From: a virus
Taxonomy: Duplodnaviria; Caudoviricetes
Length of the DNA: 64,000 nt
Virus record (IMG/VR): IMGVR_UViG_2862281513_000001
Coordinates: 32,001-96,000 of that record
Strand: one strand, 5' to 3'
Part shown: positions 1-64,000 of the stretch, piece by piece
Position numbering within the stretch: position 1 is the stretch's first letter
Layout of the letters: each line of letters opens with the position of its first letter
Translations under genes and position numbers: made by a program
The notes under the pieces: model-generated
Told to the model about the DNA's origin: nothing
Database searches by the model: none
What the model saw: only the letters and a program-made list of their open reading frames with translations

Positions 1-1564
1 GCACGAACTGGGTGACCGCGCCGCCTGCAGCGGTGTCGCAGAGCTGCACCAGGTCGCGTTCGGGCTGCTCGACCCCGACCGGGCAGGTCGTCACCTCGCC
101 CTGCGGGGTGTAGGTGGTGCCGGTGGTGGCGTCGACCAGGCGCACGGCGTCGACCGCGCCGTCCGCACCGTAGGTGTACTCGATCAGCACCAGGCCGAGG
201 ACGTCGCCGCTGACCGGGTCGACGTCGCAGAACGTGCCGGTCGTGCTGATGCTGCGCGGGTTGCCGCACGCCATGGTGCCGACGGGGGGATCCCCGGCGG
301 TGTAGGTGCCGGTGGTGAGGTTGAGCCAGCCGTCCTGGGTGACGGTGCCGTCGCAGTCGCGGGTGACCACCACGGCGATCGGTGTGCCGTCCGCCAGGCA
401 CAGGCCGAGCGTCGCCGCCGGCGTCGTCTGCGCCTCGCAGTCCGGGGCGGCCGGGCACAGGCCGACGGTGCCGGTGACGACGTGCGGTGTGGAGCCGTCC
501 AGCTCCACGTCCTCGTAGGAGGCCGTGTCGCCGAGCCACGAGTAGCGGCGCAGGAACGGTCCGGCATCGTCGCACAGGGTCAGCGTCTCGGTCGTCTCGG
601 TCGCGTACTCGCAGTCGACCGGCGCGGTCGGCGTGTACGGGACGGACGGGTCGTCCTGGTAGGTGAGGACGAGTTCGGCCGTGCCGTCGGCCTTGATGCA
701 CCACAGCTCGCTGTAGGAGACGTCAGCGACGCCGTCGCCGTCGGTGTCGTCGCAGCGCTGGCGGCACACGGTGTCGACGCAGCCCGAGGTGCAGGGGCCC
801 GCGTCGACCGGGGGCGGGCCGGCCGTGAAGACACCCGCCGTGTCCAGCCAGCCCGCAATGACCGGGTCGTCGGGAGTCGAGCCACACGTGTCGCAGCCCG
901 ATCGGACGACCAAGAGCACGGTGGTGCCGTCGGCGCGGCACAGCGGCGTCGACGTGATCGACGGGGAGCAGCAGGCGTCGCTAGCGCAGGCGCCGACGGT
1001 GCCGGTGACGACGTGCGGGGTCTGCCCGTCGAGCGCGACGTCCTCGAACGTGGCGATCCCGTTGAGGAACGTGTACCGGCGCAGGAAGGGCCCGCCGTCG
1101 TCGCACAGCATCACCGTCTCGGACTCGGGGCAGCCGTAGGTGCAGTCGACCGGCGCGGTCGGCGTGTACGGCACGCTCGGGTCGTCCTGGTAGGTGAGGA
1201 CGAGTTCGGCCGTGCCGTCGGCATGGAAGCACCACAGCTCCCTGTAGGTGGCGTCCGCCTGGCCGTCGCCGTCCGTGTCGTCGCACAGCTGGCGGCAGAT
1301 CGTGTCGATGCAGTTCGTCGTGCACGGTCCGGCGTCGGCCGGTGCCGGGCCCTCGGTGAAGACTCCGGTGACCGGGTCGATCCAGCCGACAACAGCCGGG
1401 GCGGCAGCCGGGTCGCCGCAGTCGACGCACTCGGAGCGGATGACGACGAGGACGGTCGTGCCGTCCGCGCGGCACAGCGGCGTGGAGGCGATCGAGGGCG
1501 CGCAGGCGCAGGCGCCTGGCGTGCCGCCGCCGCCTGGAGCGCACGGGACGGGCGAGACCGGCAT
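1..1564 (-). CDS. Cys/Thr/Asp-rich tandem-repeat protein, probably virion-associated (runs off the window edge)
   Basis: Open frame from ATG at 1564 (MPVSPVPCAPGGG...) past position 1, absent from the ORF track because it is truncated; two ~177-aa repeats (531-nt period) with DDTDGDG motifs; follows the capsid genes. Confidence 0.75.
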   Translation of the reverse strand, partial: MPVSPVPCAPGGGGTPGACACAPSIASTPLCRADGTTVLVVIRSECVDCGDPAAAPAVVGWIDPVTGVFTEGPAPADAGPCTTNCIDTICRQLCDDTDGDGQADATYRELWCFHADGTAELVLTYQDDPSVPYTPTAPVDCTYGCPESETVMLCDDGGPFLRRYTFLNGIATFEDVALDGQTPHVVTGTVGACASDACCSPSITSTPLCRADGTTVLLVVRSGCDTCGSTPDDPVIAGWLDTAGVFTAGPPPVDAGPCTSGCVDTVCRQRCDDTDGDGVADVSYSELWCIKADGTAELVLTYQDDPSVPYTPTAPVDCEYATETTETLTLCDDAGPFLRRYSWLGDTASYEDVELDGSTPHVVTGTVGLCPAAPDCEAQTTPAATLGLCLADGTPIAVVVTRDCDGTVTQDGWLNLTTGTYTAGDPPVGTMACGNPRSISTTGTFCDVDPVSGDVLGLVLIEYTYGADGAVDAVRLVDATTGTTYTPQGEVTTCPVGVEQPERDLVQLCDTAAGGAVTQFV

Positions 1565-1567
1565 GGG

Positions 1568-2047
1568 TCAGTCCTCCGGGTGGGCCTTACGGCGGTGGGC
1601 GGCGAGAGCGCGGTCGTTCTTGAAGGGGCGGTCGCAGTCGGCGCACTTCGGCCCTTCGTCTTCCGGGCTTGCGTCGCTTGCGTCGCTTTCCTCGACCGGG
1701 GCGGGGTCGAGCGGCACGGCGTCGGCGGGGTATGCCTCGGCCGGAACCTCGGGCAGCGGCTCGCCGGGGATCCCCTCCCTCTCCGGCAGGTCGACGCCCA
1801 AGAGTTCAGGCCCGCTGGCGGTCTCGGTCGGCTCCGCCTGCTCGTCGGGGCTGACGTACGGGTGACCGTCGACGACCGCGCCGATGAGCAGCTGCTCGGG
1901 CATGGTGGTGAACAGCTCGTTCGGGACGGCGAAGTCCGACGGCGAGACCGTGCGCAGCTTCGGGTCCTGCGTGACCGCCCAGCGCGCGAAGTCGACCCGC
2001 CGCTGCGGGGCGGGCCGGACGGTGATGAACGCTCTACTCACGGGCAA
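1568..2047 (-). CDS. Phage protein with C-terminal C2H2 zinc finger
   Basis: CADCDRPFKNDRALAAHRRKAH at the C-terminus; co-oriented in the capsid operon. Confidence 0.75.
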   Translation of the reverse strand: MPVSRAFITVRPAPQRRVDFARWAVTQDPKLRTVSPSDFAVPNELFTTMPEQLLIGAVVDGHPYVSPDEQAEPTETASGPELLGVDLPEREGIPGEPLPEVPAEAYPADAVPLDPAPVEESDASDASPEDEGPKCADCDRPFKNDRALAAHRRKAHPED

Positions 2048-2074
2048 AGGCCCCCATCTGGTCGTGTACGGCGG

Positions 2075-2914
2075 TCATGCGGGGCACGTCGACACGTTGA
2101 TCGCGCAGACGGTGCAGGTCGTCGCGACGACGTAGGTCCGCTCGACGAGCACGCGCTGCGTGTTGGTCCGGTAGTTGATCGACGGGCCGGGCTGATCCGG
2201 GACGGTCATGGCCGGGCCGCGCCGTACGACGACCGGGCCGGTGATGTACAGCCAGGCCGTGCCGGGGTCGGCGGGGATGTTCCCGGGGCCGGTGTTGGCG
2301 GTGCTGTATCCGGCGCCGATGACGACGCAGTTCCCGGCGAGCGTGGTCGGAGGACCGCCGCCCGGGTCGCGCTGGACGACGTTGCAGCAGCCCAGCAGCG
2401 CGGCGGCGCCGGCCGGGACGTGGAGAACGCCGACGCCGCCGTACTGCTCGGCCAGGCAGCCCTCCAAGGCGGCGACGCCCTGCGCCATGTCGACAGGCCC
2501 GGCGGCCGGGGTGAGGTCCGTGGCTGTCGCGGCGAGGGTGTTCGTCCAGAAGCCGAGTTCGACGGCTTCCTGCTCGCCGAGTTCGAGGGACGCCTCGGCG
2601 TGCTGGCGGGCCTCGGCGTAGCTCCAGCCCATCGTGGCGCACTCGGCGCCCGCATAGACCGTGATGGGGTCGGCGTGCTCGGTGGTCGGGCGGCAGAACT
2701 GCTTCTGCGTGGGGGCGCCGGGACTCTCGTCCGTGCCCACGCAGGGGTCGTTCCACACCTCGACCGGGCAGCAGCCGAGCGCCATCCACTCGACGCCCAG
2801 CAGCTCGTGTTCGTCCTGGACGTCGATGACTTCGGTACAGCCGCCGAGGATCCCGTACGGGAGCGGACGCCCGGGGATGGCCTCGACGCGGCGTCGCATG
2901 CCGGCGGATGCCAC
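2075..2914 (-). CDS. Second capsid-associated protein (putative capsid pentamer/minor capsid)
   Basis: 279 aa directly downstream of the major capsid gene, GAGGAGG RBS; arrangement recalls two-gene hexamer/pentamer capsids of cluster B-like actinophages. Confidence 0.6.
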   Translation of the reverse strand: MASAGMRRRVEAIPGRPLPYGILGGCTEVIDVQDEHELLGVEWMALGCCPVEVWNDPCVGTDESPGAPTQKQFCRPTTEHADPITVYAGAECATMGWSYAEARQHAEASLELGEQEAVELGFWTNTLAATATDLTPAAGPVDMAQGVAALEGCLAEQYGGVGVLHVPAGAAALLGCCNVVQRDPGGGPPTTLAGNCVVIGAGYSTANTGPGNIPADPGTAWLYITGPVVVRRGPAMTVPDQPGPSINYRTNTQRVLVERTYVVATTCTVCAINVSTCPA

Positions 2915-2980
2915 CTGCGCACCTCCTCATAGGGTGCCGCGCCGAGACCCGTAGGTCTCGGCGCTGGACGTGGGCAGGGG

Positions 2981-4615
2981 TCAGGCGATCGGGCAGGTGA
3001 CGCCGAGCTGCTCGCCGGTGCGGCCGTCGGGGCAGACCGGGACGGTGACGACGCGGGCCTCGTTGTTCCGGGCGATGAGCGCGGTGCACTCCTCGGTGAA
3101 CAAGGCCGTGTAGTCGTTCGTCGAGAACTTCGTCGAGTCGTGGATCACGCCCAGCGAGATCTCGCCGCCGCGCCCTGCCTCGAAGGTGCCGGCCGGGTAG
3201 ATCAGGAACGGGATGGACGTCGGCCAGTCGGTGGCCGGGGTCGGGCCGCCGATGTCGGTCGGGACGGCCGGGGTCAGGCCGCGCGCCCACTGCACGCTGA
3301 TGCCGAGCTGCGCGAACGCGTTGACGACGCACGCGATGTCGATGTCGTCGCAGCTGACGCCGTTCTGGCGGGCGATGTCTGCCAGGAACAGGTTCTTCGC
3401 CCACCAGGGGAAGACGACCTCGATGTTGATGTTCTGGCAGAGGCTCAGCTTCTCCGTCATGTCGCTGGCCTGGAGGGCGACCGCGGCGAAGATGGCGGAG
3501 AACGCGCCGAACGTGGCGGCGATCGTGACGGCGGTGGAGGCGGCCACGGCCTGCGTGAACAATTCCTGGCGGATGCGGATCTCGTGCGCGACCATCGCCA
3601 GCGACTGGTAGTACGCCACCAGCTCCGGGAAGTGCCGCTGCGTCAGGATGCCGGACTCCAGGCACGCGCCGACCGCGTCACAGCGGACCTCGACCGGCTC
3701 CGGGCAGGGGATGCGGAAGCAGGGCTTGACCGCGCCGGAGATGTCGTCGGCCTCGGTGTGAATCCACGTCATGGCGGCGACGTCGAGCGACGGCATCGGG
3801 AAGTAGCGCAGGCCGCCGCGGGCGAGCTGGATCTCGGGCAGGTCCCACAGCATCTCCGGGCAGGACATGTTGGTGAGGGTGTAGACCGTCTCGGACGGCG
3901 CACACCATCCGCCGCTCGCGACGAGGTCGCCGCCGTTGAGACGGGACTGGTCGCCGGCGAGGACGACCGCACGCGTGCCCTCCGTGCCCGAGGAGCTGTC
4001 GTTGACGATGAGCTGCTGCGGGAACGGCAGCCGGTAGGAGGCGGTCAGGCCCACGCCGCCACCGGCGGTCTTGAGGGCGTTGGCGCGCCGGATGATGCCC
4101 TCGGTGACGCCCTCCATGTCGAGGGGCTGGCCCGGCTGGTAGCCGGGGACGTCGACGGAGGCGGTGATCTCCGGGCGCGGGTTGGGGTCGGCGGGCAGTA
4201 CGCGCGGCTGGTGAGCCCGGACCCGCGACAGGTCCAGGGCGCGGGACTTGACGGCGGCGGAGGCGGTGACGGGCTCCTTGGCCGGCTCGGCGGCGGGCTC
4301 GGCAGCCGGCTCGGCCGGGTTCTCGGCGGCGGGCTCGGTGGTGGCGGCTTCCTGCCCGCCCTCGTCGCCGCGGACGGTCGCGGCGAGCGCCTCGATCTCG
4401 GCGGCGGCCTTCTGGGCGGCCTCGATGCGCTCCGCCTTCTCGGTACGGATGTTCTCGACCGCGGTGGCCAGCTCGCGAAGCTGGGTCAGGTCGTCGCTGG
4501 TGACGGTGCTGCTGCCAGCCTTGGCGTCGAACGCCTTGACCGCGCCGTCGAGAAGGTTGTCCAGCTCTTCGTCGCTGAGGGTGGTGATGTCCTCGGGAAG
4601 CGAGAACTCTTCCAT
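2981..4615 (-). CDS. Major capsid protein with N-terminal coiled-coil scaffold-like region
   Basis: ASGGWCAPSE motif typical of this actinophage capsid family; GGAG RBS before MEEFSL; downstream of portal and protease. Confidence 0.85.
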   Translation of the reverse strand: MEEFSLPEDITTLSDEELDNLLDGAVKAFDAKAGSSTVTSDDLTQLRELATAVENIRTEKAERIEAAQKAAAEIEALAATVRGDEGGQEAATTEPAAENPAEPAAEPAAEPAKEPVTASAAVKSRALDLSRVRAHQPRVLPADPNPRPEITASVDVPGYQPGQPLDMEGVTEGIIRRANALKTAGGGVGLTASYRLPFPQQLIVNDSSSGTEGTRAVVLAGDQSRLNGGDLVASGGWCAPSETVYTLTNMSCPEMLWDLPEIQLARGGLRYFPMPSLDVAAMTWIHTEADDISGAVKPCFRIPCPEPVEVRCDAVGACLESGILTQRHFPELVAYYQSLAMVAHEIRIRQELFTQAVAASTAVTIAATFGAFSAIFAAVALQASDMTEKLSLCQNINIEVVFPWWAKNLFLADIARQNGVSCDDIDIACVVNAFAQLGISVQWARGLTPAVPTDIGGPTPATDWPTSIPFLIYPAGTFEAGRGGEISLGVIHDSTKFSTNDYTALFTEECTALIARNNEARVVTVPVCPDGRTGEQLGVTCPIA

Positions 4616-4727
4616 GGGGCCGGTCTCCAAATGATCGATCTTGGAGACCCGGCCCAAAACCAGCGGTCGTCTGTAGCAGATAGTAGCCCGCTGGTCCGGA
4701 AGTTTCGGGTGAACTATGCGTCAGGGG

Positions 4728-5504
4728 CTACTGAGTGAATCGACGCCTCGGGTGCATGGGCTCGGCCGGCCGCTCTCCCGTGAGTAGGAACTTGGCTATA
4801 ACTTCCGCGTAATCACGCCTGAGCAGGTTGCCGTGCACCACCTTACTTACCGTGACAATCCCCAAACCGAGATTGTCAGCGATGGTGCGCACAGTGACCA
4901 CGCCCGCCCGCCTGCGCAGTTCGTCCCATACGAATCCCATATGGGGGAGGACCGACAGCACCGTCACAAGTTCGGTCGTGGACAGGGCATCAAGGAGGTC
5001 GGCCGCCGTAACAGCCTCCCAGAACCCGACCGCCGCAGTTCCTCCCTCGGCTACCGGCCCTAGGAACGGATTCGACATCAGCAGCGCGCGAGCGGCCTGC
5101 TGCTCACCCACGAGTTCTGACGGATCCGCTTGCAAGAGATCATCAATGAACCACTGCGACGGCCCCCTCCCGAAGTACGCCTGACGCATGCCTGGTGGAT
5201 GCTCCTTGCCATCCGAGGCAGCGGCACTCAGCAGTTCGATTTGTTCTTCGGTCTCGCTGCGAAGCAACAGCCATTCTCGATGGTTACCGTTCCAGGCGGT
5301 CACGAGAGCCGCGAGGACAGGCCTCGTTGGGATCCGCTGTCCCCTCAACGCTGCGTAGAGCGTCGACTTCGGGATCTGCGTCTCTTTGGAGATCGCTTCG
5401 ACCGTCTTGGCGTCGAAGCCAGCCTCATCCCGCAGGCGGCGGAGAGCGCGGGCGAATCGGGCCTGCGGACTGTCGTCATTGAGCGGTGTTGCTCGACGCG
5501 GCAT
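4728..5504 (-). CDS. XRE-family HTH protein (inserted accessory gene)
   Basis: FARALRRLRDEAG...IPKSTLYAALRGQRIP HTH; second HTH-like segment at the C-terminus; lower GC than neighbours. Confidence 0.75.
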   Translation of the reverse strand: MPRRATPLNDDSPQARFARALRRLRDEAGFDAKTVEAISKETQIPKSTLYAALRGQRIPTRPVLAALVTAWNGNHREWLLLRSETEEQIELLSAAASDGKEHPPGMRQAYFGRGPSQWFIDDLLQADPSELVGEQQAARALLMSNPFLGPVAEGGTAAVGFWEAVTAADLLDALSTTELVTVLSVLPHMGFVWDELRRRAGVVTVRTIADNLGLGIVTVSKVVHGNLLRRDYAEVIAKFLLTGERPAEPMHPRRRFTQ

Positions 5505-5640
5505 CTGGTCTACACCTGTTGTCTCGTATTGAGCGCAGATTGTCGGCGCATTCTCTCGACCCCCTTATCAGGGGGGCAAGGCCGCCCGAAACTACAGGCA
5601 GACAAGCCAGTGACCGCCAGGCGCCTCTAGCTCCCAAAGC

Positions 5641-5910
5641 ATGTTGAGGACACCCGACGGCCAGACCGCCGCTCGCGCGGCAGATAGGACGACACCAGTG
5701 CTGACGCCCTGCAACCATGATGAACCGCTCCACCCCCTCCACCGCAAGCGCCGTCTCAAGCTCATCCTCGTCGGCGTAGTCGTCGTCGGCGCCGCTTCGG
5801 TCCTGCCGCCCGACCAAGTGAGTGCCGTCTCGCAGGCGGTCGGTGCCGCCGCGGCTTCGACGGTGGTGCTCCGTGGCACCAGGGAAGGGGGCGGGGTGAT
5901 GGTCGGCTGA
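5641..5910 (+). CDS. Small hypothetical membrane protein
   Basis: Basic stretch followed by a hydrophobic segment; ends just before a terminator hairpin. Confidence 0.35.
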   Translation: MLRTPDGQTAARAADRTTPVLTPCNHDEPLHPLHRKRRLKLILVGVVVVGAASVLPPDQVSAVSQAVGAAAASTVVLRGTREGGGVMVG

Positions 5911-5925
5911 CCCTGAGCACCGCAC

Positions 5926-5969
5926 GAGGCCCCTCGGCACCGGTCGAGGGGCCTCCTGCGTTCCCTTTT
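5926..5969. terminator. Intrinsic terminator hairpin between convergent ORFs
   Basis: GAGGCCCCTCG/CGAGGGGCCTC stem with a T-run downstream on +. Confidence 0.65.
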
Positions 5970-5972
5970 CGG

Positions 5973-6158
5973 CTACTTGGCGGTCGACTCGGCCGCGTTC
6001 TTCGGCGGCACTTCGCGGATGACGCTCCCGGCGTACCGCTTACCGACGCTCTCGGCGGTGGGCTTGCTCGCCGAGGCGAACACCACCTTCTCTCGGCCGT
6101 CGGTGGTCACGACGACTTCGTAGCGGGTCTTGTTGCCACCCTTGCAGGCGCATCCCAT
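5973..6158 (-). CDS. Small basic phage protein (MGCACK...)
   Basis: 61 aa, starts 1 nt after the stop of the large head fusion gene; GGAG RBS. Confidence 0.75.
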   Translation of the reverse strand: MGCACKGGNKTRYEVVVTTDGREKVVFASASKPTAESVGKRYAGSVIREVPPKNAAESTAK

Positions 6159-6159
6159 C

Positions 6160-9100
6160 TCAGATCACTCCGTTCGTTACGGCGACGGTCTCAGCGGCCG
6201 GGTGCTGCGCGACGAGCGCGGCCATCTCCTCGATCTCTGTGCGCCGTTCCTCCTGGCGGCGGGTCACGGCGTCGGTGAGGAGGTCGACGAGGGGCCCGGA
6301 CGCGAGGGCTGCGGCGAGCGCCTCGACGTCGACCTGGACGACCGGCGCCCCGGCGTCCGGATGCCGTCCGGACGCTCCGTCCGGACGCTGTCCGGGCAGG
6401 TCAACGCTGATGTCCGTCGAACTCGCGAACGCCGTCCGGATGTCGTCCGGATGCTCGTCCGGACGGGTGTCCGGAGAAGGTTCGGATGCCTCGTCCGTGA
6501 GCGGGAGGAGGCCCGCGGCGGAGGCGGCGAGCGCCAGGTTCGACCGCTCGGCGACCGCATGGAGGGCGGCCAGCAGCGGCGTCGAGTGGCCGGGCACGGG
6601 CACGGTCAGCACGGCCCGCAGCTGCCACGACCCGTCTCGGGCCTGCCGCAGGTGGTACGACGGCTGGCACGCCGCGAACACCGCCCGGTCCCATTCCGAC
6701 AGCCACGGCGCCGCCGCACCGCTGAACCACAGGCCGCGCTCGTTGAGGCCGACGGTAACGATCGCCCCGACGGTCCTGCTGTCGTCGAACTGGCAGGCCG
6801 CCGTCTCACACTCGGCGCCGTCCCTGTGGTGGCCCACGTTCATGGTCATCGCGCCGACCCGGGCGAACGAGCCGTCGTCGAGCTGGAACTTCGCCCGCAG
6901 GAAGTGCGAGAAGTCGAAGCCCTCCGCGGCGAGCTTGCGCACTGTCAGGTTCTTGCCCGGGTAGCCGGCGTGCGGCTCGTCGATGGTGGCGACCCACCCG
7001 TAGGCGCGGCCGTCCTTCAGGTGGACGCCGCCCGCGCCGTCGGGGAGTTCCTCCTCGGTCGGCTCGGCGAACCAGGCGGCGGGCATCGGCGGCATCTGCT
7101 GCATGGCCGTCCACGCGGACGCCTCAAGCTCGTCCTCGACACCGGCTGCGGACGCGCGACGGTCGATGACCAGGGTGTCGGGCTCCCAGTCCGAGATCCG
7201 GTCCTCGAAGCCGCTGCCGGAGGAGGCCGCCGTGAGGGCGAGTGCCAGCCCTGCGAGCGCACCCGAGGCCATCCGGCCGTTGATGATCTCGACGTCGTAG
7301 ACCGCCGTCTCCAGCGGGTCTTCCGGCTCGTTGGCGGCCGTGACCCGGAACTGCGTGCCCGGCGCGGTGATCCACTCCGCTTCGGACTTCTCACCGCCGA
7401 GGGCGGTCACGTCGAGGGCCTGCGTGCCCTTGGGGGCCTTGATCCTGAACAGGGAGCCGCCGACGCCGGTCATGCCGCGCGCTACGTCCTCGTCGTCGGA
7501 CATGCTGGTGAAGCCCTTGTCGTGGAACTCGTCGCCGGGCTTCAAGCCGAGGCGGAGCTGCCGGGTCCCCCGGAACATGCTCCTGTCCTCGCTCAGCGGG
7601 TCCTGAATGCTGATCAGGTCGCTGAGGGCAGAGATCCGGTGACGGGTCTCGTCCAGCGATGCCCGCTGAGGCTCGGCGTCTCGGCGGAGCAGGGCGTTCA
7701 TGTCCCGGTAGGCGCGGCCCTGGTAGTCGAGCATGGCGTCCAGGTGCTGCTCCTCGCTGAACAGGTTGCTCCCCGCCCAGCCGCCGCCCGCGTGCTGCGT
7801 CCTGCGCGACTCGCGGGCATTGCGGCCACTGGGGTGGTACTTGCGGTAGCTGGGCCGCCCAGGCGTGCCGTGGAACTCGTCCTCGGCGATCCGCTCTTCA
7901 CCGCTCGCGGTCTTCTCGCCCTCCGGCAGGGTCGACGGCCCGCAGAACAGGCCGGGCGCCAGGCGGACGATCCGGCCGTCCTTCGCCGCCCCGTTGAGGT
8001 GCCCGCGCGCGGTACTCATGGCCATACCGAGCGCGTTGGAGACTTCCCGGGCGCCGACGGCGGCCGGTGAGGTGCACACGTAGCGGACGACCCGGTCTCG
8101 GGTCTCCCCCGCCGCGGTGATGTCCGGCACCGGCGCGGCCGCGGTCTCGTCGAGCGGGTCGAGGACGATCTTGGCGTCCTTGAAGGCGGGCATCGACACG
8201 AGCGTGGCGCCGCGCAACCGGGCATCGGTGATGCGCAGCAGGAACTCGCCGGCCTTCTGCTCGTGGATGACCAGCCCGGACTCCGGGTCGTCCGCGTCAC
8301 CGGCCGCCGCGGTGAGAGCGCCGGTGCCGTTGAAGGCCTGCGCGATCGCCGCGGCGGTGAGTACGCCGCCGGGGCCGGTGATGAGCTGGACGTCGTAGCG
8401 GCTGCGGGAGAACGCCTCACCGGCCGCCGTCCACTCGGCCCGGGTGGAGGCGGACAGCATCACCGAGCCGTCCTCCATGCTCATCACGCTTGCCTGTGCG
8501 AGCGTCGCCGACGCGAACAGCCACTCCGCGTCCTCGGGGCTGAGGGTCTTGTCGACGAGCTGGATGCTGACGTTGTCCAGGTCCACGCTGATACCGAGCG
8601 GCGCCTCCTCCTCAAGGAGCTGCACCGCGTCGAGCCCGGCCGGCTGGTTGAGGTACAGCGCACCGGAGGCGGTGATGCGCTTGCCGTCCCGCTTCACCTT
8701 CTTGATGGCGCCGGCCAGGCGGGCGCCCTGGTGGCCCATCAGCATCTCGTCGGCATGCTGGAGCGGCTGCGGCTGCCGGTCCCACTTCAGGGCGCCCTTG
8801 GTGAAGATCCGGCCGTCGCCGGTCTCCTCGTCCTCGTAGGCGATCGCCCACGGGTCGGGCGTCGACCAGGTACGAACCGTCAGCGGAACGAAGTCGGGGG
8901 CCGCGGTGGCGGCGGCCTTGGCGTCAGGCATGGGTTCTTCCTCCTGCTGGGGGCCGAGGGGGATGTCGGTGTGCTCGTCCCCGAAGGCGACGCGCAGCCT
9001 GTCGAAGGTCACGGGGCCGACTCTCGCGAGCAGCTCGCTGTACGGCCCGCTCTCCGCCGTGTAGACGGCGCAGGTGTGGGCCGTCCACGGGGAGTGCTGG

Positions 9101-10329
9101 CGGGGCACGTCGGGATGCTCGGTGTCGGCGAGCGCCACGGTGACGGCCTGGCGGGCGTCGCCGAGGGTCGGGGCGTCGTCGGGCCGGTCTCGGCTGTCGC
9201 TGATGGTCCACACCCACGACGGCTTGTCGGTGTCGGTGTTCCAGTGGGCTGCGCCGGTGGCGTGCCCGGCGATGGGGCCGCCGAGGTCCCCGGCCGCCGT
9301 CGTGAGGGCCTGGATGAAGTCGGCGCGCTGGGCCTCGGTCCACTGGCCGGCGTCGTCACCGAGGAAGAACATCGTGCAGTGCAGCTCGTCGACGGGCTCA
9401 CCGCCCTCGATGGCCAGGCGCTCGGCGTCGGCGGGGGTGGGCATGAGGGCCACCATCGCGCCGGACAGGTGACTTCCATCAGCTGCGGCCGTGGAGTCCC
9501 TGGCATTCTCAAGTGCCGCCGTCGGGGCCACTTGAGAATCGAAGGCCGACGACCGCACCTCGGGGTGGACTCGCAGCACGCACCGGCAGTTGACGACCTG
9601 TGAGGCCGGGGCGCTGGGGTCGTGGGGGGCGTTCATCTTCGAGGAGCCCACGCTGAACTCCTCGTCCAGCAGCAGGACCGTGCCGTTGACCTCGCGGTGG
9701 TCGTGCCGGACACGCGTGTCGGCCTTGGTGACCCACTGCTTGACCAGGGGCCGGTCCTGGCCGGTGGCCGCCCTCGCTGCGCCCAGCGTGGCCGTGTTCC
9801 AGGCCCGGCCGGCTTCGGTACGCGCGATGCCTTCCTCACGGTCCGGGCCGAGCTGCGAGCCCTCCCGGGCGAACCGCTCACGCAGGCGTGCCCGCAGCTG
9901 GTCGATGGACTCGCCCGCGTCGACGCCCGCGGCGAGTTCCTCCCGGGCGGCCTCCGCGAGCCGGTCACCGACCGCGCGCATCAGGTGCTCGGTGACGGTG
10001 ACGTACTCGCTCATCGCCGGCGGCAGGTCGCGGCCGTCCTGGTACCGGCCTTCCAGGTCGTGCCACTCCTCGGGGAGTTCACTGTCGGTTGCCTCCGCGG
10101 TGTGGGCGGCGGCCTGCTCCGACACGCGCAGCAGGCGGCGCACGAGGCGCGGCACCCGCTCCGTGAACATCGCGGCGATCCGGGACACGGAGAACCGTGC
10201 GGCGACGAGCTCGGTGGCGTCGGCCAGCTCCTGGGCGAACTCGTCGGCAACCTCGCCCAGGACGGCCGACACCTCGTCGGCTACCTGCTGTTCGGCGTCT
10301 TCCAGGAGCTGGAACAGGTCGTCAGCCAT
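6160..10329 (-). CDS. Multidomain head protein: MuF-like minor capsid + 2H phosphoesterase + capsid maturation protease-like + wHTH + VIP2-like ADP-ribosyltransferase
   Basis: IARTE...KQW...D.RVRHDH...VVNCRC (MuF); LHCT and AHTC (2H); TGDGRIF...GISVDLD...LRGATLVSMPAF (protease-like); FRG / FTSMS / EAE (ART R-S-E). Confidence 0.85.
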   Translation of the reverse strand: MADDLFQLLEDAEQQVADEVSAVLGEVADEFAQELADATELVAARFSVSRIAAMFTERVPRLVRRLLRVSEQAAAHTAEATDSELPEEWHDLEGRYQDGRDLPPAMSEYVTVTEHLMRAVGDRLAEAAREELAAGVDAGESIDQLRARLRERFAREGSQLGPDREEGIARTEAGRAWNTATLGAARAATGQDRPLVKQWVTKADTRVRHDHREVNGTVLLLDEEFSVGSSKMNAPHDPSAPASQVVNCRCVLRVHPEVRSSAFDSQVAPTAALENARDSTAAADGSHLSGAMVALMPTPADAERLAIEGGEPVDELHCTMFFLGDDAGQWTEAQRADFIQALTTAAGDLGGPIAGHATGAAHWNTDTDKPSWVWTISDSRDRPDDAPTLGDARQAVTVALADTEHPDVPRQHSPWTAHTCAVYTAESGPYSELLARVGPVTFDRLRVAFGDEHTDIPLGPQQEEEPMPDAKAAATAAPDFVPLTVRTWSTPDPWAIAYEDEETGDGRIFTKGALKWDRQPQPLQHADEMLMGHQGARLAGAIKKVKRDGKRITASGALYLNQPAGLDAVQLLEEEAPLGISVDLDNVSIQLVDKTLSPEDAEWLFASATLAQASVMSMEDGSVMLSASTRAEWTAAGEAFSRSRYDVQLITGPGGVLTAAAIAQAFNGTGALTAAAGDADDPESGLVIHEQKAGEFLLRITDARLRGATLVSMPAFKDAKIVLDPLDETAAAPVPDITAAGETRDRVVRYVCTSPAAVGAREVSNALGMAMSTARGHLNGAAKDGRIVRLAPGLFCGPSTLPEGEKTASGEERIAEDEFHGTPGRPSYRKYHPSGRNARESRRTQHAGGGWAGSNLFSEEQHLDAMLDYQGRAYRDMNALLRRDAEPQRASLDETRHRISALSDLISIQDPLSEDRSMFRGTRQLRLGLKPGDEFHDKGFTSMSDDEDVARGMTGVGGSLFRIKAPKGTQALDVTALGGEKSEAEWITAPGTQFRVTAANEPEDPLETAVYDVEIINGRMASGALAGLALALTAASSGSGFEDRISDWEPDTLVIDRRASAAGVEDELEASAWTAMQQMPPMPAAWFAEPTEEELPDGAGGVHLKDGRAYGWVATIDEPHAGYPGKNLTVRKLAAEGFDFSHFLRAKFQLDDGSFARVGAMTMNVGHHRDGAECETAACQFDDSRTVGAIVTVGLNERGLWFSGAAAPWLSEWDRAVFAACQPSYHLRQARDGSWQLRAVLTVPVPGHSTPLLAALHAVAERSNLALAASAAGLLPLTDEASEPSPDTRPDEHPDDIRTAFASSTDISVDLPGQRPDGASGRHPDAGAPVVQVDVEALAAALASGPLVDLLTDAVTRRQEERRTEIEEMAALVAQHPAAETVAVTNGVI

Positions 10330-10579
10330 CGGTGCCCTCCTGTGTCGCACCGGCGAGGGTCACGGAGTTGTCGGCGGCACGGAGGAAGCCCCACATCCCG
10401 AGCGGGATCGTCCCGTACCCCGTGTCGGCGGTGAGGGTGACGTAGACGCTGGCCTCCTCGCCGTCGGGGAGCTGGTCGAAGTGGGTGACCGCCACCGCGG
10501 CGGCGTCCTGGATGAGGCCGACGATGGCGGCCGCGTGCTCGGGTGAGGCGTCGTCCGTCAGGAAGGCCGGCTCAGCCAT
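10322..10579 (-). CDS. Hypothetical protein
   Basis: 85 aa, overlapping start/stop with both neighbours. Confidence 0.7.
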   Translation of the reverse strand: MAEPAFLTDDASPEHAAAIVGLIQDAAAVAVTHFDQLPDGEEASVYVTLTADTGYGTIPLGMWGFLRAADNSVTLAGATQEGTDG

Positions 10580-10814
10580 CGGCGCTCACCTTCTCGGCCT
10601 CCCGGCTGGGGACGGTCACACGGTCGGGCGTCGGCGTCTCGTCGATGGCCTGGTTGTCGCGCTGCCGCCAGGCGAGGAGTTCCTCCCAGACCTCCCGGCC
10701 TGGGCAGCGGGAGCACCAGCCGAACGCCCGGTGCCCTGCGCGGGAGTGGCCGGGCGGGGCGACGTGCAGCTTTGGCTGCTCCACCACCGTCAGCTCGTCA
10801 GTTCCGTCGCTCAC
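10572..10814 (-). CDS. Small His/Cys-motif protein
   Basis: GTG start overlapping the upstream stop; PPGHS..HR.FGWCSRC motif shared with 10998-11372. Confidence 0.65.
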   Translation of the reverse strand: MSDGTDELTVVEQPKLHVAPPGHSRAGHRAFGWCSRCPGREVWEELLAWRQRDNQAIDETPTPDRVTVPSREAEKVSADG

Positions 10815-11005
10815 TGCTGGTCTCCCTGGGGGGTGTTGGGGCAGGGTTCGAGGCGGGTGAGGTAGAGCGTCGTGGGCCCGCTCGTCGCGATCGGCCCGTC
10901 GGGGCCGTTCAGGGTGAAGCCGAGGACGTCGAGGGGGCGGGCTTCGAGGACCTGGAGGCCCCCGCAGGCCGCGCACAGGGAGAGGTCGCGACGGCACTCA
11001 GCCAC
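10811..11005 (-). CDS. Small CxxC protein
   Basis: GTG start, coupled to neighbours, CAAC motif. Confidence 0.55.
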   Translation of the reverse strand: MAECRRDLSLCAACGGLQVLEARPLDVLGFTLNGPDGPIATSGPTTLYLTRLEPCPNTPQGDQQ

Positions 11006-11372
11006 TGGTGACCTCCTGGGCCGTCTCGCAGCCGAAGCAGAACGCGAACCGGCCGACCTCATGCACGCCCTGAGGGGTGGTCACGGTGAAACCGGCGTCG
11101 AGGACGGTGTCGCTGCGCCCGCAGCTGGGGCAGTCGACGGTTCGTGAGTTGACGTCGGCGATGAGAGGGCCGCCACCCTCGTCGTCCTCGTCGTCGCCGT
11201 CCGGCGTGGCCGTCGAGGCGTGCTGGGCGGCTTCGTAGCGGGCCTCCTCGTGGACCTGCCAGGCGGCCAGCTCCTCGGCGACGGTCCGGCCGTGGCAGAG
11301 GGAGCAGAAGCCGTGCACGCGGTGCGAGGGGTTCGAATGGCCGAGGGGGGCCGCCCGCATGAGGTCACCCAC
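10998..11372 (-). CDS. His/Cys domain + zinc-ribbon protein
   Basis: GHS..HRVHGFCSLC plus CPSC...CFGC. Confidence 0.7.
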   Translation of the reverse strand: MGDLMRAAPLGHSNPSHRVHGFCSLCHGRTVAEELAAWQVHEEARYEAAQHASTATPDGDDEDDEGGGPLIADVNSRTVDCPSCGRSDTVLDAGFTVTTPQGVHEVGRFAFCFGCETAQEVTSG

Positions 11373-11553
11373 GGTCGTCCTCCTCGTCGTTGCAGATCTC
11401 GCACGCCGTCCAGGTGCCGACGACGGACACGCCGCCCGGGGTGAGCATGAGGATGTCGCCGGTGGTGCGCGTCCACGCCTTGCACGTCTTGCACCAGTCC
11501 TCGCGGGCCGGGCCCGGGGTGACGATCACGGTCAGGGGCGCCGGGGAGGCCAT
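11365..11553 (-). CDS. Small zinc-ribbon protein
   Basis: MASPAPL...CKTC...CEIC, start overlaps the portal stop. Confidence 0.65.
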   Translation of the reverse strand: MASPAPLTVIVTPGPAREDWCKTCKAWTRTTGDILMLTPGGVSVVGTWTACEICNDEEDDRG

Positions 11554-13313
11554 CACGCGGCCACTTCCAGCGAGGCGCAGGAGCCGATGACGGCGGGGAC
11601 GACCGCGTACGAGTGGCAGATCCCGGCTGCGATCAGCTCGCGGGCGTAGGAGTCGAGCGAGGCGGTCAGGCAGTCCGAGCTGAGCCCGTACCGCTTGGCG
11701 ATCTCCGGGACCCGGTTCCAGGCCCCTTCCAGCAGCCGGTACTGCTCGACCTGGCCGGGCTCGACCTTCAGCTCGGTGTGCAGGGCCGCCGCTTCGATCT
11801 CCCGTGCTCGGGCGCGTTCGCTGCGCGGGCAGATCGGGGTGCGGAGCAGCTTGTCGCCAGCCGAGGACAGGGCGGCCCAGATCAGGCCGTCGGCGGCTGC
11901 GACGAGGCCCTCGCCGAGGGGGCGGCCGGCGGAGGCGGGCAGGGTGTCGGGCTCTTCCTGGGTCTCGTCGACCGGCAGGTCCGGCTTCGCCGGCCCCTGG
12001 TCCTGGCCGTCGCCCGGCTGCTGGTCCTGGCCGTTGTCCTGCTGCTGCTTCTTGCGGGCGGCCTCTTCCTCGGCGGTGGGGGCGTCGGACTCCTCGAAGC
12101 CGGTCTCGCGGCGCAGCGCTGCGGAGCTGATGACGCCACGGTCGAACGCCTGCAGCGCGGTCTCCGACCGGTTGGTGCGCACCCGCAGGTTGGCGGTGTC
12201 GTACCAGACGAGCCACCTGTGCCAGTCCTCGACCTTCTCGGCCTGGAGCAGCGGGCGCATCCACTGCTGGGTGAGGGCGTGGCAGACGGTCTGGAGCTTG
12301 GGCTCGATGCCCATGCGGATCGCCTCGGAGGTGAGCATCCAGGCGCCCCAGTGGTTCGTGTCGCCCATGCCCAGCAGCAGTTCGGCGGGGATCTCCAATC
12401 CGGTGGCGAACCGCTTGATGGCCTCCTCGCGGAGCTTCAGCGCCAGGTCGTCGAAGTTGCTCTCGAACGTGAGCAGCTTGAAGTCGGAGATGGACTCGGG
12501 GGGGACCTCCAGCACGATCGGCACCGTGGCCGCTGCGCTCTCGGGCTCGCGGATCGCCGTCTCGGCGATCATCATCAGCAGCTCGATCAGGTCGTCCTCG
12601 GCGTCGCCCTGGCCGGGCCGGGTGGGGAAGCGGACGCCCTTGGGGACGAGGAGGATGCCGCGGCCGGTCAGCCGGGACCGGGCGATGGCCTTCACCGCGG
12701 CGTTCAGCAGGAGGAGTTCCTCCAGCAGGTCGATGCTGGCGCGCACGGGGCTGTCGGCTTCGACGAAGTGCTCGGGGTCCGGCTCCCACACGCGCAGGGC
12801 GACCGGCGAGTCCGGGTCGAGGGTCTCCTCGTCGCCGGCGGGGACCTCGATGTCCTCGCCGTCGATCTCGGCGATGAGCTTGCCGGACTTCTGGGAGACC
12901 TCGCGGGTGGACAGCACCCGCCAGTCGTGGCCGTCTTCGGGGACGTCGGGGCTGAGGACTTCGCTGTTGGGGCGTACGAGGACCCAGCCCTCGCCGGCCA
13001 CGGTGAGGTGCTTGCCGAAGGCGGACAGCAGCTTGGACTGCCCGTCGGGTCCACCGGCGATCTGGGCGACGATATCGGCGGCACGGTGGTTGTTCGGGGC
13101 GGGCTCGATCGTGCCGTCGTCGGCGCGACGTCCGGCGTACAGGGTGGCGGCCGCCATGCCGTTGGCTTCGTAGGTGGCGGCGAAGCGGACCTCGGGGACC
13201 TGGTGGTACAGCTGCCAGGCTCGGGTCTGCCATCCCTGGTCGGTGGTCGCCTTGAGCGTGCGGACCTTGCGGTCGACGTAGCGGGAGGCGGCGGCCGTGA
13301 GCTGTCGGGTCAC
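11553..13313 (-). CDS. Portal protein
   Basis: WQ.RAWQLY..VPEVRF, ADSPVR, RSRL.G.GIL.VP, NHWGAW motifs; lies between terminase and MuF. Confidence 0.85.
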   Translation of the reverse strand: MTRQLTAAASRYVDRKVRTLKATTDQGWQTRAWQLYHQVPEVRFAATYEANGMAAATLYAGRRADDGTIEPAPNNHRAADIVAQIAGGPDGQSKLLSAFGKHLTVAGEGWVLVRPNSEVLSPDVPEDGHDWRVLSTREVSQKSGKLIAEIDGEDIEVPAGDEETLDPDSPVALRVWEPDPEHFVEADSPVRASIDLLEELLLLNAAVKAIARSRLTGRGILLVPKGVRFPTRPGQGDAEDDLIELLMMIAETAIREPESAAATVPIVLEVPPESISDFKLLTFESNFDDLALKLREEAIKRFATGLEIPAELLLGMGDTNHWGAWMLTSEAIRMGIEPKLQTVCHALTQQWMRPLLQAEKVEDWHRWLVWYDTANLRVRTNRSETALQAFDRGVISSAALRRETGFEESDAPTAEEEAARKKQQQDNGQDQQPGDGQDQGPAKPDLPVDETQEEPDTLPASAGRPLGEGLVAAADGLIWAALSSAGDKLLRTPICPRSERARAREIEAAALHTELKVEPGQVEQYRLLEGAWNRVPEIAKRYGLSSDCLTASLDSYARELIAAGICHSYAVVPAVIGSCASLEVAA

Positions 13314-13651
13314 TTGCCCACCTCGCCGAGGGTGTCGTCGACGCGGTTGAGGAGGACGGCCGCGCCGGCGACCGCGAACCATTCGATGCCGTGGATCAGG
13401 AGCGGGGCGTCGTCGAAGCGGCCGGTGACGAGGAGGTAGGTGGCGAGGAGGGCGCCGGAGATCCACCAGCCCATGCAGTACGGGCAGGAGATCAGCGTGA
13501 CTGCGGCGCTGCGTACGGGGCTGTGGGTCTTTCGGCTGTGCCAGTCGAAGACGACCGCTCGGGCGGGATCGAGGATCGTGTCATGAACAGCCAGCTGGGT
13601 TGCTCGATAGCCAGCGGCGGCGAGGACGAGGAGTGCCGGGATGCTGATCAT
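13310..13651 (-). CDS. DUF1360-like membrane protein
   Basis: YRAT.L...DTI..P.R and LISCPYCMGWW; three hydrophobic segments. Confidence 0.75.
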   Translation of the reverse strand: MISIPALLVLAAAGYRATQLAVHDTILDPARAVVFDWHSRKTHSPVRSAAVTLISCPYCMGWWISGALLATYLLVTGRFDDAPLLIHGIEWFAVAGAAVLLNRVDDTLGEVGK

Positions 13652-14038
13652 GTCCGCCCCTTGCTGAGGATCTTCCGGTTGCGGCGGGCACTATAGGTCA
13701 TTCCAGACACAAGGTGCTTTCGTAACTGATCGCGCTACGACCGGAATTGATCTCCTTGGGGCGTCAACGCACCATATGCCAGGTCTGCTACAGTCCGCGG
13801 CGCACGCCCTGAGCAAGCGTGCGCCGGGAGAACGGCACCGGCGGTCACGCCGCTACAGCGTCCGGACGGCGGGGGTGCGATCCCCTGGCCGCCGGTGCCA
13901 CCACTCCCGGGCTGCTTTCCCGGGCCCCCGTAACCCCGAGCACGGGGGCCCGGATGCAGGCCCGCAGATCCCCGCCGGTGGACGGCCGCCCTGACGCCCC
14001 GTCTACTGGCGGGCCCGCGACACAGGACGGTCGATGCC

Positions 14039-14230
14039 ATGGCCTGCAAGTCCCCTGACTGCGAGCGGTGCCGGCCGCACGGCATGGCCGAATGGGGCCT
14101 GGTGCTGGCCTGGCAGATGCGCGACGCAGACGACGAGGGAATCGGCGGCATGAAACGGGACTGCCCGCACGGCGGCCGCTCCCCGTTCAACTGGTGGTAC
14201 GAGGCCCGCCGCCGCCTGACGGGCCGGTAG
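14039..14230 (+). CDS. Small hypothetical Cys-containing protein
   Basis: 63-aa ORF convergent with the next gene. Confidence 0.4.
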   Translation: MACKSPDCERCRPHGMAEWGLVLAWQMRDADDEGIGGMKRDCPHGGRSPFNWWYEARRRLTGR

Positions 14231-14234
14231 CCGG

Positions 14235-14501
14235 TCAGAACATGGCCAGCGTCCCCAGCGACCCCACCGGCTCCTCACCGGCCGGCTCGTCCTCAGCCTC
14301 TACGAACTCCAGCTGCGCGCCGGGCCCCGGCAGGTCCACGATCGCCAGCGAGCCCGCACACGACACGAGGGCGTCACCGAACAGCTCGGGCCGCTCCGTC
14401 GGGTCATGCCGCCACAGCCGGCCCTTGCTGGGCCGTCCAGCCACTATCCCGGCCGCGATGGACCGCTGGCAGAACTCGCACTCAACTCGGGGCATCTTCA
14501 C
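14235..14501 (-). CDS. Hypothetical protein (CxxC...RHD...C)
   Basis: 88-aa ORF, plausible composition. Confidence 0.65.
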   Translation of the reverse strand: MKMPRVECEFCQRSIAAGIVAGRPSKGRLWRHDPTERPELFGDALVSCAGSLAIVDLPGPGAQLEFVEAEDEPAGEEPVGSLGTLAMF

Positions 14502-14587
14502 GCAAACCAGTGTGCCGATGCCCGGTCTGCCACGTACAGCAGACCGGGCATCAGGTCACCAGGCGGGCGATGCTTCTGGATGCCCTG

Positions 14588-15364
14588 TCACCTCGTGTGG
14601 GCTTCCAGCGCCTTTGCCGCCTGGCACAGCGCATTGAGGTCACGGAGGAAGTACCGCATAGCGGTAGCACTCTCCTGGTCGCGATTCGCTTTCCAGGGGC
14701 TGCGGCCGTCTCTCAGCAGCTGCCCGACGGCCTGGTGGGCGGCGACGTCCGTGGCTTTGTCGATCCAGTCGTCGGCTACCGCGGCCCTCACGTTGTCCAG
14801 CCTCGTCCAACTCCTTTCCACCTCCGTCCGCCACCGCCCCATGTGGTCAGTTTCGTTACTTTGCCTACGAAACGATGACCACCTGGTGCGAGGTTGTCCC
14901 CCAGGAGCCGGGAGCAGTTCGTCGAAGGCGGCGAGCAGGGAGAGCTCGCGGTCTTCTCGGCTCTGGTCGTCGCCGCGGACCGCGCGGATAGCGATGGACT
15001 CGTTGAGCAGAGCGCGCACCTTGCCTGACACCTCGTCCAGGGTGAGGCCGTTGAAGACTTCCAGCAGGCTCGCCACGAAGAGGGAGGCCCGCGCACGCGC
15101 CTGCTCGGTCTCTCGGTGCTCTTCCTGCTTCCTCGTCAGGTAGTCCAGTCCTACGAGCGCGAAAGGGATACCGAAGCAGACACCGGTGAAGCCGGAGAAG
15201 ATATTCAGGAAGTAGTTGTGGCGCGACCACCAAGCGATTGAGTCGAGCCACAGGCCAAGGGCAAAGAGGGCGACTCCCGTTGGAATGCCAGCGCCGATGA
15301 CGATGCGCGTCGTCAGAGGTCGACGTCTCGACCTGGCGGGTGCCTGCGTGTTGGTTTGCGGCAC
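14588..15364 (-). CDS. Two-TM membrane protein, accessory
   Basis: Two N-terminal TM helices then a helical domain; lower GC. Confidence 0.7.
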   Translation of the reverse strand: MPQTNTQAPARSRRRPLTTRIVIGAGIPTGVALFALGLWLDSIAWWSRHNYFLNIFSGFTGVCFGIPFALVGLDYLTRKQEEHRETEQARARASLFVASLLEVFNGLTLDEVSGKVRALLNESIAIRAVRGDDQSREDRELSLLAAFDELLPAPGGQPRTRWSSFRRQSNETDHMGRWRTEVERSWTRLDNVRAAVADDWIDKATDVAAHQAVGQLLRDGRSPWKANRDQESATAMRYFLRDLNALCQAAKALEAHTR

Positions 15365-15502
15365 GATCTCCCCTAACTCGTCTGCAGTAGCGGGACGTTA
15401 GCGCACAGTCCCGCAGCTGGGCGCGCCTACGCCGTTCAGACCGCGTCTCGGGCCGCTGGAACCGACGCGCGCAGTGACGTCGCACCGGTTAAAGATGATC
15501 AA

Positions 15503-16489
15503 GTGACGCTGTCTCCTCCCATCGAGCCGATGCTGGCCGAAGCGCGGCGCGAGCTGCCGTCGGGCAGGGCGCTGCCCGGGCGCCTGGTCGCCGAGCAGAA
15601 GCCGGACGGCTACCGCGCCGTGCTCTTCGCCCACACCGGCAAGGTCATGCTCCACTCACGCAACGGCGCGGACCTGACGCCCGCGTTCCCGGAGATCGCC
15701 GCCGCGGCCTCCGCGCTCGAGGAGGACCTCGTCCTCGACGGCGAGCTCGTCGTGCCGCACGAGGGACGGCTGCACTTCGGCCAGCTCCAGAACCGGGCCC
15801 GCCGCCGTGGCCGGGGCGCGGTGGCGGCCGCCGCCGAGCACCCCGCCTACCTCATCGTCTTCGACGTCCTGGAGGCCGACGGGGTCGAGCTGCTGGACCG
15901 CCCGTACCGGGAGCGCCGCGCCCGGCTTGAGGACCTCTTCGCCCGCGAGGTGCTGGGCGGGCCGTTCACCCTGTGCCCGGCGACCACGGACCGAGCAACC
16001 ATGCTCGACTGGCTCGATCCGGCGTGGGGCGCGGCCGGGATCGAGGGCGTCGTCTGCAAGGGCAGCGAGCAAAAGTACCTGCCCGGCAAGCGGGCGTGGA
16101 TCAAGGTCCGGTCGCGCGTGACGGCCGAGGGAGTGATCGGCGGCGTCACCGGCACCCTCGCGTCACCGGCTTCACTGCTGCTCGCCCGGTACGACCACGC
16201 GGGCCGGCTGCGGCTGGTCGCCCGTTCCACTCCCCTGCCGACCGCTGTACGGCGAGACCTCGCCGGACGCCTCCACCCTGCCGGACCCGATCATCCTTGG
16301 CACGGGCGGCGCTTCTCGGCCGGCTGGGGCACTCGCGGCGAGCTTCAGTACCACCCCGTCGCCCCGGACCTCGTCGCCGAGTTCCTGGCCGACACGTCAG
16401 TGGACGAGGGGATCTACCGCCATCCAGTCCGGTTCCTGCGACTGCGCGACGATCTGAGCCCCGAAGACGTGACCACCACCAGCGGATAG
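15503..16489 (+). CDS. ATP-dependent DNA ligase (LigC/LigD-ligase-like)
   Basis: EQKPDGYR, LDGELV, FDVL, EGVVCK, W.K motifs and OB domain RHPVRFLRLR. Confidence 0.92.
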   Translation: MTLSPPIEPMLAEARRELPSGRALPGRLVAEQKPDGYRAVLFAHTGKVMLHSRNGADLTPAFPEIAAAASALEEDLVLDGELVVPHEGRLHFGQLQNRARRRGRGAVAAAAEHPAYLIVFDVLEADGVELLDRPYRERRARLEDLFAREVLGGPFTLCPATTDRATMLDWLDPAWGAAGIEGVVCKGSEQKYLPGKRAWIKVRSRVTAEGVIGGVTGTLASPASLLLARYDHAGRLRLVARSTPLPTAVRRDLAGRLHPAGPDHPWHGRRFSAGWGTRGELQYHPVAPDLVAEFLADTSVDEGIYRHPVRFLRLRDDLSPEDVTTTSG

Positions 16490-16558
16490 GTCGACCACCC
16501 TTCTTGTACGCGTAGAGCAGGCCGACGCGCGCACCTGCATCTGCGGATGACAGGCGTC

Positions 16559-18148
16559 TCACTTGCCGATCCTCCGCCCGTACGAGGACGCCGGCCCTGT
16601 CGGCGACACACCCCGCCCGAGCCCGCCGCGCGGCGCCGTCGGCAGCGGGGCGTGGACGATCGCACCCTTGTTGGCCTCCGGGATCAGGCCGTACACCAGG
16701 ACACAGGAGGCGTCGATCCGGCCCGGCGAGTCGGCATCGGTGGGCTGCCACGTCGCCCACTCGTTCTCCAGGTCGGGGAACGCTCCGCGCAGCCGCACCC
16801 GGTCCTCGACCATCTGCTGCGCGATCGGCTCCGCCCTCAAGAGCTTGCCCTGCTTGGCGCTGACCGCGTCGATCATCGGCTTGAGCCGGTCCTTCGGGAT
16901 GGCGCCCTCCTCCTGGAGCGCCTTCCACGCCGTGTCGATGGCGAGCGTGCACATGTCGCGGCCGTAGTTCCACTCGACGTAGATCACGGCCGCGTTCGTC
17001 TCGTACGCCAGCAGGCACGCGGTACGGGACCACTCCGCCGACGACATGGCTTTCGTCCGGTCGTGCGTGATCCAGACCCGGTTGTCCGCGCCGAGGAAAC
17101 CGCCGATGACGCCCGCGGTGTCCCGGCCGCCACCCGACGGGTCGATCGAGACGGCGATCTTCTGCGGCTCCACCACGGTGACGCCGTCGCGGATCGTGCG
17201 CAGCAAGTCCCGGGAGACGAGCGCGCCCTCGGACGGCTGCGGATCGCCCTGCGACAGGGCGTGCCAGTCCCGCACGGTCGACGTCCGCTTGACGTCGTCC
17301 CACCAGGCGATCAGCTTGCGCCGGTTCTTCGTCGGGATCTTCGGGTGCGGCAGCGGGTCACCGTCACGCCGGCCGAGCGGGTCAGGGCCGAACTTGGTGG
17401 GGTTGGCGATGGCCGGGAGGTGGACGACCTTCCACCGGCCGCCCTCCTCCAAGCGCCCGTCCTCCTCCAGCCGACGCCCGGCGAAGTCGTCCGGATGCCA
17501 CCGGGTCTGGATGGCGACCACGGCGTTGCGGTCCGGCTGGAGCCGCTTGAGCGCAGCCGACGACCACCAGTCGTGAACCTTCTCGCGCATCTTCCGCGAC
17601 TCGGCCTCCGCACGGTCCTTGTGCGGGTCATCGACCACGAGCAGGTTGACCGAGAAGCCGGTGAGGCCTGCCCCCAGGCTGACGGAGCGGACGCCGCCGC
17701 CCTGGTTCGTGTCGTAGTCCTGCGCGGCCTCCGACCCGGGCAGCAGCGACAGCCCGTACTCGCCGCCGTACTCGCCGATGTACTGCCGGATCGTCTTGCC
17801 TCGCCGCAGCGCCAGGTCATCGGAGTACGAGGTGACCGCAACACGGTCCTCGCCGTGCAGGCACAGCCACCAGAACGGAAACCACTCAGCCGTCGTGGTC
17901 GACTTCCCCACCTGGGCCGGGGTGATGACCAGGAGCCGGTCGTAGTCACCGCGCTCCAGGCCCACCAGCGCATCGCTGATCACCTTCAGGTGCGGCCGCA
18001 TCCGGTAGCCCGGGTCCAGCCCGCGCGCGAGCGTCGCCGGGTCCCGCAGCAGATCCTTCGCAGCCGCGAGCTTGGCAGCCTGGAGCCGCCGGAACACCTC
18101 CGCGTCGTCGAGGTGGCCCAGCTCTCCGAAGGCAGGCGTGACGGTCAC
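16559..18148 (-). CDS. Terminase large subunit
   Basis: Walker A PAQVGKST, Walker B LLVVDDP, TRWH.DD, nuclease IDPSG, SPGRIDA. Confidence 0.93.
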   Translation of the reverse strand: MTVTPAFGELGHLDDAEVFRRLQAAKLAAAKDLLRDPATLARGLDPGYRMRPHLKVISDALVGLERGDYDRLLVITPAQVGKSTTTAEWFPFWWLCLHGEDRVAVTSYSDDLALRRGKTIRQYIGEYGGEYGLSLLPGSEAAQDYDTNQGGGVRSVSLGAGLTGFSVNLLVVDDPHKDRAEAESRKMREKVHDWWSSAALKRLQPDRNAVVAIQTRWHPDDFAGRRLEEDGRLEEGGRWKVVHLPAIANPTKFGPDPLGRRDGDPLPHPKIPTKNRRKLIAWWDDVKRTSTVRDWHALSQGDPQPSEGALVSRDLLRTIRDGVTVVEPQKIAVSIDPSGGGRDTAGVIGGFLGADNRVWITHDRTKAMSSAEWSRTACLLAYETNAAVIYVEWNYGRDMCTLAIDTAWKALQEEGAIPKDRLKPMIDAVSAKQGKLLRAEPIAQQMVEDRVRLRGAFPDLENEWATWQPTDADSPGRIDASCVLVYGLIPEANKGAIVHAPLPTAPRGGLGRGVSPTGPASSYGRRIGK

Positions 18149-18816
18149 TCGTCACCGTCGTGCTCGTCGCCGGCCGGGTCGGGCTCGTCCTCCTGGTCCT
18201 CGCCGTCGAGCGGGTAGCTCTCCTCGCCATCGTCCTCGTCGTCGCTGCCGTCGGTGGCCTGCGCGCGGCGGGCGACGGTCGCCGCCAGCTCGGCGAGGCG
18301 TACGCGCCGCTGCTCCGGGGGCAGGCCGGCGAACTCCTCGATCTGCACGCTGAGCGGGTCGCCTCCGGGGCCGGTGACCGCGATCGTGGCGGTCGGATCG
18401 CCGAGGAGGGTGCGGCGCCACTTCATCGTCGTGTCCACGAAGCGGGTGAACTCGGCAAGCGTCATGTCGGGGGCCAGCTGCTGCACGCGGGGCAGCGCCT
18501 GGCCGATCATGCCGGTCATGATCCGGAGCACGCGGACGTCTTCGCGGGCTGCTCGTCGGCGCTCCTCTTCCATCTCGGCGGCGTATTGGCGGGAGAGGTG
18601 GGCGTCCCAGGCGGCGACGCGTTCCTGCCAGCGGAAGCGGGTCGCGGTGACCTGGGCGCTGCGGTGGGTCCAGTTCAAGACCTCTGCAACGGCGCTCAGT
18701 GAGCGTGCAATGCCTTGGTCGCGGAATGTGAGGAACTGGCCATGCCTCTTAGCGGTTTCTCCGGACTGTCGCTCCCAGGGGTCCAGGGAGGGGTCGAGGG
18801 TGATGCGGTCGCTCAT
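18145..18816 (-). CDS. Putative terminase small subunit
   Basis: PWERQ.GET...F..FRDQG..RSL..VA...W.ERVAAWD; stop overlaps the large-subunit start. Confidence 0.75.
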   Translation of the reverse strand: MSDRITLDPSLDPWERQSGETAKRHGQFLTFRDQGIARSLSAVAEVLNWTHRSAQVTATRFRWQERVAAWDAHLSRQYAAEMEEERRRAAREDVRVLRIMTGMIGQALPRVQQLAPDMTLAEFTRFVDTTMKWRRTLLGDPTATIAVTGPGGDPLSVQIEEFAGLPPEQRRVRLAELAATVARRAQATDGSDDEDDGEESYPLDGEDQEDEPDPAGDEHDGDE

Positions 18817-18845
18817 GTTGGTCACGATCCCTGGGGGTGTGGAGG

Positions 18846-18878
18846 CCCGTAGAGGGGACGCGTGTGCCCCTCTACGGG
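18846..18878. terminator. Hairpin between the ParB-like gene and terminase small subunit
   Basis: CCCGTAGAGGGG/CCCCTCTACGGG perfect 12-bp stem. Confidence 0.55.
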
Positions 18879-18896
18879 TCTGGTGACGTGCGGGGC

Positions 18897-19742
18897 TTAG
18901 GTGGCGGCTGGCTCGTCCTGCTCGGCGGCCTGCTTGGCGTGTTCTTCGACTTCGCGGCGGGCGATGTCGGTGAGGAGCGCGATCATCGTGGTGAAGTTCC
19001 GGACGTCCTTGCACCGGCCGAAGGCGTACACCGCGGCGGCGAACCCCTCGAACACCTCGACGGGGGCGACGCCGACCAGGTCGGTGCCGTTGGCGATGGC
19101 GGTGACGGCGCCCTTGAAGTCCTCCATCTGGTGCGGGAGGAACATGAGCGTGGCGGCGCGCCAGTCGAACTCGCCGTGCGGGATCGCGAGCTTCGTGTCG
19201 TCCGGCTCCACGGTGGGGAGCTGGTCCTCGTCGAGGCCGGTGGCGATCAGGTCGTCCACGTTGTCGATCATCGCGACGAGCTGGGCGAGGACGTCCTTGT
19301 CGGGGTCGCCGTGCAGCTCGTTGTGCGCGATCTGCTTCGCGATGACCTCGGAGCGCCGCATCGTGCGGGTGTCGACGATGACGGGGATCCGGGCGAGGCC
19401 CGCGGCCCGTGCCGCCCGGGAGCGGTGGTGGCCCGAGATCACCTCGACGGGGCCGGCGCCGCCGGGCTGGTGGCAGTAGGGCAGCGATTCGAGCATGCCG
19501 CGCTTGCGGATGTTGCCGGTGAGCCGCTCGAAGTGCCGCGGCTGCATCACCTGCGCGTTGATGTCCTGCTCGCGGAGCGTGGTGACGTCGACCCACTTGA
19601 TGAACAGGTCCTCGCCGATCTGCATGACGTCCTGCGGCGGGTTCTCCGTCGACCACTCCACCTTGGCGCCGGCCTGCACCACCTCCCCCAGCTCGCCCGG
19701 CGTGAGCAGCTCCGGCTCGCCCTCCGGGGCCGGGGTGGTCAC
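18897..19742 (-). CDS. ParB/sulfiredoxin-like N-terminal domain protein
   Basis: NAQVM...L..NI...G...ISGHHR.RAA...G...IPV; GTG overlaps the upstream stop. Confidence 0.85.
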   Translation of the reverse strand: MTTPAPEGEPELLTPGELGEVVQAGAKVEWSTENPPQDVMQIGEDLFIKWVDVTTLREQDINAQVMQPRHFERLTGNIRKRGMLESLPYCHQPGGAGPVEVISGHHRSRAARAAGLARIPVIVDTRTMRRSEVIAKQIAHNELHGDPDKDVLAQLVAMIDNVDDLIATGLDEDQLPTVEPDDTKLAIPHGEFDWRAATLMFLPHQMEDFKGAVTAIANGTDLVGVAPVEVFEGFAAAVYAFGRCKDVRNFTTMIALLTDIARREVEEHAKQAAEQDEPAAT

Positions 19743-21193
19743 TTCTTCGCCTTCTTGCGGCTTGCGCGCCATGCCTTCTCCTTCGCGAGGAACGTGGTGA
19801 GGGTGGTGGGGATGTCGTCCTGGACCCAGTCGGCGCGGTACGACAGCTTGTAGCCGTCCGGGTGCTTGGCCCGGGACTCGAGTTGCATCAGCCCGCGCAG
19901 GCCCTTGGCCTCGGGGTGCCGGGTGTACTCGACGGTGACGAGGCCGTTCGACGCGGCGAGGAGGATCTCCGAGGCGCCGGTGAACACGAGCTTCGCGGTG
20001 TCGCGGCGCAGCGCGAGCATCGTCGCGAGGCGGGTCAGGCGCAGGTCGTAGTGCGGGGCGCCGAACGCGAACCGCATCAGCAGGTGCGTCGTGTACTTCG
20101 TGGCGCCGGGGTACGGGCGGGTCATCGTCTCCGCGCCGTAGCCGATGACGCCGGCCACGAAGCCGTCGATGACGACGAGCATGTTGTACGAGCCGGGCGC
20201 GGCGGCGAGCCGGTGCATCCACAGGTCGCGGTAGTAATCAACCTCCGTCCCCTTTGCCGCAAGTACGCCAACGCGGGACTGGTCGGTGACCTGGTAGTCC
20301 GGGGGGATGATCGGTAGGGAGGTAGGGCCGGTCGACCGGGACATGCCCAGGGCGACCTTGGGGCCTCCCGTGAGCTTGAAAATCTCCTCGGGCCGGTTGC
20401 TGATGACGAAGGCGCGGGCGACGTCGCCGAGGGGGTGGGCGAACACCGGGGTCTCGTGCGCGGCGATCCCGGAGCGCTCCTCCTGGAGGAACATCAGCAG
20501 CGCCGGCTTGTCCCGCATATGGTCGGCGAGCCGCTGCATGTCGACGTCCGGGTCGAACACCGCGTACTTCGGTTCGGCCCACTCGATGCGGCCGCCGGTG
20601 TCGAAGAACTTCTCGAAGCCGGCCTTGTAGGTGGGCGGCGCCGCGATGATGATCGCGTGCGGGTCGTCCTCGGCGAGGGCGATGTGGTCCCACATGCACA
20701 TCGGGGTGAACTTGACGCCGGGGAGCCGGTCGCCGATCTGCTTCAAGGAGCCGGCGAGCCGGGCCTTGTGCTCGGCCTCGCGCTCGACCATGTCGGTGAC
20801 GAGGTTCGTCCAGTAGTCCACCTCGGGCTTGGCCTGCATGCGGGCCAGCCAGTGGACGTACAGGAGGTGCGCGGCCTGCTCGTGGGGCGGCGCGTCGGGG
20901 ATCTCGACGGGCTCGCCGTCGAGCGTCATGCCCAGGCCGGCCAGATCGCCGCCGGACACGTACGTGCCGACGATGCCGGTGTACAGGGTGACGTCCGAGG
21001 TCTCCATGCACGTCGGCGGGATACCGGCGTTGGCGGCGACGAGGGCCGCGGCGAACGAGCCCACGCCGACCTCGACGTACCGGGTGTACTGGTCGCGGGG
21101 CAGCTTGTTGAAGACCTGCCGGTAGAAGGCGCGGTCCGGGGCGGACGAGTTCCCGGCGAAGAGGACGCCGGGTGCTGCGAAACCTGCTGGCAT
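19739..21193 (-). CDS. DNA adenine methyltransferase-like protein with extra C-terminal domain
   Basis: YVEVGVGSFA (motif I-like) and IIIAAPPTY (motif IV-like); coupled to the ParB-like gene. Confidence 0.6.
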   Translation of the reverse strand: MPAGFAAPGVLFAGNSSAPDRAFYRQVFNKLPRDQYTRYVEVGVGSFAAALVAANAGIPPTCMETSDVTLYTGIVGTYVSGGDLAGLGMTLDGEPVEIPDAPPHEQAAHLLYVHWLARMQAKPEVDYWTNLVTDMVEREAEHKARLAGSLKQIGDRLPGVKFTPMCMWDHIALAEDDPHAIIIAAPPTYKAGFEKFFDTGGRIEWAEPKYAVFDPDVDMQRLADHMRDKPALLMFLQEERSGIAAHETPVFAHPLGDVARAFVISNRPEEIFKLTGGPKVALGMSRSTGPTSLPIIPPDYQVTDQSRVGVLAAKGTEVDYYRDLWMHRLAAAPGSYNMLVVIDGFVAGVIGYGAETMTRPYPGATKYTTHLLMRFAFGAPHYDLRLTRLATMLALRRDTAKLVFTGASEILLAASNGLVTVEYTRHPEAKGLRGLMQLESRAKHPDGYKLSYRADWVQDDIPTTLTTFLAKEKAWRASRKKAKK

Positions 21194-21502
21194 GGGAGTC
21201 CCAGGGGGTCAGCGGTCCGCTCGGCCCACAACCAGCAGCGTTCGGGGGCACAGGGTAGCCGCTGACCTGCTAGGGAGGTGCGGCGGCGTCTGCCAGCAAT
21301 GCGCTACGCCGCCAACAATGCCGGAACTTTGCTCGGCAACGCCTGACCGGCGAAGTTGTGGACGAAAGTTGCGCGAGCAGCATTTGTAAAGTTGCTGGCA
21401 GCGCACAATGCAGCGTTCGCGAACGACTTACCCTGAACGCTCCCCGTAGTTTTGCTCCAAGAATCATTGGTAAGCTCGTACCGCGTTACGGCGCAATAAT
21501 GG

Positions 21503-21565
21503 AAAACAGGCAGGGCCCCGCCCTCCCGCAGGTTGCCGCCCGCGGACCACGAGGACGAGGCCCTG
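21503..21565 (-). terminator. Intrinsic terminator on minus strand
   Basis: 15-bp stem whose two mismatches are G-U on minus; followed by CCTGTTTT. Confidence 0.55.
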
Positions 21566-21878
21566 AGGTGGTGTGGGCCCTGGCTGAGCTTCGCTCAGTT
21601 GGGGCTCACGCGCGTCACGGACAGTGCTCGACGAGCCAGGCGATCACAAGGAACACCTCACAGCTCGCGCTCACACGCCCCGAAGAGACGTGCGGCCGTA
21701 CGTGTCGCTGCCACCGATCTCTCAACCAGCGAAACGGCTTCAAGATCGGCTCCCTCCGTCACCCGGGGAAAACCCCGGACTGCGGGGAACGCGGCTGCGC
21801 CCCCGCGCGGTGGGTGCGTCCTGCGTCCCCTCGAAGGGAGCAATCCGAAAGATACCGTGAGCGCCGCAGTATTCCCCA
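21566..21878 (-). ncRNA. Candidate structured non-coding RNA
   Basis: Dense nested stems, several with minus-strand G-U pairs; no convincing ORF; ends at a terminator; next to a tRNA. Confidence 0.4.
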
Positions 21879-22093
21879 ATCGAAGTCGGTACGCGCATGT
21901 GCCTTTTTGCGATTCGGACGACTAGCCGCAGGTCAGGTCACGTTGAGGCTCCGTCAGCGCGTCTTAAAAAGCCGACATTTCGCGGTAGCCGCATTGCGCA
22001 CGGGCATTCGTGCGCCGCATCGACCCGATTGCCCGCGCCTTCACGCCCAACACGCGTCCGCTCCCCGACCGAGGGGCCGGGGAGCGGATGAGG

Positions 22094-22170
22094 TGGACCG
22101 CGAGGGAGGACTCGAACCTCCAACCTCCGCCTTCGAGAGACGGTGCTCCATCCAATCGAGCTGCTCGCGG
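22094..22170 (-). tRNA. tRNA-Arg(UCG)-like, with non-canonical C8/G14/C33
   Basis: Cloverleaf: CCGCGAG acceptor, GCTC/GAGC D arm with GG-A20, CCGTC-TCTCGAA-GGCGG, GGAGG-TTCGAGT-CCTCC, encoded CCA. Confidence 0.85.
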
Positions 22171-22306
22171 ACGGCCGTGACGCCGAGTCAGAATGTTAGC
22201 AGTTGCCCTTCCTTGACCCACCTTGCCCAAGTCCGTGCGGGTGATGGGGGTTGGCGAATGGCCGAGGGCCGGGGAGATGCCTCCCCGGCCCTCGGACCAG
22301 CTGCGG

Positions 22307-22825
22307 TCAGAACAGCGTCGGCGGCTCCTCCGCCTTCGGCTTGTCCGGCCGGGCCGCGACAGCTCCTCCGCGCGGCTCCAGTTCCGGGATGTCCCAGCCG
22401 TACCGCTTCTGGGCCCACTCCGCGTACCAACGACGGTGGCACTCCTCGCCCTTCTCGGCGACCGCCTCGAAGCACATCAGGCAGGCCGGCGTCTCCGGGT
22501 ACCGCTTGGCCAGCTCCTGGAGCGCGGCGAGGATCTCGTGCTCGTACACCCGCAGCCGCTCGAAGTAGACGATCCGCTCGACCGCGATGTTGTCGATGCC
22601 CTTGAGCGGGCCGCGCATCAGCTCGTGCGGGGCGAGCACCGGGACACTCTCGAAGCTGTAGCGGACGAAGCGGGGCCGTCCAACGGTGATGCCGACGGGC
22701 AGGATGCCGAGCTCCGGCCGCCAATTCTGATACCTGGTCGTGCTCAGCTCCATCGGCTGGCGGACCTCGATCCGTTCTACCGGCTGTTCCGGCCCTTCCA
22801 GGTTGAGCTTGCGTACGTCGAGCAC
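22307..22825 (-). CDS. DUF488-like protein
   Basis: LAP...Y..RL...LMCFE...CHRR motif; GAAAGG RBS with GTG. Confidence 0.75.
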   Translation of the reverse strand: MLDVRKLNLEGPEQPVERIEVRQPMELSTTRYQNWRPELGILPVGITVGRPRFVRYSFESVPVLAPHELMRGPLKGIDNIAVERIVYFERLRVYEHEILAALQELAKRYPETPACLMCFEAVAEKGEECHRRWYAEWAQKRYGWDIPELEPRGGAVAARPDKPKAEEPPTLF

Positions 22826-22866
22826 CGGTCTGCGCCTTTCTGTGGTGGTGTGTCCTGCTCTCATCA

Positions 22867-22915
22867 TTGACCAATTCGCCGGGTTTACCCTCATAATCCC
22901 GTTGAATTTGGCCCA
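22867..22915 (-). repeat. Array repeat copy 1 (49-bp core, diverged)
   Basis: TCATCA-TTGACC...TTTGGCCCA. Confidence 0.8.
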
Positions 22916-22942
22916 GGGGCCCCGCCGTGTGCGGGGCCCCTG
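22914..22942. terminator. Hairpin downstream of parB
   Basis: CAGGGGCCCCGC/GCGGGGCCCCTG. Confidence 0.6.
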
Positions 22943-22953
22943 CGCCTCCTGGG

Positions 22954-24129
22954 CTAGGAGGCGCTGGTCTCGGTGGTGTTGGTGGCCTCGGCGTCCGGGG
23001 CGACCCGGAGGGCACCCGCGCGGACCGTGGCCGCGGTCGCCGCCTTGGCCAGGTTCTGGGACGCCTTCGTGGCCACCTGGCGCAGGTGGTCGATGCGCAT
23101 CCGGTTGCCGGGGATCCCGCCGTGCGCACCCGCGAGGAGGAGCGCCAGCTCGTCGGGGTCCATGCTGGCGATCTCCTGGAGGATCTCGCCGGCCGCGCCC
23201 AGCTTGCCGATCTTGCCAACCAGCTTGTTGCGGTCGCTCATGATCCGCTCACGCCGGTCGACGTCGGCCTCGGCCAGCTCCGGGAACATCGTGTCGTCGA
23301 CCTTGCTCGGGTCGGCGTCCTCGGCCAGGACGAACATGACGCTCTGGCTGGCCGCGTCCTGCTCCTCGGCCCGGACCCGCTGGCAGAAGCCCTCAGCATC
23401 CCTGATCGTCGCGAACTGGCCCCGGCTCCAGCGGGCGAGGAACGCGTTCTGGTTGGCCGGGCTGATCTGCGCCGCGTACCAGGCCAGGCCGACCGGGACG
23501 TGGCCCTTGAGGAGCGCCTCCTGCACGGCGGGCACGAGCTTGAGGAGCTGGAGCCGGTTGTCGACGTGGTTCCAGCTCTTGCCGATCCGCTTTGCCACCT
23601 CTTCGGGGGTGAGGCCGAAGTCCACCAGCTTCTGGAACGCGTTGGCCTCCTCCAGCGGGGTCATGTCGGCCCGGCCGAGGTTCTCGGCGACCGACCGGGT
23701 GAAGCCCTCCAGCGTCTCCGAGCCGCCTTCCAGGCCGTGCATCACCATCGCCGGGATCGTGGCCACGCCCGCCATCTGGGAGGCCCTCCAGCGGCGCTCA
23801 CCGGAGATGAGCCGGTACTTGCCGCGGCTGATGTAGCGGACGGTGATGGCCTGCTGGACGCCGATTTCCTTGATGCTGTCGGCCAGCTCCTGGAGCTTCT
23901 CCTCGTCGAAGACCTCGCGGGGCTGGTTCTCGTCCCGCTCGATGTTCTCGATTGGGAGGACCTTCAGCGTAGTCTTCAGCTCGGCCGGTGCCGCCGGGGC
24001 GGGGGCCGCGGCCTTCTTGGCCGGGGCCTTGCGGGCGGTGGGCGCCTTCTTGGCCGCGTCCTTCTTGGCGGGGGCCTTGCCGGTGGCCTTCTTGGCGGCC
24101 TTGGGGGTGGCGGTGGTGGTGGCGGTCAT
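22954..24129 (-). CDS. parB: ParB/RepB/Spo0J family protein with histone-like (AKK) N-terminal tail
   Basis: NQPR..FD...L.ELA.SI...G, LISGERRWRA, ENL.R.DMTPLEEA, HTH. Confidence 0.92.
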   Translation of the reverse strand: MTATTTATPKAAKKATGKAPAKKDAAKKAPTARKAPAKKAAAPAPAAPAELKTTLKVLPIENIERDENQPREVFDEEKLQELADSIKEIGVQQAITVRYISRGKYRLISGERRWRASQMAGVATIPAMVMHGLEGGSETLEGFTRSVAENLGRADMTPLEEANAFQKLVDFGLTPEEVAKRIGKSWNHVDNRLQLLKLVPAVQEALLKGHVPVGLAWYAAQISPANQNAFLARWSRGQFATIRDAEGFCQRVRAEEQDAASQSVMFVLAEDADPSKVDDTMFPELAEADVDRRERIMSDRNKLVGKIGKLGAAGEILQEIASMDPDELALLLAGAHGGIPGNRMRIDHLRQVATKASQNLAKAATAATVRAGALRVAPDAEATNTTETSAS

Positions 24130-24176
24130 GGTGCCCTCCGTGGTGAGTGGGTGGGTGGTGTGTCGTGCATTCATCA

Positions 24177-24251
24177 TTGACCAAGAGCTTCGGGATAACC
24201 TCGGTTTACCGATTGATTTGGTCAAGGGATCGGCAAGTATGCCCAGGTCAG
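24177..24251 (-). repeat. Array repeat copy 2
   Basis: Core 24177-24225 plus distal CAGGTCAG. Confidence 0.9.
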
Positions 24252-24298
24252 GGCCTTGCCGGGGGCCGCCCGCCCGAGGGCAGGCGGCCCGCCGTCCG

Positions 24299-24613
24299 CT
24301 AGATGAAGCGGGCCAGCTCGCGGGCCCCGCGGGTGATGATGTTGTCCTCGCCGCCCCGGAGCAGGGCGCGGGTGGCGGCCATCAGGTCGCGGCGGGCCTG
24401 CTCGCGGTGCGCGATGGCCTCCCGACGGATCTTCTCGCCGGCCGCGATCAGCCGCTCGGCGTCCAGCTGGCCCTTGGTGACGCTGCGGCGGATCTCGCAC
24501 GCCCAGGCGACCTGCTCGCTGCGGATCAGGCGCTTGACGAGGTCGAGCGCATCGTCCGCGTCGCCCGCGCCCGCGATCAGCTCGGTCTCTTCGAGGAGGG
24601 TAGCGAGGTCCAT
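24299..24613 (-). CDS. Hypothetical protein
   Basis: GGGAG RBS, directly after a repeat. Confidence 0.75.
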   Translation of the reverse strand: MDLATLLEETELIAGAGDADDALDLVKRLIRSEQVAWACEIRRSVTKGQLDAERLIAAGEKIRREAIAHREQARRDLMAATRALLRGGEDNIITRGARELARFI

Positions 24614-24655
24614 CGTGCACTCCCTGGTGGGTGGTGGTGTGTCCTGCATTCATCC

Positions 24656-24730
24656 TTCCGCCAACCCTCCGGGCCAACCTCGTTATCCCGGGAAGTTTGG
24701 TCAAGGAATCGTCAGGAAACCGCAGGTCAG
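24656..24730 (-). repeat. Array repeat copy 3 (contains upstream stop at 24727)
   Basis: Core 24656-24704 plus CGCAGGTCAG. Confidence 0.9.
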
Positions 24731-25389
24731 AGGCCGAACAACCCGTCCTGTACCGGCTCGGCGACCGGCGCCGTGGCGGGCTTGCCGTGGACCAGGTGCT
24801 CGGCGACCGTCCATCCGGTCCACGCGGGCGGCGTCTCGCCTCGCCGGCTGCTGTTGCCGGTGAGGACGAGCAGGTCGGCGCGGGCGAGGTGGACCGTGCC
24901 GTCGAGGATCAGCCACACCTCGCAGCGGGGCAGGCCGAGCGCGGTGATCATGGCCAGGTGGTGGATGTCGCCCCATCCGGCGTGCAGTGCACCAGGAGCG
25001 ACCCAGACCCACGTGCCGAGGTTCACGTCGCCCGGTCCGGCCGGGGTGTGCCGGTAGGGCGGGCGCTGCCGTACAGGCCGCGGTGGCTTCGGCGGGTAGA
25101 AGTGGCTCGGCGGGTAGTGCGGCTGGCGGGCCTCTTTGAGTTCGGCGGCCTGCCACCGGGTGACGTCGGCCGGGGTGTAGCAGAGGGGGCCGACGTGCCA
25201 CTTGCGGGGCGTCGTCTTGTCCCGCCAGACGGCCGCGCCGCAGGTGCAGCGGCTTTCCGACAGGTGCTCTCGTGCGGGTCCGCAGGGCCAGGCGGTGTTG
25301 CACGGGCGGCAGGCCGGCTGGCCGCTGTCCAGGCCGTGCGGGAGGTGGTGGTCGGGCAGGCGGATCGGCCGGATCGTCCAGGGCCTCAC
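24727..25389 (-). CDS. Hypothetical Cys/His-rich protein
   Basis: GTG start after AAGGA; CRPC..WPC, CTCG; ends QDGLFGL. Confidence 0.65.
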   Translation of the reverse strand: MRPWTIRPIRLPDHHLPHGLDSGQPACRPCNTAWPCGPAREHLSESRCTCGAAVWRDKTTPRKWHVGPLCYTPADVTRWQAAELKEARQPHYPPSHFYPPKPPRPVRQRPPYRHTPAGPGDVNLGTWVWVAPGALHAGWGDIHHLAMITALGLPRCEVWLILDGTVHLARADLLVLTGNSSRRGETPPAWTGWTVAEHLVHGKPATAPVAEPVQDGLFGL

Positions 25390-25469
25390 TGGGGCGTCCT
25401 TTCCGGGTGCGGTGGGTGGAGGATGGGCGCGGGCCGGGGAGCGCTCCCTGCTCCCCGGCCCGCCGGCTG

Positions 25470-26168
25470 CTACTGGCTCAGGACGTGGACGGCCTTGCCC
25501 GGACGGCGGGGCGAGTAGCACAGGTACTCGCCCCATTCGTCGTTCACGCCCTTGCCGGTGCGGTCCCAGACGAGCGTCCGGTCGCACTGGGCGCACGTTC
25601 CGGCGTCCTCCCCCGGCCTGCCCTGCTGCGGGAGGGTGTTGAGGAGGCGGACGGCTTCGGGCAGGCAGGTCGCGGTGTGGACGGTGGCGGTGGGGTCGAC
25701 GGGCGCCTGGTGCAGCTGCTCGGACGCGGTCGTGGCATCCGGGACGATCACGGTGGTGAGGCCGTCGGCGGCGGCGGCGTTGACGCTGGCGAGGATGCCC
25801 TCGGGGGCGCGCAGCCAGCCGGCCAGGTCGAGTTCGCCGGTTACCGCGATGCGGTCGAGGGCCCCCTCGTGGATGTGGCCGGCCGCGGCGAGGATGGCGC
25901 AGGCGATGGCGAGGTCGGACAGGGTGCCGTACGGGCGGTGGTCGTCCCGGGTGACCTGCACGTTGACGGTGCCGTCGGGCCACTCGTAGCCGCTGTTGAT
26001 GAGGGCCGCGCGGATGCGGTCGCGGGTCTCGCGCTCGTGGTCGACGCCGAGGATGACGCTGGCGTCGGGGGCGTCGGGCCAGATCCGGGCGAGGACCGTT
26101 GCGATGCCGTCGGCGGTGCCGACCCGGGCGGTCGCGCGGCGTTCGGTGGGGGTGCGGCTGTCGTTCAT
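25470..26168 (-). CDS. ComM/YifB (Mg-chelatase-like) N-terminal domain only, plus small Cys domain
   Basis: ETRDRIRAALINSGYEWP, DLAIACAILAA.G, GELDL.G; no Walker motifs. Confidence 0.8.
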   Translation of the reverse strand: MNDSRTPTERRATARVGTADGIATVLARIWPDAPDASVILGVDHERETRDRIRAALINSGYEWPDGTVNVQVTRDDHRPYGTLSDLAIACAILAAAGHIHEGALDRIAVTGELDLAGWLRAPEGILASVNAAAADGLTTVIVPDATTASEQLHQAPVDPTATVHTATCLPEAVRLLNTLPQQGRPGEDAGTCAQCDRTLVWDRTGKGVNDEWGEYLCYSPRRPGKAVHVLSQ

Positions 26169-26292
26169 GGCGGTGGCCTTTCTGGTGAGCGGAGGCGCCG
26201 GGGTGGCGGTTCCGGGGCGGGCGGCGCGCACCAGGCCCGTGGGCCTGTCGCGCCGCCCGCCCCGGGGGCGGCCGGCCGGCCGCCCGGCCGGG

Positions 26293-26508
26293 TCAGAAGC
26301 CGAACTCGCAGTACTCGCAGAACGTCGTCCGCACCTCCCCCTTGTTGTTGGTGAGCGGGACCAGGTCCTCGCCGCAGTCGCCGCAGACGCCGAAGTCGGT
26401 GACCGGCAGGGGGGTGCTGACGGGCGCCGCCGGGAGGACGGGCGCGGGGCTGACGTTGACCGTCGCGGTGACCGTGCCGGTGCTGTTGCTGATGAGGAGG
26501 ATCGCCAT
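26293..26508 (-). CDS. Small zinc-ribbon protein
   Basis: CGDCG...FCEYC; paralog of 48868-49068. Confidence 0.7.
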   Translation of the reverse strand: MAILLISNSTGTVTATVNVSPAPVLPAAPVSTPLPVTDFGVCGDCGEDLVPLTNNKGEVRTTFCEYCEFGF

Positions 26509-26553
26509 CGGGTGCTCCCTGGTGGTTGGTGGTGTGTTGTCCTGCATTCATCC

Positions 26554-26629
26554 TTCCACCACCCTCCCGGGATAACCTCGTTATCCCGGGAAGTTTGGTC
26601 AAGGAATCGTCAGTGAAACCGCAGGTCAG
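26554..26629 (-). repeat. Array repeat copy 4 (contains upstream stop at 26626)
   Basis: TCCCGGGATAAC-CTC-GTTATCCCGGGA perfect inner palindrome. Confidence 0.92.
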
Positions 26630-27417
26630 CCCTCCTCGGCGAGCAGCTGGAGGGCGGTGACCGCGGCGGTCAGTCGGCGGGCGCCGATGACGTCGAGCTT
26701 GAGCCCCAGGGCGAGGACGTCGCGGACCTGGTCGGTGGGGACGATGACGGTGCGGTAGCCGTTGGCGTGGGCGGTTCGGGCCGCGTCGTCGATTCCGGGC
26801 AGTGCCTCGACCGCGCCGCTGTGGCTGTTCAGCTCGCCGAGGAGCACGGCCTGGTCGAGGGCGCGCGGGTCGAGCTGGCCGCTGGCCGCGAGGAGGGCGC
26901 AGGCGGCCGCGAGGTCGAGGGTGCTGGTGACGTTGCGGTGATGGTCGATGCGGACAGACACCGCACCGCCGGGGAAGGTGAAGCCGCTGCGGGTGATCGC
27001 GTCGCGGATCCGGACGTCTGCCGTGCTGTCGTACTGGTTCCAGCCGGCGATCCGGAAGCTGTCCGCGCCGGGCCAGACCGTGGCCTCGACGAGCACCATG
27101 CCGGCCTTGGCGGCGCCGCTGGCGTGGGCGGCGGTGACGGCGAGGTTGCTGGTGTTGCTGTTCGGGGCGAGCGCGTACTCGGGGTTGCCGGATGCCTGCC
27201 GCAGGCCCTCGAGGAAGCTGTCGAGCGCCTCGGCCGCGGTGGCGCCCTTGATGATGTTGACCTCGCCGAGGGCGTCGGCCGCCTCGACGTCCAGCTCCTC
27301 GACGACGACCTGCCTGCGGGTGAGGTCGACGGGGGCGGGCGCGATGTCCCACAGGGTGTAGCTGGCTGCGTCGACGCGGCCGACGATGATGAACTCGGGG
27401 GTCCGGGTGGCGGTCAT
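26626..27417 (-). CDS. Second ComM/YifB N-terminal-domain protein with N-terminal extension
   Basis: RIRDAITRSGFTFP, LDLAAACALLAASGQ, LGEL; no AAA+ domain. Confidence 0.8.
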   Translation of the reverse strand: MTATRTPEFIIVGRVDAASYTLWDIAPAPVDLTRRQVVVEELDVEAADALGEVNIIKGATAAEALDSFLEGLRQASGNPEYALAPNSNTSNLAVTAAHASGAAKAGMVLVEATVWPGADSFRIAGWNQYDSTADVRIRDAITRSGFTFPGGAVSVRIDHHRNVTSTLDLAAACALLAASGQLDPRALDQAVLLGELNSHSGAVEALPGIDDAARTAHANGYRTVIVPTDQVRDVLALGLKLDVIGARRLTAAVTALQLLAEEG

Positions 27418-27480
27418 GGCTGTCTCCTTGGTGGTGAGGTGGGGGCGGGCTGGGGGCGGCCGGCCGGCCGCCCCGGCGGT

Positions 27481-27753
27481 TCAGGACTTGCGGCGGTTGA
27501 TCTGGTGGAGGGTGACGCCCTCGGCGGCCAGGGCCCGGCAGATGTTGCCGCGCACCCACCCGCCCCAGCCGTCCGACTCGTACTCGGCGAGGAACTGTCG
27601 CCGCTTGGGGTTGGCCGTGTTCGGGCTGAACGTGGCCGCCAGCTCGTAGGCCAGGACTCGGGTGCTCCACGGGCCTTCGAACAGCTCGTCGGAGATCGCG
27701 TTGTCCTCCAGGTCCCAGTACCGGTGGAGGAGGGGGGTCTGGGTCTGGTCCAT
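27481..27753 (-). CDS. Hypothetical protein
   Basis: GGAG RBS, directly after a repeat. Confidence 0.7.
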   Translation of the reverse strand: MDQTQTPLLHRYWDLEDNAISDELFEGPWSTRVLAYELAATFSPNTANPKRRQFLAEYESDGWGGWVRGNICRALAAEGVTLHQINRRKS

Positions 27754-27801
27754 GGCTGGCGCTCCGTCCCTGGTGGGTGGTGGTGTGTCGTGCATTCATC
27801 A

Positions 27802-27877
27802 TTGGCCAAACCCACCCGGTTAACCTCCCTAGCCGGGCGGATTTGGTCAAGAGATCGACAAGAAAACCGCTGGTCAG
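27802..27877 (-). repeat. Array repeat copy 5 (contains upstream stop at 27874)
   Basis: Core 27802-27850. Confidence 0.9.
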
Positions 27878-29673
27878 GCGGCCAGGTCGTAGCGGCTGAT
27901 CTCCTCGCCGGTGATGCACTCGGCGAGCATGCAGATCAGCACCTCCGACGCGTTCGGGGTGACCGCGTTGCCCAGCTGGCGGACGCGGTCGCGCTTCGAG
28001 CCGAGCACCACGTAGTCGTCGGCGAAGGCCATCGCGCGCTGGATCTCGTGGGGCTGGAGCATCCGGAACAGGACGTCTTCGATCTTGATGTCGCCCTGGA
28101 CGAGGGCGAAGCGGTCGCGGGTGGAGAGGGCGCCGACGGGCTCGCTGACCGGGCGCGGGGTCCCGTTGCCGTAGTACGGGGCCAGGAAGGGTTCCCAGGT
28201 GACGAGGGACTGGTGGCCGGTGGTGGTGAGGGTCCGCATCGGCTCGGCCAGGTCGGTGCAGTGTTCGCCGCCGTCGCCGGTGGAGCCGTTGTTCCGCATC
28301 ATCATGCCCGGCATCGGGACGGCGGCCAGGCCGTGGTGGTTGCCGCTGGCGCAGACCGTGGCGAGCGGGTCGGTGATGGCGCGGACGTCGCTGGAGCCGC
28401 CCCGGATCTCGGTGATGAACGGCAGCCACGCGAGCCCGGCCTCGGCCCTGGCGGTCTGGGTCTGCATCGGCCCGTAGATCGTGCGGGCGTTCTTGCCTTC
28501 GCGGCCGTCGCAGGGGACGAGCAGCGGCGGTACTGCGAGCGCGTCGTTCTCGCGGGTGGTGCGGGTCGGCATCGGCTCCAGCAGGTCGGTGGCCGCGTCG
28601 CGCCAGGTGCCGCCGGTGGGCACCATCAGCGGGCGGGCGAACTTGTCCAGCCCGGCCTGGATGCGCCGCATCGTCTTCTCCGCCAGCGGCGTCTTGCGGT
28701 CGCCGATCCGACCGCCGGGGATCGACCAGTCGATGGCGGCCGCCGCGGGGATCGTCTCGGGCTCCACGATCTGGTGGCCGCACTTGGTGTTCGGGCACCG
28801 GTAGTCGTACTGGCTCTTGTACCGGCCCATGTCGACGCCGGGCTTGCGGAACACCTGTCGGGCCTTGACCATCTGGTCGCAGCCGGTGCAGAACGCCGAG
28901 GGGGCGAGCCACTTCTCGAAGTTCGGGTTCCGGCCGAGGCTGGCGTGCCAGTACACGAAGTACAGCCGGTCACGGGACTGCGGGGCGCGGTGGACGCTGC
29001 GCGGGTCGGCGTGCATCGAGTTCAGCGCGACCAGCTTGGTCCGGTAGCCCAGCTTGTGGAACTCCGCCACCCAGCGGTCCCACTCGGCCCACTGCCGGAC
29101 GTCGACCACGTTCTCGACGACGCCCGCCTTGACGAGCCCGCCGCGCTCCTGGACGCCGCGCAGGTAGAGCGGGATCTCCTCCATCAGCGCCCGGCTGGCC
29201 TGCTCCTCCTCGGTGGGGCCGCCGCTGTCGCGCTCTTCCTCGGTCTGGAACTTCTCCTCCTCCAGCTCCGCGTACAGGTCGAGGAGGTCGCCCTGGACGG
29301 CCTTCGCGAAGTCCCGCTTCTTGCCCTGGGCGATCGACCACTTGGTGCACTCGGGCGAGCCCCAGTGGATGTCGGTGATCGGCCAGGCCCAGACCGGGGC
29401 CTTGCGGATGTCGCCGATGTAGTGCGCGACGCCGGGGAAGTTCCGCTCGTGGCTCTCGATCGCGCGCTTCCAGTGGTTCGCGGCCCGGGTCACCTTGACG
29501 TTCGGGACGGCGTCCGCGCCCTGGGTGGAGCCGCCTGCGCCGCAGAACCAGTCCATGACGCTCAGTTCGGTGCCGTCGTGCCTGTACGCCTTGACTCGCC
29601 GGCGGCGGGCGTACGTCTGGGCGCCGCTGGAGGCCGAGGCCATCGCGCGGGTGGTGGAGGAGATGTAAGGCAT
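27874..29673 (-). CDS. Orphan DNA (cytosine-5) methyltransferase
   Basis: FCGAGG, GSPECT, ENV, Q.R.R, QLGNAV motifs. Confidence 0.92.
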   Translation of the reverse strand: MPYISSTTRAMASASSGAQTYARRRRVKAYRHDGTELSVMDWFCGAGGSTQGADAVPNVKVTRAANHWKRAIESHERNFPGVAHYIGDIRKAPVWAWPITDIHWGSPECTKWSIAQGKKRDFAKAVQGDLLDLYAELEEEKFQTEEERDSGGPTEEEQASRALMEEIPLYLRGVQERGGLVKAGVVENVVDVRQWAEWDRWVAEFHKLGYRTKLVALNSMHADPRSVHRAPQSRDRLYFVYWHASLGRNPNFEKWLAPSAFCTGCDQMVKARQVFRKPGVDMGRYKSQYDYRCPNTKCGHQIVEPETIPAAAAIDWSIPGGRIGDRKTPLAEKTMRRIQAGLDKFARPLMVPTGGTWRDAATDLLEPMPTRTTRENDALAVPPLLVPCDGREGKNARTIYGPMQTQTARAEAGLAWLPFITEIRGGSSDVRAITDPLATVCASGNHHGLAAVPMPGMMMRNNGSTGDGGEHCTDLAEPMRTLTTTGHQSLVTWEPFLAPYYGNGTPRPVSEPVGALSTRDRFALVQGDIKIEDVLFRMLQPHEIQRAMAFADDYVVLGSKRDRVRQLGNAVTPNASEVLICMLAECITGEEISRYDLAA

Positions 29674-29717
29674 GCGGTCCGTCCCTTCGGGTGGGGTGGT
29701 GTGTCGTGCATTCATCA

Positions 29718-29793
29718 TTGACCCCACCCCCCGGGATAATCGCGTTATCCCGGGGAGTTTGGTCAAAGAATCGTCAGGAAAGCCGCAGGTCAG
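29718..29793 (-). repeat. Array repeat copy 6 (contains upstream stop at 29790)
   Basis: Core 29718-29766. Confidence 0.92.
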
Positions 29794-30677
29794 ACGCCGT
29801 CCGGCTGGAACGGGATCTGCGGGTGCCCGTCCTTATCCAGCGCGTACCAGCACCACTCGAAGTGGCCGCCGATGCAGTAGCGGCCGTCCTCGTTCGGCCA
29901 GATCGCCCGGACCGACTTCTCTCGCCTTGTGCCGCCGAGGTACATCCAGCCGATTTCGAGCACGACGACTTCGGCACGGCTGTCGACCGTGCCGTCCAGG
30001 ACGTGGATGGTGTTCACGAAGCCGTGCCCGTAGCGGGCGGCCTCGGCCTGGGTCTCGGCCGCGATGATCCGGACGGTGGGGAGGTCGAACCACGGCCGTA
30101 CGAAGCCGTCGCGCTGGTCGGCCGGGTCGACGAGGGCCGGGTAGCGGTCGCGCTCGTTCGCGCACACCATGACCTCGACCATGGAGCTCGGGACTGCGTC
30201 CGGGGCGTCCGCGCCGGACGGGTCGAGGGTGAGGGAGGCCGCGCGCGGGAGGTCGAGCGACCAGACCGGCCGGCCGTCCCGGCCGGGCAGCTCCTCGCAC
30301 AGCGGGCTCCAGACGTCGCGCGTACTGTCGCCCAGGTACGCCGTCCAGCCGCCGAGGTCATGCAGGGCGTTCCCGGCCTCGGTCTCGCCGACGTCCTCGG
30401 TGAAGGTCCGCTCGTCACCGGCGGCCGTCCAGTAGCGGCCGGTGGGAAACAGCGAGTCCTTGCCTTCGGTCAGTTCGAGCCGTGCGGCGTCGAACGGGGC
30501 GTCGGGCTGGTGGCCGGTGAGGATGTCGCGGACGGCCGCCGCGGTGACGACGAGCATGACGCGGCCGAGCTGCTCGTGCGTGGTGCGGTTGTCGTTGAGG
30601 GCCTGGTCGACGGCCTCGGCGAGTGCCTGGCTGGCGGGCAGTTCGTAGGCGGGGCGGGTAGGGGTCTGGCGTTCCAT
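29790..30677 (-). CDS. Hypothetical protein; C-terminal domain paralogous to 31707-32765
   Basis: VDP...GFV.P.F...WMYL...DGRY.IGG..WCW shared. Confidence 0.8.
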   Translation of the reverse strand: MERQTPTRPAYELPASQALAEAVDQALNDNRTTHEQLGRVMLVVTAAAVRDILTGHQPDAPFDAARLELTEGKDSLFPTGRYWTAAGDERTFTEDVGETEAGNALHDLGGWTAYLGDSTRDVWSPLCEELPGRDGRPVWSLDLPRAASLTLDPSGADAPDAVPSSMVEVMVCANERDRYPALVDPADQRDGFVRPWFDLPTVRIIAAETQAEAARYGHGFVNTIHVLDGTVDSRAEVVVLEIGWMYLGGTRREKSVRAIWPNEDGRYCIGGHFEWCWYALDKDGHPQIPFQPDGV

Positions 30678-30718
30678 GCCGTGTCCGTTCTGTGTGGTGG
30701 GTGCTACGTCCTCGATCC

Positions 30719-30793
30719 TTGACCCCACCGGCCGGGTTAACCTCGTTATCCCGGCCGAGTTGGTCAAGGATTCGTCAGTGAGCTGCTGGTCAG
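30719..30793 (-). repeat. Array repeat copy 7 (contains upstream stop at 30790)
   Basis: Core 30719-30767. Confidence 0.9.
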
Positions 30794-31677
30794 CAGGTGA
30801 TGCCGTCGGCCAGGTACGAGCCGTCTTCGGCGACGCTCAGGGCGAACACCTCGGTCGCGGGGCCGCGCTCGACGCGGGTGGCGGGCAGCCACCGGTAGCC
30901 GTCGAAGTCGGGGCGCCGGCCGCCTTCGCTCCTCCAGCAGAGCTGCCATCCGATCTTGCCGGGCTTGCTGCTGTTGCTCAGTCCGCCGGGGAACCCGAGC
31001 GAGCAGACGAGGAGCCGCAGGCCGACCATGAACGCCTTGGAGTGCATGCGCACCTGGTTCTGCTGGCGGCGGGGGGCGTCGTTGACCAGGCCGACGAGGA
31101 ATGCGATCCGCAGCGTCTCGGGCATCGTCAGCACCCAGGCCGGGAAGCGGCGACCGGCCCCGTACTGGCCGAAGTGCTCGGCGAGCCAGTCGACCAGCTC
31201 GGGCCGGACGGCGGCCGCGGCCGCGCCCTTGAGGCGGATCATCGCCCCGGCGGCGTGGAGGACGTCCACCAGGTCCGCGTCGGCGAGCGGGGCGGGCAGG
31301 TCGGGGATGGGCAGCGGCTCCCCGAAGTGGAGTGGCGTGGCCAGCCGGTGGCGGTCGGTCAGGTCGCGGGCCCTGGTCCAGCCAGCTGCCGACAGGTCCC
31401 CGGCCGGGCCGCCGTCCAGCAGGACGGGCGCGGTCCGCGTGTGGAAGGGATGGTCGGCGGTCGTGGCGAAGCCGCTGATGTACGAGGCGCAGTGGACGCG
31501 GACGGTCTCGGTGGTCGCGGTCATCGTCTCGGTGACCGGGCGCCACCGGCGCTCGTGGGTGAACACCTCGTCCCCGGGGGTGACGGTCTCGATGGGGACG
31601 ATGCCGCGCAGGGTCAGGATCATGGTCCCGGCCGGGAAGCCTTCGGGGGCGGGTGCCGGGGGGCTCTGGTTGTCCAT
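30790..31677 (-). CDS. Free-standing Hint/intein-like protein with LAGLIDADG-like remnant, catalytic termini absent
   Basis: GFPAGTMILT..G..PIE....GDEV.TH, TTADHPF, VFALSVAED.SY.ADGI; no Cys1, no terminal HN. Confidence 0.8.
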   Translation of the reverse strand: MDNQSPPAPAPEGFPAGTMILTLRGIVPIETVTPGDEVFTHERRWRPVTETMTATTETVRVHCASYISGFATTADHPFHTRTAPVLLDGGPAGDLSAAGWTRARDLTDRHRLATPLHFGEPLPIPDLPAPLADADLVDVLHAAGAMIRLKGAAAAAVRPELVDWLAEHFGQYGAGRRFPAWVLTMPETLRIAFLVGLVNDAPRRQQNQVRMHSKAFMVGLRLLVCSLGFPGGLSNSSKPGKIGWQLCWRSEGGRRPDFDGYRWLPATRVERGPATEVFALSVAEDGSYLADGITC

Positions 31678-31706
31678 GTGAGGTCCCTTCTCGTGGGGCG
31701 GTGGGG

Positions 31707-32765
31707 TCAGTGGGCGTCGTGGCCGGTGAACCGGAGCCAGTGGGGGCCGCTGTCGGTCAGGCTGTCGCCGAGGATGGCGCGCAGGGCGGCGTCGGCCTCG
31801 CCGAGCGTCTCGGTGTCGAACGGGCCGCCGTCGCCGAGGTTCAGCTCGGTCTCGCCGGCCACCGCGCCGACGATGCGGGGAGCGCCGTCGGCCTCGAAGA
31901 GGACCGCGGTCGCCTCGGGGGCGAGGCGGTGCAGGATCTCGCCGACGCGGGGCGCGGCCTCCTTGAGCGCGGCGGCCTGCTCGCGGGTCATACCGCAGCC
32001 CTCGCACTGGGGGACGTGCCAGTCGTGGCCCTCGCTGCACAGGCACCACCAGCTGGCGTAGCTCCAGCACCATTCCCAGCCGCCGATGCTGTACCGGCCG
32101 TCGTCGTCGGGCTCGATGATGTGGGTGACCTGCCGTGCGCCCTCGTCTTCCAGGTACATCCACGAGATCTTGAGGACGACGGCCAGCGGCTTGTCGCCGC
32201 GGCCCTTGGCGCCGATGTCGATGACGTGCACGGTGTCCATGCCGTCGGCGCCGTACTCTTCGGCGCACCGCTGGGTCTGGTCGGCCAGCTCGCGGGCGGC
32301 GTCCAGGGTGAAGCGGGGCGAGACGAAGCCGTTCCACAGGTTGTGCGGGTCGACCTTGGCGTCCAGCGGGCCGAGCATGTCGTCGATGCAGACCTTCGTG
32401 TCCACGGTGCGGAGGTCGGAGGCGACCCGGTAGAACTCGGCCTGGCTGTGCTCGCCCTCCCAGCTGTCGCCGTCGAAGTCGAGTTCGTCGGCCAGCGTCT
32501 GGCAGAGCCGCCGGTACAGCGCCTTGCGGTACGGGAGGCTGCCGTCCTCGCGGGCGTCCTGCCATGCCTTCACCCAGGCTTGCCGGTCGAAGCGGGCGTT
32601 GGGCTGCATGCCCGCGGCCGCCTGGAGGCAGACCCTGCGGTCGACGTGGACGGTGCCGTTGACGTCGCCGGTGTCGCGCCTGGCGCGGGCCTGGACGATC
32701 TGCTGGATGAGGGCGAGGGCGCCGGCGAGTTCGAGCTGGCCGACTTCCGGGGTCGTGCTGGTCAT
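31707..32765 (-). CDS. Hypothetical multidomain protein
   Basis: GAGG RBS; central domain shared with 29790-30677. Confidence 0.8.
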   Translation of the reverse strand: MTSTTPEVGQLELAGALALIQQIVQARARRDTGDVNGTVHVDRRVCLQAAAGMQPNARFDRQAWVKAWQDAREDGSLPYRKALYRRLCQTLADELDFDGDSWEGEHSQAEFYRVASDLRTVDTKVCIDDMLGPLDAKVDPHNLWNGFVSPRFTLDAARELADQTQRCAEEYGADGMDTVHVIDIGAKGRGDKPLAVVLKISWMYLEDEGARQVTHIIEPDDDGRYSIGGWEWCWSYASWWCLCSEGHDWHVPQCEGCGMTREQAAALKEAAPRVGEILHRLAPEATAVLFEADGAPRIVGAVAGETELNLGDGGPFDTETLGEADAALRAILGDSLTDSGPHWLRFTGHDAH

Positions 32766-32833
32766 GGCGGGGTTACCTCTCTGGGTGGGTGGTGGGGCGC
32801 CCCGCCCGGCGGGCGGGGCACCGTGGGTGGCGA

Positions 32834-33142
32834 TCAGCTGGTGAAGAGGGCGAGCCACTCGTCCGCGCGCTCCGGGAGGCGCGTCTCCTTGCCCGCCCAG
32901 GCCATCTCGTCGTCGATCTGGCGGGCGAGCAGCTCGAACCGCTCGGAGGTGAAGTGCTCGCCGCGCTCCAGCGCCTGGGCCAGGGAGTGGGCCTTGATGG
33001 CCGCCGACCGCATCGCCTCCTTCTCGCAGCCGAAGCGCAGGAGGTCGGCGCGGGCGCCGGCGACCGTGCCGTAGCCGGTGAGGGCTGCGGCCGTGGCCTG
33101 GGCTGCGGTGGTGACGGTGATGGTGCGGGTGATGGTGGCCAT
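32834..33142 (-). CDS. Hypothetical protein
   Basis: GGGAGCCCGACATG leader after a repeat. Confidence 0.75.
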   Translation of the reverse strand: MATITRTITVTTAAQATAAALTGYGTVAGARADLLRFGCEKEAMRSAAIKAHSLAQALERGEHFTSERFELLARQIDDEMAWAGKETRLPERADEWLALFTS

Positions 33143-33184
33143 GTCGGGCTCCCTGGGTGGTGGTGGGTGGTGACACCTTCTTCA

Positions 33185-33260
33185 TTGACCCCACCGCCCG
33201 GGATAACCTCCGTATCCCGGTAGATTTGGCCAAGGAATCGGCAAGGAAACGGCTGGTCAG
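33185..33260 (-). repeat. Array repeat copy 8 (contains upstream stop at 33257)
   Basis: Core 33185-33233. Confidence 0.9.
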
Positions 33261-34084
33261 GCCATGGCGAACAGGTCGAGCTGGAGCGGCTGGCGCTGGT
33301 GCCATCCGTGGGTGGGGAGGCTGCCGTCGGGGTCGGCCTCCAGCACCAGGAGGACGGTGCGGACGTTCGTGCCGGACGGGGCGAAGGCGTCTTCGGGGAG
33401 CTTGACGATCTCGCCCTCGTTGTCGGCGATCAGCTTGCGGAACTCGACCGCGGCCCGGTCCGAGTGCCAGGCGATCGACTCGGGCATGACGGCCACGAGG
33501 GTGCCGCCGTCCTTCATGAACGCGAGCGCGTGCATGACGTGGGCGATGGCGTTGCTGAACGGCGGGTTCATCAGGACGCGGTCGTACGGCTCGTCGAGGG
33601 CGAGCGGGTCGAGGTCGAGGAAGTCACCCTGAACGACCTGGCGGGCGATGCCGAGGTCTCGGAGGACGTGGGCTCGGCGGGGGTCGATCTCGACGCAGTC
33701 CACGATGCCCATCTCCTCGGCGGCCCGCTTGGCGAGCGAGCCGGTTCCGGCCGACGGTTCCAGCACGGTGTGGCCGACCCGGATCGAGGCGTGCTCCAGC
33801 ATGTCGAACACGACCTTCGGCGGGGTCGGATACCAGCCCTGTTCGAACCGGCTGGGCCACTCGCCGGCCGCGAGGCAGTCGCGCATGAACTGCTCCACCG
33901 GGAAGGGGAAGACGTGGGCACGGACGGCCTTCCTGCCGTCCCACCGGCCGCCAATGTCCTTCAGCATCTGGTTCATCCGCTGGTACAGCGCGGGCTCCAG
34001 CTCGAAGGGGACGGCTACGCGGTCGCCGCTGATGATCGTGCGGTCGTCGGTGAGGACGGCGAGGACGTCGGCCGGGATCTGCAT
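33257..34084 (-). CDS. Orphan N6-adenine-type DNA methyltransferase
   Basis: WYPTP, VLEPSAGTG, NPPF, F..SGT.V; ends QLDLFAMA. Confidence 0.9.
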   Translation of the reverse strand: MQIPADVLAVLTDDRTIISGDRVAVPFELEPALYQRMNQMLKDIGGRWDGRKAVRAHVFPFPVEQFMRDCLAAGEWPSRFEQGWYPTPPKVVFDMLEHASIRVGHTVLEPSAGTGSLAKRAAEEMGIVDCVEIDPRRAHVLRDLGIARQVVQGDFLDLDPLALDEPYDRVLMNPPFSNAIAHVMHALAFMKDGGTLVAVMPESIAWHSDRAAVEFRKLIADNEGEIVKLPEDAFAPSGTNVRTVLLVLEADPDGSLPTHGWHQRQPLQLDLFAMA

Positions 34085-34198
34085 GGGGTGCTCCTTCGTG
34101 CGTGCGGGCAGAACTGGGGGCGCCCCGCCACTGAGGGCGGGGCGCTGCGGTCGGGTGGCCGGGTGGAGGTGGGGGCGCGGGGCGCCCCCACCGGGTGA

Positions 34199-34435
34199 TC
34201 ACCCGTGGCAGATGCACGTGGCCCGAGAGGGGGCCGGGGTGCCGTAGGTGTCGGCGGACACCCGCAGGATCGAGGTGAGGAGTTGGCACAGGTCCGAGTT
34301 CTCGTCGGCCCGGTCCTGGGCGGTGAGGGTGTCGCGGAGCCAGGGGGTGAGGAGGTCCAGCGCTCCGGCGGTGAGGACGATGCCGGTTCCCTCGTCGGCG
34401 GTCGCGCCGGTGTCGGTGATGATGATGTTGTCCAT
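34199..34435 (-). CDS. Hypothetical protein
   Basis: GGAGG RBS after a repeat. Confidence 0.65.
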   Translation of the reverse strand: MDNIIITDTGATADEGTGIVLTAGALDLLTPWLRDTLTAQDRADENSDLCQLLTSILRVSADTYGTPAPSRATCICHG

Positions 34436-34478
34436 GACCCCTCCTGGAGGGTGGTGGTGGGTGGTGACACCTTCTTCA

Positions 34479-34554
34479 TTGACCCCACCCACCCGGATAA
34501 CCTCGTTGCACCGGCTGATTTGGTCAAGGGATCGGCAAGGAAACCGCAGCTCAG
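34479..34554 (-). repeat. Array repeat copy 9
   Basis: Core 34479-34527. Confidence 0.9.
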
Positions 34555-34578
34555 AGGCCGGTTTCCTTGCCGGTCAGG

Positions 34579-35142
34579 TCACCTGCCCTGGCGGGCGAAC
34601 TCCTCCGGCCGCAGCGCGCGGCGCCGGTGCGGGATGGCGTTCTCGGTGCGCCCGAGGTCCTCGGCGAGCTGGGCGTTGCTGTGGCCCCAGTGGTCGAGGA
34701 GCCACTGGTCCTCGTCGGGCGTCCAGTGGGTGCCGCCGTTGTCGGTGCCGCGGGCCCGCTCCGGGCTGGCGGTGCCGGTCTCGTCGGCGGCGATGGCGCG
34801 GGCGTAGCGCTCGGCGTGGCGGGAGCTGGTGAACTCGCCGCGCGCCCAGCGGGTCAGCATCAGGTTCTGGTTGGGCTCGCTGAGCTGGGCGATCTCCCAG
34901 GCGAGGTTCCACGAGATCTCGCCGGCATCGAGGGCCGTCTGTCCGCGCTGGCAGAGCTTGAGGAGGTCGAGGCGCCAGCCGATGAATGCCGGGCGCCTGT
35001 CTGCCATCAGGGCCAGGTCGTCGACGGTGAATCCGGCTTCCCGCAGGTAGCTGTACGCCCTGGCCTCGCGGAGCGGGGCGTTGCGGCCGATGTGGGCGAT
35101 GATTTCGCGGGCCATGCTGGGCGGGATGTGGGTGGCGGTCAT
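34579..35142 (-). CDS. Truncated ParB-like protein (HTH/C-terminal part) with Myb-like WT.DED tail
   Basis: Aligns by eye with the ParB PLEEA-HTH-RL.LLKL region; no GERR motif. Confidence 0.75.
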   Translation of the reverse strand: MTATHIPPSMAREIIAHIGRNAPLREARAYSYLREAGFTVDDLALMADRRPAFIGWRLDLLKLCQRGQTALDAGEISWNLAWEIAQLSEPNQNLMLTRWARGEFTSSRHAERYARAIAADETGTASPERARGTDNGGTHWTPDEDQWLLDHWGHSNAQLAEDLGRTENAIPHRRRALRPEEFARQGR

Positions 35143-35187
35143 TGCGTGCCTTTCGGGGTGGGTGGTGAGGTGGTGACACCTTCATCA

Positions 35188-35263
35188 TTGACCCCACCCA
35201 CCGGGATAACCTCCGTATCCCGGTGAGTTTGGTCAAGGGTTCGTCAGTGAAGCCGCAGGTCAG
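35188..35263 (-). repeat. Array repeat copy 10 (contains upstream stop at 35260)
   Basis: Core 35188-35236. Confidence 0.92.
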
Positions 35264-35775
35264 GCGCTGCGGTTGGCCCGCTCCCACTCCTCGGTCTCGG
35301 CGCTGGCCAGGCGCTCCAGCTCGGGCATCCGGCGGTCGCGCTCTAGGCGCTCAGCCTCCTGCATGGCCTGCTCGCGCTCGGCGCACATGCTCTCCTCCCG
35401 GATGAGGCCCTGGGCGTGCTTCTCGGCGTCCATGCAGGTGGCGAACTGGCCCAGCTCCCAGCGGGTGAGCATGACTCCCTGGTTGACCGGGCCGAGCTTG
35501 GCGATGTACCCGGCGAGGTTGACCGGGAGCTTTCCGGCTTCGAGGGTCAGCTGGCCGAGTTCGCACAGGGTGAGCAGGTCCAGCCGCCAGCCGACGAAGC
35601 AGGCGCGGTGGCCGGTCATCTCGCCGATCTCGTCGTTGGAGTAGCCGGCTGTGCGGAGGGCGTTGAAGATGCCGGCCTCCTGCATGGGGGTGACGCCTTC
35701 GACCGTGGCCTGGTCCGCGACCTTCTGGGCGAGGTCGGCGGGGAGGACCTTGACGGTGGTGGTGGCGGCGGTCAT
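35260..35775 (-). CDS. Truncated ParB-like protein (HTH/C-terminal part)
   Basis: TPMQEA...WRLDLL.L...NQ...RW..GQFAT..DAE matches the parB C-terminal half. Confidence 0.75.
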   Translation of the reverse strand: MTAATTTVKVLPADLAQKVADQATVEGVTPMQEAGIFNALRTAGYSNDEIGEMTGHRACFVGWRLDLLTLCELGQLTLEAGKLPVNLAGYIAKLGPVNQGVMLTRWELGQFATCMDAEKHAQGLIREESMCAEREQAMQEAERLERDRRMPELERLASAETEEWERANRSA

Positions 35776-35818
35776 TGCCGTCCCTTTCGGTGGGGTGTGG
35801 TGTGTTACATCCTCTTCA

Positions 35819-35880
35819 TTGAGCCAAAGCCCCTGGGGTAATCACCGGAGCCCGAGAAGTTTGGTCGAGAAATCGTCAGG
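35819..35880 (-). repeat. Array repeat copy 11 (diverged)
   Basis: TTCATTGAGC...TTTGGTCGA, 50-bp core. Confidence 0.8.
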
Positions 35881-35907
35881 GGGCCGCGTGCGGGCCCCCG
35901 GGACCCG

Positions 35908-36933
35908 CTAGGCGGTGGCGGTCTCCGCCGTGAGCTTGGCGGCCATCTCGTCGCCGCTCATGCGGCCGGTGACCTTGTCGTAGGGCAGGGTGCTCGTCGC
36001 CTTGCCGAGCTGGTTGGCGCGGTTGTAGACCTGGGCTTTCCAGTCCACCGACTTCGGGACGGTCAGCGTCTTCTGGTTGACCCGGAGGACCAGGTACCAC
36101 CGCTCCCCCAGCCCGACGTAGTCACCGGGCGTGAAGTCGTCCGGCCGCCAGACCTTCGCGCCATCGGCCTCGGCCTGCTCGATGTGGCCTTCCCACGCGC
36201 GGATCTGCTCGGTCAGGTCGTGGTGTTCGGCGTCGAGCCGTACGAGGTCCGCGGCGAGCTGGTCGGGGTCGACGGCCGCGCTGGTTCCGGCCACCTGCAT
36301 GGCGGCCCGCAGGGTGCCCGCGGTCTTCCGCTCGATGCAGCCGAGGTCGGCCCGTAGCCGCTCCAGCCGGCGCAGCGTGGTGCCGACGTGCTTGCGGCCC
36401 TGCTCGTAGGTGGCGGCCGCGTCCGCGAGGCTCCGGCATCGGTCGGCTTCCTCCTGCTCGGCTACGGCCTGGCCGCACAGCTTCCGCGACCGTTCCAGGT
36501 CCCGCAGGTGCCTGCCCGCCGAGTAGTGGTCGACCTTGACCGGCTCCCCCATGTAGCTGGCGGCGATCCGGCGTCCCTCGGCCCACTTGGCGTCCGAGGA
36601 CGCCTGCAGCCGGTCGGCCCGCGCCTCGCGCCGTACGGCCCGCCCCCCTGCCCGCTGGTACCGCTCGGTCTCGGCTTCCTGGAAGGAGCGCCGTACGGTC
36701 TCGTCGATGGAAAGGGTGACCGTGTGCCCGTCGGCCTCCAGGGCGGCTTGTGCGCCTCGGATGCGGCGCATGTCGGCCGCCCGGTCCCGCGAGCCCCGCA
36801 GGTACACGAAGCCGACGGTGCGGGCGTAGCGGAAGCCCCACGGGTTCAGCAGCTCCAGGATGCCGTCGCCGGGCTCGGAGCCGACGATCAGCGTGCCCTC
36901 GGCCCTCGTGTGCTTGATCGTGATGTCTGCCAT
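35908..36933 (-). CDS. DUF3560-like protein
   Basis: GEPVKVDHYS..RH.R...R motif; N-terminal I.HTRA.GTL shared with 39057-41822. Confidence 0.8.
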   Translation of the reverse strand: MADITIKHTRAEGTLIVGSEPGDGILELLNPWGFRYARTVGFVYLRGSRDRAADMRRIRGAQAALEADGHTVTLSIDETVRRSFQEAETERYQRAGGRAVRREARADRLQASSDAKWAEGRRIAASYMGEPVKVDHYSAGRHLRDLERSRKLCGQAVAEQEEADRCRSLADAAATYEQGRKHVGTTLRRLERLRADLGCIERKTAGTLRAAMQVAGTSAAVDPDQLAADLVRLDAEHHDLTEQIRAWEGHIEQAEADGAKVWRPDDFTPGDYVGLGERWYLVLRVNQKTLTVPKSVDWKAQVYNRANQLGKATSTLPYDKVTGRMSGDEMAAKLTAETATA

Positions 36934-36951
36934 GCCGTTTTCCCTCCTGGT

Positions 36952-37422
36952 TCAGCGGGCGTCGGTGATATCGGCGGGGTCGAGGCCGAGGAAGCTGGCG
37001 AGCTCGTCGACGGTCGCGAAGCTGCCGCCCAGGCGGTAGAGCAACTCGTCGTCGCCGACGACGAAATCGATCGAGGTGGCGTGCATGTCGATGGCGACAT
37101 CGCCACTGCGGATGGCCTTGCGCATCACCTTGGCCAGGACCAGGTCGCCGAGGGAGCCGCGGGGACTCGTGGGTGCCTCGATGTCCGGGGTGCGGTCGGG
37201 CAGGAACGACTGGCCGACTGCCGTGAGGTCAAGCGGCTGGCTCACCGGGCCACTGGCCTGGACCCAGCGCTCACGAACGAGGACGTCGAGGGTGGAGGAG
37301 GCTACGGGCCCGTCAGGGCTGTCGATCCGGTCGGAGCCGAGTCCAGCCTGAATGAGGCGGACTCGGCCGCCCGCGATGAGGGCCAGGGCCCTCATCTGGG
37401 CGGGGGTGGGTCGGGTGGCCAT
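36952..37422 (-). CDS. Winged-helix-like hypothetical protein
   Basis: RPTPAQ...L.LIA...VL.RERWV...LT..G shared with 38246-38938. Confidence 0.7.
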   Translation of the reverse strand: MATRPTPAQMRALALIAGGRVRLIQAGLGSDRIDSPDGPVASSTLDVLVRERWVQASGPVSQPLDLTAVGQSFLPDRTPDIEAPTSPRGSLGDLVLAKVMRKAIRSGDVAIDMHATSIDFVVGDDELLYRLGGSFATVDELASFLGLDPADITDAR

Positions 37423-37439
37423 GCTGTTCCTTCCGGGGG

Positions 37440-37730
37440 TCAGGCGGTGACGGTCTGGCGGGCGGCGTTGCGGGCGTCGGCCCACCTGCGGATGAGTTCG
37501 GACCCGGCCGCGCCGGCGGCCTGGCCGGGGGACTTGCCTTCGTCGAGCCCGGCGAGGAACCGGCGGCTGAGGAAGTCGGTGGCGCACTCGCGGGTGAACG
37601 TCTCGACCAGCTCGTCCAGGTCCAGGTGCGGGAACGACTCGTGGAGGGAGAGGGCGGCGAAGGCGGCGATCTTGCCGACGGCCTCGCCGAGGTCGTCGGC
37701 GGTGATGGCGGGCTGGGTCTGGGCGGTCAT
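37440..37730 (-). CDS. Hypothetical protein
   Basis: GAAAGG RBS, 96 aa. Confidence 0.75.
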   Translation of the reverse strand: MTAQTQPAITADDLGEAVGKIAAFAALSLHESFPHLDLDELVETFTRECATDFLSRRFLAGLDEGKSPGQAAGAAGSELIRRWADARNAARQTVTA

Positions 37731-37793
37731 GGTGGCCTTTCTGGGGGTGGAGGGGCCCGGCCCGGCGGGTGCCGGGCCGGAAAGCTAACGGGT

Positions 37794-38081
37794 TCAGGCC
37801 GTGCGGTGGGCGGTGACGCCGCTGATCCAGTAGCGGGCGGCCGTCCGGTTGATGCCGATCAGCCGGACCTGCGCGACCACCGGGGCGATCTCACCGGCGC
37901 GCAGGGCCCGGACCAGGGCAAACACTCCGTCGTGCACCAGCTGGGAGCCCGTGGCGGTGTCGGGGTTGCCGCTGTGGAAGAGGGCGCGGAGGGGCATGGC
38001 CTGCTCGGTGAGGAAGTCGGCCAGCTCGCCCGCGTCGAGGGCGGTGGGGGTGATGGGCTTGCGGGCGGTGGTGGTGGCCAT
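37794..38081 (-). CDS. Hypothetical protein
   Basis: GGGAGCCCGACATG leader after a repeat. Confidence 0.75.
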   Translation of the reverse strand: MATTTARKPITPTALDAGELADFLTEQAMPLRALFHSGNPDTATGSQLVHDGVFALVRALRAGEIAPVVAQVRLIGINRTAARYWISGVTAHRTA

Positions 38082-38125
38082 GTCGGGCTCCCTGGGGTTT
38101 GTAGTGGTTGGTGACACCTTCATCA

Positions 38126-38202
38126 TTGACCAAATACCTCGGGGGTACCCTCCCTAGCCTGATTAATTTGGTCAAGAAGTAGTCAGGGAAGCCGCTGGTC
38201 AG
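38126..38202 (-). repeat. Array repeat copy 12
   Basis: Core 38126-38175. Confidence 0.88.
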
Positions 38203-38245
38203 AGGCGGTGGCCCGGCCGGAGCCGGGCCCGTGGCCGTCGGTCGG

Positions 38246-38938
38246 TCAGGCGGGCAGGTGCGCCCGGCCGGCCTCGGTCAGCTCGATCGGCTGGCCCTGG
38301 AACAGGGACTTCGAGCTGTCCAGCGTGACCCAGCGCTCCCGGAGCAGCACCTCGAAGGTGTCGGCATAGATGGTGCCGTTTTCACTGCCGATGCGCTCCC
38401 GGTTGCGCAGGCCGAACTGCGTGCGCTTCACGCCACCCTGGGCGATCAGCTCCAGGCCCTTGCGCTGGGCCGGGGTGGGGCGGCGGGCCGGAACCGGCTT
38501 GGCGGGCTCGGACTTGGACTCGGGCTCGGGCGTCGGCTCGGGCGCCGGCTCGTTGGCGGCCCGCTCGGCGGCCTCCAGGGCGCTGACGATGCAGTCGGTG
38601 TCCTGGAGGAACCGGCGGATACCGTCCCACTTGAGCCGGTCCTGCTCGTTGGAGATCGTGCAGCTGGAGCTGCTGGAGGTGGTGCCGACGAGCTGCTTCG
38701 TCAGCCTCTTGCGGAGCTTGAGGAACACCTCGATCGGGTCGTCGTCGCCCTGCTCTTCCAGCAGGAGCCGCCAGGGCATGGCGTCCGCCGTCTTCTCCAT
38801 CGCCTTGCGCATGCTGTAGGGGGTGAGGCTCCGGGTCATGTCGCGCGACTCGGTGGCCAGCGCCTCGCGGGCCTTGCCCTCGTCCTCGATCCGGGTGCCG
38901 CCGAGGTTGGTGAGGATTTCGATGATCCGGTCCTTCAT
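38246..38938 (-). CDS. Hypothetical protein with C-terminal wHTH-like domain
   Basis: GGAGG RBS; domain paralogous to 36952-37422. Confidence 0.75.
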   Translation of the reverse strand: MKDRIIEILTNLGGTRIEDEGKAREALATESRDMTRSLTPYSMRKAMEKTADAMPWRLLLEEQGDDDPIEVFLKLRKRLTKQLVGTTSSSSSCTISNEQDRLKWDGIRRFLQDTDCIVSALEAAERAANEPAPEPTPEPESKSEPAKPVPARRPTPAQRKGLELIAQGGVKRTQFGLRNRERIGSENGTIYADTFEVLLRERWVTLDSSKSLFQGQPIELTEAGRAHLPA

Positions 38939-38983
38939 GGTGCCCTCCGTGGTGGTTGGTGGTGATTGGTGACACCTTCATCA

Positions 38984-39060
38984 TTGACCAAGGGCTTCGG
39001 GAGTACCCTCTCTAGACCGATTAATTTGGTCAAGGAATCGTCAGGGAAACCGCAGGTCAG
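38984..39060 (-). repeat. Array repeat copy 13 (contains upstream stop at 39057)
   Basis: Core 38984-39033. Confidence 0.9.
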
Positions 39061-41822
39061 GCGACTGCGAACAGGTCGAGCTGCTCGGGCGTCTGGCCGT
39101 CGGCCTCCAGCGGGGACAGCTCGGGCATCGGCTTCTGCTTGAGGTCCGGCAGGACCGGCTTCGGCTGGGGATTGACCGCGTCCTCGCGCAGCTCGGCGAC
39201 CACCGCGGCGTCCAGGCCGTGCGTCTCGATCTCCTCCTCGGTCGGCACCCAGCCGGCCGGCCGCCGCTGGAGCCGGAACACGATGCCCTGCACCTTCGCC
39301 CAGGCCGCCCAGAGCCGGTCTTCCCGGTCCTCCCATTCCATCAGCCGCTTGTGGGCCTCCCGGAACTCCGCGCTGGCCGCCTTCCGTGCGGCCTCGTCCT
39401 GCGCGGCCTGCTCGGCGAGCCTGCGGGCCTGGACGCCGTGGAGGAGGGGGCGCAGCCGCTCGCATTCCTGCTCGCGGTTCTTCTCCACCGGGGTCGGCTT
39501 CCAGCGCTTCCACACCGCCACCGCCCGGCGTCCGTCGACGGTGACCAGGACGGGCCGCTCACGGTTGGCGTCGGCCGCGCCGACGGTGACGAATCCGGCC
39601 TTCTGCAGGGCGCTCAGCCGGTGGACCGACATCAGGCGCCCGGCGGTGCCGGGGGTGTCCCGGCAGTACAGCGAGCCGAACTGGTGGAGGTAGAGGCGTC
39701 CGGCCGCCGCGGCGATGACGAACTCGGCCTGCCCGGTCGACCATCCGAGTGCGGCGGCCTGCTCGCGCTGGAGGCGCAGCTCCTTCGGGTCCTCGGCGGG
39801 CGGGGCGGTCTCGTCGACCGGCTGCTCGGGCTCGGCCGTCGCGGGCTCGTCGGCGGGTTCCTCGTGGGCCGGCTCAGGCTCGTCGACCGGCTGCTCGGGC
39901 TCCGCCTCCGGCGTCTCCTCTGCGGGCGGCTCGGCGGCCGCCGGGGGCTCCTCGGCCGGGGGCTCGATCAGCGTGGCCTGGTCGGGCCCGGCCGCCTCGG
40001 GCTCTGCCGCGGGGGGTTCGGTGGGCTCGATGCCGTGGACGATGCCGCGGCCCGGGGAGCCGCTCCACCGGCCCTCGCGGTACTGGAAGCCGTCGGCCGC
40101 CAGGCGCCGGGTGACTGCCTCCAGCAGCGACCGGGACCACACCGACTCGGTGAACTTCGTGCCCTCGGGCGCCGTGATGGTGACCGGCTCGTGCAGCTTG
40201 TGCGGCTGGCCCTTGCCGTCGAGGTACGTCAGCGTCGCCTCGGTGGCGTCCCACCCGCAGTCGACCTTGACCTTCTTCGGGACCTTCGGATCGCTGCGCT
40301 TCTTCGTCTTCGGCTTTGCGGCGAGCGCGGCGCGGACCTCGCTCGCCGGCTGCGCCAGGTGGGCCTTCCATGCCGACTTCGTGCCGGGCACCGTGCCGTC
40401 GGCGAGGAAGGCGAGCATCGCCGCCTCGGGGCAGCGGGCCCGGATCTTCGTGTAGTCCATGCCGAAGGTCCAGGTGCTGCCGCCCTCGGTGGCGTCCTCC
40501 AGCGTCATGACCCGCTTGGTGAGCCGCAGGTTCCAGGCGATCGACAGCGTCTTGGGGTTGGCCCGCTTGATCTGGTACCAGGTGCCGCTGTAGAGCGCGA
40601 AGTCGCCGGGGGCGAAGTCGTCGGGCTCCCACAGCTTCACGCCATCCTGGCGGGCCTCCTCGACCACTTCCTCCCACCCCGCGATTTCCTCGCGGAGGTC
40701 CTCGATCCGGCGCTCGGCCCGGTCTGCGGTCCGGCCCGCGGCCAGCTGCTCGTCGCGGTAGCGCTCCAGCTTGCGCAGCTCCGTGTTCAGCTTCTCCAGC
40801 CGCCGACGGGTGCGGTTGGGGTCGTAGCGGCGGGCCTTGTACTGCGCGGCGGTCTCCGCGCGGTCGCTGTGGTGCTGGGCCCTTTCCTGCTCCGCGATCG
40901 AGGCCCGCATGTTGTTGTCGCTGCGCTCGATGGCGCGGCGGTGGCGGCGCTCGCTGTGGTGGCCGACGAGGATCGGCTGGCCGGGCTCGATGCCGTCCAG
41001 CGCTCCGAGGGCCGCCTTGTGGCGGGCGTTGGAGCGGGCGGCCGCGCTGCTGGCGTAGTCGCTGTGCCGCTCGGCCCGGTTCTCGGCCCGTTCCAGCCGC
41101 TCGGCCTCGGCCTCTTTGAAGCTGCGCCGCTTGCTCTCGTCGATCTCGACGGTCACCTCCCACCCGGCCTCGCGCAGAGCCGCGACCGCACGCCGGATGC
41201 GCCAGTGGTCGGCCTCTCGGTCGCGGGAGTTGCGGATGTAGAGCGCGCCGAGGTTGCGGGAGGAGCGGAAGCCGATCGGGCGGACGATCTCGTACACGCC
41301 GTCGTGCTTCCTGGAGCCCTCCAGGAGCGTGCCGTCCGCGCGGGTGTGGGTGATGGTGAGCGAGCCCTTGGAGGGCCGGGGCTCCTCGGCCGGGGGCTCC
41401 TCGGCCTCTTCCGGCTGAGCCGGTTCCTCGAGGGCCGCCGTCTCGCTGGCCGGCTCCGGCTCGGGCTCCGGCTCGGGCGCGGGCTCGGCGGCGGGCGGGG
41501 CAGGCGGTTCCTCGCGGATCTTCTCGACGGCCCCGTTGCTGATCGTGCAGTGCGGGCGGCCCTTGTCGCTGTAGCGGACGCACACGGTGAAGGACCAGCC
41601 GCCGTCTTCCTCGGTCCAGCGCTCGATGTCGTCGGCGTGGGCTGCGGCCGTCTCGTCCGCGTGCGCGGTGAGGAGGAGCGCGTACGTGCGGACGCGCTCA
41701 CCGGCCTTGTTGTAGTCGCCGTCCACGCGGAAGTCCTTGCCCTGGCCCTGGGTGAGGCCGAGGCGCCGCAGGGCGCGGGCGAGGGCGATGCTGGGGCTCT
41801 TGGCGGGTGGGGTGGTGGCCAT
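39057..41822 (-). CDS. Large multidomain DUF3560-like protein
   Basis: GQPILVGHHSERRHRR; Pro/Glu linkers; ends EQLDLFAVA. Confidence 0.88.
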   Translation of the reverse strand: MATTPPAKSPSIALARALRRLGLTQGQGKDFRVDGDYNKAGERVRTYALLLTAHADETAAAHADDIERWTEEDGGWSFTVCVRYSDKGRPHCTISNGAVEKIREEPPAPPAAEPAPEPEPEPEPASETAALEEPAQPEEAEEPPAEEPRPSKGSLTITHTRADGTLLEGSRKHDGVYEIVRPIGFRSSRNLGALYIRNSRDREADHWRIRRAVAALREAGWEVTVEIDESKRRSFKEAEAERLERAENRAERHSDYASSAAARSNARHKAALGALDGIEPGQPILVGHHSERRHRRAIERSDNNMRASIAEQERAQHHSDRAETAAQYKARRYDPNRTRRRLEKLNTELRKLERYRDEQLAAGRTADRAERRIEDLREEIAGWEEVVEEARQDGVKLWEPDDFAPGDFALYSGTWYQIKRANPKTLSIAWNLRLTKRVMTLEDATEGGSTWTFGMDYTKIRARCPEAAMLAFLADGTVPGTKSAWKAHLAQPASEVRAALAAKPKTKKRSDPKVPKKVKVDCGWDATEATLTYLDGKGQPHKLHEPVTITAPEGTKFTESVWSRSLLEAVTRRLAADGFQYREGRWSGSPGRGIVHGIEPTEPPAAEPEAAGPDQATLIEPPAEEPPAAAEPPAEETPEAEPEQPVDEPEPAHEEPADEPATAEPEQPVDETAPPAEDPKELRLQREQAAALGWSTGQAEFVIAAAAGRLYLHQFGSLYCRDTPGTAGRLMSVHRLSALQKAGFVTVGAADANRERPVLVTVDGRRAVAVWKRWKPTPVEKNREQECERLRPLLHGVQARRLAEQAAQDEAARKAASAEFREAHKRLMEWEDREDRLWAAWAKVQGIVFRLQRRPAGWVPTEEEIETHGLDAAVVAELREDAVNPQPKPVLPDLKQKPMPELSPLEADGQTPEQLDLFAVA

Positions 41823-41878
41823 GCTTCCTCCTGGGGAGATGCGGGCGGCCCGGCCCCCGAGGGGGCCGGGCCGGGTGG

Positions 41879-42145
41879 TCAGTGGACGCGGGTGGCGGCC
41901 ATCGCGGCCTCGACGATCGGGAGGGTCTCGGTGAGGGTGGCCGCGATGTAGAGGCACTCGTGGTTGCCCCAGGCCGCGCGGCCGGCGATGTAGGCCGCGC
42001 CGCTGCCCTGCGGGAGCTGGACGGTGTAGGTGTAGCCCGCGTGCTCGATCTCGGTCCGCAGGCCCAGGGTGGTGCGCTGCCAGCGGGTGGCCTCCGCCGC
42101 CGAGGCGAAGAGGGCGGTGAGGGTGGTGGCGGGGATGGTGGCCAT
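41879..42145 (-). CDS. Hypothetical protein
   Basis: GGGAGCCCGACATG leader after a repeat. Confidence 0.75.
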   Translation of the reverse strand: MATIPATTLTALFASAAEATRWQRTTLGLRTEIEHAGYTYTVQLPQGSGAAYIAGRAAWGNHECLYIAATLTETLPIVEAAMAATRVH

Positions 42146-42186
42146 GTCGGGCTCCCTGGGGTTGGTGGTTGGTGACACCTTCATCA

Positions 42187-42261
42187 TTGCTCCCACCCTC
42201 CGGGATAACCTCGTTATCCCGGATTGTTTGGTCAAGAGATCGGCAAGTATGCCCAGGTCAG
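42187..42261 (-). repeat. Array repeat copy 14 (contains upstream stop at 42258)
   Basis: TCCGGGATAAC-CTC-GTTATCCCGGA. Confidence 0.92.
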
Positions 42262-42701
42262 ACGTAGTGCCGGGGGTCGCGGCCGTCACGGATGGCCGCC
42301 AGCCGTTGGAGCTGGCGGCCAATCCCCATGCCTACACCGATCAGCGGGGTCAGCGCGTGCGGCCAGACCTCCCGGCAGTGGCCGACGTAGAACCGCCCGG
42401 CGAGCACGATGACGTCCTCCGCCTGGTCGACGCCCAGCTCTCCGGCCTGCTCGCGCAGCCTGTCGACGGTCACGCCGTCCGGGTCGCCGGGGCGCGTGTC
42501 GTACGGCTGGAGGACTTGCGTGGTGCGGACGAAGCCGTGCAGGTCGCTGAGGATGAGGAGCGTGCCGCCGTCGACGATGAGCCGATCGGCCGCCGCCCGG
42601 CACGCGCGGTGATAGCTGCCGACGTACAGCTCGCCGGCCGGTGCCGGGTGGTCCAGCTTGCGGGCCGCGCAGGGGATGACGACGAGGCGGGTTGCGGTCA
42701 T
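42258..42701 (-). CDS. DUF6884-like protein
   Basis: VIPCAARK....PA.ELY.G..H...ILS..HG......PYD. Confidence 0.8.
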   Translation of the reverse strand: MTATRLVVIPCAARKLDHPAPAGELYVGSYHRACRAAADRLIVDGGTLLILSDLHGFVRTTQVLQPYDTRPGDPDGVTVDRLREQAGELGVDQAEDVIVLAGRFYVGHCREVWPHALTPLIGVGMGIGRQLQRLAAIRDGRDPRHYV

Positions 42702-42717
42702 GCCGGGGTCGTTCCTT

Positions 42718-43245
42718 TCAGTCGCGGCCGTCGAGGGCGGCCAGCTTGCGGACCAGGCCCCAGCCGTCGCGCCAGAACGAGCGCCGGGTGTTGTCGTACG
42801 CCTCGCGCCACTCGGGCGGCACCTGGCCGTCGTCCCTGACGTACGTGCCGGTGAGCAGGTCGTACCGGCCCAGCAGCTCGGTCGCCTCGTCGGCGACGTC
42901 GTCGAGGCCGCGCCGCCGTGCGTGCTCGGGGCGCAGGTCGATGTGACCGAGCTTGTGGTCGCCCTGGGGCATGCCCTCGTACGACTCGTCGGCGACCACC
43001 ATGCAGTCGGGCGTCTCCTCGGCCGCCATGTGCCAGGCGAGCGCTGCCGCCCAGGCTTTCTCCGTCGAGCAGGCGTCGAGGACGTAGCGGGTGGGGCCGC
43101 CGCTGGGGCCGGTGCGGCCGTGCCGCTCGGGGCCGATGACGGCCACGGTGAACGGCCGCTCGTTCTGCCGGTAGTCGTCGGGCAGGTTGCCGTAGAGGGG
43201 CTCGCCGCCGTAGCGCTCAGGCGTCTCCAGGTACTTGCCGGGCAT
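42718..43245 (-). CDS. Hypothetical protein
   Basis: GGAAGG RBS, 175 aa. Confidence 0.75.
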   Translation of the reverse strand: MPGKYLETPERYGGEPLYGNLPDDYRQNERPFTVAVIGPERHGRTGPSGGPTRYVLDACSTEKAWAAALAWHMAAEETPDCMVVADESYEGMPQGDHKLGHIDLRPEHARRRGLDDVADEATELLGRYDLLTGTYVRDDGQVPPEWREAYDNTRRSFWRDGWGLVRKLAALDGRD

Positions 43246-43278
43246 GCTGTGCCTTCCGTCGTGGGGTGGAGGAGGGGT

Positions 43279-43410
43279 GTCCGGACGGCGTCCGGATGCC
43301 GTCCGGATGCCGCGTCCGGACGGTGTCCGGACGCGGTGGGTGCTACCAGACGAGGACCGCCCCACCTGCGCGGACGACGTCCGGACGCTCGATCGGGACG
43401 TCGTCCGGAT
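43279..43410. repeat. GTCCGGA repeat cluster, ~11-bp period
   Basis: Copies at 43279, 43290, 43301, 43314, 43325 (intergenic), 43379, 43403. Confidence 0.8.
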
Positions 43411-43873
43411 TGGTGGCCGCGTGGACGACGATCGGGTTGCGGTGCCAGCTGTCGTCCACCCACAGGTGCACCCAGGGCCGCCCGGAGTACGACCGCCCGT
43501 TCAGCTGCGGGCGAGGCCTGCCGAGGTAGACCCTGCGGGCGCTCCACGCTCCGTGGACCCAGATCCGGCCGGCCGCGTTGGCGTGGCGGATGCCGACCAG
43601 CTCGGCGAGGTCGAGCCCTTCGAGGGAGAGGTCTCGCAGCTCGGCCGCGAGCGTGCGGAGCGTCCAGGTCGACGTCCAGCCGAGCCGCTCGGCGCTGGCC
43701 TCGCGCAGGGTGCGCAGCTCCAGCGGGCTGAGCGGCTCGTCCTGGTGGCGCCGGTGGATCGCCTCGTCCAGCGCGCGCAGGAGGTGCCACGGGGCGGCCT
43801 GGTCGTCGCTGGCGGGGAGGTAGGTGGCGGCGGTGGCGTAGACGCCCCGGATGGTGGCCTCGGTGACCTTCAT
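43343..43873 (-). CDS. Hypothetical protein
   Basis: GAAAGG RBS, 176 aa. Confidence 0.7.
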   Translation of the reverse strand: MKVTEATIRGVYATAATYLPASDDQAAPWHLLRALDEAIHRRHQDEPLSPLELRTLREASAERLGWTSTWTLRTLAAELRDLSLEGLDLAELVGIRHANAAGRIWVHGAWSARRVYLGRPRPQLNGRSYSGRPWVHLWVDDSWHRNPIVVHAATNPDDVPIERPDVVRAGGAVLVW

Positions 43874-43958
43874 GGCTGCCTTTCTGGATGAGGTGGGGCG
43901 TCCGGACGGTGGCCGCTGAGCTGGGCGGATACCGTCCGGACGCCGTCCGGACGGTGGG

Positions 43959-44594
43959 TCAGGAGAAGTTGGTCTGGTCGGCGTGCTCGCCGCCGCGCTT
44001 CCAGATGAGGGCGCGGACGTGGTTCGCGGGGACCTCGTAGAAGAGGCGGCCGGTGAGCGGGTCGCCGTTGAGGCGGGTCAGCTGGAGGCTCGTCTCCTCC
44101 AGCTCCCAGGCGTCGCTCGCGGGCGGCTCGATGCCCTCGGGCAGGTAGACGTCCACCTCGCCGTCGCCGGCTTCGGCCTTGATGGCGATGACCTCGCCGT
44201 CGGCCAGGCGGATGCGGAGCATCGGGCGGGGGCCGGTGCCGGTGCCTTCGAGTACGGCCTGGTCGAAGCGGTCGGTGGTGGGGTCGCTCTGGTCGGCGTG
44301 CTCGCCGCCGTGCTCCTCGATGAGCTTGCGGACGTCGGCCACCTGGACCTCGTAGAAGTAGCGGCCGTTGACCGGGTCGTCACCGGCGGTCAGCCATGCC
44401 TCCCACGCGTCTTCCAGCTCCCAGCTGTCGCCGTCGGGGGTCTGGATCTCGTCGGGCAGGTAGACGTCCACGGTGGCCGCGCAGGAGGCCGCCTTGATGC
44501 TGATGAGCTGGCCGTCGGCCAGGCGCAGGTTGTAGTGGACGCCGCCGGTGCCGTCGGCGAGGAACTGCTCGAAGTGGGAGGTGGTGGTGGCCAT
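43959..44594 (-). CDS. Acidic protein made of two tandem ~100-aa domains
   Basis: RLADG..I.IKA......VDVYLP...WELE...GR.FYEV...GGEHADQ occurs twice. Confidence 0.8.
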   Translation of the reverse strand: MATTTSHFEQFLADGTGGVHYNLRLADGQLISIKAASCAATVDVYLPDEIQTPDGDSWELEDAWEAWLTAGDDPVNGRYFYEVQVADVRKLIEEHGGEHADQSDPTTDRFDQAVLEGTGTGPRPMLRIRLADGEVIAIKAEAGDGEVDVYLPEGIEPPASDAWELEETSLQLTRLNGDPLTGRLFYEVPANHVRALIWKRGGEHADQTNFS

Positions 44595-44638
44595 GGCTGG
44601 CTCCGTTCGGTGAGTGGTGGGTGGTGACACCTTCATCA

Positions 44639-44714
44639 TTGACCCCACCACCCGGGATAACCGCGTTATCCCGGGAAGTTTGGTCAAGGATTCGGCAAGG
44701 AAACCGCTGGTCAG
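44639..44714 (-). repeat. Array repeat copy 15, best consensus (contains upstream stop at 44711)
   Basis: TTGACC-CCACCA-CCCGGGATAAC-CGC-GTTATCCCGGG-AAGTTT-GGTCAA. Confidence 0.95.
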
Positions 44715-45325
44715 ACGGTGGCGACCGCGGCGGTGAAAGCGGCGTCGAGGGACTGGACGAAGTCGGCGCCGACGGCCGCGAGGTGGGCGGCCTGGCGGGC
44801 TTCGGCCGCCTCGGCGTCCCTGGCGTGGACGGCCAGCCCGCACGAGCACCAGGTGGTGGTGCGGTCGCTGGAGTCCATCCGCTCGTGGGCGGCGGCCACC
44901 AGACTGAGGCGGGCGGCCAGGGTGAGGCGCAGGTGCTCGTTGTCGGTGTTGAGGAGGAACCCCTGGGCGAGGAGCCGCTCCGCCCGGCTCGGCGGGATCT
45001 GGCAGACGCCGGCCTCGATGACGGGCAGGGTGTACCGCTCGGAGTCGACGAGGCGGACGACGGGGACGGAGGCGATGACCCGCAGGTCGGACAGCTCGTA
45101 GTCGGTGGGGTCGGCGGGGACTTGCGGGGTGAGGGTGATGGAGCGCAGGGCCGGGGTCAGCGTGCCGGGGTCGATCCGGCGCCAGCGGATGATGGCGCCG
45201 CCGGTGCGCTGGGGCTCGATGGCGTAGCCGCGGTTGCAGGCCCGGCGCAGGAGGACCAGGGCGTGGGGCTCGCTGGCGGTGCCGGTGGTGGTGCTGCTGC
45301 CACTGTCGACGGTCTCGGTGAACAC
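44711..45325 (-). CDS. Hypothetical protein with C-terminal CSCG..H motif
   Basis: GGAGG RBS with GTG. Confidence 0.7.
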   Translation of the reverse strand: MFTETVDSGSSTTTGTASEPHALVLLRRACNRGYAIEPQRTGGAIIRWRRIDPGTLTPALRSITLTPQVPADPTDYELSDLRVIASVPVVRLVDSERYTLPVIEAGVCQIPPSRAERLLAQGFLLNTDNEHLRLTLAARLSLVAAAHERMDSSDRTTTWCSCGLAVHARDAEAAEARQAAHLAAVGADFVQSLDAAFTAAVATV

Positions 45326-45404
45326 GATGGCCTCCTGGGTGGGGGGTGGGGCCCGGCCGGGGCTGTGGCCGGGCCCTGGGTGGTGGTGTGTCGTGCATTC
45401 ATCC

Positions 45405-45480
45405 TTGACCAAGCCTGGCCGGTTAACCTCGATGTACCGGCCGGTTTGGTCAAGGGATCGACAAGGAAACCGCTGGTCAG
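45405..45480 (-). repeat. Array repeat copy 16 (contains upstream stop at 45477)
   Basis: Core 45405-45453 with GGCCGGT/ACCGGCC arms. Confidence 0.9.
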
Positions 45481-46406
45481 GCGCGGGGGTGGCGGTGGGC
45501 GTTGGCGTCCAGCCAGACCGTCAGCCGCAGTGCGGCCTCGGCGCACTCGCCGGCCAGGTCCAGCCCTGACGGGGCCTCGAACAGGACGTCCACGTGCTCG
45601 CCGTTGGCGCTGTACAGGGCGGCCACCCATGGCTCCTCGTGGTCGGCCGGGTCGAGGTAGGCGCTCTCGCCGGAGTACAGGTAGACCTTCGAGCCGGTGT
45701 GGGCCTCGTCCTCGTCGGCGCTGCGGTCGACCGCGACCAGGACGTAGCTGATTCCGCCGTCGTCGAGGTAGAGGAAGGCCGGGACGCCGAACTCCGCCAG
45801 CGCTGCGACCAGCTTGTCCCCGTCGTGCGGCCCTGCGGCGGCCGCGGCCTTCTTGGCGTAGCCGCGCTGGGCGGCCAGGTGGAACGGCGGCTTGCCCTGG
45901 TTGTACGGGCGGGCGTTGTCGTCGGCCACGACCTTGGCGAGCTGGTCGCGCTTGTAGTGGATCGCCGCCAGGGAGCGCAGTGCCCAGGCCACGGTCTCGT
46001 CGTCGTCGGATTCGAGCTGGCGGCCGTGGAGGACGGTGTTGCGGCGCTTCTGGAGCTCGAAGTCGTCGCGGGCGAGCTTCTCGCTCACCGCGCCGAGGGC
46101 CCTCATCGGGCCGACCTCGCCGAGGGCGGGGGCGACCGCGTAGTCCAGGACGGCCGGGGAGAGGTGGAAGTCGTGCGCCGTCATCAGGTCGCGGGCTTCC
46201 TGCAGACTGTCGAGCGTCTCGGCGGGCAGCCGGCGGCCGTCCTCGATCGGGTAGGCCGGGGCGGTCAGGGCCGCGAAGCGGATGCTGGCGGCCAGGCGGC
46301 CGATGTACCAGCGGTCGGAGTGGTGGGCGCGGTCCTCGACGATCCCGGCGAGGATGCGCAGCCTGCGGGCGACGGCCTCGGTGGCGGTGGTGGCGATGGT
46401 ACTCAT
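45477..46406 (-). CDS. Hypothetical protein
   Basis: 309 aa, GAAGGG RBS. Confidence 0.8.
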   Translation of the reverse strand: MSTIATTATEAVARRLRILAGIVEDRAHHSDRWYIGRLAASIRFAALTAPAYPIEDGRRLPAETLDSLQEARDLMTAHDFHLSPAVLDYAVAPALGEVGPMRALGAVSEKLARDDFELQKRRNTVLHGRQLESDDDETVAWALRSLAAIHYKRDQLAKVVADDNARPYNQGKPPFHLAAQRGYAKKAAAAAGPHDGDKLVAALAEFGVPAFLYLDDGGISYVLVAVDRSADEDEAHTGSKVYLYSGESAYLDPADHEEPWVAALYSANGEHVDVLFEAPSGLDLAGECAEAALRLTVWLDANAHRHPRA

Positions 46407-46427
46407 GGCGTTCCCTTCGGAGTGTGG

Positions 46428-46898
46428 TCAGGCCCAGCGGCGCAGGGCGTGCTGGCGGCGGCCGAGGTAGGGCACCGCGGCGTCGGGGTGCTGGCTGGCG
46501 ATGTGGGCGGCGGCCGACTCGCGGGCGCCGTCGCGGGTGGTGCCGGTGCGGCCGATGGTCGGGCAGTCGAAGTTGAAGCCGTCGGCGGCGACGGTCTCGC
46601 CGGTGATGACGTGGACCTCGCAGCGCCAGACCCACCGCCCGCGCCGGGCGCCGGGCTCCTGCCGGTAGGAGACGAGCGCGACGGGGGCGGGGGCGCCCAC
46701 GGCCTCCAGCAGGCAGCCGGTGACGGCGCCGTTGGGCTCGTCGAAGGGGAGGACGACGGGGCGGGTCTCCCACCAGCGCAGGTTCAGGGTCGGCCACTGG
46801 TCGGCGGGTACGGGCTGGTCGTCGGGCAGGAACTCGCCGGGTGCGGCCAGGAGGGGCCAGTCGGGGCGGACGTGGTGGAGGTGGGGCAGGCGTTCCAT
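46428..46898 (-). CDS. Hypothetical protein
   Basis: AAAGGA RBS, MERLPHL start. Confidence 0.65.
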   Translation of the reverse strand: MERLPHLHHVRPDWPLLAAPGEFLPDDQPVPADQWPTLNLRWWETRPVVLPFDEPNGAVTGCLLEAVGAPAPVALVSYRQEPGARRGRWVWRCEVHVITGETVAADGFNFDCPTIGRTGTTRDGARESAAAHIASQHPDAAVPYLGRRQHALRRWA

Positions 46899-46909
46899 CG
46901 GGGTTCCTT

Positions 46910-47260
46910 TCAGCTGGCGAGCGCGAGGATGTGGACGGCGATTCGGTGGGCGCACATGTGGATGCCGCGCAGTCCGGCCGGGCACGTGCAGGCCGCTCGT
47001 GCCGTCCGGTAGGCCTCCAGGCCGTCGCTGCTGACGGCGAGGTAGACGCGGTTCTTGCGGGTGTCGCGGAGGGGGATGACGCCGCCCTGTTCGAGCAGCT
47101 CCTCGGCCTTGTCGACCAGGTGCGGCTTGTACTGGGTCAGCTCCTCGGACCGGCGCGCCCGCCTCACCTTCCGGCGGCATTTCGGGCCGAGGCCGTCGGG
47201 TGAGGAGTTCCGCAGACGCCGGCCGCACTTGAGGCACTTGGTGACCGGCGTTGCGTCCAT
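46910..47260 (-). CDS. DUF6011-like + SWIM zinc-finger protein
   Basis: CLKCGRRL...GLGPKC and CTCPAG....CAH. Confidence 0.8.
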   Translation of the reverse strand: MDATPVTKCLKCGRRLRNSSPDGLGPKCRRKVRRARRSEELTQYKPHLVDKAEELLEQGGVIPLRDTRKNRVYLAVSSDGLEAYRTARAACTCPAGLRGIHMCAHRIAVHILALAS

Positions 47261-47302
47261 CGCTGCTCCCTCGGTGGTGGGTGGTGTGTCGTGCATTCAT
47301 CA

Positions 47303-47388
47303 TTGACCGAATGGCTCGGGATTATCCGCGTTATCCCGGATGATTTGGTCAGGGATTGGTCAAGAGAGGGCGCTCCGCTGCTGGTCAG
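47303..47388 (-). repeat. Array repeat copy 17 (duplicated TTGGTCA)
   Basis: Core 47303-47352, second TTGGTCAA at 47356. Confidence 0.88.
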
Positions 47389-47404
47389 CGGCGGGGCGCC
47401 CCGT

Positions 47405-48169
47405 TCAGGCGGTGAGCTCGGCGAGGAGGACGGTGGCGTTGTCCACGAACCGCTGCTCGTCCTCGGTCCGGCTCTTGCGGGAGGTCTCCACGGCCAGGTC
47501 GACGAAGCGGCGGGCGATGGCGGGCAGCTGCTCGTCGTCCAGCTCCACGAACAGGTCGTGCCGGGCCTCCTCGTGCGGCTCGTACGCGCCGTCGGTGGCC
47601 AGGACGAGGCGGTCGCCGTCGGCGATGTCGTGGGTCGCCGTCTCGATCGCCGGGTGACCGTAGCCGGCCTGGGCGTCCTCGTCGGTGAGGACGGCGCCGA
47701 GGTAGGAGGTGATCATGTTGCGGTTGCCGCCCTCGGGGTGGGTGGCGGTCGGCGGGTAGACCCGGCGAAGGTTGTGGTCGTCGGTCAGCCGGTGGGCGAT
47801 GCCGTGGTGCAGGAGGTAGGCGCGGGAGTCTCCGGCCCAGGCGACGACGAGGGGCTTGCCGGGAGCGGTGACGGCGACGACGGCGGCTGCGCTGGGGAGG
47901 TAGCGGCGCTCGTAGGGGTCCTGGCGGTCGGGGTCGGCCGCGATCTCCTCGTACAGGGAGCGCAGGGCGCTCTCGGCGTCGCCGCGGCGGGCGGCCCGGG
48001 TGGCGAGGCGGGCGGCCATGGTGCGGGTCCAGTCGCGGATCGTCTCGGAGGTGCCGATGCCGTCGAGGACGGCGTACGCGCGGATGCCGTCGGCGCCGGT
48101 GCGGACGGCGGCCGCGTCGCACTGGATGCCCCTGCCGCCGATGTTCTGGGCGGTCGCGTAGCTGCGCAT
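47405..48169 (-). CDS. PP2C/PPM-family protein phosphatase
   Basis: R..QCDA, VLDGIG, WAGDSRAY, LT.DH, LATDG, DNAT. Confidence 0.9.
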   Translation of the reverse strand: MRSYATAQNIGGRGIQCDAAAVRTGADGIRAYAVLDGIGTSETIRDWTRTMAARLATRAARRGDAESALRSLYEEIAADPDRQDPYERRYLPSAAAVVAVTAPGKPLVVAWAGDSRAYLLHHGIAHRLTDDHNLRRVYPPTATHPEGGNRNMITSYLGAVLTDEDAQAGYGHPAIETATHDIADGDRLVLATDGAYEPHEEARHDLFVELDDEQLPAIARRFVDLAVETSRKSRTEDEQRFVDNATVLLAELTA

Positions 48170-48234
48170 GGGTCGTGCTCCGTTCGGTGAGGGGTGGGGC
48201 GCCCCGCGGTCGCGGGGCGCCGTCGTCGGTGGGA

Positions 48235-48723
48235 TCAGCTCTGCTCGCTGGCGGGGCGTACACACGTCTCGTGGGTGTGGCAGTTGCACTTGCCGCAGCC
48301 CGCGCACATCTGGCCGGCCTCCAGCCCGCAGGGTCCGCAGCCGCCGGAGGCGTCCAGCTCGGCATCGTCGATCGCGTTCATCAGCTCGAACGCCTTCTGC
48401 TTGTCGAAGCGGGACCGCGGCCTGCACGAGCCGTCGCAGAACTCGGGGCCGCCGAGGAGGACGCTGTCCTCGCCCTGGTGGCCCTCGCAGCCCTCGGCCT
48501 CCCTGAGCGTGACCGTGATGTCGTGCACCTTGAGCACGCCCTCACCCGTCTTGTCGCAGGCGTGGCGCAGGAGCTCGACGTCCATGTGCAGGGCGAGGCC
48601 CTCGGTGGGCGGCTTGCCCTGCACCAGGGCGAGGCTCCTGATGATGCCTCGCAGCTGGCTGGAGTCGGCGGCGCTGTAGTTGCGGTCCTCGATGGCGGGG
48701 TGCTCGATGACGACGTCGTACAC
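48235..48723 (-). CDS. Cys-rich hypothetical protein
   Basis: GGAAGG RBS with GTG; multiple CxxC. Confidence 0.75.
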   Translation of the reverse strand: MYDVVIEHPAIEDRNYSAADSSQLRGIIRSLALVQGKPPTEGLALHMDVELLRHACDKTGEGVLKVHDITVTLREAEGCEGHQGEDSVLLGGPEFCDGSCRPRSRFDKQKAFELMNAIDDAELDASGGCGPCGLEAGQMCAGCGKCNCHTHETCVRPASEQS

Positions 48724-48764
48724 GGCGTTTCCTTCCTGAGCGGGTGGTGTGTCCTCATTCATCC

Positions 48765-48814
48765 TGGACCATACAGCCCTGGATTACACACCGTATCCCG
48801 ATGGATTTGGTCGA
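48765..48814 (-). repeat. Array repeat copy 18 (diverged)
   Basis: TTCATCC-TGGACC...GTATCCCG...TTTGGTCGA. Confidence 0.8.
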
Positions 48815-48867
48815 ATGCTTGCCAGGGGAAGCCGCCCCGCCCGGCAAGTGGAGGGGCGGCCTGGCGG

Positions 48868-49068
48868 TCAGCGACGGGCGGGCCGCGAACCGGCGAGCGG
48901 GAGCCCCAGGTCGCAGTGCTCGCAGAACACGACGTCACTGTTGTCGGTGAGGCACACCAGCTCCAGCCCACAGTCGCAGGTGCCGAGGTCCGGCAGCTCG
49001 GGCAGCGGCCGGGTGACCCGCACGGCCGGCTCGTTGACGACAGTGGCGGCGATGGTGGATGCGCTCAT
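48868..49068 (-). CDS. Small zinc-ribbon protein, first gene of the array
   Basis: CDCG...FCEHC; paralog of 26293-26508. Confidence 0.7.
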   Translation of the reverse strand: MSASTIAATVVNEPAVRVTRPLPELPDLGTCDCGLELVCLTDNSDVVFCEHCDLGLPLAGSRPARR

Positions 49069-49080
49069 GACTCTCTCCCT

Positions 49081-49175
49081 GGGGTGGTGCGGTGGTTTGT
49101 CGTACTTCATTCCTCCCCTGTCCACCCATGTCCACCCTCGTTTGGTCGAGAAAAGCCCAGTTCACAGCAGGTTTG
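49081..49175 (-). repeat. Degenerate array repeat copy 19
   Basis: GGT-rich leader, TTCAT, TTTGGTCGA and CAGCAGGT retained; inner palindrome lost. Confidence 0.5.
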
Positions 49176-49234
49176 ACTTTGCCTTGGCTCGGCCATCCGT
49201 GTTTATCCCGGTCTGCTTGTGCAAGACTCGCCAT

Positions 49235-49843
49235 ATGGCCACCACCGACAGCCCGCCCCAGAGCGGCTACCAGCCGAGCGCCCAGCTCCGGCAGCACCTC
49301 GACGACTGGAACAAGGCCGTGGCCGCAGAGCCGACGGCCCGCAAGGCGCTCGAGGACGGCATCGCCGTCGAGCTGACCGAGAACCGGCAGCTGAACCTGC
49401 CGACGCTCGCCGAGCACATGCCGTGGACGGCGGAGAACATCCGCCTCCTCATGGCCGGGCGCGGCGTGCCGCCGCGCGAGCGTCACCGCAAGGAGGAGGG
49501 TGACCCGCCGGTGTACACGCCGAGTGACCGGCTGCGTGACCAGCTGGCCGGCTGGCACCTGGCCGTCGACGACGAGAAGAAGGCGCGCGCCGCTCTGGAA
49601 AAGGCGATCGCCGACGAGCTGCGGGCGAATCCGGACCTGACCAATGCCGAGATCGCCGCGCATCTCCCCTGGGCGCAGGAACAGATCCGGCTGATTGCCC
49701 GCGCGCACAATGTGCCGCGCCGCCGTAAGCGGGGCTCGGAGCACAAGCTGATCGAGGCCAATGGAAAGCCGAAGTCGGTCGTCGTGCCTTACGACTGGTA
49801 CGTGCAGCAGCCGGGAGCAGATCCGTCCATCGTCAAGCGGTGA
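49235..49843 (+). CDS. Tandem-duplicated HTH-like regulator with Phd/YefM-like C-terminal motif
   Basis: Y.PS..LR..L..W..AV......R.ALE..IA.EL..N..L......H.PW..E.IRL occurs twice; C-terminal NGKPKSVVVPYDWY. Confidence 0.75.
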   Translation: MATTDSPPQSGYQPSAQLRQHLDDWNKAVAAEPTARKALEDGIAVELTENRQLNLPTLAEHMPWTAENIRLLMAGRGVPPRERHRKEEGDPPVYTPSDRLRDQLAGWHLAVDDEKKARAALEKAIADELRANPDLTNAEIAAHLPWAQEQIRLIARAHNVPRRRKRGSEHKLIEANGKPKSVVVPYDWYVQQPGADPSIVKR

Positions 49844-49854
49844 TGGCGGGCAGA

Positions 49855-49896
49855 CGAAAGGGCCACGACGGGGGAGCGTGGCCCTTTCGCGTTTTC
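49855..49896. terminator. Terminator between convergent genes
   Basis: CGAAAGGGCCACG/CGTGGCCCTTTCG followed by TTTT. Confidence 0.75.
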
Positions 49897-49908
49897 GGGA
49901 TCAGGCGG

Positions 49909-50139
49909 TCACAGGACCTTCGAGACCAGCCCGACCAGGAGCAGGACGGCGACGATCGCGAAGATCTTCCAATCGCCGGCCTGCGGCATTCGACCACCGC
50001 CGCCGCTGAGGATCGCCTCGTCCGGGTGCATTCCGTCATGCCGCCTCTGGCGGTGTTCGAAGCCGAAATCCTCAGCGCCACGGCGGAGAGTGAACGGGTG
50101 AGACACGAGATTGCAGTTCCCGCATTCGTACCGGTGCAT
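49909..50139 (-). CDS. Small Zn-finger + TM protein (start may be GTG at 50196)
   Basis: YECGNC...HRQRRH, C-terminal TM. Confidence 0.65.
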   Translation of the reverse strand: MHRYECGNCNLVSHPFTLRRGAEDFGFEHRQRRHDGMHPDEAILSGGGGRMPQAGDWKIFAIVAVLLLVGLVSKVL

Positions 50140-50396
50140 CTGCGGCCCCCTGGACTGTGCTGCGTCTCGCCGCGCCCTCTGCTCGCGGCGTGTCACGAGC
50201 GTAGCGCGCTCCGTCACCACTCGGGAAGCCGTGTCCGTTTTGCCCGCTCCGCCCCCGCCGGTAGGGCCGGTAGGAAGGCGGTAGACCGGCCTACCAGTAG
50301 GGACCCGCGGCCCCTCTCGGGTCGGGGAGGGGCCGCGGATCGTGGCGCTCCCCCGCGCGCCCGCCGCGCCGGCCGGGACGGCTGGCCCAGGCGTGC

Positions 50397-51566
50397 CTAT
50401 TCTGCGGGGGTCCGGGCGGCCGGGATGTCGGCCGATTCCTGGGCGGGAATGTGGGCCGGAACTGGGCCGGAATCCTGGGTGGGATCCGGGGGCGAAATGG
50501 GGGTGCCGCTGGGGTCGAGAGACGGCACCAGGTGGGCGGGGATATTCGGCCTCCGGCCGAGGTCTTTCGTGAGGTCTTCCACGTGTACGCCGGGGACGTT
50601 TTTCTTGACCCACGTCTCGCCGGTTTCGGTGGTCTCCAGGACGCGGAAACTCATCTGGTCGCGGACGGTGATTCCGGCCATTCCGAGCAGCTCGATCATG
50701 CCCTTTCGGTCCATGCCGGGAAGGCCGCCGTTTTCCTGCTGTTCCGCGAGCAGGTCGTCGACTCGGGATCCCTTTCCCCGAATGCCTTTGACGTGCCCTT
50801 GGGCTGTTGCCGCGACGCGGTGTTCCACGAAAATGCGGAGGCGCTCCCGGGCGGCCTGCCAGCGGGCTTCCCTGGCTTCTTCGTCGCCTTCGGGTTCCGC
50901 CTCTTCGGCGGCTTCTTCCTCGTCTTCCTGGTCCTGCTCCCCCGCCGATTCGTCATGATCGTTTTCGGGACGGTTGAGTGCGTCGGCGGTCAGCGCGCCG
51001 AAGAACCAGACGAGCACGGCGACCGCGGCGACGATGCCGCTGTAGGGCCGGAGCACCGCCACGAGGGCCTTGCCCACCCCCATCAGGGCGCCGACGCCGA
51101 CCGCACACACGAGGACGGCGAGCCCGGCCTGGTCGAGCCAGTTCGACTTCGCTGCCGCTGTCGGCACCTTGGTCGCCTTCTTCGTCTTCTTCTTGCCCTT
51201 GCCCTTGCTGCTGCCGCTCCTCGCGGCCTCGCTCTTGCCGTCCTTCCCGGCGTCGTCCTTGCCGGTGCCACTGCTGGCGGGCGGCTTCGCCGCGGGTGCG
51301 GACGTGACGGTCGCGCGCTTGAGCAGGGCGAGCAGGGCGCCGGGGATCCACAGCAGGATGATCCCCGTGCCGCGCAGCAGGCTCCAGCCGAGGGCGCGGG
51401 GCTCTACCAGGTCGAGGACCTGGCGGACGGCGCCGGCCAGCTGCTCGCGCGGGCTGAGCGGCGCCTCCTCCCACTCGTCCTCGGTCTCGCCCCCGGGCTC
51501 GTCCTCCAGCTCGACGTCCACGGGGTCCGGTTCGGGGAGCGGCGGCTTGTCCAGGCTGATGGTCAT
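50397..51566 (-). CDS. Membrane protein (3 TM) with cytoplasmic C-terminal domain
   Basis: MTISLDKP start coupled to the upstream stop; TM segments with low-complexity linkers. Confidence 0.75.
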   Translation of the reverse strand: MTISLDKPPLPEPDPVDVELEDEPGGETEDEWEEAPLSPREQLAGAVRQVLDLVEPRALGWSLLRGTGIILLWIPGALLALLKRATVTSAPAAKPPASSGTGKDDAGKDGKSEAARSGSSKGKGKKKTKKATKVPTAAAKSNWLDQAGLAVLVCAVGVGALMGVGKALVAVLRPYSGIVAAVAVLVWFFGALTADALNRPENDHDESAGEQDQEDEEEAAEEAEPEGDEEAREARWQAARERLRIFVEHRVAATAQGHVKGIRGKGSRVDDLLAEQQENGGLPGMDRKGMIELLGMAGITVRDQMSFRVLETTETGETWVKKNVPGVHVEDLTKDLGRRPNIPAHLVPSLDPSGTPISPPDPTQDSGPVPAHIPAQESADIPAARTPAE

Positions 51567-52048
51567 CAGTGGCCCAGCCCTGTGACGATGCCGATGAGCA
51601 TGTGGATGACGTTGACGAGGATTCCCCAGATGCCGCCCGCGCTGGCGTAGACGACGGAGGCCGCCAGGCCGATCACGGCGGGCGGGGTCGTCTTGCTCCC
51701 CCACTTCCCGCCGAAGGCGATCATGGTGAGGACGACGGCGATGGCTCCGAGGCCGGGGTTGCCGAAGCCGTTGTCTCCGGACAGCAGGGCGGTCGGGACG
51801 GAGCCGATGCCCTTGGCGATGTCGGCCCAGGTGCCGCCGGCCGCCATCCACGCGGTGCCGGTGAAGATGCCCCACCAGGCGGCTTTCTTCTTGTTGTTGA
51901 TGACCAGCGGGCCCCAGTCGCTCCCCCGCAGGCCGAGGATCAGGCCGACGCCCGCGCACAGGGCGACCCCGGACGTGAGGACCGTTCCGAAGATCTGTCC
52001 GCCGGTGATGCCGGGAGCTTGGGCCGGGGCGGCGAGGTAGTCGAACAC
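51566..52048 (-). CDS. Gly-rich multi-pass membrane protein
   Basis: GAAAGG RBS with GTG; about four hydrophobic segments. Confidence 0.75.
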   Translation of the reverse strand: MFDYLAAPAQAPGITGGQIFGTVLTSGVALCAGVGLILGLRGSDWGPLVINNKKKAAWWGIFTGTAWMAAGGTWADIAKGIGSVPTALLSGDNGFGNPGLGAIAVVLTMIAFGGKWGSKTTPPAVIGLAASVVYASAGGIWGILVNVIHMLIGIVTGLGH

Positions 52049-52058
52049 GACGTGCCTT

Positions 52059-52958
52059 TCAGGAAGTGGTGCCGGGGGCATAAAGCCCGGTAGCGAGGAC
52101 GGCCGAGGCCAGGGGGATGCGCACGATCCAGCGGGCCGCCCAGTGCCAGTTGCGGGTGCGGCGGTCGATGAACCACCACAGGCCGCCGCACATGGAGCCC
52201 GCGGTGAGCAGGAGGCTCACGGCACTCGGGCCGAGCCCCCAGCGCTCACCGTTCGCGTTCAGCCAGTCGACGGGGACCGGGGCGAAGCGGCGGCCGATCT
52301 CGGCGGCGCCGACCGTGATGATGAGGCGGGAGACAGGCGGATGCGGAAGGACGTTCTTGACGGCTGGGAAGCCGGAGACCAGCCAGGCCCCATAGCCGCC
52401 GACGGCCGCGGTGAACAGGCTGAGCATGCCGACGGCGCCTTGCTCGGCGGCGGGCATGAACGCCTCCAGGAACGGGACCAGGCCGATGCCGTAGCCGACG
52501 GCGGCGGCCGTGCCGTTGAAGACGACCCACCTGGTGGTGCGGTCGTCGGCGGCACTGTCCGCGAGCTTGCGGACCCCGGTCCGCTTAGGGCCGCCGGTGG
52601 CGACCTTGGCGACGGGCGGGCCCGGCGGCGTCGGTGGCGTCGCTGGGCGCGCAGGGTCGGGCTTGTGCTCCTGGGGCTGGTCGTCCTGCTCCTGGTGCTC
52701 GTCGTCGTCCTGGTCGTCGCTGTCGTGGCCGCTGTCGTCGTCCGGCTCGTTCGGGTCCGGGACGGCGGCAAGCGGGGGCCGGGCGACACGCCACCAGTCC
52801 GGCACGCGGGGCTGTGACGGCGGCGTCGCCGGCGGCGGCACGGGCGACTGCTCGGGGATCTGCGGGCCGTCAGCCTCGCTGGGGTCGGCGTGGCCGACGG
52901 GGCGGACGCCGAGGCCGCCCATGATGCGCCGTGTCCAGCGCTCGTCTGCCGTGGTCAC
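52059..52958 (-). CDS. Membrane protein with Pro/acidic N-terminus
   Basis: GTG overlapping the upstream stop; several C-terminal TMs. Confidence 0.75.
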   Translation of the reverse strand: MTTADERWTRRIMGGLGVRPVGHADPSEADGPQIPEQSPVPPPATPPSQPRVPDWWRVARPPLAAVPDPNEPDDDSGHDSDDQDDDEHQEQDDQPQEHKPDPARPATPPTPPGPPVAKVATGGPKRTGVRKLADSAADDRTTRWVVFNGTAAAVGYGIGLVPFLEAFMPAAEQGAVGMLSLFTAAVGGYGAWLVSGFPAVKNVLPHPPVSRLIITVGAAEIGRRFAPVPVDWLNANGERWGLGPSAVSLLLTAGSMCGGLWWFIDRRTRNWHWAARWIVRIPLASAVLATGLYAPGTTS

Positions 52959-53215
52959 CGGGCACCTCCCACGAGCACGTGAAGGACGGGGAGCGCGAAG
53001 GGAAGGCCCACAACGACGACCGCGGCGCCCAGCGCGCCCCGGGCCAGGGCGTAGTCCAGCGCGTTCTTCGTCGACCGCAGCTGCAGGACGACCATGCAGA
53101 CCAGACCGACGGTGGCGACGTTCAGCAGGAAGGTGTGCAGCAGCCCCGGAGGCGCCGCCGAGAGGCCCAGGCACAGGAAGACCAGGTAGACGGCGATCAG
53201 AACGATGCGGGTCAC
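52955..53215 (-). CDS. Small 3-TM protein
   Basis: Highly hydrophobic; GTGA overlaps on both sides. Confidence 0.7.
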   Translation of the reverse strand: MTRIVLIAVYLVFLCLGLSAAPPGLLHTFLLNVATVGLVCMVVLQLRSTKNALDYALARGALGAAVVVVGLPFALPVLHVLVGGAR

Positions 53216-53433
53216 TTCGTGGTCTCCTCGTCTCCGTAGCCTCCGCTGATCACGCGGGCCATCGCCTCGAAGGCGTCCAGCGCCCGCGGGTCGAAGCGCC
53301 CGCATCGGGCCTGGATGTCCTGGCCCAGCTGGTCGTAGAGGTGGACAGCGGTGCGGCTCCTGCCCTGCTCTGCCGCCTGTGCGGCGGCTGCCATCCGGCG
53401 CTCGATCTCCTGGTCCGTCAGGGACTCGCTCAT
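53212..53433 (-). CDS. Small helical hypothetical protein
   Basis: ATGA overlap, GGAGG RBS. Confidence 0.65.
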   Translation of the reverse strand: MSESLTDQEIERRMAAAAQAAEQGRSRTAVHLYDQLGQDIQARCGRFDPRALDAFEAMARVISGGYGDEETTK

Positions 53434-53810
53434 GACGTCGTCGCCTCCTCGCGGTCGGCAGGGTCGGGGCAGACGGGGCAGGCGGCGATCAGGTGCCGCA
53501 GGTGCACGCCGCGGTGGTCGACGGTGAACTCGTTCTCCCGGACCGCGACGCGCACGAGGGCGATGCCGGCGGCGACGTGGGGGCAGCGGTCGGCGAGCCG
53601 GTACCAGATGGCGACCAGCGACCTCACGTCCCACCACTGGCGGCGCACCCACTTGCGGGTGGGCTCGCCAGTGGCGGCCGGGGTGCTGCCGTAGGAGTAC
53701 CAGCCGTCGGCCTTGGGGCAGATCCAGCGTTCGATCAGGACGGCGGGCTTCAAGTCGGGGACGCCCGGCAGAGGGCGCGGGAACGAAGTGGCGGTCACGG
53801 TTGCATTCAC
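53430..53810 (-). CDS. Hypothetical protein
   Basis: Coupled to neighbours. Confidence 0.6.
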   Translation of the reverse strand: MNATVTATSFPRPLPGVPDLKPAVLIERWICPKADGWYSYGSTPAATGEPTRKWVRRQWWDVRSLVAIWYRLADRCPHVAAGIALVRVAVRENEFTVDHRGVHLRHLIAACPVCPDPADREEATTS

Positions 53811-53811
53811 C

Positions 53812-54024
53812 TCAGTGCGCGTAGGTCGTGATGAGCCAGGTCGCGGCCGACGTCGCGCCGAGGGTGGCGGCGGGCCGCAGGTGGCTGTGGGCGAGGGCGA
53901 TGACGGCGAAGACCAGGCCGACGCCGTCCGTCACGAGGGCGGCGGCGGGGCTCGTCAGGCCGAGCAGGGCGGCCGCGTGGTACGCCTCGGCCAGGTCACG
54001 CAGGCCGATGTCGGGCGCGCTCAC
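53812..54024 (-). CDS. Small membrane protein
   Basis: GTGA overlap with the NERD gene, GGAGG RBS. Confidence 0.55.
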   Translation of the reverse strand: MSAPDIGLRDLAEAYHAAALLGLTSPAAALVTDGVGLVFAVIALAHSHLRPAATLGATSAATWLITTYAH

Positions 54025-54716
54025 GAGGACCTCCGGGCTGTGTAGGGCGGCAGCAGTCGGGCCGCGATGTCGAGGAAGTTGTGGGGCCGCTGGCGCGGCA
54101 GCCGTTCGGCGTCGATGCGGCGCAAGGCAACGCACGCCTGGTCGGCGGGGATGATGCGGACGCCGTTCAGCCGGTGCTCGCGGCCGTCTGCGAGGCGGCC
54201 GACGATGATGGCGACGGCCACCGGCTGGACGCTCAGGAGGCTGCGGACGGCGCGGGCGCCCTTCCGTAGACCCTCCAGGCGGTCGGTGACGTCCTTGGTG
54301 CCGTGCCAGAGCCGGCCGCCGTTGACGGCCACCGGCCAGCGGGCGGACATCTTCTTGGGGTCGAGGACGTAGACGTGGCCGCGCGGGCTGAGGGCGAGGC
54401 CGTCGATGTTGGTCGTTCCGGTCGGGAGCTGCCGGTCCCACAGGAACCGCCACCCGTCCTCGACGAGCTCGGCGAGGAGCCCGGCGACCTCCTGCTCTCC
54501 CCTGCCGCCCGCCTCGTAGCGGTCGGCGAGCCGGGCCGCCCGGGTGGCGATGCCCAGGGCGGTCGCGACACGGACCAGCGGGGTGCGCAGCTCCTGGGCA
54601 TGGGCCAGCGCCGAGGCGCCGGGCGTGCCGGGCTTCGGGCGCCGTCCGGGCTGACCCAGACGGTTCCAGACCCAGATCGCACCGCCGATGGCGGCCGCGG
54701 TCAGCAGGAGGGACAT
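54021..54716 (-). CDS. NERD-domain (PD-(D/E)XK) nuclease with N-terminal TM
   Basis: G.RGE..V...L...GWRFLWD......NID.L...P.G.V.VLD.K. Confidence 0.85.
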   Translation of the reverse strand: MSLLLTAAAIGGAIWVWNRLGQPGRRPKPGTPGASALAHAQELRTPLVRVATALGIATRAARLADRYEAGGRGEQEVAGLLAELVEDGWRFLWDRQLPTGTTNIDGLALSPRGHVYVLDPKKMSARWPVAVNGGRLWHGTKDVTDRLEGLRKGARAVRSLLSVQPVAVAIIVGRLADGREHRLNGVRIIPADQACVALRRIDAERLPRQRPHNFLDIAARLLPPYTARRSS

Positions 54717-54819
54717 CAGGCGGCTTCCTTGCGTAGGAGCTGGACGAAGGCGGAGCGGGAGCGGGTGAAGGTGAGGCCGGTCACGACGTGACCGGCCTCG
54801 ACTTCTCAGGGGCGTCTGG

Positions 54820-54966
54820 TCACCAGGCGTCCCAGAACACGAGGGAGACGATCAGGGCGAGCACGGCCGCCCAGCGGCCCAGGAACGCCAGGTCGTCGGG
54901 CTTGCCGCGCACGCCCCAATACAGGCCGACGGCGCCGGTGAGCTGGAGTGCGTAGATCAGCGGCAT
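54820..54966 (-). CDS. Tiny 2-TM protein
   Basis: MPLIYALQL..., TAATG overlap with the upstream gene. Confidence 0.45.
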   Translation of the reverse strand: MPLIYALQLTGAVGLYWGVRGKPDDLAFLGRWAAVLALIVSLVFWDAW

Positions 54967-56144
54967 TACGCGGTCTTCCTCCGCTTCTTCATCTCCTTGC
55001 GGCGGTAGGTCGCGACGGTCTCGGCGAGCTTCGCCCGGTCGCCGTGGACCTGGCGGACGTGCTCGACGAGGTCCTCGTCGGCCATGTCCTCGTCCTTGTC
55101 GAGGGCGGCGCGGACCGTGGCCGCGATCGACGTGCCGAGCTGCGCGACCGGCGGGACCGGCGGGACCGACGGAGCGGCCTGCCCGGCGGGCTGGGCCTGC
55201 GGTGCGGGCGTCGGGGCCGGCGCAGGGCTGGGAGCCAGGGCCGGGCTCGGCGCCGGTACCGGGGCCGGGGCCGGGGCCGGCGCAGCCGCCTGGGCCGGTG
55301 CCGAGGTGCCCGTGCCGGGAGGAACCGGAGGAACCGGCGGAGCAGACTGCGCGACCGGCGCCGGGGCGGGCTGCTGCACCGGCGCGGACGGATGTCCGGA
55401 CGCATCCGGACGCTGTCCGGACGGCAACGGCTGAGCCTGGCCCGCCGCCTGCACCGCGGCCTGAGCGGCAGCGAACTCGTCCTCACCGAACACGAGCGCC
55501 GCATACGCCTGACGGCCACCGATCCGCTGCTTGAAGCCGAGCAGCGCCTCCGCCGCCGCGGTGTCCTCCATCTTCCGCTGGAGCCACATCGCGATCGGGC
55601 GGCGCAGCTTGACCTGCCGAACCCGGAACACCACCCACCACGAGCCCTTCGCCATCAGCGACACCGCGCCGCCGACGATGCCCGCGGCCTGCTCGTGCTC
55701 GTGGAAACCCTCCACGACCACCGCGGCGACCACGCACAGCACCGCGAACCATCCGGCCTTCTTCATCGGCTCGGCACGGTCCGGCTGACCCCGCAGCAGG
55801 TGCTCGGCCACCAGGCAGACGATCCACAGCAGCTCGAACAGCGAGGCCGCCGCAATGGCGATCGCGGTGGAAGCGACGACCAGGCCGAGGAGGCGGCTGA
55901 TGCTGGCGGTCGACCAGACGGCAGCGACCGCCGTCATCCCGAGCGCCACGGCCATCAGGAACCGCATCAGAACGACGTCCCAGTCCCTCGGCGGAACCGG
56001 CACGTCGACGTCGTACTCCTCCTCGTCCATCACCTCCTCCCCGAACACCTGGGAAGGCACCTGGCGCGTACGCGTCTCCGTGCGGTAGCGGACGCCGGGC
56101 ACGCGCGGCTGCGGCTGCTGCTGCGGGTCGAAGCTGTCGGTCAT
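54966..56144 (-). CDS. SpdB-like multi-TM protein with Pro/Ala linker and C-terminal HTH-like domain
   Basis: Four TMs, long Pro-rich linker and basic C-terminus; architecture like Streptomyces plasmid spread proteins. Confidence 0.65.
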   Translation of the reverse strand: MTDSFDPQQQPQPRVPGVRYRTETRTRQVPSQVFGEEVMDEEEYDVDVPVPPRDWDVVLMRFLMAVALGMTAVAAVWSTASISRLLGLVVASTAIAIAAASLFELLWIVCLVAEHLLRGQPDRAEPMKKAGWFAVLCVVAAVVVEGFHEHEQAAGIVGGAVSLMAKGSWWVVFRVRQVKLRRPIAMWLQRKMEDTAAAEALLGFKQRIGGRQAYAALVFGEDEFAAAQAAVQAAGQAQPLPSGQRPDASGHPSAPVQQPAPAPVAQSAPPVPPVPPGTGTSAPAQAAAPAPAPAPVPAPSPALAPSPAPAPTPAPQAQPAGQAAPSVPPVPPVAQLGTSIAATVRAALDKDEDMADEDLVEHVRQVHGDRAKLAETVATYRRKEMKKRRKTA

Positions 56145-56219
56145 GTCTGGCGTCCTCCGAGCTGTGTCATCACCGGGTGCGGCCCGGCCTCCACCGCACA
56201 GGCGAAGGCCGGGCCGGGA

Positions 56220-56390
56220 TCAATCGCCGCCCTTGCGCTTCGGGAAGCGGATGAGCGCCCTCTCCCCGAACCGAGCGACCTCGTACCTGTGCCGCCGAGC
56301 CCGCTCCTTGCTGGCAGCGGCCTCCTTCACGGCCTTCTTCTTGGCCTTCTCGATGTCCTTCGTGGACGGCGGCCAGTGCTTCGGACTCAC
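56220..56390 (-). CDS. Small basic protein
   Basis: GTGA overlap; SPKHWPPSTKDIEKAKKK... Confidence 0.5.
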   Translation of the reverse strand: MSPKHWPPSTKDIEKAKKKAVKEAAASKERARRHRYEVARFGERALIRFPKRKGGD

Positions 56391-56623
56391 TGCGCCACCC
56401 CCTCACGCAAACGGGCCGCATACGCGCGCCACGTCTCGCGGGGCTCCGGGGTGAGGATCAGCGGGATCATCCCCGCGAGCACCGTCTGGTCAGCGCCCTG
56501 CGTCACGGACTCCGCGACGTCCAGGACGACCGACATGGTGGCGACACCACTGGGGTCATCCCGCTCGATTCGGTCGGCCAGCGCCAACACCGCGACCGCG
56601 ACCGGGTCACGCGGCTCGCTCAT
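56387..56623 (-). CDS. Hypothetical protein
   Basis: 78 aa, coupled to the downstream ORF. Confidence 0.65.
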   Translation of the reverse strand: MSEPRDPVAVAVLALADRIERDDPSGVATMSVVLDVAESVTQGADQTVLAGMIPLILTPEPRETWRAYAARLREGVAQ

Positions 56624-56929
56624 CGGCCACTCACCAACCCGCGCTGCACAGCCGCCTCAGCCGCCCGCAGCGCATCGACCTGCGACGGCGTGCGATCCTC
56701 ACTGCCCGGACGAGAGTTCCGGTCCTCCTGGCACGCCTCAACCGTCGCCGGCGGCGTAGCCACACGGTTCGGCGTCTTCGTGTCGATCCGCCTGGTCACC
56801 GGCGACCACCCGCCTGAGCGGCAGCGGCACCGCCCGCACGAGCCAGCCCATTGCCGAGCTTCCCGTCCGCGCGCTTCTGCTCGCCGTTCCGGTACGCCTC
56901 CCGAGCCTTCTCCTGCTCCGACGGCGCGC

Positions 56930-57301
56930 TCACCGGCCCACCGCCTCGGTCAGCCCGGGGATGAGGTGCCGGTTGTCGCCCGACCAGTCGTAGCCGAGAG
57001 CCCTCGCCACCAGCGCGACATGCAGCGCGAAGTCGACACGGGTCACGCCGTCGGGGATGTCGCCCACAGCGACCGTGGCCGCGCGCTGGATCATCTCGCC
57101 GCCGCCGGTACCGCTCTCGAACCCGACCTCGTACACCATCGCGCCCAGCAGCGCGGCGAAGTCGAAGCTGTAGACCAACCCGCTCGGGCCGTCGACCGCG
57201 AGACGGCCAGCCACGCGGGCGAGCGCCACGCCGGCCTTGGACTTCTGTTCGTCGGTGAGGCTCTGTGCCCCGCTCGCGCGGAGATCAGTACCCTTGCTCA
57301 T
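56930..57301 (-). CDS. Hypothetical protein, first gene of a leftward operon
   Basis: AGGAG RBS. Confidence 0.7.
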   Translation of the reverse strand: MSKGTDLRASGAQSLTDEQKSKAGVALARVAGRLAVDGPSGLVYSFDFAALLGAMVYEVGFESGTGGGEMIQRAATVAVGDIPDGVTRVDFALHVALVARALGYDWSGDNRHLIPGLTEAVGR

Positions 57302-57403
57302 TGCGTCAGCTCCTGTGTGCTCAGGTCTGGCGTAGGGGCCCCGACCGGCTGATTGACGTCCTCCGGCCGGGGCCTCTCCTATGTGGAGATCACGAGAGTA
57401 GCC

Positions 57404-57429
57404 ACTTATTTGCGTTGACGCAAATAAGT
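57404..57429. promoter_or_regulatory. Perfect AT-rich operator palindrome in a divergent promoter region
   Basis: ACTTATTTGCGT-TG-ACGCAAATAAGT, overlapping TTGACG. Confidence 0.8.
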
Positions 57430-57444
57430 TGGAAGGATGGCGCA

Positions 57445-57750
57445 ATGTCCGACTCCTCCGAGGAGAGAGCGAGCGAGGCGAAGGAGGCGAAGTTGGTGAG
57501 CATCCCCGAGATGCCAGACCTGTTGGAGGCGGCCGGATTGAAGCGCGTCGGCCCCGCCCGCATCCGCCAGCTCGCCGCCGAACCGGGCTTCCCGGCTCCG
57601 GCGTACGAGCGCGGCCGGCTGCGCCTGTGGGACTGGGCCCAGGCCCTCGAGTTCTTCAGCTCGCGGGTCGTGCGGCAGGGAGAGCGGACGGACCTGAAGC
57701 GCGACCAGGAGGACGAGACCGATGACCCAGCTGGAGGCGGTAGCGAGTGA
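57445..57750 (+). CDS. AlpA/excisionase-like wHTH regulator
   Basis: LVSIPEM...VGPARIRQLA....FPAP......RLWDW. Confidence 0.75.
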   Translation: MSDSSEERASEAKEAKLVSIPEMPDLLEAAGLKRVGPARIRQLAAEPGFPAPAYERGRLRLWDWAQALEFFSSRVVRQGERTDLKRDQEDETDDPAGGGSE

Positions 57751-58354
57751 GGAGCGCCCGGCGGCCGTTTATCGACTGTGGGCAGCTGATGAGGTGTTGC
57801 TCTACATCGGGTCGTCGTACGACCCAGACCGGCGCTGCGTGCGGCATCAGTCCACACCGTGGTGGTCCCGCGTCGTGCGACGGACGGACGAGTGGCACAG
57901 CACACGCAGCGATGCGTTCGCGGCGGAATACCTCGCCATCTGGCGTGAGGACCCGGCATGCAACGTGTGGGGCACACGGGCCTATGCGGGTCAGGCGCCA
58001 CGCAAGGGTCGACGGTCGTACTTGATGTGGACCGGGAAGCGGGACGTCTGGCCAACCGACTTGGACCAGCTCAAGGCGGCGATGCAGGCATACGACGAGG
58101 CCGCAGCTTCACCAGATGACGTGATGCCTGAACTGAGAGAGCAGGGCGAGGCGATCGCCGCGCACCTCGGCGCTGCGGCCCGTGGCCTGGCCTGGGAAGG
58201 ACGTCGGCGCCTGATCACGAAGCGGCGCCGGCGCATCGCCAGGGACCTGCGAGCGACCGGCATCACCAACGACGACCTGGCGCGGGTGATGGCCGTGGCG
58301 AACGCTCGCATCCTCAGCCTGCCGCACCTGTTCGACGACGAGGTGCTGACCTAG
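57722..58354 (+). CDS. GIY-YIG nuclease-domain protein
   Basis: AVYRLW....LLYIGSS..P..R...H....W...A..AE..AI..E.P..N. Confidence 0.85.
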   Translation: MTQLEAVASEERPAAVYRLWAADEVLLYIGSSYDPDRRCVRHQSTPWWSRVVRRTDEWHSTRSDAFAAEYLAIWREDPACNVWGTRAYAGQAPRKGRRSYLMWTGKRDVWPTDLDQLKAAMQAYDEAAASPDDVMPELREQGEAIAAHLGAAARGLAWEGRRRLITKRRRRIARDLRATGITNDDLARVMAVANARILSLPHLFDDEVLT

Positions 58355-58363
58355 CCGGACATA

Positions 58364-58409
58364 CACGAGCCCCCTCCCTGCGCTGCGGACGACTGGGAGG
58401 GGGCTCGTG
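58364..58409. terminator. Hairpin after the GIY-YIG gene
   Basis: CACGAGCCCCCTCCC/GGGAGGGGGCTCGTG. Confidence 0.65.
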
Positions 58410-58545
58410 GTGTGGTGCCGGGTGGAGTCGGCGCACATTCCGAAGGTAGCGCTGATGGTAGCAGTACGTGTGCGATTGGTGGCGGTGTGTGTTTGTCGGC
58501 TACGTTCCGGGGCCGTGGTGCTGGATTCTCCGAAGGGATCGACCT

Positions 58546-58782
58546 ATGGCAACTCCTGAGCAGCCGCCTGCCCAGCCGTATGGGCAGATGCCGAACATCG
58601 TGATCAATAACGTGTCGTCGGCGTCGGCGTCGGCTTCGGCTGCCGCGTCGGCGGGGTACGGGGTGCGGCGTCGGCGGCAGAGCTTCTGGGTGCATTTCTG
58701 GTTGTTGTGGCTGACGTGCGGGATCGGCAACTACTTCTACGCGCGGCACGTCTCGAACTGGAATCGGGACCGCGGTCTGTGA
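58546..58782 (+). CDS. Small membrane protein
   Basis: MATPEQ...HFWLLWLTCGIGN; GAAGGG RBS; followed by a hairpin at about 58796-58829. Confidence 0.7.
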   Translation: MATPEQPPAQPYGQMPNIVINNVSSASASASAAASAGYGVRRRRQSFWVHFWLLWLTCGIGNYFYARHVSNWNRDRGL

Positions 58783-58844
58783 CGTGGTGATGCGGCGAGG
58801 CCCCCGCCGTGGTTGGGCGGGGGCCTCGTGCGTGCCTGCTGGTG

Positions 58845-59087
58845 TTAGGCGGGTGCCGGCTCGGGGTGGCGGGCGGCGTTCTTCGCGGCCTGCTCCACCT
58901 CGTAGCGGGTCATGGTGACGTCGTCGCGTTCGGCGTGCTTGGTGACGGCGGTCTGGAACTCGAACGCTGCCTCTCGCCACTTGGCGCGCTGGGCGTCGTA
59001 GGCGTTGCCGTCGAGGCCGGTGAGCTTTGCGCGCTCGGCTTCGGCGGAACGTTCCAGCTTGATCAGTTCGTCGGGGATGTCTGCCAC
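58845..59087 (-). CDS. Hypothetical helical protein
   Basis: 80 aa; TAGGAT just upstream suggests a near-leaderless start. Confidence 0.7.
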   Translation of the reverse strand: MADIPDELIKLERSAEAERAKLTGLDGNAYDAQRAKWREAAFEFQTAVTKHAERDDVTMTRYEVEQAAKNAARHPEPAPA

Positions 59088-59129
59088 GACGGCGATCCTA
59101 AGCGGAGGTGACGGCGGGCAGGTCAGGGA

Positions 59130-59459
59130 CTAGGAGCGGTCGGGTTCCGGGTCGGTGTCGGGGTCCGGGTCGGCGTCGGGGTCCGGGAGGTTGATCGACA
59201 GCTCGGTGAGGAACTCGCGGGCGATCCGGTCTACTTCCTGCGGATTGCTTGCGCCGCGGGCGTTCGCCACCTCCGCGACGAGGAAGTGGCTCAGGTTGAG
59301 CAGGCCGGCGATGGCGAAGTTGCGGTCAGGGCCGCCTGGTCCGTCGAGGACTTGGGTGATGTGCGCTGCTGCGGCCGGCCGGTCGTGGTCCATCCAGAGG
59401 CCGAGGAACTCGATGGCGAGCCGGGTGGAATCCTGCGGCCCTTCGTACGAGTAGGTCAT
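59130..59459 (-). CDS. Hypothetical protein with (DP)n tail
   Basis: MTYSYEG start; plausible composition. Confidence 0.6.
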   Translation of the reverse strand: MTYSYEGPQDSTRLAIEFLGLWMDHDRPAAAAHITQVLDGPGGPDRNFAIAGLLNLSHFLVAEVANARGASNPQEVDRIAREFLTELSINLPDPDADPDPDTDPEPDRS

Positions 59460-59558
59460 GTCGCCAAGGTAGGCGTGTCGTGGCGACGTGGCATCCGCTG
59501 GTCCTCCGACTGCGGGTGCGGGGTGCCGTGGGTCTATAGCCAATATATATTCGAACGC

Positions 59559-59900
59559 GTGAGCGAGCCTTCGCGTCTGGAGTTGCTGTACTTCACCCGG
59601 CGGGTGGTGGTGCAGCAGGCGACGGCTGCTCTGCGGCAGATCGACGGGTGGATCGCGGCGGAGGAGCGGCGGGAGGCGGAGCGGCGGCGTGCGGAGGAGC
59701 GGCGGCCGCCTCCTCCGGAGTGGTGGATCGAGCGGGGGCTGAACAAGAACAACCTGGTCGCGGTGCATTGCGGGGACTGCTGGGATCCGGGCAAGCGGCG
59801 GGTGGCGGCGACGCGGGAGCAGGCATTGGAGGCGTTGCGGCAGCTGGTTCCGGCGTGTTCGAGGTGTCGGCCGGATTCGGCGCTGGGGTTTCTGGAGTAG
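59559..59900 (+). CDS. DUF6233-like protein
   Basis: W.IE.G......VH.GDCW......TREQA..AL....AC..CRPD..LG; TATATT upstream (leaderless). Confidence 0.8.
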   Translation: MSEPSRLELLYFTRRVVVQQATAALRQIDGWIAAEERREAERRRAEERRPPPPEWWIERGLNKNNLVAVHCGDCWDPGKRRVAATREQALEALRQLVPACSRCRPDSALGFLE

Positions 59901-59937
59901 CGGCCGGGGCCCCGCTGGTGGGCGGGGCCGGGCCGGG

Positions 59938-60210
59938 TCAGGTGTGGGCGGTGGTGCGGTCGCGGGCGAGCTGGTCGCGTTCGTCGACGGTGAGGCCGCC
60001 CCAGATGCCGTCGCGGAAGTCGTTGGCGATGGCGTAGTCGGTGCAGGCTGCGCGGACGGGGCAGCGGGCGCACAGGGCTTTGGCGGCGGTCGTCTTGTCC
60101 TTTTGCGGGGTGGTGCGGCTGGAGTCGACGAACAGGTCGGGCCGGTCCTTGCAGGGGGTGGCGGGCTGGGTGCTGGGGACGGCGTCGAGGAAGTGGGGCA
60201 GCGCCGTCAT
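59938..60210 (-). CDS. whiB: WhiB-family Fe-S transcription factor
   Basis: C...PDLF...AK.LC..CPVR..C...A...GIWGG.T..ER. Confidence 0.92.
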   Translation of the reverse strand: MTALPHFLDAVPSTQPATPCKDRPDLFVDSSRTTPQKDKTTAAKALCARCPVRAACTDYAIANDFRDGIWGGLTVDERDQLARDRTTAHT

Positions 60211-60668
60211 GGTGTGCGCCCCACGGCGGCGACGAGGGCGGCGACGGCGATCCAGCCCTTGTGCCACGCCTGGTCCATGAGGGGTCCGGCTGCGGGGTCG
60301 CGGGTGAGCCAGCCGGTGTGTCCGGTGGCGTGGGCGAGGCGGACGACGGGTGGTGCGGCGGGGCTGGGGTCGGTCCAGCGGCCCATGCCGCGGTCGGCTG
60401 CGTAGTGGGTGAGTGCGCTGATGGTGAGGCCTGCGGCGATGCGGCCGGGGGTGAGGCGCAGGCCGAGGCAGTGGTTGGCGGTGATGAGGGCGAGGGCCTG
60501 GACGGTGGTGTATCCGGCGACGTGCCGCAGGCAGGCTTGGGCGCCTTCTGGCCCGGGGTGTCCTTTGGTGATGGCGTCTTTGTCCTGCTGGGCCCAGTAG
60601 TCGCCGATTTCGTGGGCTGCGGTGAGTGCGGCGTAGGTGCTGGCGAAGCGGGCGGCCCTCAGCGGCAT
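60207..60668 (-). CDS. DUF3307-like membrane protein
   Basis: AHEIGDYW.Q, H...Y, THY.ADR, DQAWH. Confidence 0.75.
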   Translation of the reverse strand: MPLRAARFASTYAALTAAHEIGDYWAQQDKDAITKGHPGPEGAQACLRHVAGYTTVQALALITANHCLGLRLTPGRIAAGLTISALTHYAADRGMGRWTDPSPAAPPVVRLAHATGHTGWLTRDPAAGPLMDQAWHKGWIAVAALVAAVGRTP

Positions 60669-62647
60669 GCGTGCTCCTTGAGTGAGGTCAGCTTGAGCTG
60701 GCCTGGGTCGCCTGCGTACAGGTTGAGGGTGGCGAGGATGCGGTGGCGGTTGTCGCCGCCGCGTAGGGGGAAGCCGGCTGCCTGCTGTTGGGCGATGTAC
60801 TTGGCGGCGGTGATGGCGTTGGTGCGGAGGGTCTCGTAGGCGGTGGCGGCGGTGATGAGGTCGCGGCGGGTGGCGTCGCACTGGTCGCGGCGGCATTCGT
60901 AGCCGGGGTTGGGTGGGTCGCCGAGGAGGTCGCCGGCGGCGTGGCGGTCGGGGCATTCGAGGCGGGCGCAGGTGATGTGTCCGCCGTCGCCGAGGTGGAG
61001 GGTCTCGCTGCCGCAGGTGGGGCAGCGGCCTTGGACGCGGGGCTTGGCGTCGGGGGTGGGGAGGCTGCGGACGTGGGCGAGGGTGTTGCGCCAGCGTTCG
61101 ACGGTGCGGGCCTCGACGTAGCCGGTGCGCAGGCTGGGGGTGCCGTTCATCTGGGCGGGGACGGTGAATTCGGCGAGGGCTTCGGTGAGGGCTGCGGCGA
61201 GTTCGCGGATGCGGTCGCGGTGGACGCTGGCCCATTCGACGAGGCGGGGGGCGAGGTCGTCGCCGATCTCCTCGTCGGTGAAGTAGCCGTCGTCGACGAG
61301 GACCTGGCGGGCGAGGGCGAGGCGGGTCCGGAGGTTTTCGGCGCGGTCCCAGCACTGGCCCCAGGCCGCCGCGGCGGCGCTGACGTCGTCGCGGCCTTGC
61401 ATGAGCTTTTCGTGGTCGGCGGGGTCCATGTGGAAGTGGCCGCCGTCGGGGTCGACGTAGACGAGGGGGCTGTCCTGGCCGCAGGTGCAGCGGCTGTCGC
61501 CGAGGAGGTCCGGGGGGAGGTCCATCAGCTCGGCGACGGCGGCGCGCAGTCCGGCCCGCGGCATGAACCCGTCCGCGTCGGCGTCCGGACGTCCGGACGT
61601 GGCGTCCGGATGCGTCGTCCGGACGGTGTCCGTGCTGGTGGACGTGCTGCCGAGGACGGGCGGGCGGGAGCGTCCGGACGGCTGGGGGCCGGTGTCCGGG
61701 CGGGCGTCCGGACGTCCGGACGTGCCGTCCGGATGCGGTGTCCGGGCGGTGTCGTGGGCGGCGCGGGCGTCGGCTACGGCCTTCAGGCCCTCGGCGAGGG
61801 CGAGGGGGGCGAGGTGGCGGGGTACGCGGGCCTGGTATTCGACGCGGACGCCCTGCGCAGGGGGCTCGTCGGGGTCGGGGTGGGGGCGGGCGGTGTCCGG
61901 CCCGTGCGGGGTGGAGCCGCGGTCGCCGTCGCGCCAGCGCAGCAGCGACCCGTCCTCGGTCTGGCCCTCGTGCGTGTCGTAGTCGGAGGTGTAGTGGCCG
62001 GCTGCGAGCGCGCAGTGGGCGCGGCCGTGGAAGGCGTCGTGCCCGGTGGCGGTGCAGCGGGCTTGGCGGGAGCGGGCGCAGATGTCCTGGCCGCAGTCGC
62101 AGTTCGCGCATCCGGCGCAGAACGGCTGGTCCTTGAAGTTCTCGTAGACGACTGGCCCGCCGCCGCACACGATGCAGCGGGTGGCGTCGGGTTCGCGGTC
62201 GAGGGCCTTCGTGATGGTGGCCTCGGCCCGCTGGTAGCCGTCGTTGTCGGTGGCCGGGTCGAACTGCCAGGGCTCACCCTCGGCGTTGGACACCAAGCTC
62301 CAGCCGTACGCCTGGCCGTGCTCGTCGAGGTGGAGGGCGAGGGCCAGGCCGCGGGGGTGGAGCGCGGTCCGGTTGATCAGCCACAGCAGGCCGGAGTCCC
62401 GTAGTTCCGCGAAGGAGCGGGCCCGGCTGTCGACGTCGGGGTGCGGGCCGTCCCCCGCGGGGGCGGCACCGGCGACGTCGAAGGCTTGGGGCAGGACTTC
62501 GGTGCCGCCTTCGGGCATCTGCAGGACGATCGACGGGCAGTCCATGAGGCTGGCGAGCTGCCCGTGCCAGACACGTTCCGGCGCGCTGGGGTGGGTGACG
62601 GTGACCCACTGGCCGAGGAGGCCGAGGAGCGTGGAGTGGTCGGTCAC
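60659..62647 (-). CDS. Large mosaic phage protein with several Cys/His modules
   Basis: GTGA overlap; GLLWLINR..LHP.G.AL module, GRCPTCG..TL.....GHITC....CP module. Confidence 0.7.
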   Translation of the reverse strand: MTDHSTLLGLLGQWVTVTHPSAPERVWHGQLASLMDCPSIVLQMPEGGTEVLPQAFDVAGAAPAGDGPHPDVDSRARSFAELRDSGLLWLINRTALHPRGLALALHLDEHGQAYGWSLVSNAEGEPWQFDPATDNDGYQRAEATITKALDREPDATRCIVCGGGPVVYENFKDQPFCAGCANCDCGQDICARSRQARCTATGHDAFHGRAHCALAAGHYTSDYDTHEGQTEDGSLLRWRDGDRGSTPHGPDTARPHPDPDEPPAQGVRVEYQARVPRHLAPLALAEGLKAVADARAAHDTARTPHPDGTSGRPDARPDTGPQPSGRSRPPVLGSTSTSTDTVRTTHPDATSGRPDADADGFMPRAGLRAAVAELMDLPPDLLGDSRCTCGQDSPLVYVDPDGGHFHMDPADHEKLMQGRDDVSAAAAAWGQCWDRAENLRTRLALARQVLVDDGYFTDEEIGDDLAPRLVEWASVHRDRIRELAAALTEALAEFTVPAQMNGTPSLRTGYVEARTVERWRNTLAHVRSLPTPDAKPRVQGRCPTCGSETLHLGDGGHITCARLECPDRHAAGDLLGDPPNPGYECRRDQCDATRRDLITAATAYETLRTNAITAAKYIAQQQAAGFPLRGGDNRHRILATLNLYAGDPGQLKLTSLKEHACR
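61583..61746. repeat. GTCCGGA repeat cluster inside a CDS
   Basis: Copies at 61583, 61591, 61604, 61617, 61672, 61706, 61714, 61727. Confidence 0.75.
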
Positions 62648-62895
62648 TTCAGCCACCAGGCGGGCGCGTCCTTGGTGATGAGGGTGAGAAGCCAGCCGGG
62701 CCGGTGCGGGGTCGGCATGGCCCATCCGTCCTCGCCGGCCGGGACGGTGACGAGGACGCTCGCGGCGCGGCTGGTGAGCTTCTGCCAGGTGACGGTGACG
62801 GTCTCCGCCTCGACGTTCAGCTCGGCGGCCTGCTCGGGCGTGACCCGGTACCGCTTGATCGAGGTCTCCAGGGCTTCCAGCAGTTCACAGGTCAT
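62644..62895 (-). CDS. Hypothetical protein
   Basis: AAGGAG RBS, ATGA overlap. Confidence 0.6.
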   Translation of the reverse strand: MTCELLEALETSIKRYRVTPEQAAELNVEAETVTVTWQKLTSRAASVLVTVPAGEDGWAMPTPHRPGWLLTLITKDAPAWWLK

Positions 62896-63425
62896 CGGCT
62901 CGACTCCTTGCTGTCCGTCAGGCGGGCTTGTTCGCACGCCTCTTCGTCTTCGCGGGTGGCGTGGGTTTCTTCGCAGGTCGGGGTCTGCGGGGTGGCGGTG
63001 GTCTGGGGGCGGCCGTCGTTGTACTGCCACAGCGGGTGGTCGGGGCGGGCGGTGATGCGCAGGCAGGCGTGCAGGCGCAGGGCCATGGAGTGGAGGACGG
63101 CGGCGTCGAGCTCCACCGGGTACGGGGTGGAGTTGTCGAGCGCGTACACGAGGGCGTCGATGGTCATGCCGGGCCGGGCGACGGCGAGGGCCTCGTCCCA
63201 CTTGTAGGTGCAGCGGGCGCACTCGCGTTCCAGCCGCTGGGGGCGGGCGCCTCGGCGGGTGGTGCCGTTGAAGTCGGTCTGGACGGTGTTCGGGGGCAGG
63301 GCGGCCCGGAACCAGGTGAACGCCTCGTTGTTCTGGCACATGGGGCAGACGGCTTCTTCGGCCGAGTAGGGCGGCAGCATGCCGTCGTCCGTGTCGTCGG
63401 GTTGGGTGCAGATGTCGGTGCTCAT
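62892..63425 (-). CDS. Zinc-ribbon hypothetical protein
   Basis: CPMC...L.R.C.RC.Y.W.E; ATGA overlap. Confidence 0.7.
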   Translation of the reverse strand: MSTDICTQPDDTDDGMLPPYSAEEAVCPMCQNNEAFTWFRAALPPNTVQTDFNGTTRRGARPQRLERECARCTYKWDEALAVARPGMTIDALVYALDNSTPYPVELDAAVLHSMALRLHACLRITARPDHPLWQYNDGRPQTTATPQTPTCEETHATREDEEACEQARLTDSKESSR

Positions 63426-64000
63426 GCGCTCGCGCTCTCCAGGACCTGGGCGACGGCCGCGCGCAGCCTGGGCAACGGGACGCCCCGCTCGCCTCCTACG
63501 AACAGCCGGTGCAGGAAGTCGAATTCGTCGAGGTTGTTCGGTTCGGTGATGAGCGGTTCGCCGGGGGCCGGTTCGCGGTGGGTGGCGCGGCCGGCGGCCA
63601 CGGTCCACTCGGCGGCGAGTTCGCCGCTGCCTTCGTCGGTGACGAGCTGGGCGCGCAGGTCGAGGTACGGGAAGGCTGCGGCGATCTGCTGCCATTCCTC
63701 GGTGACGGACTCGACGTCCGGCCACTTGCCGATGTTGTAGTTCGTGGAGCCGATCGTGCCGTCCCAGTTGCACCAGCCGTGGGGGCCGCCGATCCACGAC
63801 GAGGCGATGCGGGAGGTGTAGAGCCACTCCAGGTCGAGGCAGCGGAGTCGTTCGACGGCGGCCTTGGTCGAGTCGGGCGTCCAGAAGCCGTGAGGGCCGT
63901 TCTCCATGCCGAGGACTTCGCCGACGATCGCTGTCCACTCGCGGTCGTTGGTGTGCATGAGCCACAGGTTCGCGGTGCGGATCAGGATGTCGTTGGCTTG
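63422..64000 (-). CDS. Hypothetical phage protein (start lies beyond the window)
   Basis: Frame stays open to the window end; SWIGGPHGWCNWDG, NIGKWP motifs. Confidence 0.7.
   Translation of the reverse strand, partial: QANDILIRTANLWLMHTNDREWTAIVGEVLGMENGPHGFWTPDSTKAAVERLRCLDLEWLYTSRIASSWIGGPHGWCNWDGTIGSTNYNIGKWPDVESVTEEWQQIAAAFPYLDLRAQLVTDEGSGELAAEWTVAAGRATHREPAPGEPLITEPNNLDEFDFLHRLFVGGERGVPLPRLRAAVAQVLESASA

Follow-up and report, generated by a model that had tools for sequence, protein, structure and literature searches.

The Streptomyces phage phiC31 reportedly carries early promoters together with conserved inverted repeats (CIR) bound by its c repressor, and the stoperators of cluster A mycobacteriophages are said to be a multi-copy operator of one phage repressor. 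In phage T7, RNase III sites lie between early genes, act on RNA only and have no promoter boxes. Integron attC arrays have an adjacent integron integrase and promoterless cassettes, the attC sites being variable in sequence but conserved in structure. Conjugative plasmids are transferred as single strands and have Frpo/ssi promoters in their leading region, where a long hairpin rebuilds both the -35 and the -10 as duplex. Promoter-early stem-loop (PeSL) cassettes were described in the T4-type phages RB49 and phi1 (Arbiol et al. 2010, PMC2839356), and their promoter, terminator and mini-circle activities have been demonstrated (PMC2839356). In halovirus HF2, classes of repeated intergenic sequence were reporter-tested as promoters (PMC8707807).

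The window analyzed here, a stretch of 64,000 nucleotides, is part of a temperate Streptomyces prophage of about 118 kb (117.5 kb) with genes for terminase, portal, MuF, lysin, a tyrosine integrase, RecT and a YqaJ-type exonuclease. By gene content the element is a tailed dsDNA phage, a temperate actinophage with a siphovirus-like gene set; its nearest terminase matches, at 45% identity, are Saccharomonospora phage PIS 136 and Gordonia phages. An array of about 34 minus-strand genes in 19 units occupies positions 22307-49068, where copies of a module of about 110 bases split 26 kb of accessory genes. Among the array genes are two DNA methyltransferases, ParB paralogues, DUF3560 and PP2C, and a role in early host takeover or anti-defence is plausible from this content. 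Orphan methylases, ParB-like genes and DUF3560 also recall the content of plasmid leading regions.

A sequence-only covariance model, trained on the 18 copies listed in the original prediction and run against the whole 9.6-Mb genome, recovered exactly those sites, all on the minus strand and with E values of 1e-15 to 1e-27. Each listed site carries the motif, and the model found no match anywhere in this genome beyond window positions 22836-48835. Plus-strand matches were only weak echoes of the palindrome itself, and an Rfam 15 scan of positions 22000-50000 (E up to 0.1) matched only a tRNA. Numbered from the array head, the minus-strand modules are located at 48736-48835 (module 1, the first complete copy, with a hairpin at 48818-48848 ahead of it in place of the CTGACC box), 47270-47387 (2), 45374-45480 (3), 44607-44714 (4, the top score at 97 bits, with a perfect inner palindrome), 42155-42261 (5), 38952-39060 (6), 38094-38202 (7), 35787-35889 (8, with a GC-rich hairpin at 35879-35899 instead of the CTGACC box), 35156-35263 (9), 34448-34554 (10), 33153-33260 (11), 30688-30793 (12), 29686-29793 (13, heading a C5 DNA methyltransferase gene), 27769-27877 (14), 26522-26629 (15, inner palindrome perfect), 24623-24730 (16), 24147-24251 (17, heading a full-length ParB gene at 22954-24129) and 22836-22923 (18, the last copy). 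A 19th, diverged copy had been suspected near 49141; with filters off, the model search placed it at 49084-49172 on the minus strand (16.6 bits, E=3e-4), where it heads the first gene of the array (48868-49068). This copy has lost the inner palindrome but retains TCGACCAAA as well as leader and ribosome site.

Every copy is intergenic, oriented as the genes are, and heads a unit of 1-4 genes, as had been proposed, with the exception of module 18, which heads packaging/late genes (Dam-like, ParB and terminase genes), lies right behind a terminator-like hairpin (22916-22940) and has TGGGCC at its -35 position. The inner palindrome is not universal: its strict form (at most 3 mismatches) was counted 7 times and never in 100 shuffles, and its left arm has diverged in the copies at 27802 (module 14), 38126 (module 7) and 38984 (module 6). 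Six related Streptomycetaceae prophages carry co-oriented arrays of the module in corresponding positions, so that it is conserved in 87 copies over seven prophages; none of 150 other genomes of the genus had it.

On its sense strand the module has the layout originally described, running from a CTGACC box and a TGNCGA box through TTGACCAAA, 17 nt, GAGGTTA and GGTCAATGATGAA to a CA-rich leader with ribosome site and ATG; the core from TTGACC to GGTCAA measures 49-50 nt in the window copies. Anatomy and spacing statistics cover 84 copies. The upstream gene stops at the TGA within the CTGACC box (-25/-26) in about 36 of them, and the start codon lies 88-95 nt 3' of GACCAAA, behind GGAG-type ribosome sites, in 62. 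Conservation reaches 88-100% in TTGACCAAA and 99%, 98% and 93% at G53, T56 and A57 of the -10-like box, and position 2 of GAGGTT is A in 75% of copies and C or G in the remainder. A scan for promoters of the E. coli-type consensus found none in 18 kb of the array. Across the 84 copies, conservation is higher in the arms that contain the -35 and -10-like boxes than in their pairing partners, as would be expected if these arms are also read as sequence.

From these features we consider the module to be, probably, a repeated cassette of promoter and dyad (operator and/or attenuator) that also acts as a seam for homologous recombination. TTGACC would be the -35, followed by a 17-bp spacer and GAGGTTA as a weak -10-like box, and transcription would start near a conserved G about 6 nt past that box. 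Each module may thereby restart transcription for the next 1-4 genes via its conserved CA-rich leader of about 55 nt and the ribosome site. The 49-bp dyad, which holds both boxes, probably has two compatible roles: as DNA it could be the site for a phage regulator switching all units together, and as a stem-loop in read-through RNA it could damp or end transcripts from the preceding unit. Among the options raised originally, that of a promoter/operator fits best, considering TTGACC-17-GAGGTT, the fixed distance to ribosome site and start, the placement behind hairpins and a half-site at the promoter of a divergent gene; the weak -10 fits less well. About 20 copies, including the one ahead of the packaging genes, stand directly behind a GC-rich hairpin, and folding of the upstream 60 nt in the hairpin placement analysis gave -25.7 vs -16.6 kcal/mol. 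A restart signal makes sense at such a position and a mere processing site would not. No sigma-70 domains were found in the complete provirus, and a search of it for a single-subunit RNA polymerase gave no match, with no signal from the control of that search either; host polymerase is therefore taken as the default for the putative promoters.

The dyad folds with a mean energy of -18.7 kcal/mol vs -9.7 in shuffles, and 71.3% of its cells are paired, compared to at most 53% in slid controls. Changes on both sides were counted in 110 cells vs 65.5±8.5 in shuffles, a count reached by 0 of 500 shuffles. At pair 52/80, 30 copies have C-G and 28 have U-A, and the copies ahead of gene F17, one orthologous set, run G-C, G-U, A-U. 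Pairing of the 49-bp dyad is preserved through compensatory changes. Such copy-specific changes are not predicted by a pure protein operator, and the sequence-specific conservation of the dyad is not predicted by a pure hairpin.

Covariation of this kind, including the series ahead of F17, could also mean that the modules are RNA elements only, with long transcripts running from a head promoter, the 49-nt stem-loop acting as an RNase III-type processing site or 3'-end stabilizer and TTGACC being simply the foot of the stem. The location of the elements between cistrons, in one orientation and at a fixed distance to the next ribosome site, agrees with this, as does the separate diverged head copy serving the first one or two array genes. 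We nevertheless regard it as quite unlikely. The three window copies without inner stem retain all boxes, and sequence conservation extends to the loop and one arm (G53 99%, T56 98%) and to about 35 nt 5' of the stem that a cleavage site would not need. Read-through would be small at the roughly 20 copies right behind strong GC hairpins. G-U is not more frequent on the sense strand than on its complement (28 vs 20 flanked mismatches), nor does it exceed A-C mismatches on the sense strand, and the two strands have folding energies that are not different (p=0.09). The pairing covaries, but with no strand-specific G-U signal an RNA role of the stem, in processing or termination, is putative. A classical intrinsic terminator is not evident since no U-run follows the dyad.

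Conservation in the dyad has a second aspect. C42/G62, G44/C60 and A48/T56 are conserved symmetrically, a pattern as in a dimer binding site, and 18 co-oriented copies stand at the heads of transcription units. An isolated half-site, CCGGGATAAAC, at 49201-49211 on the minus strand adjoins the start of the divergent gene F19 (49235-49843, plus strand) and was found at the likely leaderless promoter of F19 in four of five related phages; the fifth deviates both there and in its module arms, a lineage-specific joint change. F19 encodes 202 aa with two internal helical repeats of about 85 aa and basic tails, and it is a candidate for the putative regulator, although it has no recognised DNA-binding family or domain and no family or fold match. 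These observations, and the same logic in phiC31 with two unrelated motifs, would suit a dyad that is purely the multi-copy operator of one phage repressor, silencing the whole array in the lysogen and having no structural role. We think this unlikely, as variable positions between the conserved ones covary copy by copy, which a protein site would not require, and neither a phiC31 repressor homologue nor a CIR motif above chance is present. The phiC31 CIR palindrome and early promoter motif gave chance-level 1-mismatch matches only in the 117.5-kb prophage, tblastn of the c repressor against the prophage region gave no match below E=7, and the module dyad is absent from phiC31. The CIR/c repressor system itself was rejected on these grounds, and the phiC31 early repeats, named originally as a loose precedent, share a like logic with the module and no homology.

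The -35 hexamer inside a palindrome and the leading-region flavor of the gene content speak for another option raised originally, that of Frpo-type single-strand hairpin promoters, active on DNA entering as one strand. We give this next to no credence. The element has the gene set of a tailed dsDNA phage (terminase, portal, MuF, lysin), a search of the prophage for an FtsK/TraB-type gene found none, and the stem of about 23 bp (a 49-nt hairpin) has the -10-like box at its tip, so that the -10 would not be duplex.

Comparison of gene order between repeats revealed two recombination events at modules. At one locus, the window and provirus G005 have a one-gene cassette, F33 (38246-38938), flanked upstream by module 6 and downstream by module 7, while provirus G001 has a single chimeric module whose 5' part matches module 6 and 3' part matches module 7; the crossover falls inside shared sequence, as in homologous exchange. 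In the other, the unit of module 10, gene F30 (34199-34435) and a hairpin (34171-34189) is found at differing array positions in four phages, homology beginning at the first bases of the module. Synteny breaks are modestly enriched at modules (58% vs 46% of junctions, in comparisons that are non-independent). Genes are indeed gained and lost at the repeats, apparently by homologous exchange between modules. With 18 nearly identical stretches of about 100 bp, all oriented alike, modules would be preferred sites of such exchange; the phage also encodes RecT and a YqaJ-type exonuclease. Promoter-equipped genes could therefore be gained, lost and moved between related phages with expression intact.

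A resemblance to gene cassettes, upstream genes that often end inside the repeat and cassettes that vary between relatives are also what attC-like recombination sites, or a miniature transposable element spread in the phage, would produce. This appears very improbable. No copies occur outside the array in 9.6 Mb, target duplications are lacking, the module sequence is far more conserved than attC sites, and the crossover of the G001 chimera lies in shared sequence. In six phages, positional orthologues of the modules separate the same genes, so the modules are old residents and not recent insertions. The remark that no integrase is visible in the window is correct for the window only: the prophage tyrosine integrase lies 22 kb past its right end, about 37 kb from the array head, and is with RecT/YqaJ the sole recombinase. 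An integron attC array was rejected as an identity, there being no integron integrase and the modules being sequence-conserved with promoter-like boxes of their own. The original prediction of an expression and/or shuffling platform was right in its general idea, and its single-strand promoter and attC-like variants are rejected.

Among the known systems, T7 has stem-loops of similar appearance, all oriented one way, between successive early cistrons; unlike them, the module shows sequence conservation of boxes in and outside the stem, and it gives no strand-specific G-U signal. HF2 resembles it in having repeated intergenic sequence classes tested as promoters, but this virus infects archaea, its promoter motifs are of the AT-rich archaeal kind, and its repeats are short (29 and 58 bp), with no dyad and no sequence relation to the module. 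phiC31, whose promoter and CIR repeat families were both found in AJ006589, is likewise a temperate Streptomyces phage with multi-copy intergenic palindromes in one co-oriented gene block, and the likeness drawn includes about ten conserved non-canonical promoters. However, its promoter and 17-18-bp palindrome are separate motifs of other sequences, whereas here a single 110-bp unit combines promoter-like boxes with the palindrome and also sets the stop and start positions.

The closest precedent beyond those named originally is the PeSL cassette of T4-type phages. Both are intergenic repeats of about 100 bp that extend from the upstream stop codon to the next ribosome site and start and include -35 and -10 or -10-like boxes, which a stable stem-loop spans or separates; both cluster among variable genes whose function is unknown. 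Indels end in the cassettes in either system, relatives differing by a gene flanked by two cassettes vs one chimeric cassette. PeSL boxes match the sigma-70 consensus, whereas the module pairs a TTGACC -35 (88-100% conserved, 17-nt spacer) with a -10 far from consensus (A2 only 75%, no match in the E. coli-type scan). PeSLs are AT-rich and have five classes of stem-loop placement; the module has one fixed 49-bp dyad from the -35 to its complement, includes further conserved boxes upstream and a leader of 55 nt, and resides in a temperate phage of a high-GC actinobacterium. PeSL activities were measured, while promoter activity of the module is predicted. Membership in the PeSL family by descent was rejected, as the motif differs, with no sequence relation, and the context is a temperate actinophage and not a T4-type phage. 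The module is a functional counterpart, not a homologue, of T4-type PeSL cassettes and of the phiC31 early promoters and CIRs.

The original prediction listed 18 sites of the repeated intergenic module, and the motif is present in 18 of 18. The sense (minus)-strand alignment of these copies was used to make a sequence-only covariance model. Over the whole 9.6-Mb genome this model found exactly 18 copies, all on the minus strand and all within window positions 22836-48835 (E-values of 1e-15 to 1e-27); the only other matches, weak and on the plus strand, echo the palindrome. What had been described as a degenerate copy is a 19th, diverged copy at 49084-49172 (16.6 bits in a covariance search with filters off). 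The predicted fixed length of the core also holds, with 49-50 nt from TTGACC to GGTCAA in the window copies. The nested palindrome claimed for all copies is found in most of them; the left arm of the inner palindrome has been lost at 27802, 38126 and 38984. The strict inner palindrome with at most 3 mismatches occurs 7 times, versus 0 times in 100 shuffles.

An IUPAC pattern derived from the module was scanned across IMG/VR and one genome per prokaryote species, and within this set multi-copy matches were found only in Streptomyces: provirus 2772190672_000001, Streptomyces sp. NPDC019990, HPF1205 and NPDC018693, and S. althioticus JCM 4344. In each of these relatives the covariance model detected 8-18 copies, all in one orientation and confined to 20-25 kb; it gave no match in 150 other genomes of the genus. 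It also detected copies in a prophage of Actinacidiphila reveromycinica, reached via a homolog of F19, the gene divergent from the array head. Megablast of the array gave no match to phage records, while among plasmids the methylase and DUF3560 genes were matched and nothing else. No family besides a tRNA was matched in an Rfam search, and we found no literature description of this motif or of units in actinophages similar to the promoter-early stem-loop (PeSL) cassettes of T4-type phages. In these searches, module-bearing prophages form a rare family without a close isolated phage. The module itself is a real, strongly selected and family-specific regulatory cassette.

The anatomy of the module was taken from 84-87 aligned copies. 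Its boxes, read 5' to 3' on the sense strand, are CTGACC-W-GCGG, TG-N-CGA, TTGACCAAA, CGG, G-A-G-G-T-T-A, C..G, GGTCAATGA-GA, AC and CCACC, followed by a CA-rich stretch, a GGAG-type ribosome site and then ATG. Conservation is 88-100% per position in the TTGACCAAA box, and in the G-A-G-G-T-T-A box it reaches 99% at G53, 98% at T56 and 93% at A57, with only 75% at A52. The TGA within the CTGACC box is the stop codon of the upstream gene in 36 of 84 copies; in 9 further copies the stop is a TGA located later in the module. The start codon lies 88-95 nt past GACCAAA in 62 of 84. These stop and start positions relative to the boxes indicate a fixed frame. A role of the module as a three-frame stop supplier was rejected, since it covers two frames only. 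In about 20 copies the CTGACC box is missing and a GC-rich hairpin stands directly upstream in its place. In the window, the first copy, the 35787 copy and the last copy stand behind such hairpins, and the last one heads the packaging genes.

This layout makes it likely that the module functions as a promoter, with TTGACC as the -35 and GAGGTT as a -10-like box. The consensus Streptomyces -35, as given by Strohl in 1992 and by later TSS maps, is reportedly TTGACN, which we take TTGACC to match. It is set 17 nt from a conserved box with invariant spacing, the ribosome site follows at a constant distance, and the orientation is sense in 87 of 87 copies. Promoter function would also fit the copies immediately behind hairpins and the movement of the module along with its gene upon cassette relocation. 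No phage sigma factor was detected in the complete provirus, and a search of it for a T7-type RNA polymerase gave no match, as did the control for that search. However, GAGGTT is a poor -10 hexamer, and a generic promoter scan of the array gave no match. SigB/SigF-type GGGTA or WhiG-type GCCGATAA as the -10, a second promoter over TGATGAA, and the upstream boxes as the -35 were each rejected by eye in the alignment for unsuited spacing or conserved positions. The TGAC of the upstream boxes repeats onto the -35 at 11-nt spacing (TGACG-N6-TGACC); as a passing thought, this may recall activator sites such as that of lambda CII.

The core of the module has a mean folding energy of -18.7 kcal/mol versus -9.7 in shuffles, and its sense and antisense strands fold equally strongly. 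At the variable positions 4-9 within the outer arms, 168 of 324 cells are paired in a fixed register, compared with 135.7+-6.5 when right arms are re-dealt among copies. In the 87-copy alignment 71.3% of cells are paired (at most 53% in slid controls), and cells changed on both sides number 110 against 65.5+-8.5 in shuffles, with 0 of 500 shuffles reaching 110; these covariation counts overstate the independent events because the copies share kinship. At pair 52/80, 30 copies have C-G and 28 have U-A. The occurrence of several distinct complementary arm variants, for example ATCCATCGGG/CCCGATGGAT, CCCCCCGG/CCGGGGGG and TTTGGATA/TATCCAAA, shows that pairing of the dyad is under selection. Conservation is higher in the arms carrying the -35 and the -10-like box than in their partner arms, and three position pairs are symmetrically conserved, which points to parts of the dyad also being read as sequence. 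G-U mismatches number 28 on the sense strand versus 20 on the antisense strand, and this lack of a sense-strand preference leaves an RNA stem and a DNA-level dyad indistinguishable. The dyad could plausibly serve as an operator; a role as an RNA stem is put forward more tentatively, and the two are mutually compatible. For a ParB/parS reading, the dyad was compared by eye with parS half-sites and no resemblance was seen.

A candidate regulator of the dyad is F19 (49235-49843, plus strand), the sole plus-strand gene nearby. Its product has two internal repeats of ~85 aa each with basic tails, and its AlphaFold model is confident (pLDDT 87). A fold search against PDB gave nothing below E=0.3, Pfam gave only a sub-threshold HTH_37 match, and PHROGs matched just a family of unknown function. 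Homologs fall into ~30 clusters, all from Streptomycetaceae and all annotated as "hypothetical". The half-site CCGGGATAAAC covers the likely -35 of the apparently leaderless F19 promoter in four of five phages, while the fifth, that of S. althioticus, differs at the F19 half-site and in the module arms alike. This pattern hints at a phage-specific protein reading the dyad.

GC3-based gene calling gave ~34 minus-strand genes at 22.3-49.1 kb. Pfam matches in this array comprise a full ParB, two ParB-HTH paralogs, two ChlI/ComM-N-like proteins, C5 and N6 DNA methyltransferases, two DUF3560 proteins, DUF6884, a PP2C phosphatase and a Hint domain, and many array proteins have no Pfam family. The Hint domain is the sole match, N-terminal, of a stand-alone 295-aa protein (30790-31677, minus strand) present in three of six related arrays. 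Downstream on the same strand are genes for a Dam-like/GNAT protein, a ParB-like protein and the large terminase, and also for a 1389-aa protein (6160-10329, minus strand) in which a MuF head-protein domain is fused to an ADP-ribosyltransferase domain. These genes indicate that the element is a tailed phage and not a plasmid. Speculatively, the MuF fusion, if packaged and injected, might act on a host protein at an early stage of infection, in the way that T4 Alt modifies RNA polymerase. A tRNA-Arg gene (anticodon TCG; 22094-22170, minus strand) separates the Dam-like gene from the first gene that follows the last module, and an ATP-dependent DNA ligase gene (15530-16489, plus strand) runs opposite to the surrounding packaging and head genes.

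The window corresponds to C1:4203224-4267223 of its own genome. When its proteins are compared with those of a complete 111-kb IMG/VR provirus, collinearity places the prophage from ~4,172,700 (lysin) to 4,290,141 (tyrosine integrase), or ~117.5 kb. The remark that no integrase is visible in the window needs correction, as the tyrosine integrase (C1:4288333-4290141) exists beyond the window, at the right end of the prophage. A RecT and YqaJ-type exonuclease pair (C1:4282940-4284828) also lies beyond the window, and no FtsK/TraB gene was found in the prophage. The related prophage G001 carries a sugar-modification block of a glycosyltransferase, a DegT-type aminotransferase, an ATP-grasp ligase and an NDP-sugar dehydratase (L105 6329-10923), with no match in this prophage. 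In the Actinacidiphila reveromycinica prophage, a weak SpdB_N match and a NERD nuclease adjoin each other upstream of F19 (L117 14446-15513); a 231-aa NERD protein occupies the corresponding position here (54021-54716).

Arrays are largely syntenic across relatives, which marks the modules as old and stable in position, and the differences between arrays are cassette-like. The gene F33 stands between two modules in the window and in the related prophage G005, versus a single module in G001 whose 5' flank and boxes resemble the upstream copy and whose middle and leader resemble the downstream copy. A unit of module, F30 ORF and GC hairpin differs in position among the phages: in the window its neighbors are the F0 and F13 genes, in G002 and G005 it precedes F11, and in G004 it is flanked by other modules; its homology begins at most 6 bases from the first base of the module. 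Breaks fall at module junctions at 58% versus 46%, a modest excess in a crude gene-adjacency count of non-independent comparisons. At the F0/F13 junction of the relative G002a (L111, ~9690-9720), four tandem copies of TGACC precede CACCCACC; this has the look of a collapsed module in which 5' box and leader are fused. S. althioticus JCM 4344 (L107/L108) has a six-module sub-family with arms CGGTAAAAC / GTTACCTTAG and an unchanged leader. The 90-aa gene F32 is present twice in this strain with modules flanking each copy, suggesting a recent duplication of module and gene units. The exchanges at modules look homologous rather than site-specific. The module is very probably a recombination seam, and we moderately favor the combined reading of a promoter that recurs along the array, contains a dyad (operator and/or attenuator) and doubles as such a seam.

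A more far-reaching scheme, which we regard as unlikely in its entirety, is a gene-cassette system of temperate actinophages that works without an integrase. With the -35 and -10-like boxes built into a hairpin, the dyad would act as a nucleic-acid structure beyond a protein site, and the same 49 bases would be read as a promoter in DNA form and, in read-through RNA, would form an insulating terminator or a processing stem. Exchange between modules, driven by RecT, would move promoter-equipped genes, possibly as small circles, and F19, as a new family of tandem-repeat regulator, would switch the array as a block. If each module is a promoter containing its own insulator, this would explain how 26 kb of fast-changing accessory genes can be expressed in a large temperate actinophage and exchanged with relatives without loss of expression. 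The array sets ~34 genes, most of them unknown, apart as one coherent and probably co-regulated group, which merits testing for counter-defense or host takeover (among them orphan C5 and N6 DNA methylases, three ParB paralogs, two DUF3560 proteins and a PP2C phosphatase). The 87 natural module variants may prove useful as a ready series of Streptomyces expression and insulation parts, and the motif is a sensitive marker for a rare, uncultured family of ~110-kb prophages.

Among known systems, integron attC sites, Frpo and Rfam families were considered and rejected, as modules lack their defining features. The phiC31 genome follows the same logic but with two separate motifs, which we observed there; these motifs and the phiC31 repressor are absent from this prophage. 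The closest functional match is the PeSL cassette, for which promoter, terminator and mini-circles have been demonstrated (PMC2839356). When PeSL anatomy and the chimeric-cassette prediction were tested on the modules, the F33 case in G001 matched: two modules versus one chimeric module is the same topology as described for PeSLs (PMC2839356). Modules that were promoters with their own insulator would extend the PeSL idea from lytic T4-type enterobacterial phages to temperate phages of high-GC Gram-positives.

Follow-up and report, generated by a model that had tools for sequence, protein, structure and literature searches.

A Streptomyces prophage early region built from repeated intergenic units whose palindrome arms covary

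The early region of the Streptomyces prophage in the window analysed here, a stretch of DNA of 64,000 nucleotides, raises the question of why a long palindrome should recur between its genes with arms that change from copy to copy and still match each other. The early genes lie on the minus strand, and nearly every one of them is preceded by an intergenic unit of ~111-125 nt, of which the window holds 18 co-oriented copies together with one hairpin-less unit at the head of the array. Seven related Streptomyces prophages contribute a total of 78 copies; in the rest of the 9.6-Mb genome the element was not found outside the array. Neither the sequence family of the unit nor this lineage of Streptomyces prophages has been described before, and Rfam 15 at the gathering score gave no match to any unit, the sole match being a tRNA at 22097-22170. 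Read on the gene strand, the unit starts with CTGACC, which contains the stop TGA of the upstream gene, and continues through two further TGAC boxes, the invariant TTGACCAAA, a nested palindrome of 49-50 nt, an A/T-richer conserved block (TCAATGA...), a C/A-rich leader and an SD to the ATG, a single unit wholly occupying the gap between two genes. In 11 units the upstream ORF does end at this TGA, which lies 22-23 nt ahead of the core, and the core length is fixed at 49-50 nt. The pattern TTGACC-N30-50-GGTCAA has 10 exact matches against 0.07 expected, and TTGACCAAA has 13 against 0.02.

All copies, here called R0 to R17, are on the minus strand. R0 (22835..22938, core 22867-22915) was recognised by a CM match of 52.7 bits, a DNA-fold z of -2.0 and alignment; a GC-rich terminator-like hairpin precedes it and replaces the CTGACC stop motif, and its -35-like box is degenerate (TGGGCC). 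R1 (24145..24254, core 24177-24225), upstream of a ParB gene, has the arm flanks TCGG/CCGA, and R2 (24624..24733, core 24656-24704) carries the variant 3' outer arm GGCGGAA. R3 (26522..26632, core 26554-26602; flanks TCCCGGG/CCCGGGA, z -5.0) has an inner stem of 14 bp without a mismatch and is followed by R4 (27770..27880, core 27802-27850; z -3.4), by R5 (29686..29796, core 29718-29766; CCCCGGG/CCCGGGG, z -6.2) upstream of a C5 DNA methylase gene, and by R6 (30687..30796, core 30719-30767; flanks GGCCGGG/CCCGGCC, z -6.2). CM match and fold identify both R7 (33153..33263, core 33185-33233) and R8 (34447..34557, core 34479-34527), and R9 (35155..35266, core 35188-35236) shows the flanks CACCGGG/CCCGGTG (z -6.3). 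The weakest hairpin (z +0.3) belongs to R10 (35787..35897, core 35819-35868), which comes after a GC-rich hairpin and has TCGACC as its box. R11 (38094..38205, core 38126-38175) combines a perfect 10-bp outer stem with a diverged inner stem (z -3.8); R12 (38952..39063, core 38984-39033; flanks TCGG/CCGA) is 83% identical to it. Further along are R13 (42155..42264, core 42187-42235; flanks TCCGGG/CCCGGA, z -4.7), R14 (44607..44717, core 44639-44687; z -5.5), which is the top family-model match at 121 bits, R15 (45373..45483, core 45405-45453; flanks GGCCGGT/ACCGGCC, z -5.5) and R16 (47271..47391, core 47303-47352), the latter beyond the range of the original prediction. The 18th copy, R17 (48734..48850), is weak (40 bits), has the box TCGACC and also follows a hairpin. 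In the head unit (49070..49150, minus strand), conserved in five prophages, the inner palindrome is absent and TCGACCAAAC is directly followed by GAGGGT, while the downstream block, leader, SD and ATG (49068) are retained.

All eight arm pairs quoted in the original prediction are present in the sequence, on the plus strand, and its central claim, that the arms covary between copies beyond sequence conservation, was borne out over the 78 copies of the seven prophages against 500 shuffles. Paired cells amount to 77.2% versus 71.7 +/- 0.6 in the shuffles, doubly changed paired cells to 121 versus 60 +/- 6.5, and the covariation score is 0.195 versus 0.119, a value reached by 0/500 shuffles; slid controls score 0.03-0.07. 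In the window alone (17 copies) the covariation is modest, with 15 doubly changed cells against 7.8, and 2/500 shuffles reach it. An alignment-free arm-swap test compared the inner-hairpin energy of cognate and swapped arms over 20,000 permutations. Cognate arms gave -13.7 versus -10.95 +/- 0.67 kcal/mol in the window (0/20,000) and -10.71 versus -8.48 +/- 0.30 kcal/mol over all copies when arms were exchanged only inside a genome (0/20,000). A Watson-Crick excess is seen at only four core positions, 12, 13, 14 and 19, which flank the conserved half-site CGGGATAAC, and arm complementarity spans 11-14 bp. Stems of orthologous units differ in sequence yet stay complementary: upstream of the C5 methylase gene, CCCGGGATA/TATCCCGGG in the window is replaced by ATTTGGATA/TATCCAAAT in G5 and by CCGCCGG/CCGGCGG in G3. 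The 3-nt loop is likewise as predicted, with G in 57/76, A in 48/76 and G in 66/76 copies at its successive positions. Since the arms change in matched pairs, the ability to form a hairpin appears to be kept. The claim of selection on base pairing, and not on sequence alone, stands as the probable reading of these comparisons, or at the minimum arm-to-arm templating; complementarity is kept inside a single genome as well as among orthologous units, but a specific hairpin medium is not singled out.

The original prediction also held that the sense strand folds better, partly through G·T appositions in the N6 spacers. For the whole core this is so, by 1.4 kcal/mol (p = 0.006), but the inner stem shows no difference between strands (p = 0.79), and G·T in the spacers, at 42 against a shuffle expectation of 46.6, matches base composition. 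The sense-strand advantage is thus small and due to base composition and, being absent from the inner stem, is not evidence for RNA. G·T (57 versus 68 expected) and A·C (44 versus 56 expected) show a similar shortage in the covarying stem, so that no G·U tolerance is seen there. As strand bias is also lacking, the data do not distinguish between media, and Watson-Crick-only, strand-symmetric pairing agrees with complementarity at the level of DNA no less well than with RNA. Covariation of this strictly Watson-Crick and strand-symmetric kind makes an RNA, a DNA or a templated-mutation origin directly testable in this system.

These data bear on a reading in which the units would mark where a long polycistronic early transcript is processed or stabilised, as do the RNase III sites between the T7 early genes, with no promoter in the unit and TTGACCAAA/TTTGGTCAA serving only as the lower stem. 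A stem of 20-23 bp, constant in length and interrupted by a zone of mismatches, sits between nearly all cistrons and in every case on the sense strand, which agrees with such a role, as do the slightly greater stability of the whole core on that strand and the failure to find a canonical promoter. However, a G·U preference is absent, the 5' outer arm is invariant while its 3' partner varies and shows uncompensated variants such as GCGGAA, and the unit's flanks are kept in the head unit without a hairpin. Moreover, R0, R10 and R17 directly follow terminator-like GC hairpins, so the genes behind them would be silent unless the unit had an internal promoter. We regard this RNA-processing reading as distinctly unlikely.

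Sequence itself is constrained as well, and here the original prediction, sound as to pairing, overlooked a sequence-specific part of the arm, since the half-site CGGGATAAC is kept in 7/7 prophages and TTGACCAAA is invariant. A single, unpairable half-site of the CGGGATAAC type, TTTATCCCGG (CCGGGATAAA on the array strand; 49202..49211, plus strand), lies ~25-35 nt before the start of a divergent candidate regulator gene (49235..49843, plus strand), which encodes a 202-aa two-repeat helical protein with 61-72% tblastn identity in four prophages. This lone half-site is present in five prophages, conserved in W, G1, G2 and G4 and altered in G3 in the same way as the arms of G3. The conservation of CGGGATAAC, its single unpairable occurrence at the regulator gene and the invariant TTGACCAAA indicate that sequence and pairing are both constrained. 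In the candidate regulator HTH matches were sub-threshold only, a fold search gave no match and no DNA-binding fold was recognised.

A half-site placed in this way could point to a purely double-stranded operator, in which a dimeric regulator would read the half-sites while uncontacted positions drift and hairpin-templated (quasi-palindrome) correction at replication restores their symmetry; the covariation would then be a mutational by-product without structural function. A short spacer between arms favours template switching in quasi-palindrome mutagenesis, and the 3-nt spacer found here would suit it. The lone half-site at the regulator gene, the treatment of G·T like any other mismatch without strand bias, the restriction of covariation to a few positions beside the conserved half-site and the poor stems of many copies all accord with such an operator. 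It accounts less well for 11-14 bp of complementarity that orthologous sites have re-established from very dissimilar sequences, or for the same design being tied to terminator hairpins in phiC31 and in the PeSLs of T4-type phages, and the hairpin-less head unit suggests that the palindrome goes with having an upstream gene. On balance, an operator and nothing else seems rather unlikely.

The unit also has promoter-like features. TTGACC is nearly invariant and is followed 16-18 nt later by an A2/T6 hexamer in 64/76 copies, in the pattern TTGACC-N17-GAGGTT, whose -10-like hexamer coincides with the loop. GAGGTT is not a canonical -10, a strict sigma-70 consensus scan found no promoter, and in the head units TCGACCAAAC abuts GAGGKT, so that no fixed -35/-10 pair exists there.

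The loop occupying the -10-like position, 17 nt past TTGACC, would also fit a DNA hairpin or cruciform as the functional form, acting either as a supercoil-dependent promoter switch that exposes a -10-like GAG (A at -11) in the loop or as a target recognised through its structure by a phage protein of replication or recombination that exchanges cassettes. Complementarity that is Watson-Crick only and strand-symmetric is compatible with it, and the A/T-rich centre of the palindrome, its CCCGGG clamp and the 3-nt loop would favour extrusion in a genome of 71% G+C. Neighbouring units are also the most alike (similarity 0.71 versus 0.66 for distant units, p = 0.0001); R11 and R12, among the most similar unit pairs, bracket an ORF (38246-38938) without a family match in the other prophages. 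However, the seven prophages largely agree in gene order, which implies little shuffling, and neither a hairpin-specific recombinase nor an integron-type integrase or a virion RNA polymerase could be recognised. Many of the stems pair too imperfectly to extrude, about half of the window hairpins being weak (z between +0.3 and -2.7 for 8/17), and functional cruciforms are, to our knowledge, rare in vivo. We consider a DNA structure of this kind quite improbable, and equally so its more explicit form, in which the hairpin would act in DNA and not in RNA and the -10-like element at the apex of a supercoil-extrudable, CCCGGG-clamped cruciform would allow 18 early genes to be co-switched by topology or by a structure-specific phage protein, the covariation recording selection for extrusion.

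The explanation that we favour, tentatively and at somewhat less than an even chance, is that the unit is an early-gene regulatory cassette like the T4-type PeSLs and the phiC31 early intergenic regions, in which an operator palindrome is extended into an insulating or terminating hairpin and combined with the promoter-like TTGACC-N17-GAGGTT. The inner-arm core (CGGGATAAC and its inverse) would be a two-fold operator for a phage regulator, possibly the 202-aa protein of the divergent gene. Complementarity of the variable flanks would be preserved by the need for the palindrome to form a long stem-loop whenever it is read through from the upstream gene; in the RNA this stem-loop might terminate, attenuate or 3'-protect the upstream message and so insulate neighbouring cassettes, and a promoter inside the unit, either TTGACC-N17-GAGGTT or the conserved block after the hairpin, would restart transcription for the next gene. 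This cassette reading draws on the anatomy and copy number of the units, on the genuine stop codon present in 11 of them, on the pairing kept copy by copy and between orthologues, on the half-site that stands singly at the regulator gene and changes in G3 with the arms, on the regular hexamer spacing, and on the head unit, in front of which there is no gene and which retains everything but the palindrome. The parallels with phiC31 and PeSLs and the likeness of adjacent units add to it. It is weakened by the lack of G·U tolerance and of any U-tract after the stem, by the weak hairpins, by the non-canonical GAGGTT, the empty sigma-70 scan and the broken spacing in the head unit, as well as by a regulator without a DNA-binding fold. 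Likewise, units with a separate GC-rich hairpin just upstream have stems of their own that are only insignificantly weaker (p = 0.09-0.15).

One close parallel is phiC31, also a temperate Streptomyces phage with a unidirectional early region and about 10-18 intergenic copies in a stop-to-start layout. Its early intergenic regions run from a stop codon through the conserved palindrome CCTACTCACGTGAGTAGG, set in variable complementary flanks, to a repeated promoter, an SD and a start, and in both systems a fixed palindrome core is combined with flanks that vary from copy to copy. The sequences are nevertheless unrelated: the family model scores <=13 bits on phiC31, and the units match neither the CIR CCTACTCACGTGAGTAGG nor the early promoter CCGGGTTGCCGACTCCCTTAC. 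The phiC31 CIR is an almost invariant, perfect 18-bp palindrome, whereas the prophage core is looser, and the phiC31 promoter block lies after the hairpin, whereas in the prophage the -35-like TTGACC belongs to the 5' outer arm and the loop coincides with a -10-like hexamer. Terminators without a tail have reportedly been found in the phiC31 early region, and for phiC31 both repressor binding and terminator activity have been published. The lone half-site that five prophages have at the regulator gene may correspond to the repressor-bound phiC31 palindrome, which includes a copy at the repressor gene, an analogy we find suggestive.

PeSLs are stop-to-start cassettes of ~100 bp with a promoter and a stem-loop mostly between -35 and -10 or overlapping -10, for which promoter and terminator activity, and also mini-circles, have been demonstrated experimentally, and which have been proposed to act as cassette insulators and as recombination homology (PMC2839356). 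The prophage units share the stem-loop between or overlapping the -35-like and -10-like boxes and, in line with the proposed recombination role, are most similar to their neighbours; unlike in recombining PeSL cassettes, gene order is mostly conserved. PeSLs belong to lytic myoviruses of Proteobacteria and have canonical sigma-70 boxes, stems of G-runs and C-runs and no operator half-site, in all of which the prophage units differ. As they come from a Streptomyces prophage and not from the hyperplastic region of a T4-type myovirus, the units are an analogue of PeSLs and not members of that class.

The cassette logic of T4-type phages and phiC31 would thus recur in this undescribed prophage lineage, whose 78 orthologous and paralogous copies form a clean natural data set in which a promoter-like unit also carries an operator-like palindrome and a need to form a hairpin. 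Should promoter, operator and insulator functions be confirmed within ~125 bp, the units would offer ready-made modular expression parts for Streptomyces.

Among other actinophage repeats, the Cluster K SAS/ESAS also occur in a single orientation just upstream of start codons, and the sections of the source that deal with them describe the ESAS as imperfect 17-bp inverted repeats of unknown function, with a better conserved left arm and an arm spacer that varies from 4 to 13 bp, in contrast to the fixed prophage core of 49-50 nt, and say nothing of covariation (PMC3203893). The 13-bp SAS sequence GGGATAGGAGCCC is absent from the window, where its one 2-mismatch match (2.65 expected) is not at a unit, and membership of the SAS was accordingly rejected. 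The stoperators of L5 (Cluster A) are 13-bp asymmetric sites present in many copies in short intergenic gaps and oriented with transcription; they resemble the prophage units in being numerous and co-oriented in the short gaps of a temperate actinophage, and differ from them in having no hairpin potential.

The repeat family described here combines a conserved palindrome with flanking arms that change in pairs. In the window (71% G+C, host genome 9.6 Mb), phage-like genes lie on the minus strand from about 1.5 to 49 kb, and the array of units occupies the early part of the prophage. Repeat finding, pattern search and alignment revealed an intergenic unit present 17 times over the stretch 22.8-47.4 kb, and a covariance model added an 18th copy at 48734-48850; every copy lies on the gene strand and the unit is absent elsewhere in the host genome. 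Read on the minus strand, the unit includes CTGACC; in 11 units the TGA of this motif, 22-23 nt ahead of the core, truly terminates the upstream ORF. A second TGAC box (yTTGaCGAtTCy) comes next. The core, of fixed length (49-50 nt, with the 50-nt cores handled by anchoring both ends), opens with TTGACCAAA and about six poorly paired bases, carries in its middle an inner arm (nnCCGGGATAAC) and the inverse of that arm, separated by a 3-nt loop (GAG or GCG), and finishes at its 3' end with a G-rich spacer and TTGGTCAA. It is followed by TGA-nGAA, a block that exists in a few versions (GGTGTCAC, TGCACGAC or GGATGTAAC), and a C/A-rich leader, SD and ATG, an order from stop codon through core to SD/ATG which indicates that the unit constitutes the entire intergenic region. 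In three copies (R0 at 22835-22938, R10, and R17, the 18th copy), a separate GC-rich hairpin precedes in place of the CTGACC part.

A loose pattern scan, followed by a covariance model on the genomes with multi-copy matches, placed the family in five Streptomyces genomes and one IMG/VR contig. The model search found 4-14 copies per related genome or contig, always in one block of about 20 kb and on one strand, giving a total of 78 full-length sense copies; the related loci belong to records named Streptomyces, and gene order across the unit-bearing blocks is largely the same. Another 150 genomes of the genus all lacked the unit, isolated phages and plasmids gave no DNA match to the unit or the region, and an Rfam search returned only tRNA and no match to the unit. 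Products encoded in the minus-strand block of the window include a MuF-like head protein of 1399 aa with a fused ADP-ribosyltransferase domain (6160-10359), a terminase, a Dam-like methylase with GNAT, ParB, a C5 methylase, a ChlI/ComM-like domain, an N6 methylase, an HTH_ParB protein, two DUF3560 proteins and a PP2C phosphatase, while most other gene products had no Pfam or PHROG match.

The arm pairs quoted in the original prediction are all present in the sequence, and the paired change of arms that it proposed was borne out by covariation in the 78 copies, by an arm-swap test and by the stems of orthologous units. Column-based covariation was modest in the 17 window copies alone. Across the 78 copies, paired cells amounted to 77.2% against 71.7 expected and both-side changes to 15 pairs and 121 cells against 11 and 60 expected; no shuffle reached the observed covariation score, and slid controls fell far lower. 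As this alignment had been fitted to the structure, an alignment-free test was added, in which chimeras of the 5' inner half of one copy and the 3' half of a different copy were folded. Cognate halves reached -10.7 kcal/mol, versus -7.8 +/- 0.29 for swaps among all copies and -8.5 +/- 0.30 for swaps within the same genome, and in the window only -13.7 versus -10.95 +/- 0.67. The observed value was attained by 0 of 20,000 permutations in each comparison, permutations that correct copy relatedness only in part, a concern lessened by the within-genome swaps and the orthologous comparisons. The latter, defined by the same downstream gene, yielded different and still complementary stems upstream of the C5 methylase (CCCGGGATA/TATCCCGGG, ATTTGGATA/TATCCAAAT and CCGCCGG/CCGGCGG), as well as GGCCGGT/ACCGGCC versus CTTGGTTTA/TAAACCAAG upstream of another gene family. 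Watson-Crick excess was significant only at core positions 12, 13, 14 and 19, which include the flanks of the inner stem where the paired changes had been noticed. No long-range covariation linking the G-rich 3' spacer with the C/A-rich leader ranked among the top mutual-information pairs.

The claim that the sense strand folds better held for the whole core, by 1.4 kcal/mol (p = 0.006), and failed for the inner stem, where no difference appeared. Spacer G·T appositions numbered 42 against 46.6 by shuffle, which attributes them to base composition and not to covariation. At positions 12-19, Watson-Crick pairs were enriched (358 versus 291 +/- 8), and G·T (57 versus 68), A·C (44 versus 56) and other mismatches (149 versus 192) were all similarly depleted. 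In an RNA stem on the sense strand one would expect G·U to be tolerated and A·C to be rejected, a pattern that was not seen, so that the data do not identify RNA as the medium. Complementarity at the DNA level fits this pairing pattern, and so does a stem under selection for maximal stability. As the explanation, a functional DNA cruciform or ssDNA hairpin seems to us very doubtful. Each copy can fold, and as DNA 9 of the 17 window copies folded better than all 200 shuffles (z down to -6.3), with the other 8 weak (z +0.3 to -2.7).

Other parts of the core appear constrained by sequence. TTGACCAAA is nearly invariant (G3, C5, C6 and A7 in 76 of 76 copies) and its partner shows uncompensated variation (GCGGAA, for example); in the inner arm, a core of C15 G16 G17 .. 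T20 A21, with its mirror, is conserved. At the array head, a divergent gene (49235-49843, plus strand) encodes a 202-aa protein with two helical repeats, conserved also in four further prophages. Homology of the 165-bp divergent region spans five prophages, and within it the arm core occurs once, as CCGGGATAAAC; in the related prophage G3 this half-site reads GCGGTATTCGC, and the unit arms of G3 are altered likewise, to the CGGTA type. Since a lone half-site is unable to pair, the arm core is most simply a putative protein-binding site. For the 202-aa protein, HTH matches were sub-threshold only, and its predicted fold (pLDDT 79) had no PDB match at E <= 0.001. The lone half-site would suit a pure operator that regains its symmetry through hairpin-templated mutation, an alternative that we consider unlikely and that has to be set beside the orthologous stems, different and still complementary. 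We tentatively favour, at somewhat less than an even chance, a composite cassette of operator, insulating stem-loop and promoter. The palindrome core would be the operator, its flanks would stay complementary under the added need to form a stem-loop that insulates cassettes from read-through, and a promoter inside the unit would restart transcription.

Concerning that promoter, TTGACC fits the Streptomyces -35 consensus, and in 64 of 76 copies the hexamer 16-18 nt past it has A as its second base and T as its sixth (A2/T6). The hexamer, mostly GAGGTT, GAGGGT or CAGGGT, spans the loop and the initial bases of the descending arm and is non-canonical as a -10 element. A strict promoter scan found none, and manual reading of other sigma-70 placements, with boxes on either side of the core or on the plus strand, gave none with A2/T6 at the right spacing. 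The head unit, a hairpin-less unit at 49070-49150 (minus strand), lacks the inner palindrome, carries TCGACCAAAC directly before GAGGKT and keeps the post-hairpin block, so the predicted promoter may sit instead in that block, as in phiC31. Units behind terminator-like hairpins argue that the unit can start transcription, and we infer the promoter assignment. RNase III-type processing sites without a promoter, quite unlikely in our judgement, would agree with the empty promoter scan and less readily with such units. In the head unit, two direct GGGTGGACA copies (49119-49138, minus strand) replace the inner palindrome, and G2, another related prophage, has GTTGGACA/GGTGGGCC at the same place; the direct copies resemble the reverse complement of the DnaA-box-like TGTCCAC. 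Resemblances of the unit itself to DnaA box, MerR-type, sigma-B-type and WhiG-type sites look partial only, with wrong spacing. An integron attC was rejected, with AAC/GTT at the loop instead of the outer ends and no integron integrase recognised. Frpo-type ssDNA and N4-type hairpin promoters were likewise rejected, the element being a prophage with terminase and MuF genes, and were also disfavoured by a template-strand loop of CTC and by no giant virion RNA polymerase being seen.

The SAS associated with the ESAS of Cluster K phages is absent from the window; ESAS themselves (PMC3203893) are inverted repeats that precede start codons, have no known function and show better conservation in the left arm. 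T4-type PeSLs are stop-to-ATG cassettes of about 100 bp with promoter and stem-loop, the latter most often between -35 and -10 or overlapping -10, for which promoter and terminator activity and a recombination-linker role have been documented (PMC2839356). Inspection of the phiC31 genome sequence revealed nine copies of a promoter-like repeat in its early region, and a palindrome, CCTACTCACGTGAGTAGG, occurring genome-wide with about seven copies in early intergenic regions. In several copies it is nested in variable, complementary GC-rich flanks that are copy-specific (6079-6132, 27524-27577, 32525-32578 and 34763-34816), and the intergenic region 27524-27630 runs from stop codon through nested hairpin, promoter repeat and SD to start. 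Terminators of the tail-less kind have been reported from the phiC31 early region. phiC31 and the window thus share a pattern of fixed core and covarying flank. The logic of our unit family is common to phiC31 and PeSLs and the sequences are not; unlike both, its -35-like box is the outer arm, its core length is fixed and its loop falls on the -10-like hexamer.

Many unrelated upstream ORFs end, just before the unit TGA, in a common coding stretch, GACCTGTTCGCC..GCC, seen at 33264-33285 and 39064-39085 and at homologous places in the related loci L174, L177, L179, L180 and L131. The repeat consequently extends about 25 nt into coding sequence, and different early proteins carry a common C-terminal tail, ...DLFA(M/V/I)A, which looks like a sliding-clamp-binding motif. 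A leader peptide or uORF at the conserved ATGATGAA was rejected, as neither frame nor length is conserved. The 4-codon mini-ORF (MKKV* or MKRM*) belongs only to variants with GTAAC after the core (L172, L173, L176, L177, L178 and L179). The conserved post-hairpin ATG opens a 3-4-codon mini-ORF (MKKV*, MKRM*, MMKV*) in about 20 units from G1, G3 and G4; window units carry GTCAC in place of the stop, and their frame continues without a fixed end.

Similarity between neighbouring units was 0.71 versus 0.66 for distant ones (p = 0.0001), and R11 and R12, 83% identical, are among the most similar unit pairs. Between them lies a 230-aa ORF (38246-38938) without a family match in the other prophages by clustering, a possible cassette insertion. 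Neighbour likeness and this flanking arrangement lend weak support to recombination or duplication between units. Gene order is largely syntenic, and a main role in cassette shuffling was rejected on that ground. The ORF at 30790-32565, behind its own unit, had as sole hit a Hint domain just under the Pfam cut-off (27.7 versus 28.4 bits; E 3.9e-06). The final early gene and a strong terminator-like hairpin (22290-22330) are directly followed by a tRNA gene (22097-22170, minus strand), and beyond it lie about 900 bp without obvious ORF. Clusters of GTCCGGA/TCCGGAC repeats, partly an inverted pair and spaced by about 11 nt, occur in or beside ORFs at 43282-43409 and 43926-43964 and look like an iteron or centromere array.

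Follow-up and report, generated by a model that had tools for sequence, protein, structure and literature searches.

The early genes of the prophage analysed here raise the question of why so many unrelated reading frames end on the same base of a repeated intergenic element, and whether that base is a point at which genes are captured, as in integrons, or the edge of a regulatory element against which genes have come to lie. The window, the whole 64,000-nucleotide stretch analysed, belongs to the chromosome of a Streptomyces host (9.6 Mb, 71% GC). Among the genes of the prophage flank are a terminase large subunit, a MuF fusion and one of the phage DAM-like/GNAT type; the closest large terminase has 45% identity, and no phage record with a DNA-level match to this prophage was found. 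On the best reading, the array is where a large temperate Streptomyces prophage keeps its early (non-structural) genes. A search of the whole genome confined the repeated element, an intergenic cassette of ~130-150 nt on the minus strand, to 26 kb of the prophage. Where the preliminary description had counted 18 copies, a profile search (nhmmer) recovered 19, of which 17 are strong and two weak (Table 1). All 19 share the orientation of the genes and lie at a fixed distance from the ribosome-binding site (RBS) and ATG.

The 11 reading frames said to stop inside the repeat were confirmed, each at the position given for it. They are minus-strand ORFs with a GC3 of 0.91-0.97, and in every case the stop is the TGA of an aligned CTGACC located 25-26 nt upstream of the TTGACC box. 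Their products show no pairwise similarity at E<=0.01, in agreement with the claim that the genes are unrelated. The TGA motif is present at the aligned place in 14 of the 19 copies, being used as a stop in 11 and unused in three (copies at 38175, 34527 and 24225); with a frame chance of 1/3, the probability of at least 11 of 14 being in frame is 6.9e-4. The base preceding the TGA is C in all 14 copies, versus 41% at host stops. Among host stops, CTGACC is the commonest hexamer context (7.4% of host genes, with ~13% ending in TGACC), and four genes inside units also end on it, which could suggest that an ordinary stop context merely looks repeat-borne once the copies are aligned. This coincidence is refuted by the counts and has a negligible probability: 11 of 19 junctions use the context against 7.4% of host genes, the frame use is improbable as computed above, the distance to TTGACC is fixed, and the motif extends as (W)GCGG-TTTCC and is kept both in copies where it does not serve as a stop and in distant lineages. 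The longer form CTGACC[AT]GCGG occurs 10 times in this 64 kb versus 79 times in the other 9.56 Mb, where only two of the 79 are stops. Allowing at most one mismatch, CTGACCWGCGG yields 20 matches versus 6.4 expected, with 16 on the minus strand and 15 of these 16 at gene ends or in non-coding DNA; in the relatives the motif is likewise found at gene ends or between genes, in one orientation with respect to transcription. The shared TGA junction is precise and non-random.

At the remaining eight junctions the upstream gene has its own stop and a hairpin, after which the cassette is still present; the hairpin is strong in three of them (z -3.8 to -6.0). The 11 fused junctions lack such structure, with one borderline exception at 26602 (z -2.8). 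Across this array, a gene is thus either fused to the motif or provided with a hairpin, and short plain spacers are absent. An assignment of the PP2C stop at 47405 to the CTGACC of the copy at 47352 proved wrong, that CTGACC lying 17 nt further on, within a hairpin.

Table 1. Cassette copies and candidate regulator genes, in window coordinates.
Feature	Coordinates	Strand	Upstream gene and stop	Remarks
Copy 1 (weak)	49051..49173	-		head of array; faces divergent regulator gene; nhmmer score 20.8
Copy 2 (weak)	48707..48835	-	ORF with own TGA	TGA 56 nt before -35-like box, then hairpin
Copy 3	47246..47398	-	PP2C; own stop 47405-47407	CTGACC 47383-47388 unused, in hairpin
Copy 4	45355..45487	-	gene 45477-46406; motif TGA 45477-45479	
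Copy 5	44577..44728	-	gene 44711-45325; motif TGA 44711-44713	
Copy 6	42127..42271	-	DUF6884 gene 42258-42701; motif TGA 42258-42260	
Copy 7	38922..39074	-	DUF3560 gene 39057-41822; motif TGA 39057-39059	tail QLDLFAVA
Copy 8	38064..38214	-	own stop 38246-38248	hairpin follows; CTGACC 38197-38202 kept, unused
Copy 9	35757..35905	-	TAG 35908-35910	G+C-rich hairpin in place of distal motif
Copy 10	35125..35272	-	gene 35260-35775; motif TGA 35260-35262	
Copy 11	34417..34566	-	ParB-HTH gene; own stop 34579-34581	14-bp-stem hairpin, CTGAGC in loop (z = -3.8)
Copy 12	33126..33274	-	methylase-like gene 33257-34084; motif TGA 33257-33259	tail QLDLFAMA
Copy 13	30661..30805	-	free-standing intein remnant 30790-31677; motif TGA 30790-30792	
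Copy 14	29655..29805	-	gene 29790-30677; motif TGA 29790-29792	
Copy 15	27739..27889	-	C5 DNA methylase gene 27874-29673; motif TGA 27874-27876, where its family natively ends	
Copy 16	26491..26639	-	ChlI/Lon-like gene 26626-27417; motif TGA 26626-26628	
Copy 17	24596..24742	-	gene 24727-25389; motif TGA 24727-24729	
Copy 18	24113..24257	-	TAG 24299-24301	two strong hairpins (z = -5.9); CTGACC 24246-24251 kept, unused
Copy 19	22805..22919	-	ParB gene; TAG 22954-22956	strong hairpin (z = -6.0) in place of distal motif
Divergent gene, 202-aa protein with two HTH-like repeats	49235..49843	+		adjoins the array in G401 and G402 too
WhiB-like transcription factor gene	59938..60267	-		

Read in the direction of transcription, the cassette consists of CTGACC(W)GCGG, YTGMCGAT, TTGACC-N17-GAGGTTA, GGTCAATGATGAA, an ACC-rich leader, an RBS and the ATG. 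Its upstream edge is a separate, asymmetric conserved motif, CTGACC(W)GCGG-TTTCC, and a partial palindrome, consistently paired in its outer 4 bp only (YCGG/CCGR), overlaps the promoter-like core; GGTCAATGATGAA forms a second conserved box 3' of that core. Within the core, TTGACC is a perfect -35-like box, while the -10-like GAGGTT 17 nt after it is non-canonical, with only the A at position 2 and the T at position 6 kept; a scan for consensus sigma-70 promoters found no site. The pattern TTGACC-N17-GNGNNTA matches the coding strand 12, 8, 9 and 6 times in four related arrays and never the opposite strand. Each unit has its own core, leader and RBS, and the cassette precedes transcription units, including directly after terminator-like hairpins. 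These features point to a repeated promoter/operator element, with putative promoter and operator functions. The divergently encoded protein with two HTH-like repeats is a candidate regulator of the cassette, and the WhiB-like protein may be a second one, acting on the TTGACC promoters.

The preliminary description had proposed the TGA as the point of gene capture or exchange, with repeat plus ORF(s) forming a modular unit. Alignment of this array with those of three related prophages (G401, G402 and L133; n=4 arrays of this cassette type, most of their junctions being common by descent) gave essentially the outcome which that description had itself set against its reading, with gene order largely conserved and breakpoints scattered. 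The latter fall near the starts and stops of genes generally, within genes, and at three separate positions within cassettes, and most are off the motif (at start codons, 4-25 nt before stops, in the -35 box, in the leader or within genes). A few lie at or close to the motif: the g09 indel, flanked by a 12-nt direct repeat, has its right boundary precisely at C|TGA; PP2C homology between this array and G402 ends on the last base of the PP2C TGA, and G402 has a copy of a duplicated ~50-nt spacer starting TGACCC on either side of the gene; and the unit comprising the copy 11 cassette and gene 34199-34435 (g19) sits at a different place in two relatives, its left edge within a few bases of the motif. 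Tandem duplicated motifs occur at junctions in L180 (8338/8354), L165 (9806/9815) and G402 (35753). The modular part of the proposal stands in some cases, such as the cassette with g19 or the g26-g27 unit, which is present or absent through cassette-by-cassette recombination, and unit exchange of this kind does occur; the part that places capture at the TGA is not supported.

The choice of stop also differs among orthologues, which end 26, 25, 24, 23, 14 or 10 nt before TTGACC, or on a TAG, with the cassette never lost. Orthologues of g25 use a TGA at 26 nt or 14 nt, those of g30 one at 25 nt or, after a frame change, at 10 nt; g04 orthologues end on TGA or TAG, and g27 orthologues are fused or have their own TAG. 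At the copy 17 site of G401 and L133, the preceding ORF (an orthologue in G401) is in another frame and ends on a second TGA (CTGACG) 10 nt before the -35-like box, and at the copy 6 site G401 lacks the DUF6884 gene, the same TGA serving there as the stop of the preceding gene. Tails and junctions are nevertheless mostly inherited vertically among orthologues.

The residue at which g25 and g20 end is also the last one in their homologues outside such arrays: of >60 g25 homologues, most have '...AA' directly before the stop, and g20 homologues end QLDLFA(A)A followed by the stop. For these genes, the TGA therefore stands at the native stop position. In the more distant prophages L149 and L151, CTGACCTGC is kept ahead of a different, ECF-like core (GGAAC-N16-17-CGTTG) and is often unused as a stop, most genes ending on their own TAG 8-15 nt upstream, without a hairpin. 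Since the motif is kept before a different core, often without stop use, it has a function of its own, which is most likely that of a protein-binding site or upstream promoter element; in this array, too, three copies keep it where it is not a stop. The g25 junction offers a candidate case of deletion between direct repeats, L151 reading ...LAA-TGACC, then a 44-nt hairpin spacer, then CTGACCTGC, and this array reading ...LAA-TGACCAGCGG.

Integron cassettes lack promoters of their own, and their ORFs often stop in or next to the attC inverse core. The locus resembles them in its many co-oriented, unrelated genes, in the imperfect inverted repeats between these, in the stops in or beside the repeat, and in the gain, loss or movement of some whole units. 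Unlike integrons, it has scattered indel boundaries at many places instead of one fixed crossover point, and units that carry their own core and RBS in an order largely conserved across the three relatives. Pfam scans of ~60 window ORFs detected no IntI-type recombinase, and the array has neither attI nor a common promoter. A recombinase elsewhere on the element, as suggested earlier, was not found near the array either: the nearest recombinase genes are >20 kb beyond the window, with the nearest PF00589 match in the genome at C1:4288939-4289499 (~22 kb beyond the window's end) and a serine recombinase at C1:4304416. Neither the attC inverse core RYYYAAC nor the core GTTRRRY is matched by the arms of the palindrome (GGGATAAC / GTTATCCC). 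With the differing stops and native C-termini described above, capture of genes at the TGA by a dedicated site-specific recombinase acting on an attC-like repeat is not supported, and we regard it as extremely improbable. A MITE or REP-like mobile repeat was also rejected, the copies being confined to this prophage region, always intergenic and in one orientation; a sample of 400 genomes of the genus yielded no copy.

The explanation we favor, with a probability of roughly 0.55, is that of a repeated promoter/operator cassette onto whose edge the stops of preceding genes have been merged by short-repeat deletion, that is, packing against a functional motif. It draws on the observed anatomy, stop statistics, junction states in relatives, native C-termini and retention of the motif where it is not a stop. 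The same regulatory cassette would head every transcription unit and fill the space from the previous stop to the next start; its upstream motif would be functional in itself, and the TGA within it incidental. At junctions that need no terminator hairpin, the upstream gene could be packed directly onto the motif and take the motif TGA as its stop, probably through a deletion with its own TGA(CC) and the TGACC of the motif as endpoints. Such a deletion would keep one in-frame stop, so the resulting junctions would automatically be in frame. Small indels may afterwards relocate the stop to another TGA in the cassette or to a stop belonging to the gene itself, and units are also lost, gained or moved when cassette copies recombine, as is usual in phage mosaicism. 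Several points count against this explanation. The -10-like box is non-canonical and escapes a consensus sigma-70 scan; the four arrays have most of their junctions in common by descent; the choice between fusion and hairpin is more regular than loose compaction predicts; with ~13% of host genes ending in TGACC and 7% in CTGACC, deletion between TGACC repeats cannot alone give 11 of 19; and the intein remnant (g23), the stop of which falls just short of the would-be intein splice junction, did not originally end at the motif TGA.

Other readings give the junction itself a role. The motif may be a recombination linker, where short-homology or microhomology recombination joins or exchanges modules, perhaps with a phage recombinase and without a site-specific integrase. 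Its conservation across lineages with different promoter cores, the g09, PP2C and g19 boundaries, the tandem duplicated motifs and the absence of plain short spacers, which fits a precise joining step, all agree with a linker, but most breakpoints lie away from the motif, tails and junctions are mostly vertical, the identity profile between this array and L133 does not change abruptly at cassettes, no gene in the window was recognised as encoding a recombinase, and nine to eleven bases provide little homology; we consider it possible, though unlikely. A related reading, somewhat less probable still, takes CTGACCTGCGG-TTTCC as a promoter-independent 'gene-end' signal of a large Streptomyces prophage clade, either a stoperator-like roadblock or regulator site or a module-joining boundary, in which case sharing of the TGA would reflect a dedicated joining or packing rule and not passive compaction. 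Alternatively, upstream translation might have to end at the motif, the terminating ribosome covering or exposing an RNA site and the hairpin doing the same job elsewhere; variants of this functional coupling could involve a protein-binding site or, in the C-rich leader, a site of Rho loading or RNase action. The strict dichotomy between zero spacer and hairpin, the conserved UGA-C context, the CTGACC (or CTGAGC) in or near the hairpin loop in four copies (three here, one in G401) and the possible resemblance of the ACC-rich, G-poor leader to a Rho-utilisation tract are consistent with coupling. Against it, the stop position varies among orthologues that keep the cassette, and L149 and L151 mostly stop 8-15 nt upstream without a hairpin, which makes it distinctly improbable.

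Repeated intergenic elements are familiar from other actinophages. The early region of the temperate Streptomyces phage phiC31 reportedly contains conserved early promoters and conserved inverted repeats (CIRs), with many intergenic copies of a non-canonical promoter and a repressor-binding inverted repeat. The cassette is likewise a repeated, intergenic, non-canonical promoter-like element of an early region, but has no sequence relation to those of phiC31, for which, to our knowledge, no inclusion of the upstream stop codon has been described. The stoperators of cluster A mycobacteriophages (L5 gp71, Bxb1 gp69) comprise 24-34 asymmetric sites, mostly intergenic and in one orientation with respect to transcription (PMC3029335). 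CTGACC(W)GCGG is similarly multi-copy, asymmetric, intergenic and unidirectional in a temperate actinophage, and the GGTGGGGTCAATG box superficially resembles the L5 stoperator consensus GGTGGMTGTCAAG; the motif differs, however, in sequence, in being one component of a ~130-nt composite that also includes core, palindrome, leader and RBS, in containing a stop codon in most copies, and in being only a candidate repressor site, whereas stoperators bind the immunity repressor of the phage and arrest elongating transcription in lysogens. In cluster K mycobacteriophages, the gene-start repeats known as SAS, with imperfect inverted repeats just upstream in the extended form, precede unrelated families and have no known function (PMC3203893). 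They share with the cassette the tie to starts of unrelated genes and the upstream imperfect inverted repeat, but SAS is a 13-bp element at the RBS, whereas the cassette spans the previous stop to the next start with a -35/-10-like pair, and its end-of-gene motif has no SAS counterpart. Gene 14 of mycobacteriophage Corndog, flanked by a 17-bp repeat, illustrates gain and loss of single genes at stop/start borders (PMC4351075); g09 (12 nt), PP2C (~50 nt) and g26 have been gained or lost in a comparable manner at gene borders with short direct repeats, but here one of the recurrent border sequences is a conserved functional motif common to >40 junctions in four genomes. Across lineages, this upstream motif stands before sigma-70-like cassettes in one and ECF-like cassettes in another.

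Repeated regulatory elements of actinophages, such as stoperators, SAS and extended SAS, and the phiC31 CIRs, are known but poorly understood. This lineage presents an unusually complete composite cassette, from stop codon through to start codon, with a separable upstream motif that is retained although the promoter type differs between lineages, and therefore constitutes a clean target for binding and reporter work. The array is also a small natural system in which to study how mosaic junctions arise and how phage genes come to be packed against regulatory DNA. If the motif does not act as a joining signal, its junctions would represent orderly but ordinary genome compaction; if it does, the old 'linker sequence' idea of modular phage evolution would be revived.

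The preliminary description held that 11 genes of the array end at the TGA inside the CTGACC of the intergenic cassette, a minus-strand repeat of about 130-150 nt, and this proved correct for all 11: each is a long open reading frame (GC3 >0.9) whose TGA stop belongs to the aligned CTGACC and precedes by 25-26 nt the TTGACC that resembles a -35 box. The proteins encoded at these fused junctions are mutually unrelated. A TGA occupies the aligned place in 14 cassette copies and is the stop in 11 of them (P = 6.9e-4 under a one-in-three chance of frame), and all 14 have C as the base preceding it, compared with 41% of host stops. No stop context is more frequent in the host than CTGACC, yet it accounts for only 7.4% of genes, and the 11-mer CTGACC[AT]GCGG, which forms the upstream edge of the cassette and is hereafter called the distal motif, has 10 occurrences in the window and 79 in the rest of the genome, where only 2 of the 79 serve as stops. 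The shared stop is therefore confirmed and is not a product of chance. One correction concerns the PP2C gene, which stops at its own TGA (47405); in that copy CTGACC comes 17 nt later, within a hairpin.

The window (G000:C1:4203224-4267223) lies in a 9.6-Mb chromosome of 71% GC whose relatives are Streptomyces, and almost all of its genes are on the minus strand. Phage late genes occupy positions 1-22000, among them a MuF/ADP-ribosyltransferase fusion that, by analogy with other actinophages, is probably a virion-delivered effector. The best match of the large terminase is 45% identical, and a megablast of 16 kb against phage and plasmid records returned nothing related at the DNA level. Some 34 small genes fill positions 22300-49200. 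Three of them, at 22954-24129, 34579-35142 and 35260-35775, encode ParB-like proteins, namely ParB and two paralogues of ParB-HTH type; other products are a C5 methylase, an N6-type methylase, a Hint-domain protein, PP2C, DUF6884 and two proteins each of the DUF3560 and ChlI/Lon-like kinds. Most of the remaining genes in this region were assigned to no family, and PHROGs gave most array proteins no function. Genes for a tyrosine and a serine recombinase are found 22 kb and 37 kb beyond the right end of the window, and one related viral contig measures 111 kb. Together with the late-gene set, these features indicate that the element is a large prophage and that the array is its early, non-structural region. 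Three unrelated array proteins carry tails resembling beta-clamp-binding motifs (EQLDLFAVA, LQLDLFAMA and VQDGLFGL); in other prophages, homologues of the methylase-like gene g20 have QLDLFA as their native tail too.

Coordinates of the features discussed, in the window unless a contig is named
Feature	Position	Remark
MuF-like minor head protein fused to ADP-ribosyltransferase (exoenzyme-type) domain	6160-10350	late region; 1396 aa
Large terminase	16559-18148	late region
Phage DAM-like/GNAT protein	19739-21193	late region
Lone CTGACCTGCGG	21926-21936	
tRNA-Arg	22094-22170	minus strand
g30	24727-25389	
g25, C5 DNA methylase	27874-29673	
g23, Hint-domain/intein gene	30790-31677	
g20, methylase-like	33257-34084	
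g19	34199-34435	
g09, DUF6884	42258-42701	
PP2C gene	47405-48427	
WhiB-like transcription factor	59938-60267	
Beta-clamp-binding-like tails	39057-39095, 33257-33295, 24727-24760	
Cassettes with shared sequence reaching into next gene	33120-33150, 38060-38090, 42125-42150, 44575-44600	
CGTCCGGACG palindrome family	6365-6465, 13859-13868, 43279-43387, 43899-43953, 55394-55423, 61582-61722	
Cassettes with ECF-like core, examples	L151:651-770, 5865-5985, 12552-12670	

A profile built from the cassette copies identified 19 in the window (17 strong, 2 weak), every one intergenic and on the minus strand. In the 5' to 3' direction of the coding strand, its consensus opens with sYC-TGA-CC-(T/A)-GCGG-YTTYC and YTG(A/C)CGAT-YCC, continues with TTGACC-AAA, 14 nt, the -10-like element GAGGTTA, CCCGG, 6-7 nt, GGTCAATGATGAA and one of two leader types, GGTGTCACC or TGCACGACACACC, and closes with an ACC-rich tract, GGGAG and an ATG at near-constant distance. 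TTGACC followed after 17 nt by GNGNNTA has 12, 8, 9 and 6 coding-strand matches in four related arrays and none on the other strand. The cassette pattern was not found elsewhere in the genome, on viral contigs a loose version of it yielded no more than single chance matches, and a DNA search with one cassette did not find it in 400 sampled genomes of the genus (2 candidates scored per genome). The palindrome CCGGGATAAC-GAG-GTTATCCCGG is complete in some copies only; across 58 copies just the four outer YCGG/CCGR pairs are consistently kept, and one pair covaries, a pattern that would suit a hairpin structure as well as an operator. The leader types lie in blocks, GGTGTCACC in the middle of the array (copies 44687 to 33233) and TGCACGACACACC at both ends (array 22805-49173), and orthologous cassettes of relatives retain the same type, which indicates position-by-position evolution of the copies without homogenisation. 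Some cassettes have shared sequence that extends past the ribosome-binding site and start into the first codons of the next gene (AGGGAGCCCGAC-ATG-GCC-ACC-A, read as M-A-T-T/I), so that unrelated genes have their first residues in common. Several candidate features, weighed by eye, were dropped: a BldD-box-like match, a SigB/SigF-type promoter, an ECF-type promoter (0 matches in this cassette), and a read-through tail common to the fused genes, since the distance to the next in-frame TGA is 27 nt in only 8 of 11 copies.

The 19 junctions are of two kinds. Spacers are absent from the 11 fused junctions, which fold with z-scores of -0.8 to +1.6, except for a borderline case at 26602 (z -2.8); a hairpin pairing the gene tail with the GCGG after CTGACC was rejected, as it offers 3-6 bp only and is inconsistent among copies, and the fused junctions have fold z-scores near 0. 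At the other eight the gene has its own stop (4 TAG, 4 TGA) 41-76 nt before TTGACC, plus a hairpin, which is strong in three (z -3.8, -5.9 and -6.0), takes the place of the distal motif in two, and encloses the motif in several others; the junction at 34527 has a perfect 14-bp stem with CTGAGC in the loop. Wherever a cassette comes after a terminator-like hairpin it would need a promoter of its own, and this is the main argument for taking the cassettes as promoters. The prophage also carries a gene for a WhiB-like transcription factor. WhiB-like proteins work via region 4 of the principal sigma factor, which makes this one a candidate partner of the TTGACC promoters. A tandem-HTH protein encoded at 49235-49843 is another candidate regulator.

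A protein search covering one genome per species located the same array in two Streptomyces genomes, G401 (contig 10) and G402 (contigs 32 and 19), and a viral-contig search with the C5 methylase added a fourth, L133. Gene order among these arrays is largely conserved, at protein identities of 35-95%. Stops 23-27 nt before TTGACC number 5 in G401 (with others at 14 nt, one, and 10 nt, two), 5 in G402 (with a TAG at 25 nt that has no motif after it, one at 14 nt and one at 10 nt) and 6 in L133 (with one at 10 nt). For g25, both Streptomyces genomes keep the TGA, and a 12-nt deletion directly 3' of it places the stop at 14 nt. The G401 version of g30 is in a different frame, passing through CTGACC to a second TGA (CTGACG), and the corresponding L133 frame likewise reads through to that second TGA. 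Orthologues of g04 have TGA or TAG at the same place, and g27 is fused in the window and in L133, whereas the G402 version stops at a TAG of its own that precedes the motif by 21 nt. The cassette thus supplies stops in two frames, and the choice between them shifts over time.

Breakpoints were mapped between the window's array and those of G401 and G402. The g09 indel runs from 4 nt before the g08 stop to exactly C|TGA of g09, whose last codons (AAIRDGRD...) repeat the g08 tail (KLAALDGRD) over an identical 12 nt; g09 is absent from G401, and there it is g08 that stops at the cassette TGA. The PP2C gene is mobile, standing after the first gene, g00, in the window and between g06 and g07 on contig 32 of G402, and being absent from G401. 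In G402 the g06-g07 spacer of about 50 nt, which begins TGACCC, is duplicated, with one copy on each side of PP2C, and consists of another repeated element, a palindrome with the sequence CGTCCGGACG; a search with GTCCGGACG gives this second family 34 matches against 3.4 expected, in clusters of 2-6 that are intergenic as well as within reading frames. G401 has a small additional gene, whose insertion begins 16 nt short of a stop and finishes precisely at the following start codon. The g26-g27 unit, absent from G401, is bounded by one cassette's leader and by the next cassette between distal motif and -35-like box, as expected from cassette-by-cassette recombination, and a cassette plus g19 precedes g20 in the window and g25 in both Streptomyces genomes, its left edge a few bases from the motif. 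The remaining boundaries fall at the -35-like box, at start codons and in gene interiors, and the identity profile against L133 shows no sharp changes or recombination boundaries at cassettes. The pattern is the usual mosaicism of phages, in which gene borders with short direct repeats form the joins, like that at Corndog gene 14 (PMC4351075), and the TGA is one boundary among many. The proposal that genes are exchanged precisely at the TGA thus finds no support, and the likeness to integron cassettes failed for every defining feature tested. Repeat plus gene does behave as a modular unit in a few events, such as g26-g27 and the cassette with g19.

Homologues outside such arrays bear on whether the stops are borrowed. 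Prophages that lack this cassette have more than 60 g25 homologues, most of which end in '...AA' and a stop, usually TGA and often followed by CC, with which the tail of g25 (...YDLAA-TGA) agrees; homologues of g20 end in QLDLFA(A)A and then stop. Because these proteins end at the same place outside arrays, the TGA of g25 and g20 is the native stop position, not borrowed from the cassette, which merely begins on it. The gene g23 differs. An intein homologous to it is intact within the C5 methylase gene of the viral contig L180 (8411-11593, one 1060-aa frame), inserted at the ...SPE|C catalytic motif and ending ...SHN|C. In the window the methylase has no intein, and g23 is a free-standing intein remnant, with Gly for Cys1 and no terminal His-Asn, that ends ...ADGITC at the cassette TGA; its counterpart in another contig, L151, is nine codons longer and has its own TAG 7 nt before the motif.

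The same contig suggests how a fused junction could arise. There g25 reads ...LAA-TGACC, a 44-nt hairpin spacer and CTGACCTGC; in the window it reads ...LAA-TGACCAGCGG. Palindromes with flanking short direct repeats are classic deletion substrates, and deletion between two TGACC copies would remove the hairpin and leave a single stop, in frame by construction. This process would give in-frame fused junctions without a site-specific step, retain native C-termini and account for tandem duplications of TGACC or the motif at some junctions (G402 35753, L180 8338/8354, L165 9806/9815). The account leaves gaps: TGACC ends only about 13% of host genes, and short plain spacers are entirely lacking among the junctions of the window. 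For these two reasons we keep alive the alternatives that the distal motif is a joining or linker sequence, or that there is a functional need for translation to end at it.

The distal motif extends beyond this type of cassette. In the contigs L149 and L151, whose methylases share 61-62% identity with that of the window, the intergenic cassettes have a different core, GGAAC-N16-17-CGTTG followed by ATAGTGACTACCCACTAA, with 4 and 6 coding-strand occurrences respectively; from its sequence this core looks like an ECF sigma promoter. These cassettes still open with CTGACCTGC-N2-3-TTTC..CGAT, and in many cases the gene before them stops at a TAG of its own, 8-15 nt short of the motif, so that the motif is kept although it is not the stop. 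The cassettes of L180, L165 and L144 are nearer to those of the window (TTTGCC or TTTACC, GAGGTTA and GGAAGGATCGAAGTAG) and have the same distal motif, mostly fused to a stop. Judged by these comparisons the distal motif appears older than the cassette core, and its retention across promoter types, also where it is not a stop, indicates a function of its own that is independent of promoter type. Candidate roles are those of an upstream promoter element, a stoperator-like regulator site (PMC3029335) or the 3' half of what was once a terminator. A perfect CTGACCTGCGG also stands alone, with no cassette after it, in a non-coding stretch of about 900 nt between the tRNA-Arg and the first late gene.

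The repeat is most likely a promoter/operator cassette whose conserved upstream motif holds a TGA onto which genes have been packed. It adds a variant to the repeated regulatory elements that actinophages are known to carry, and what stands out most is that CTGACCTGCGG is conserved independently of the promoter.
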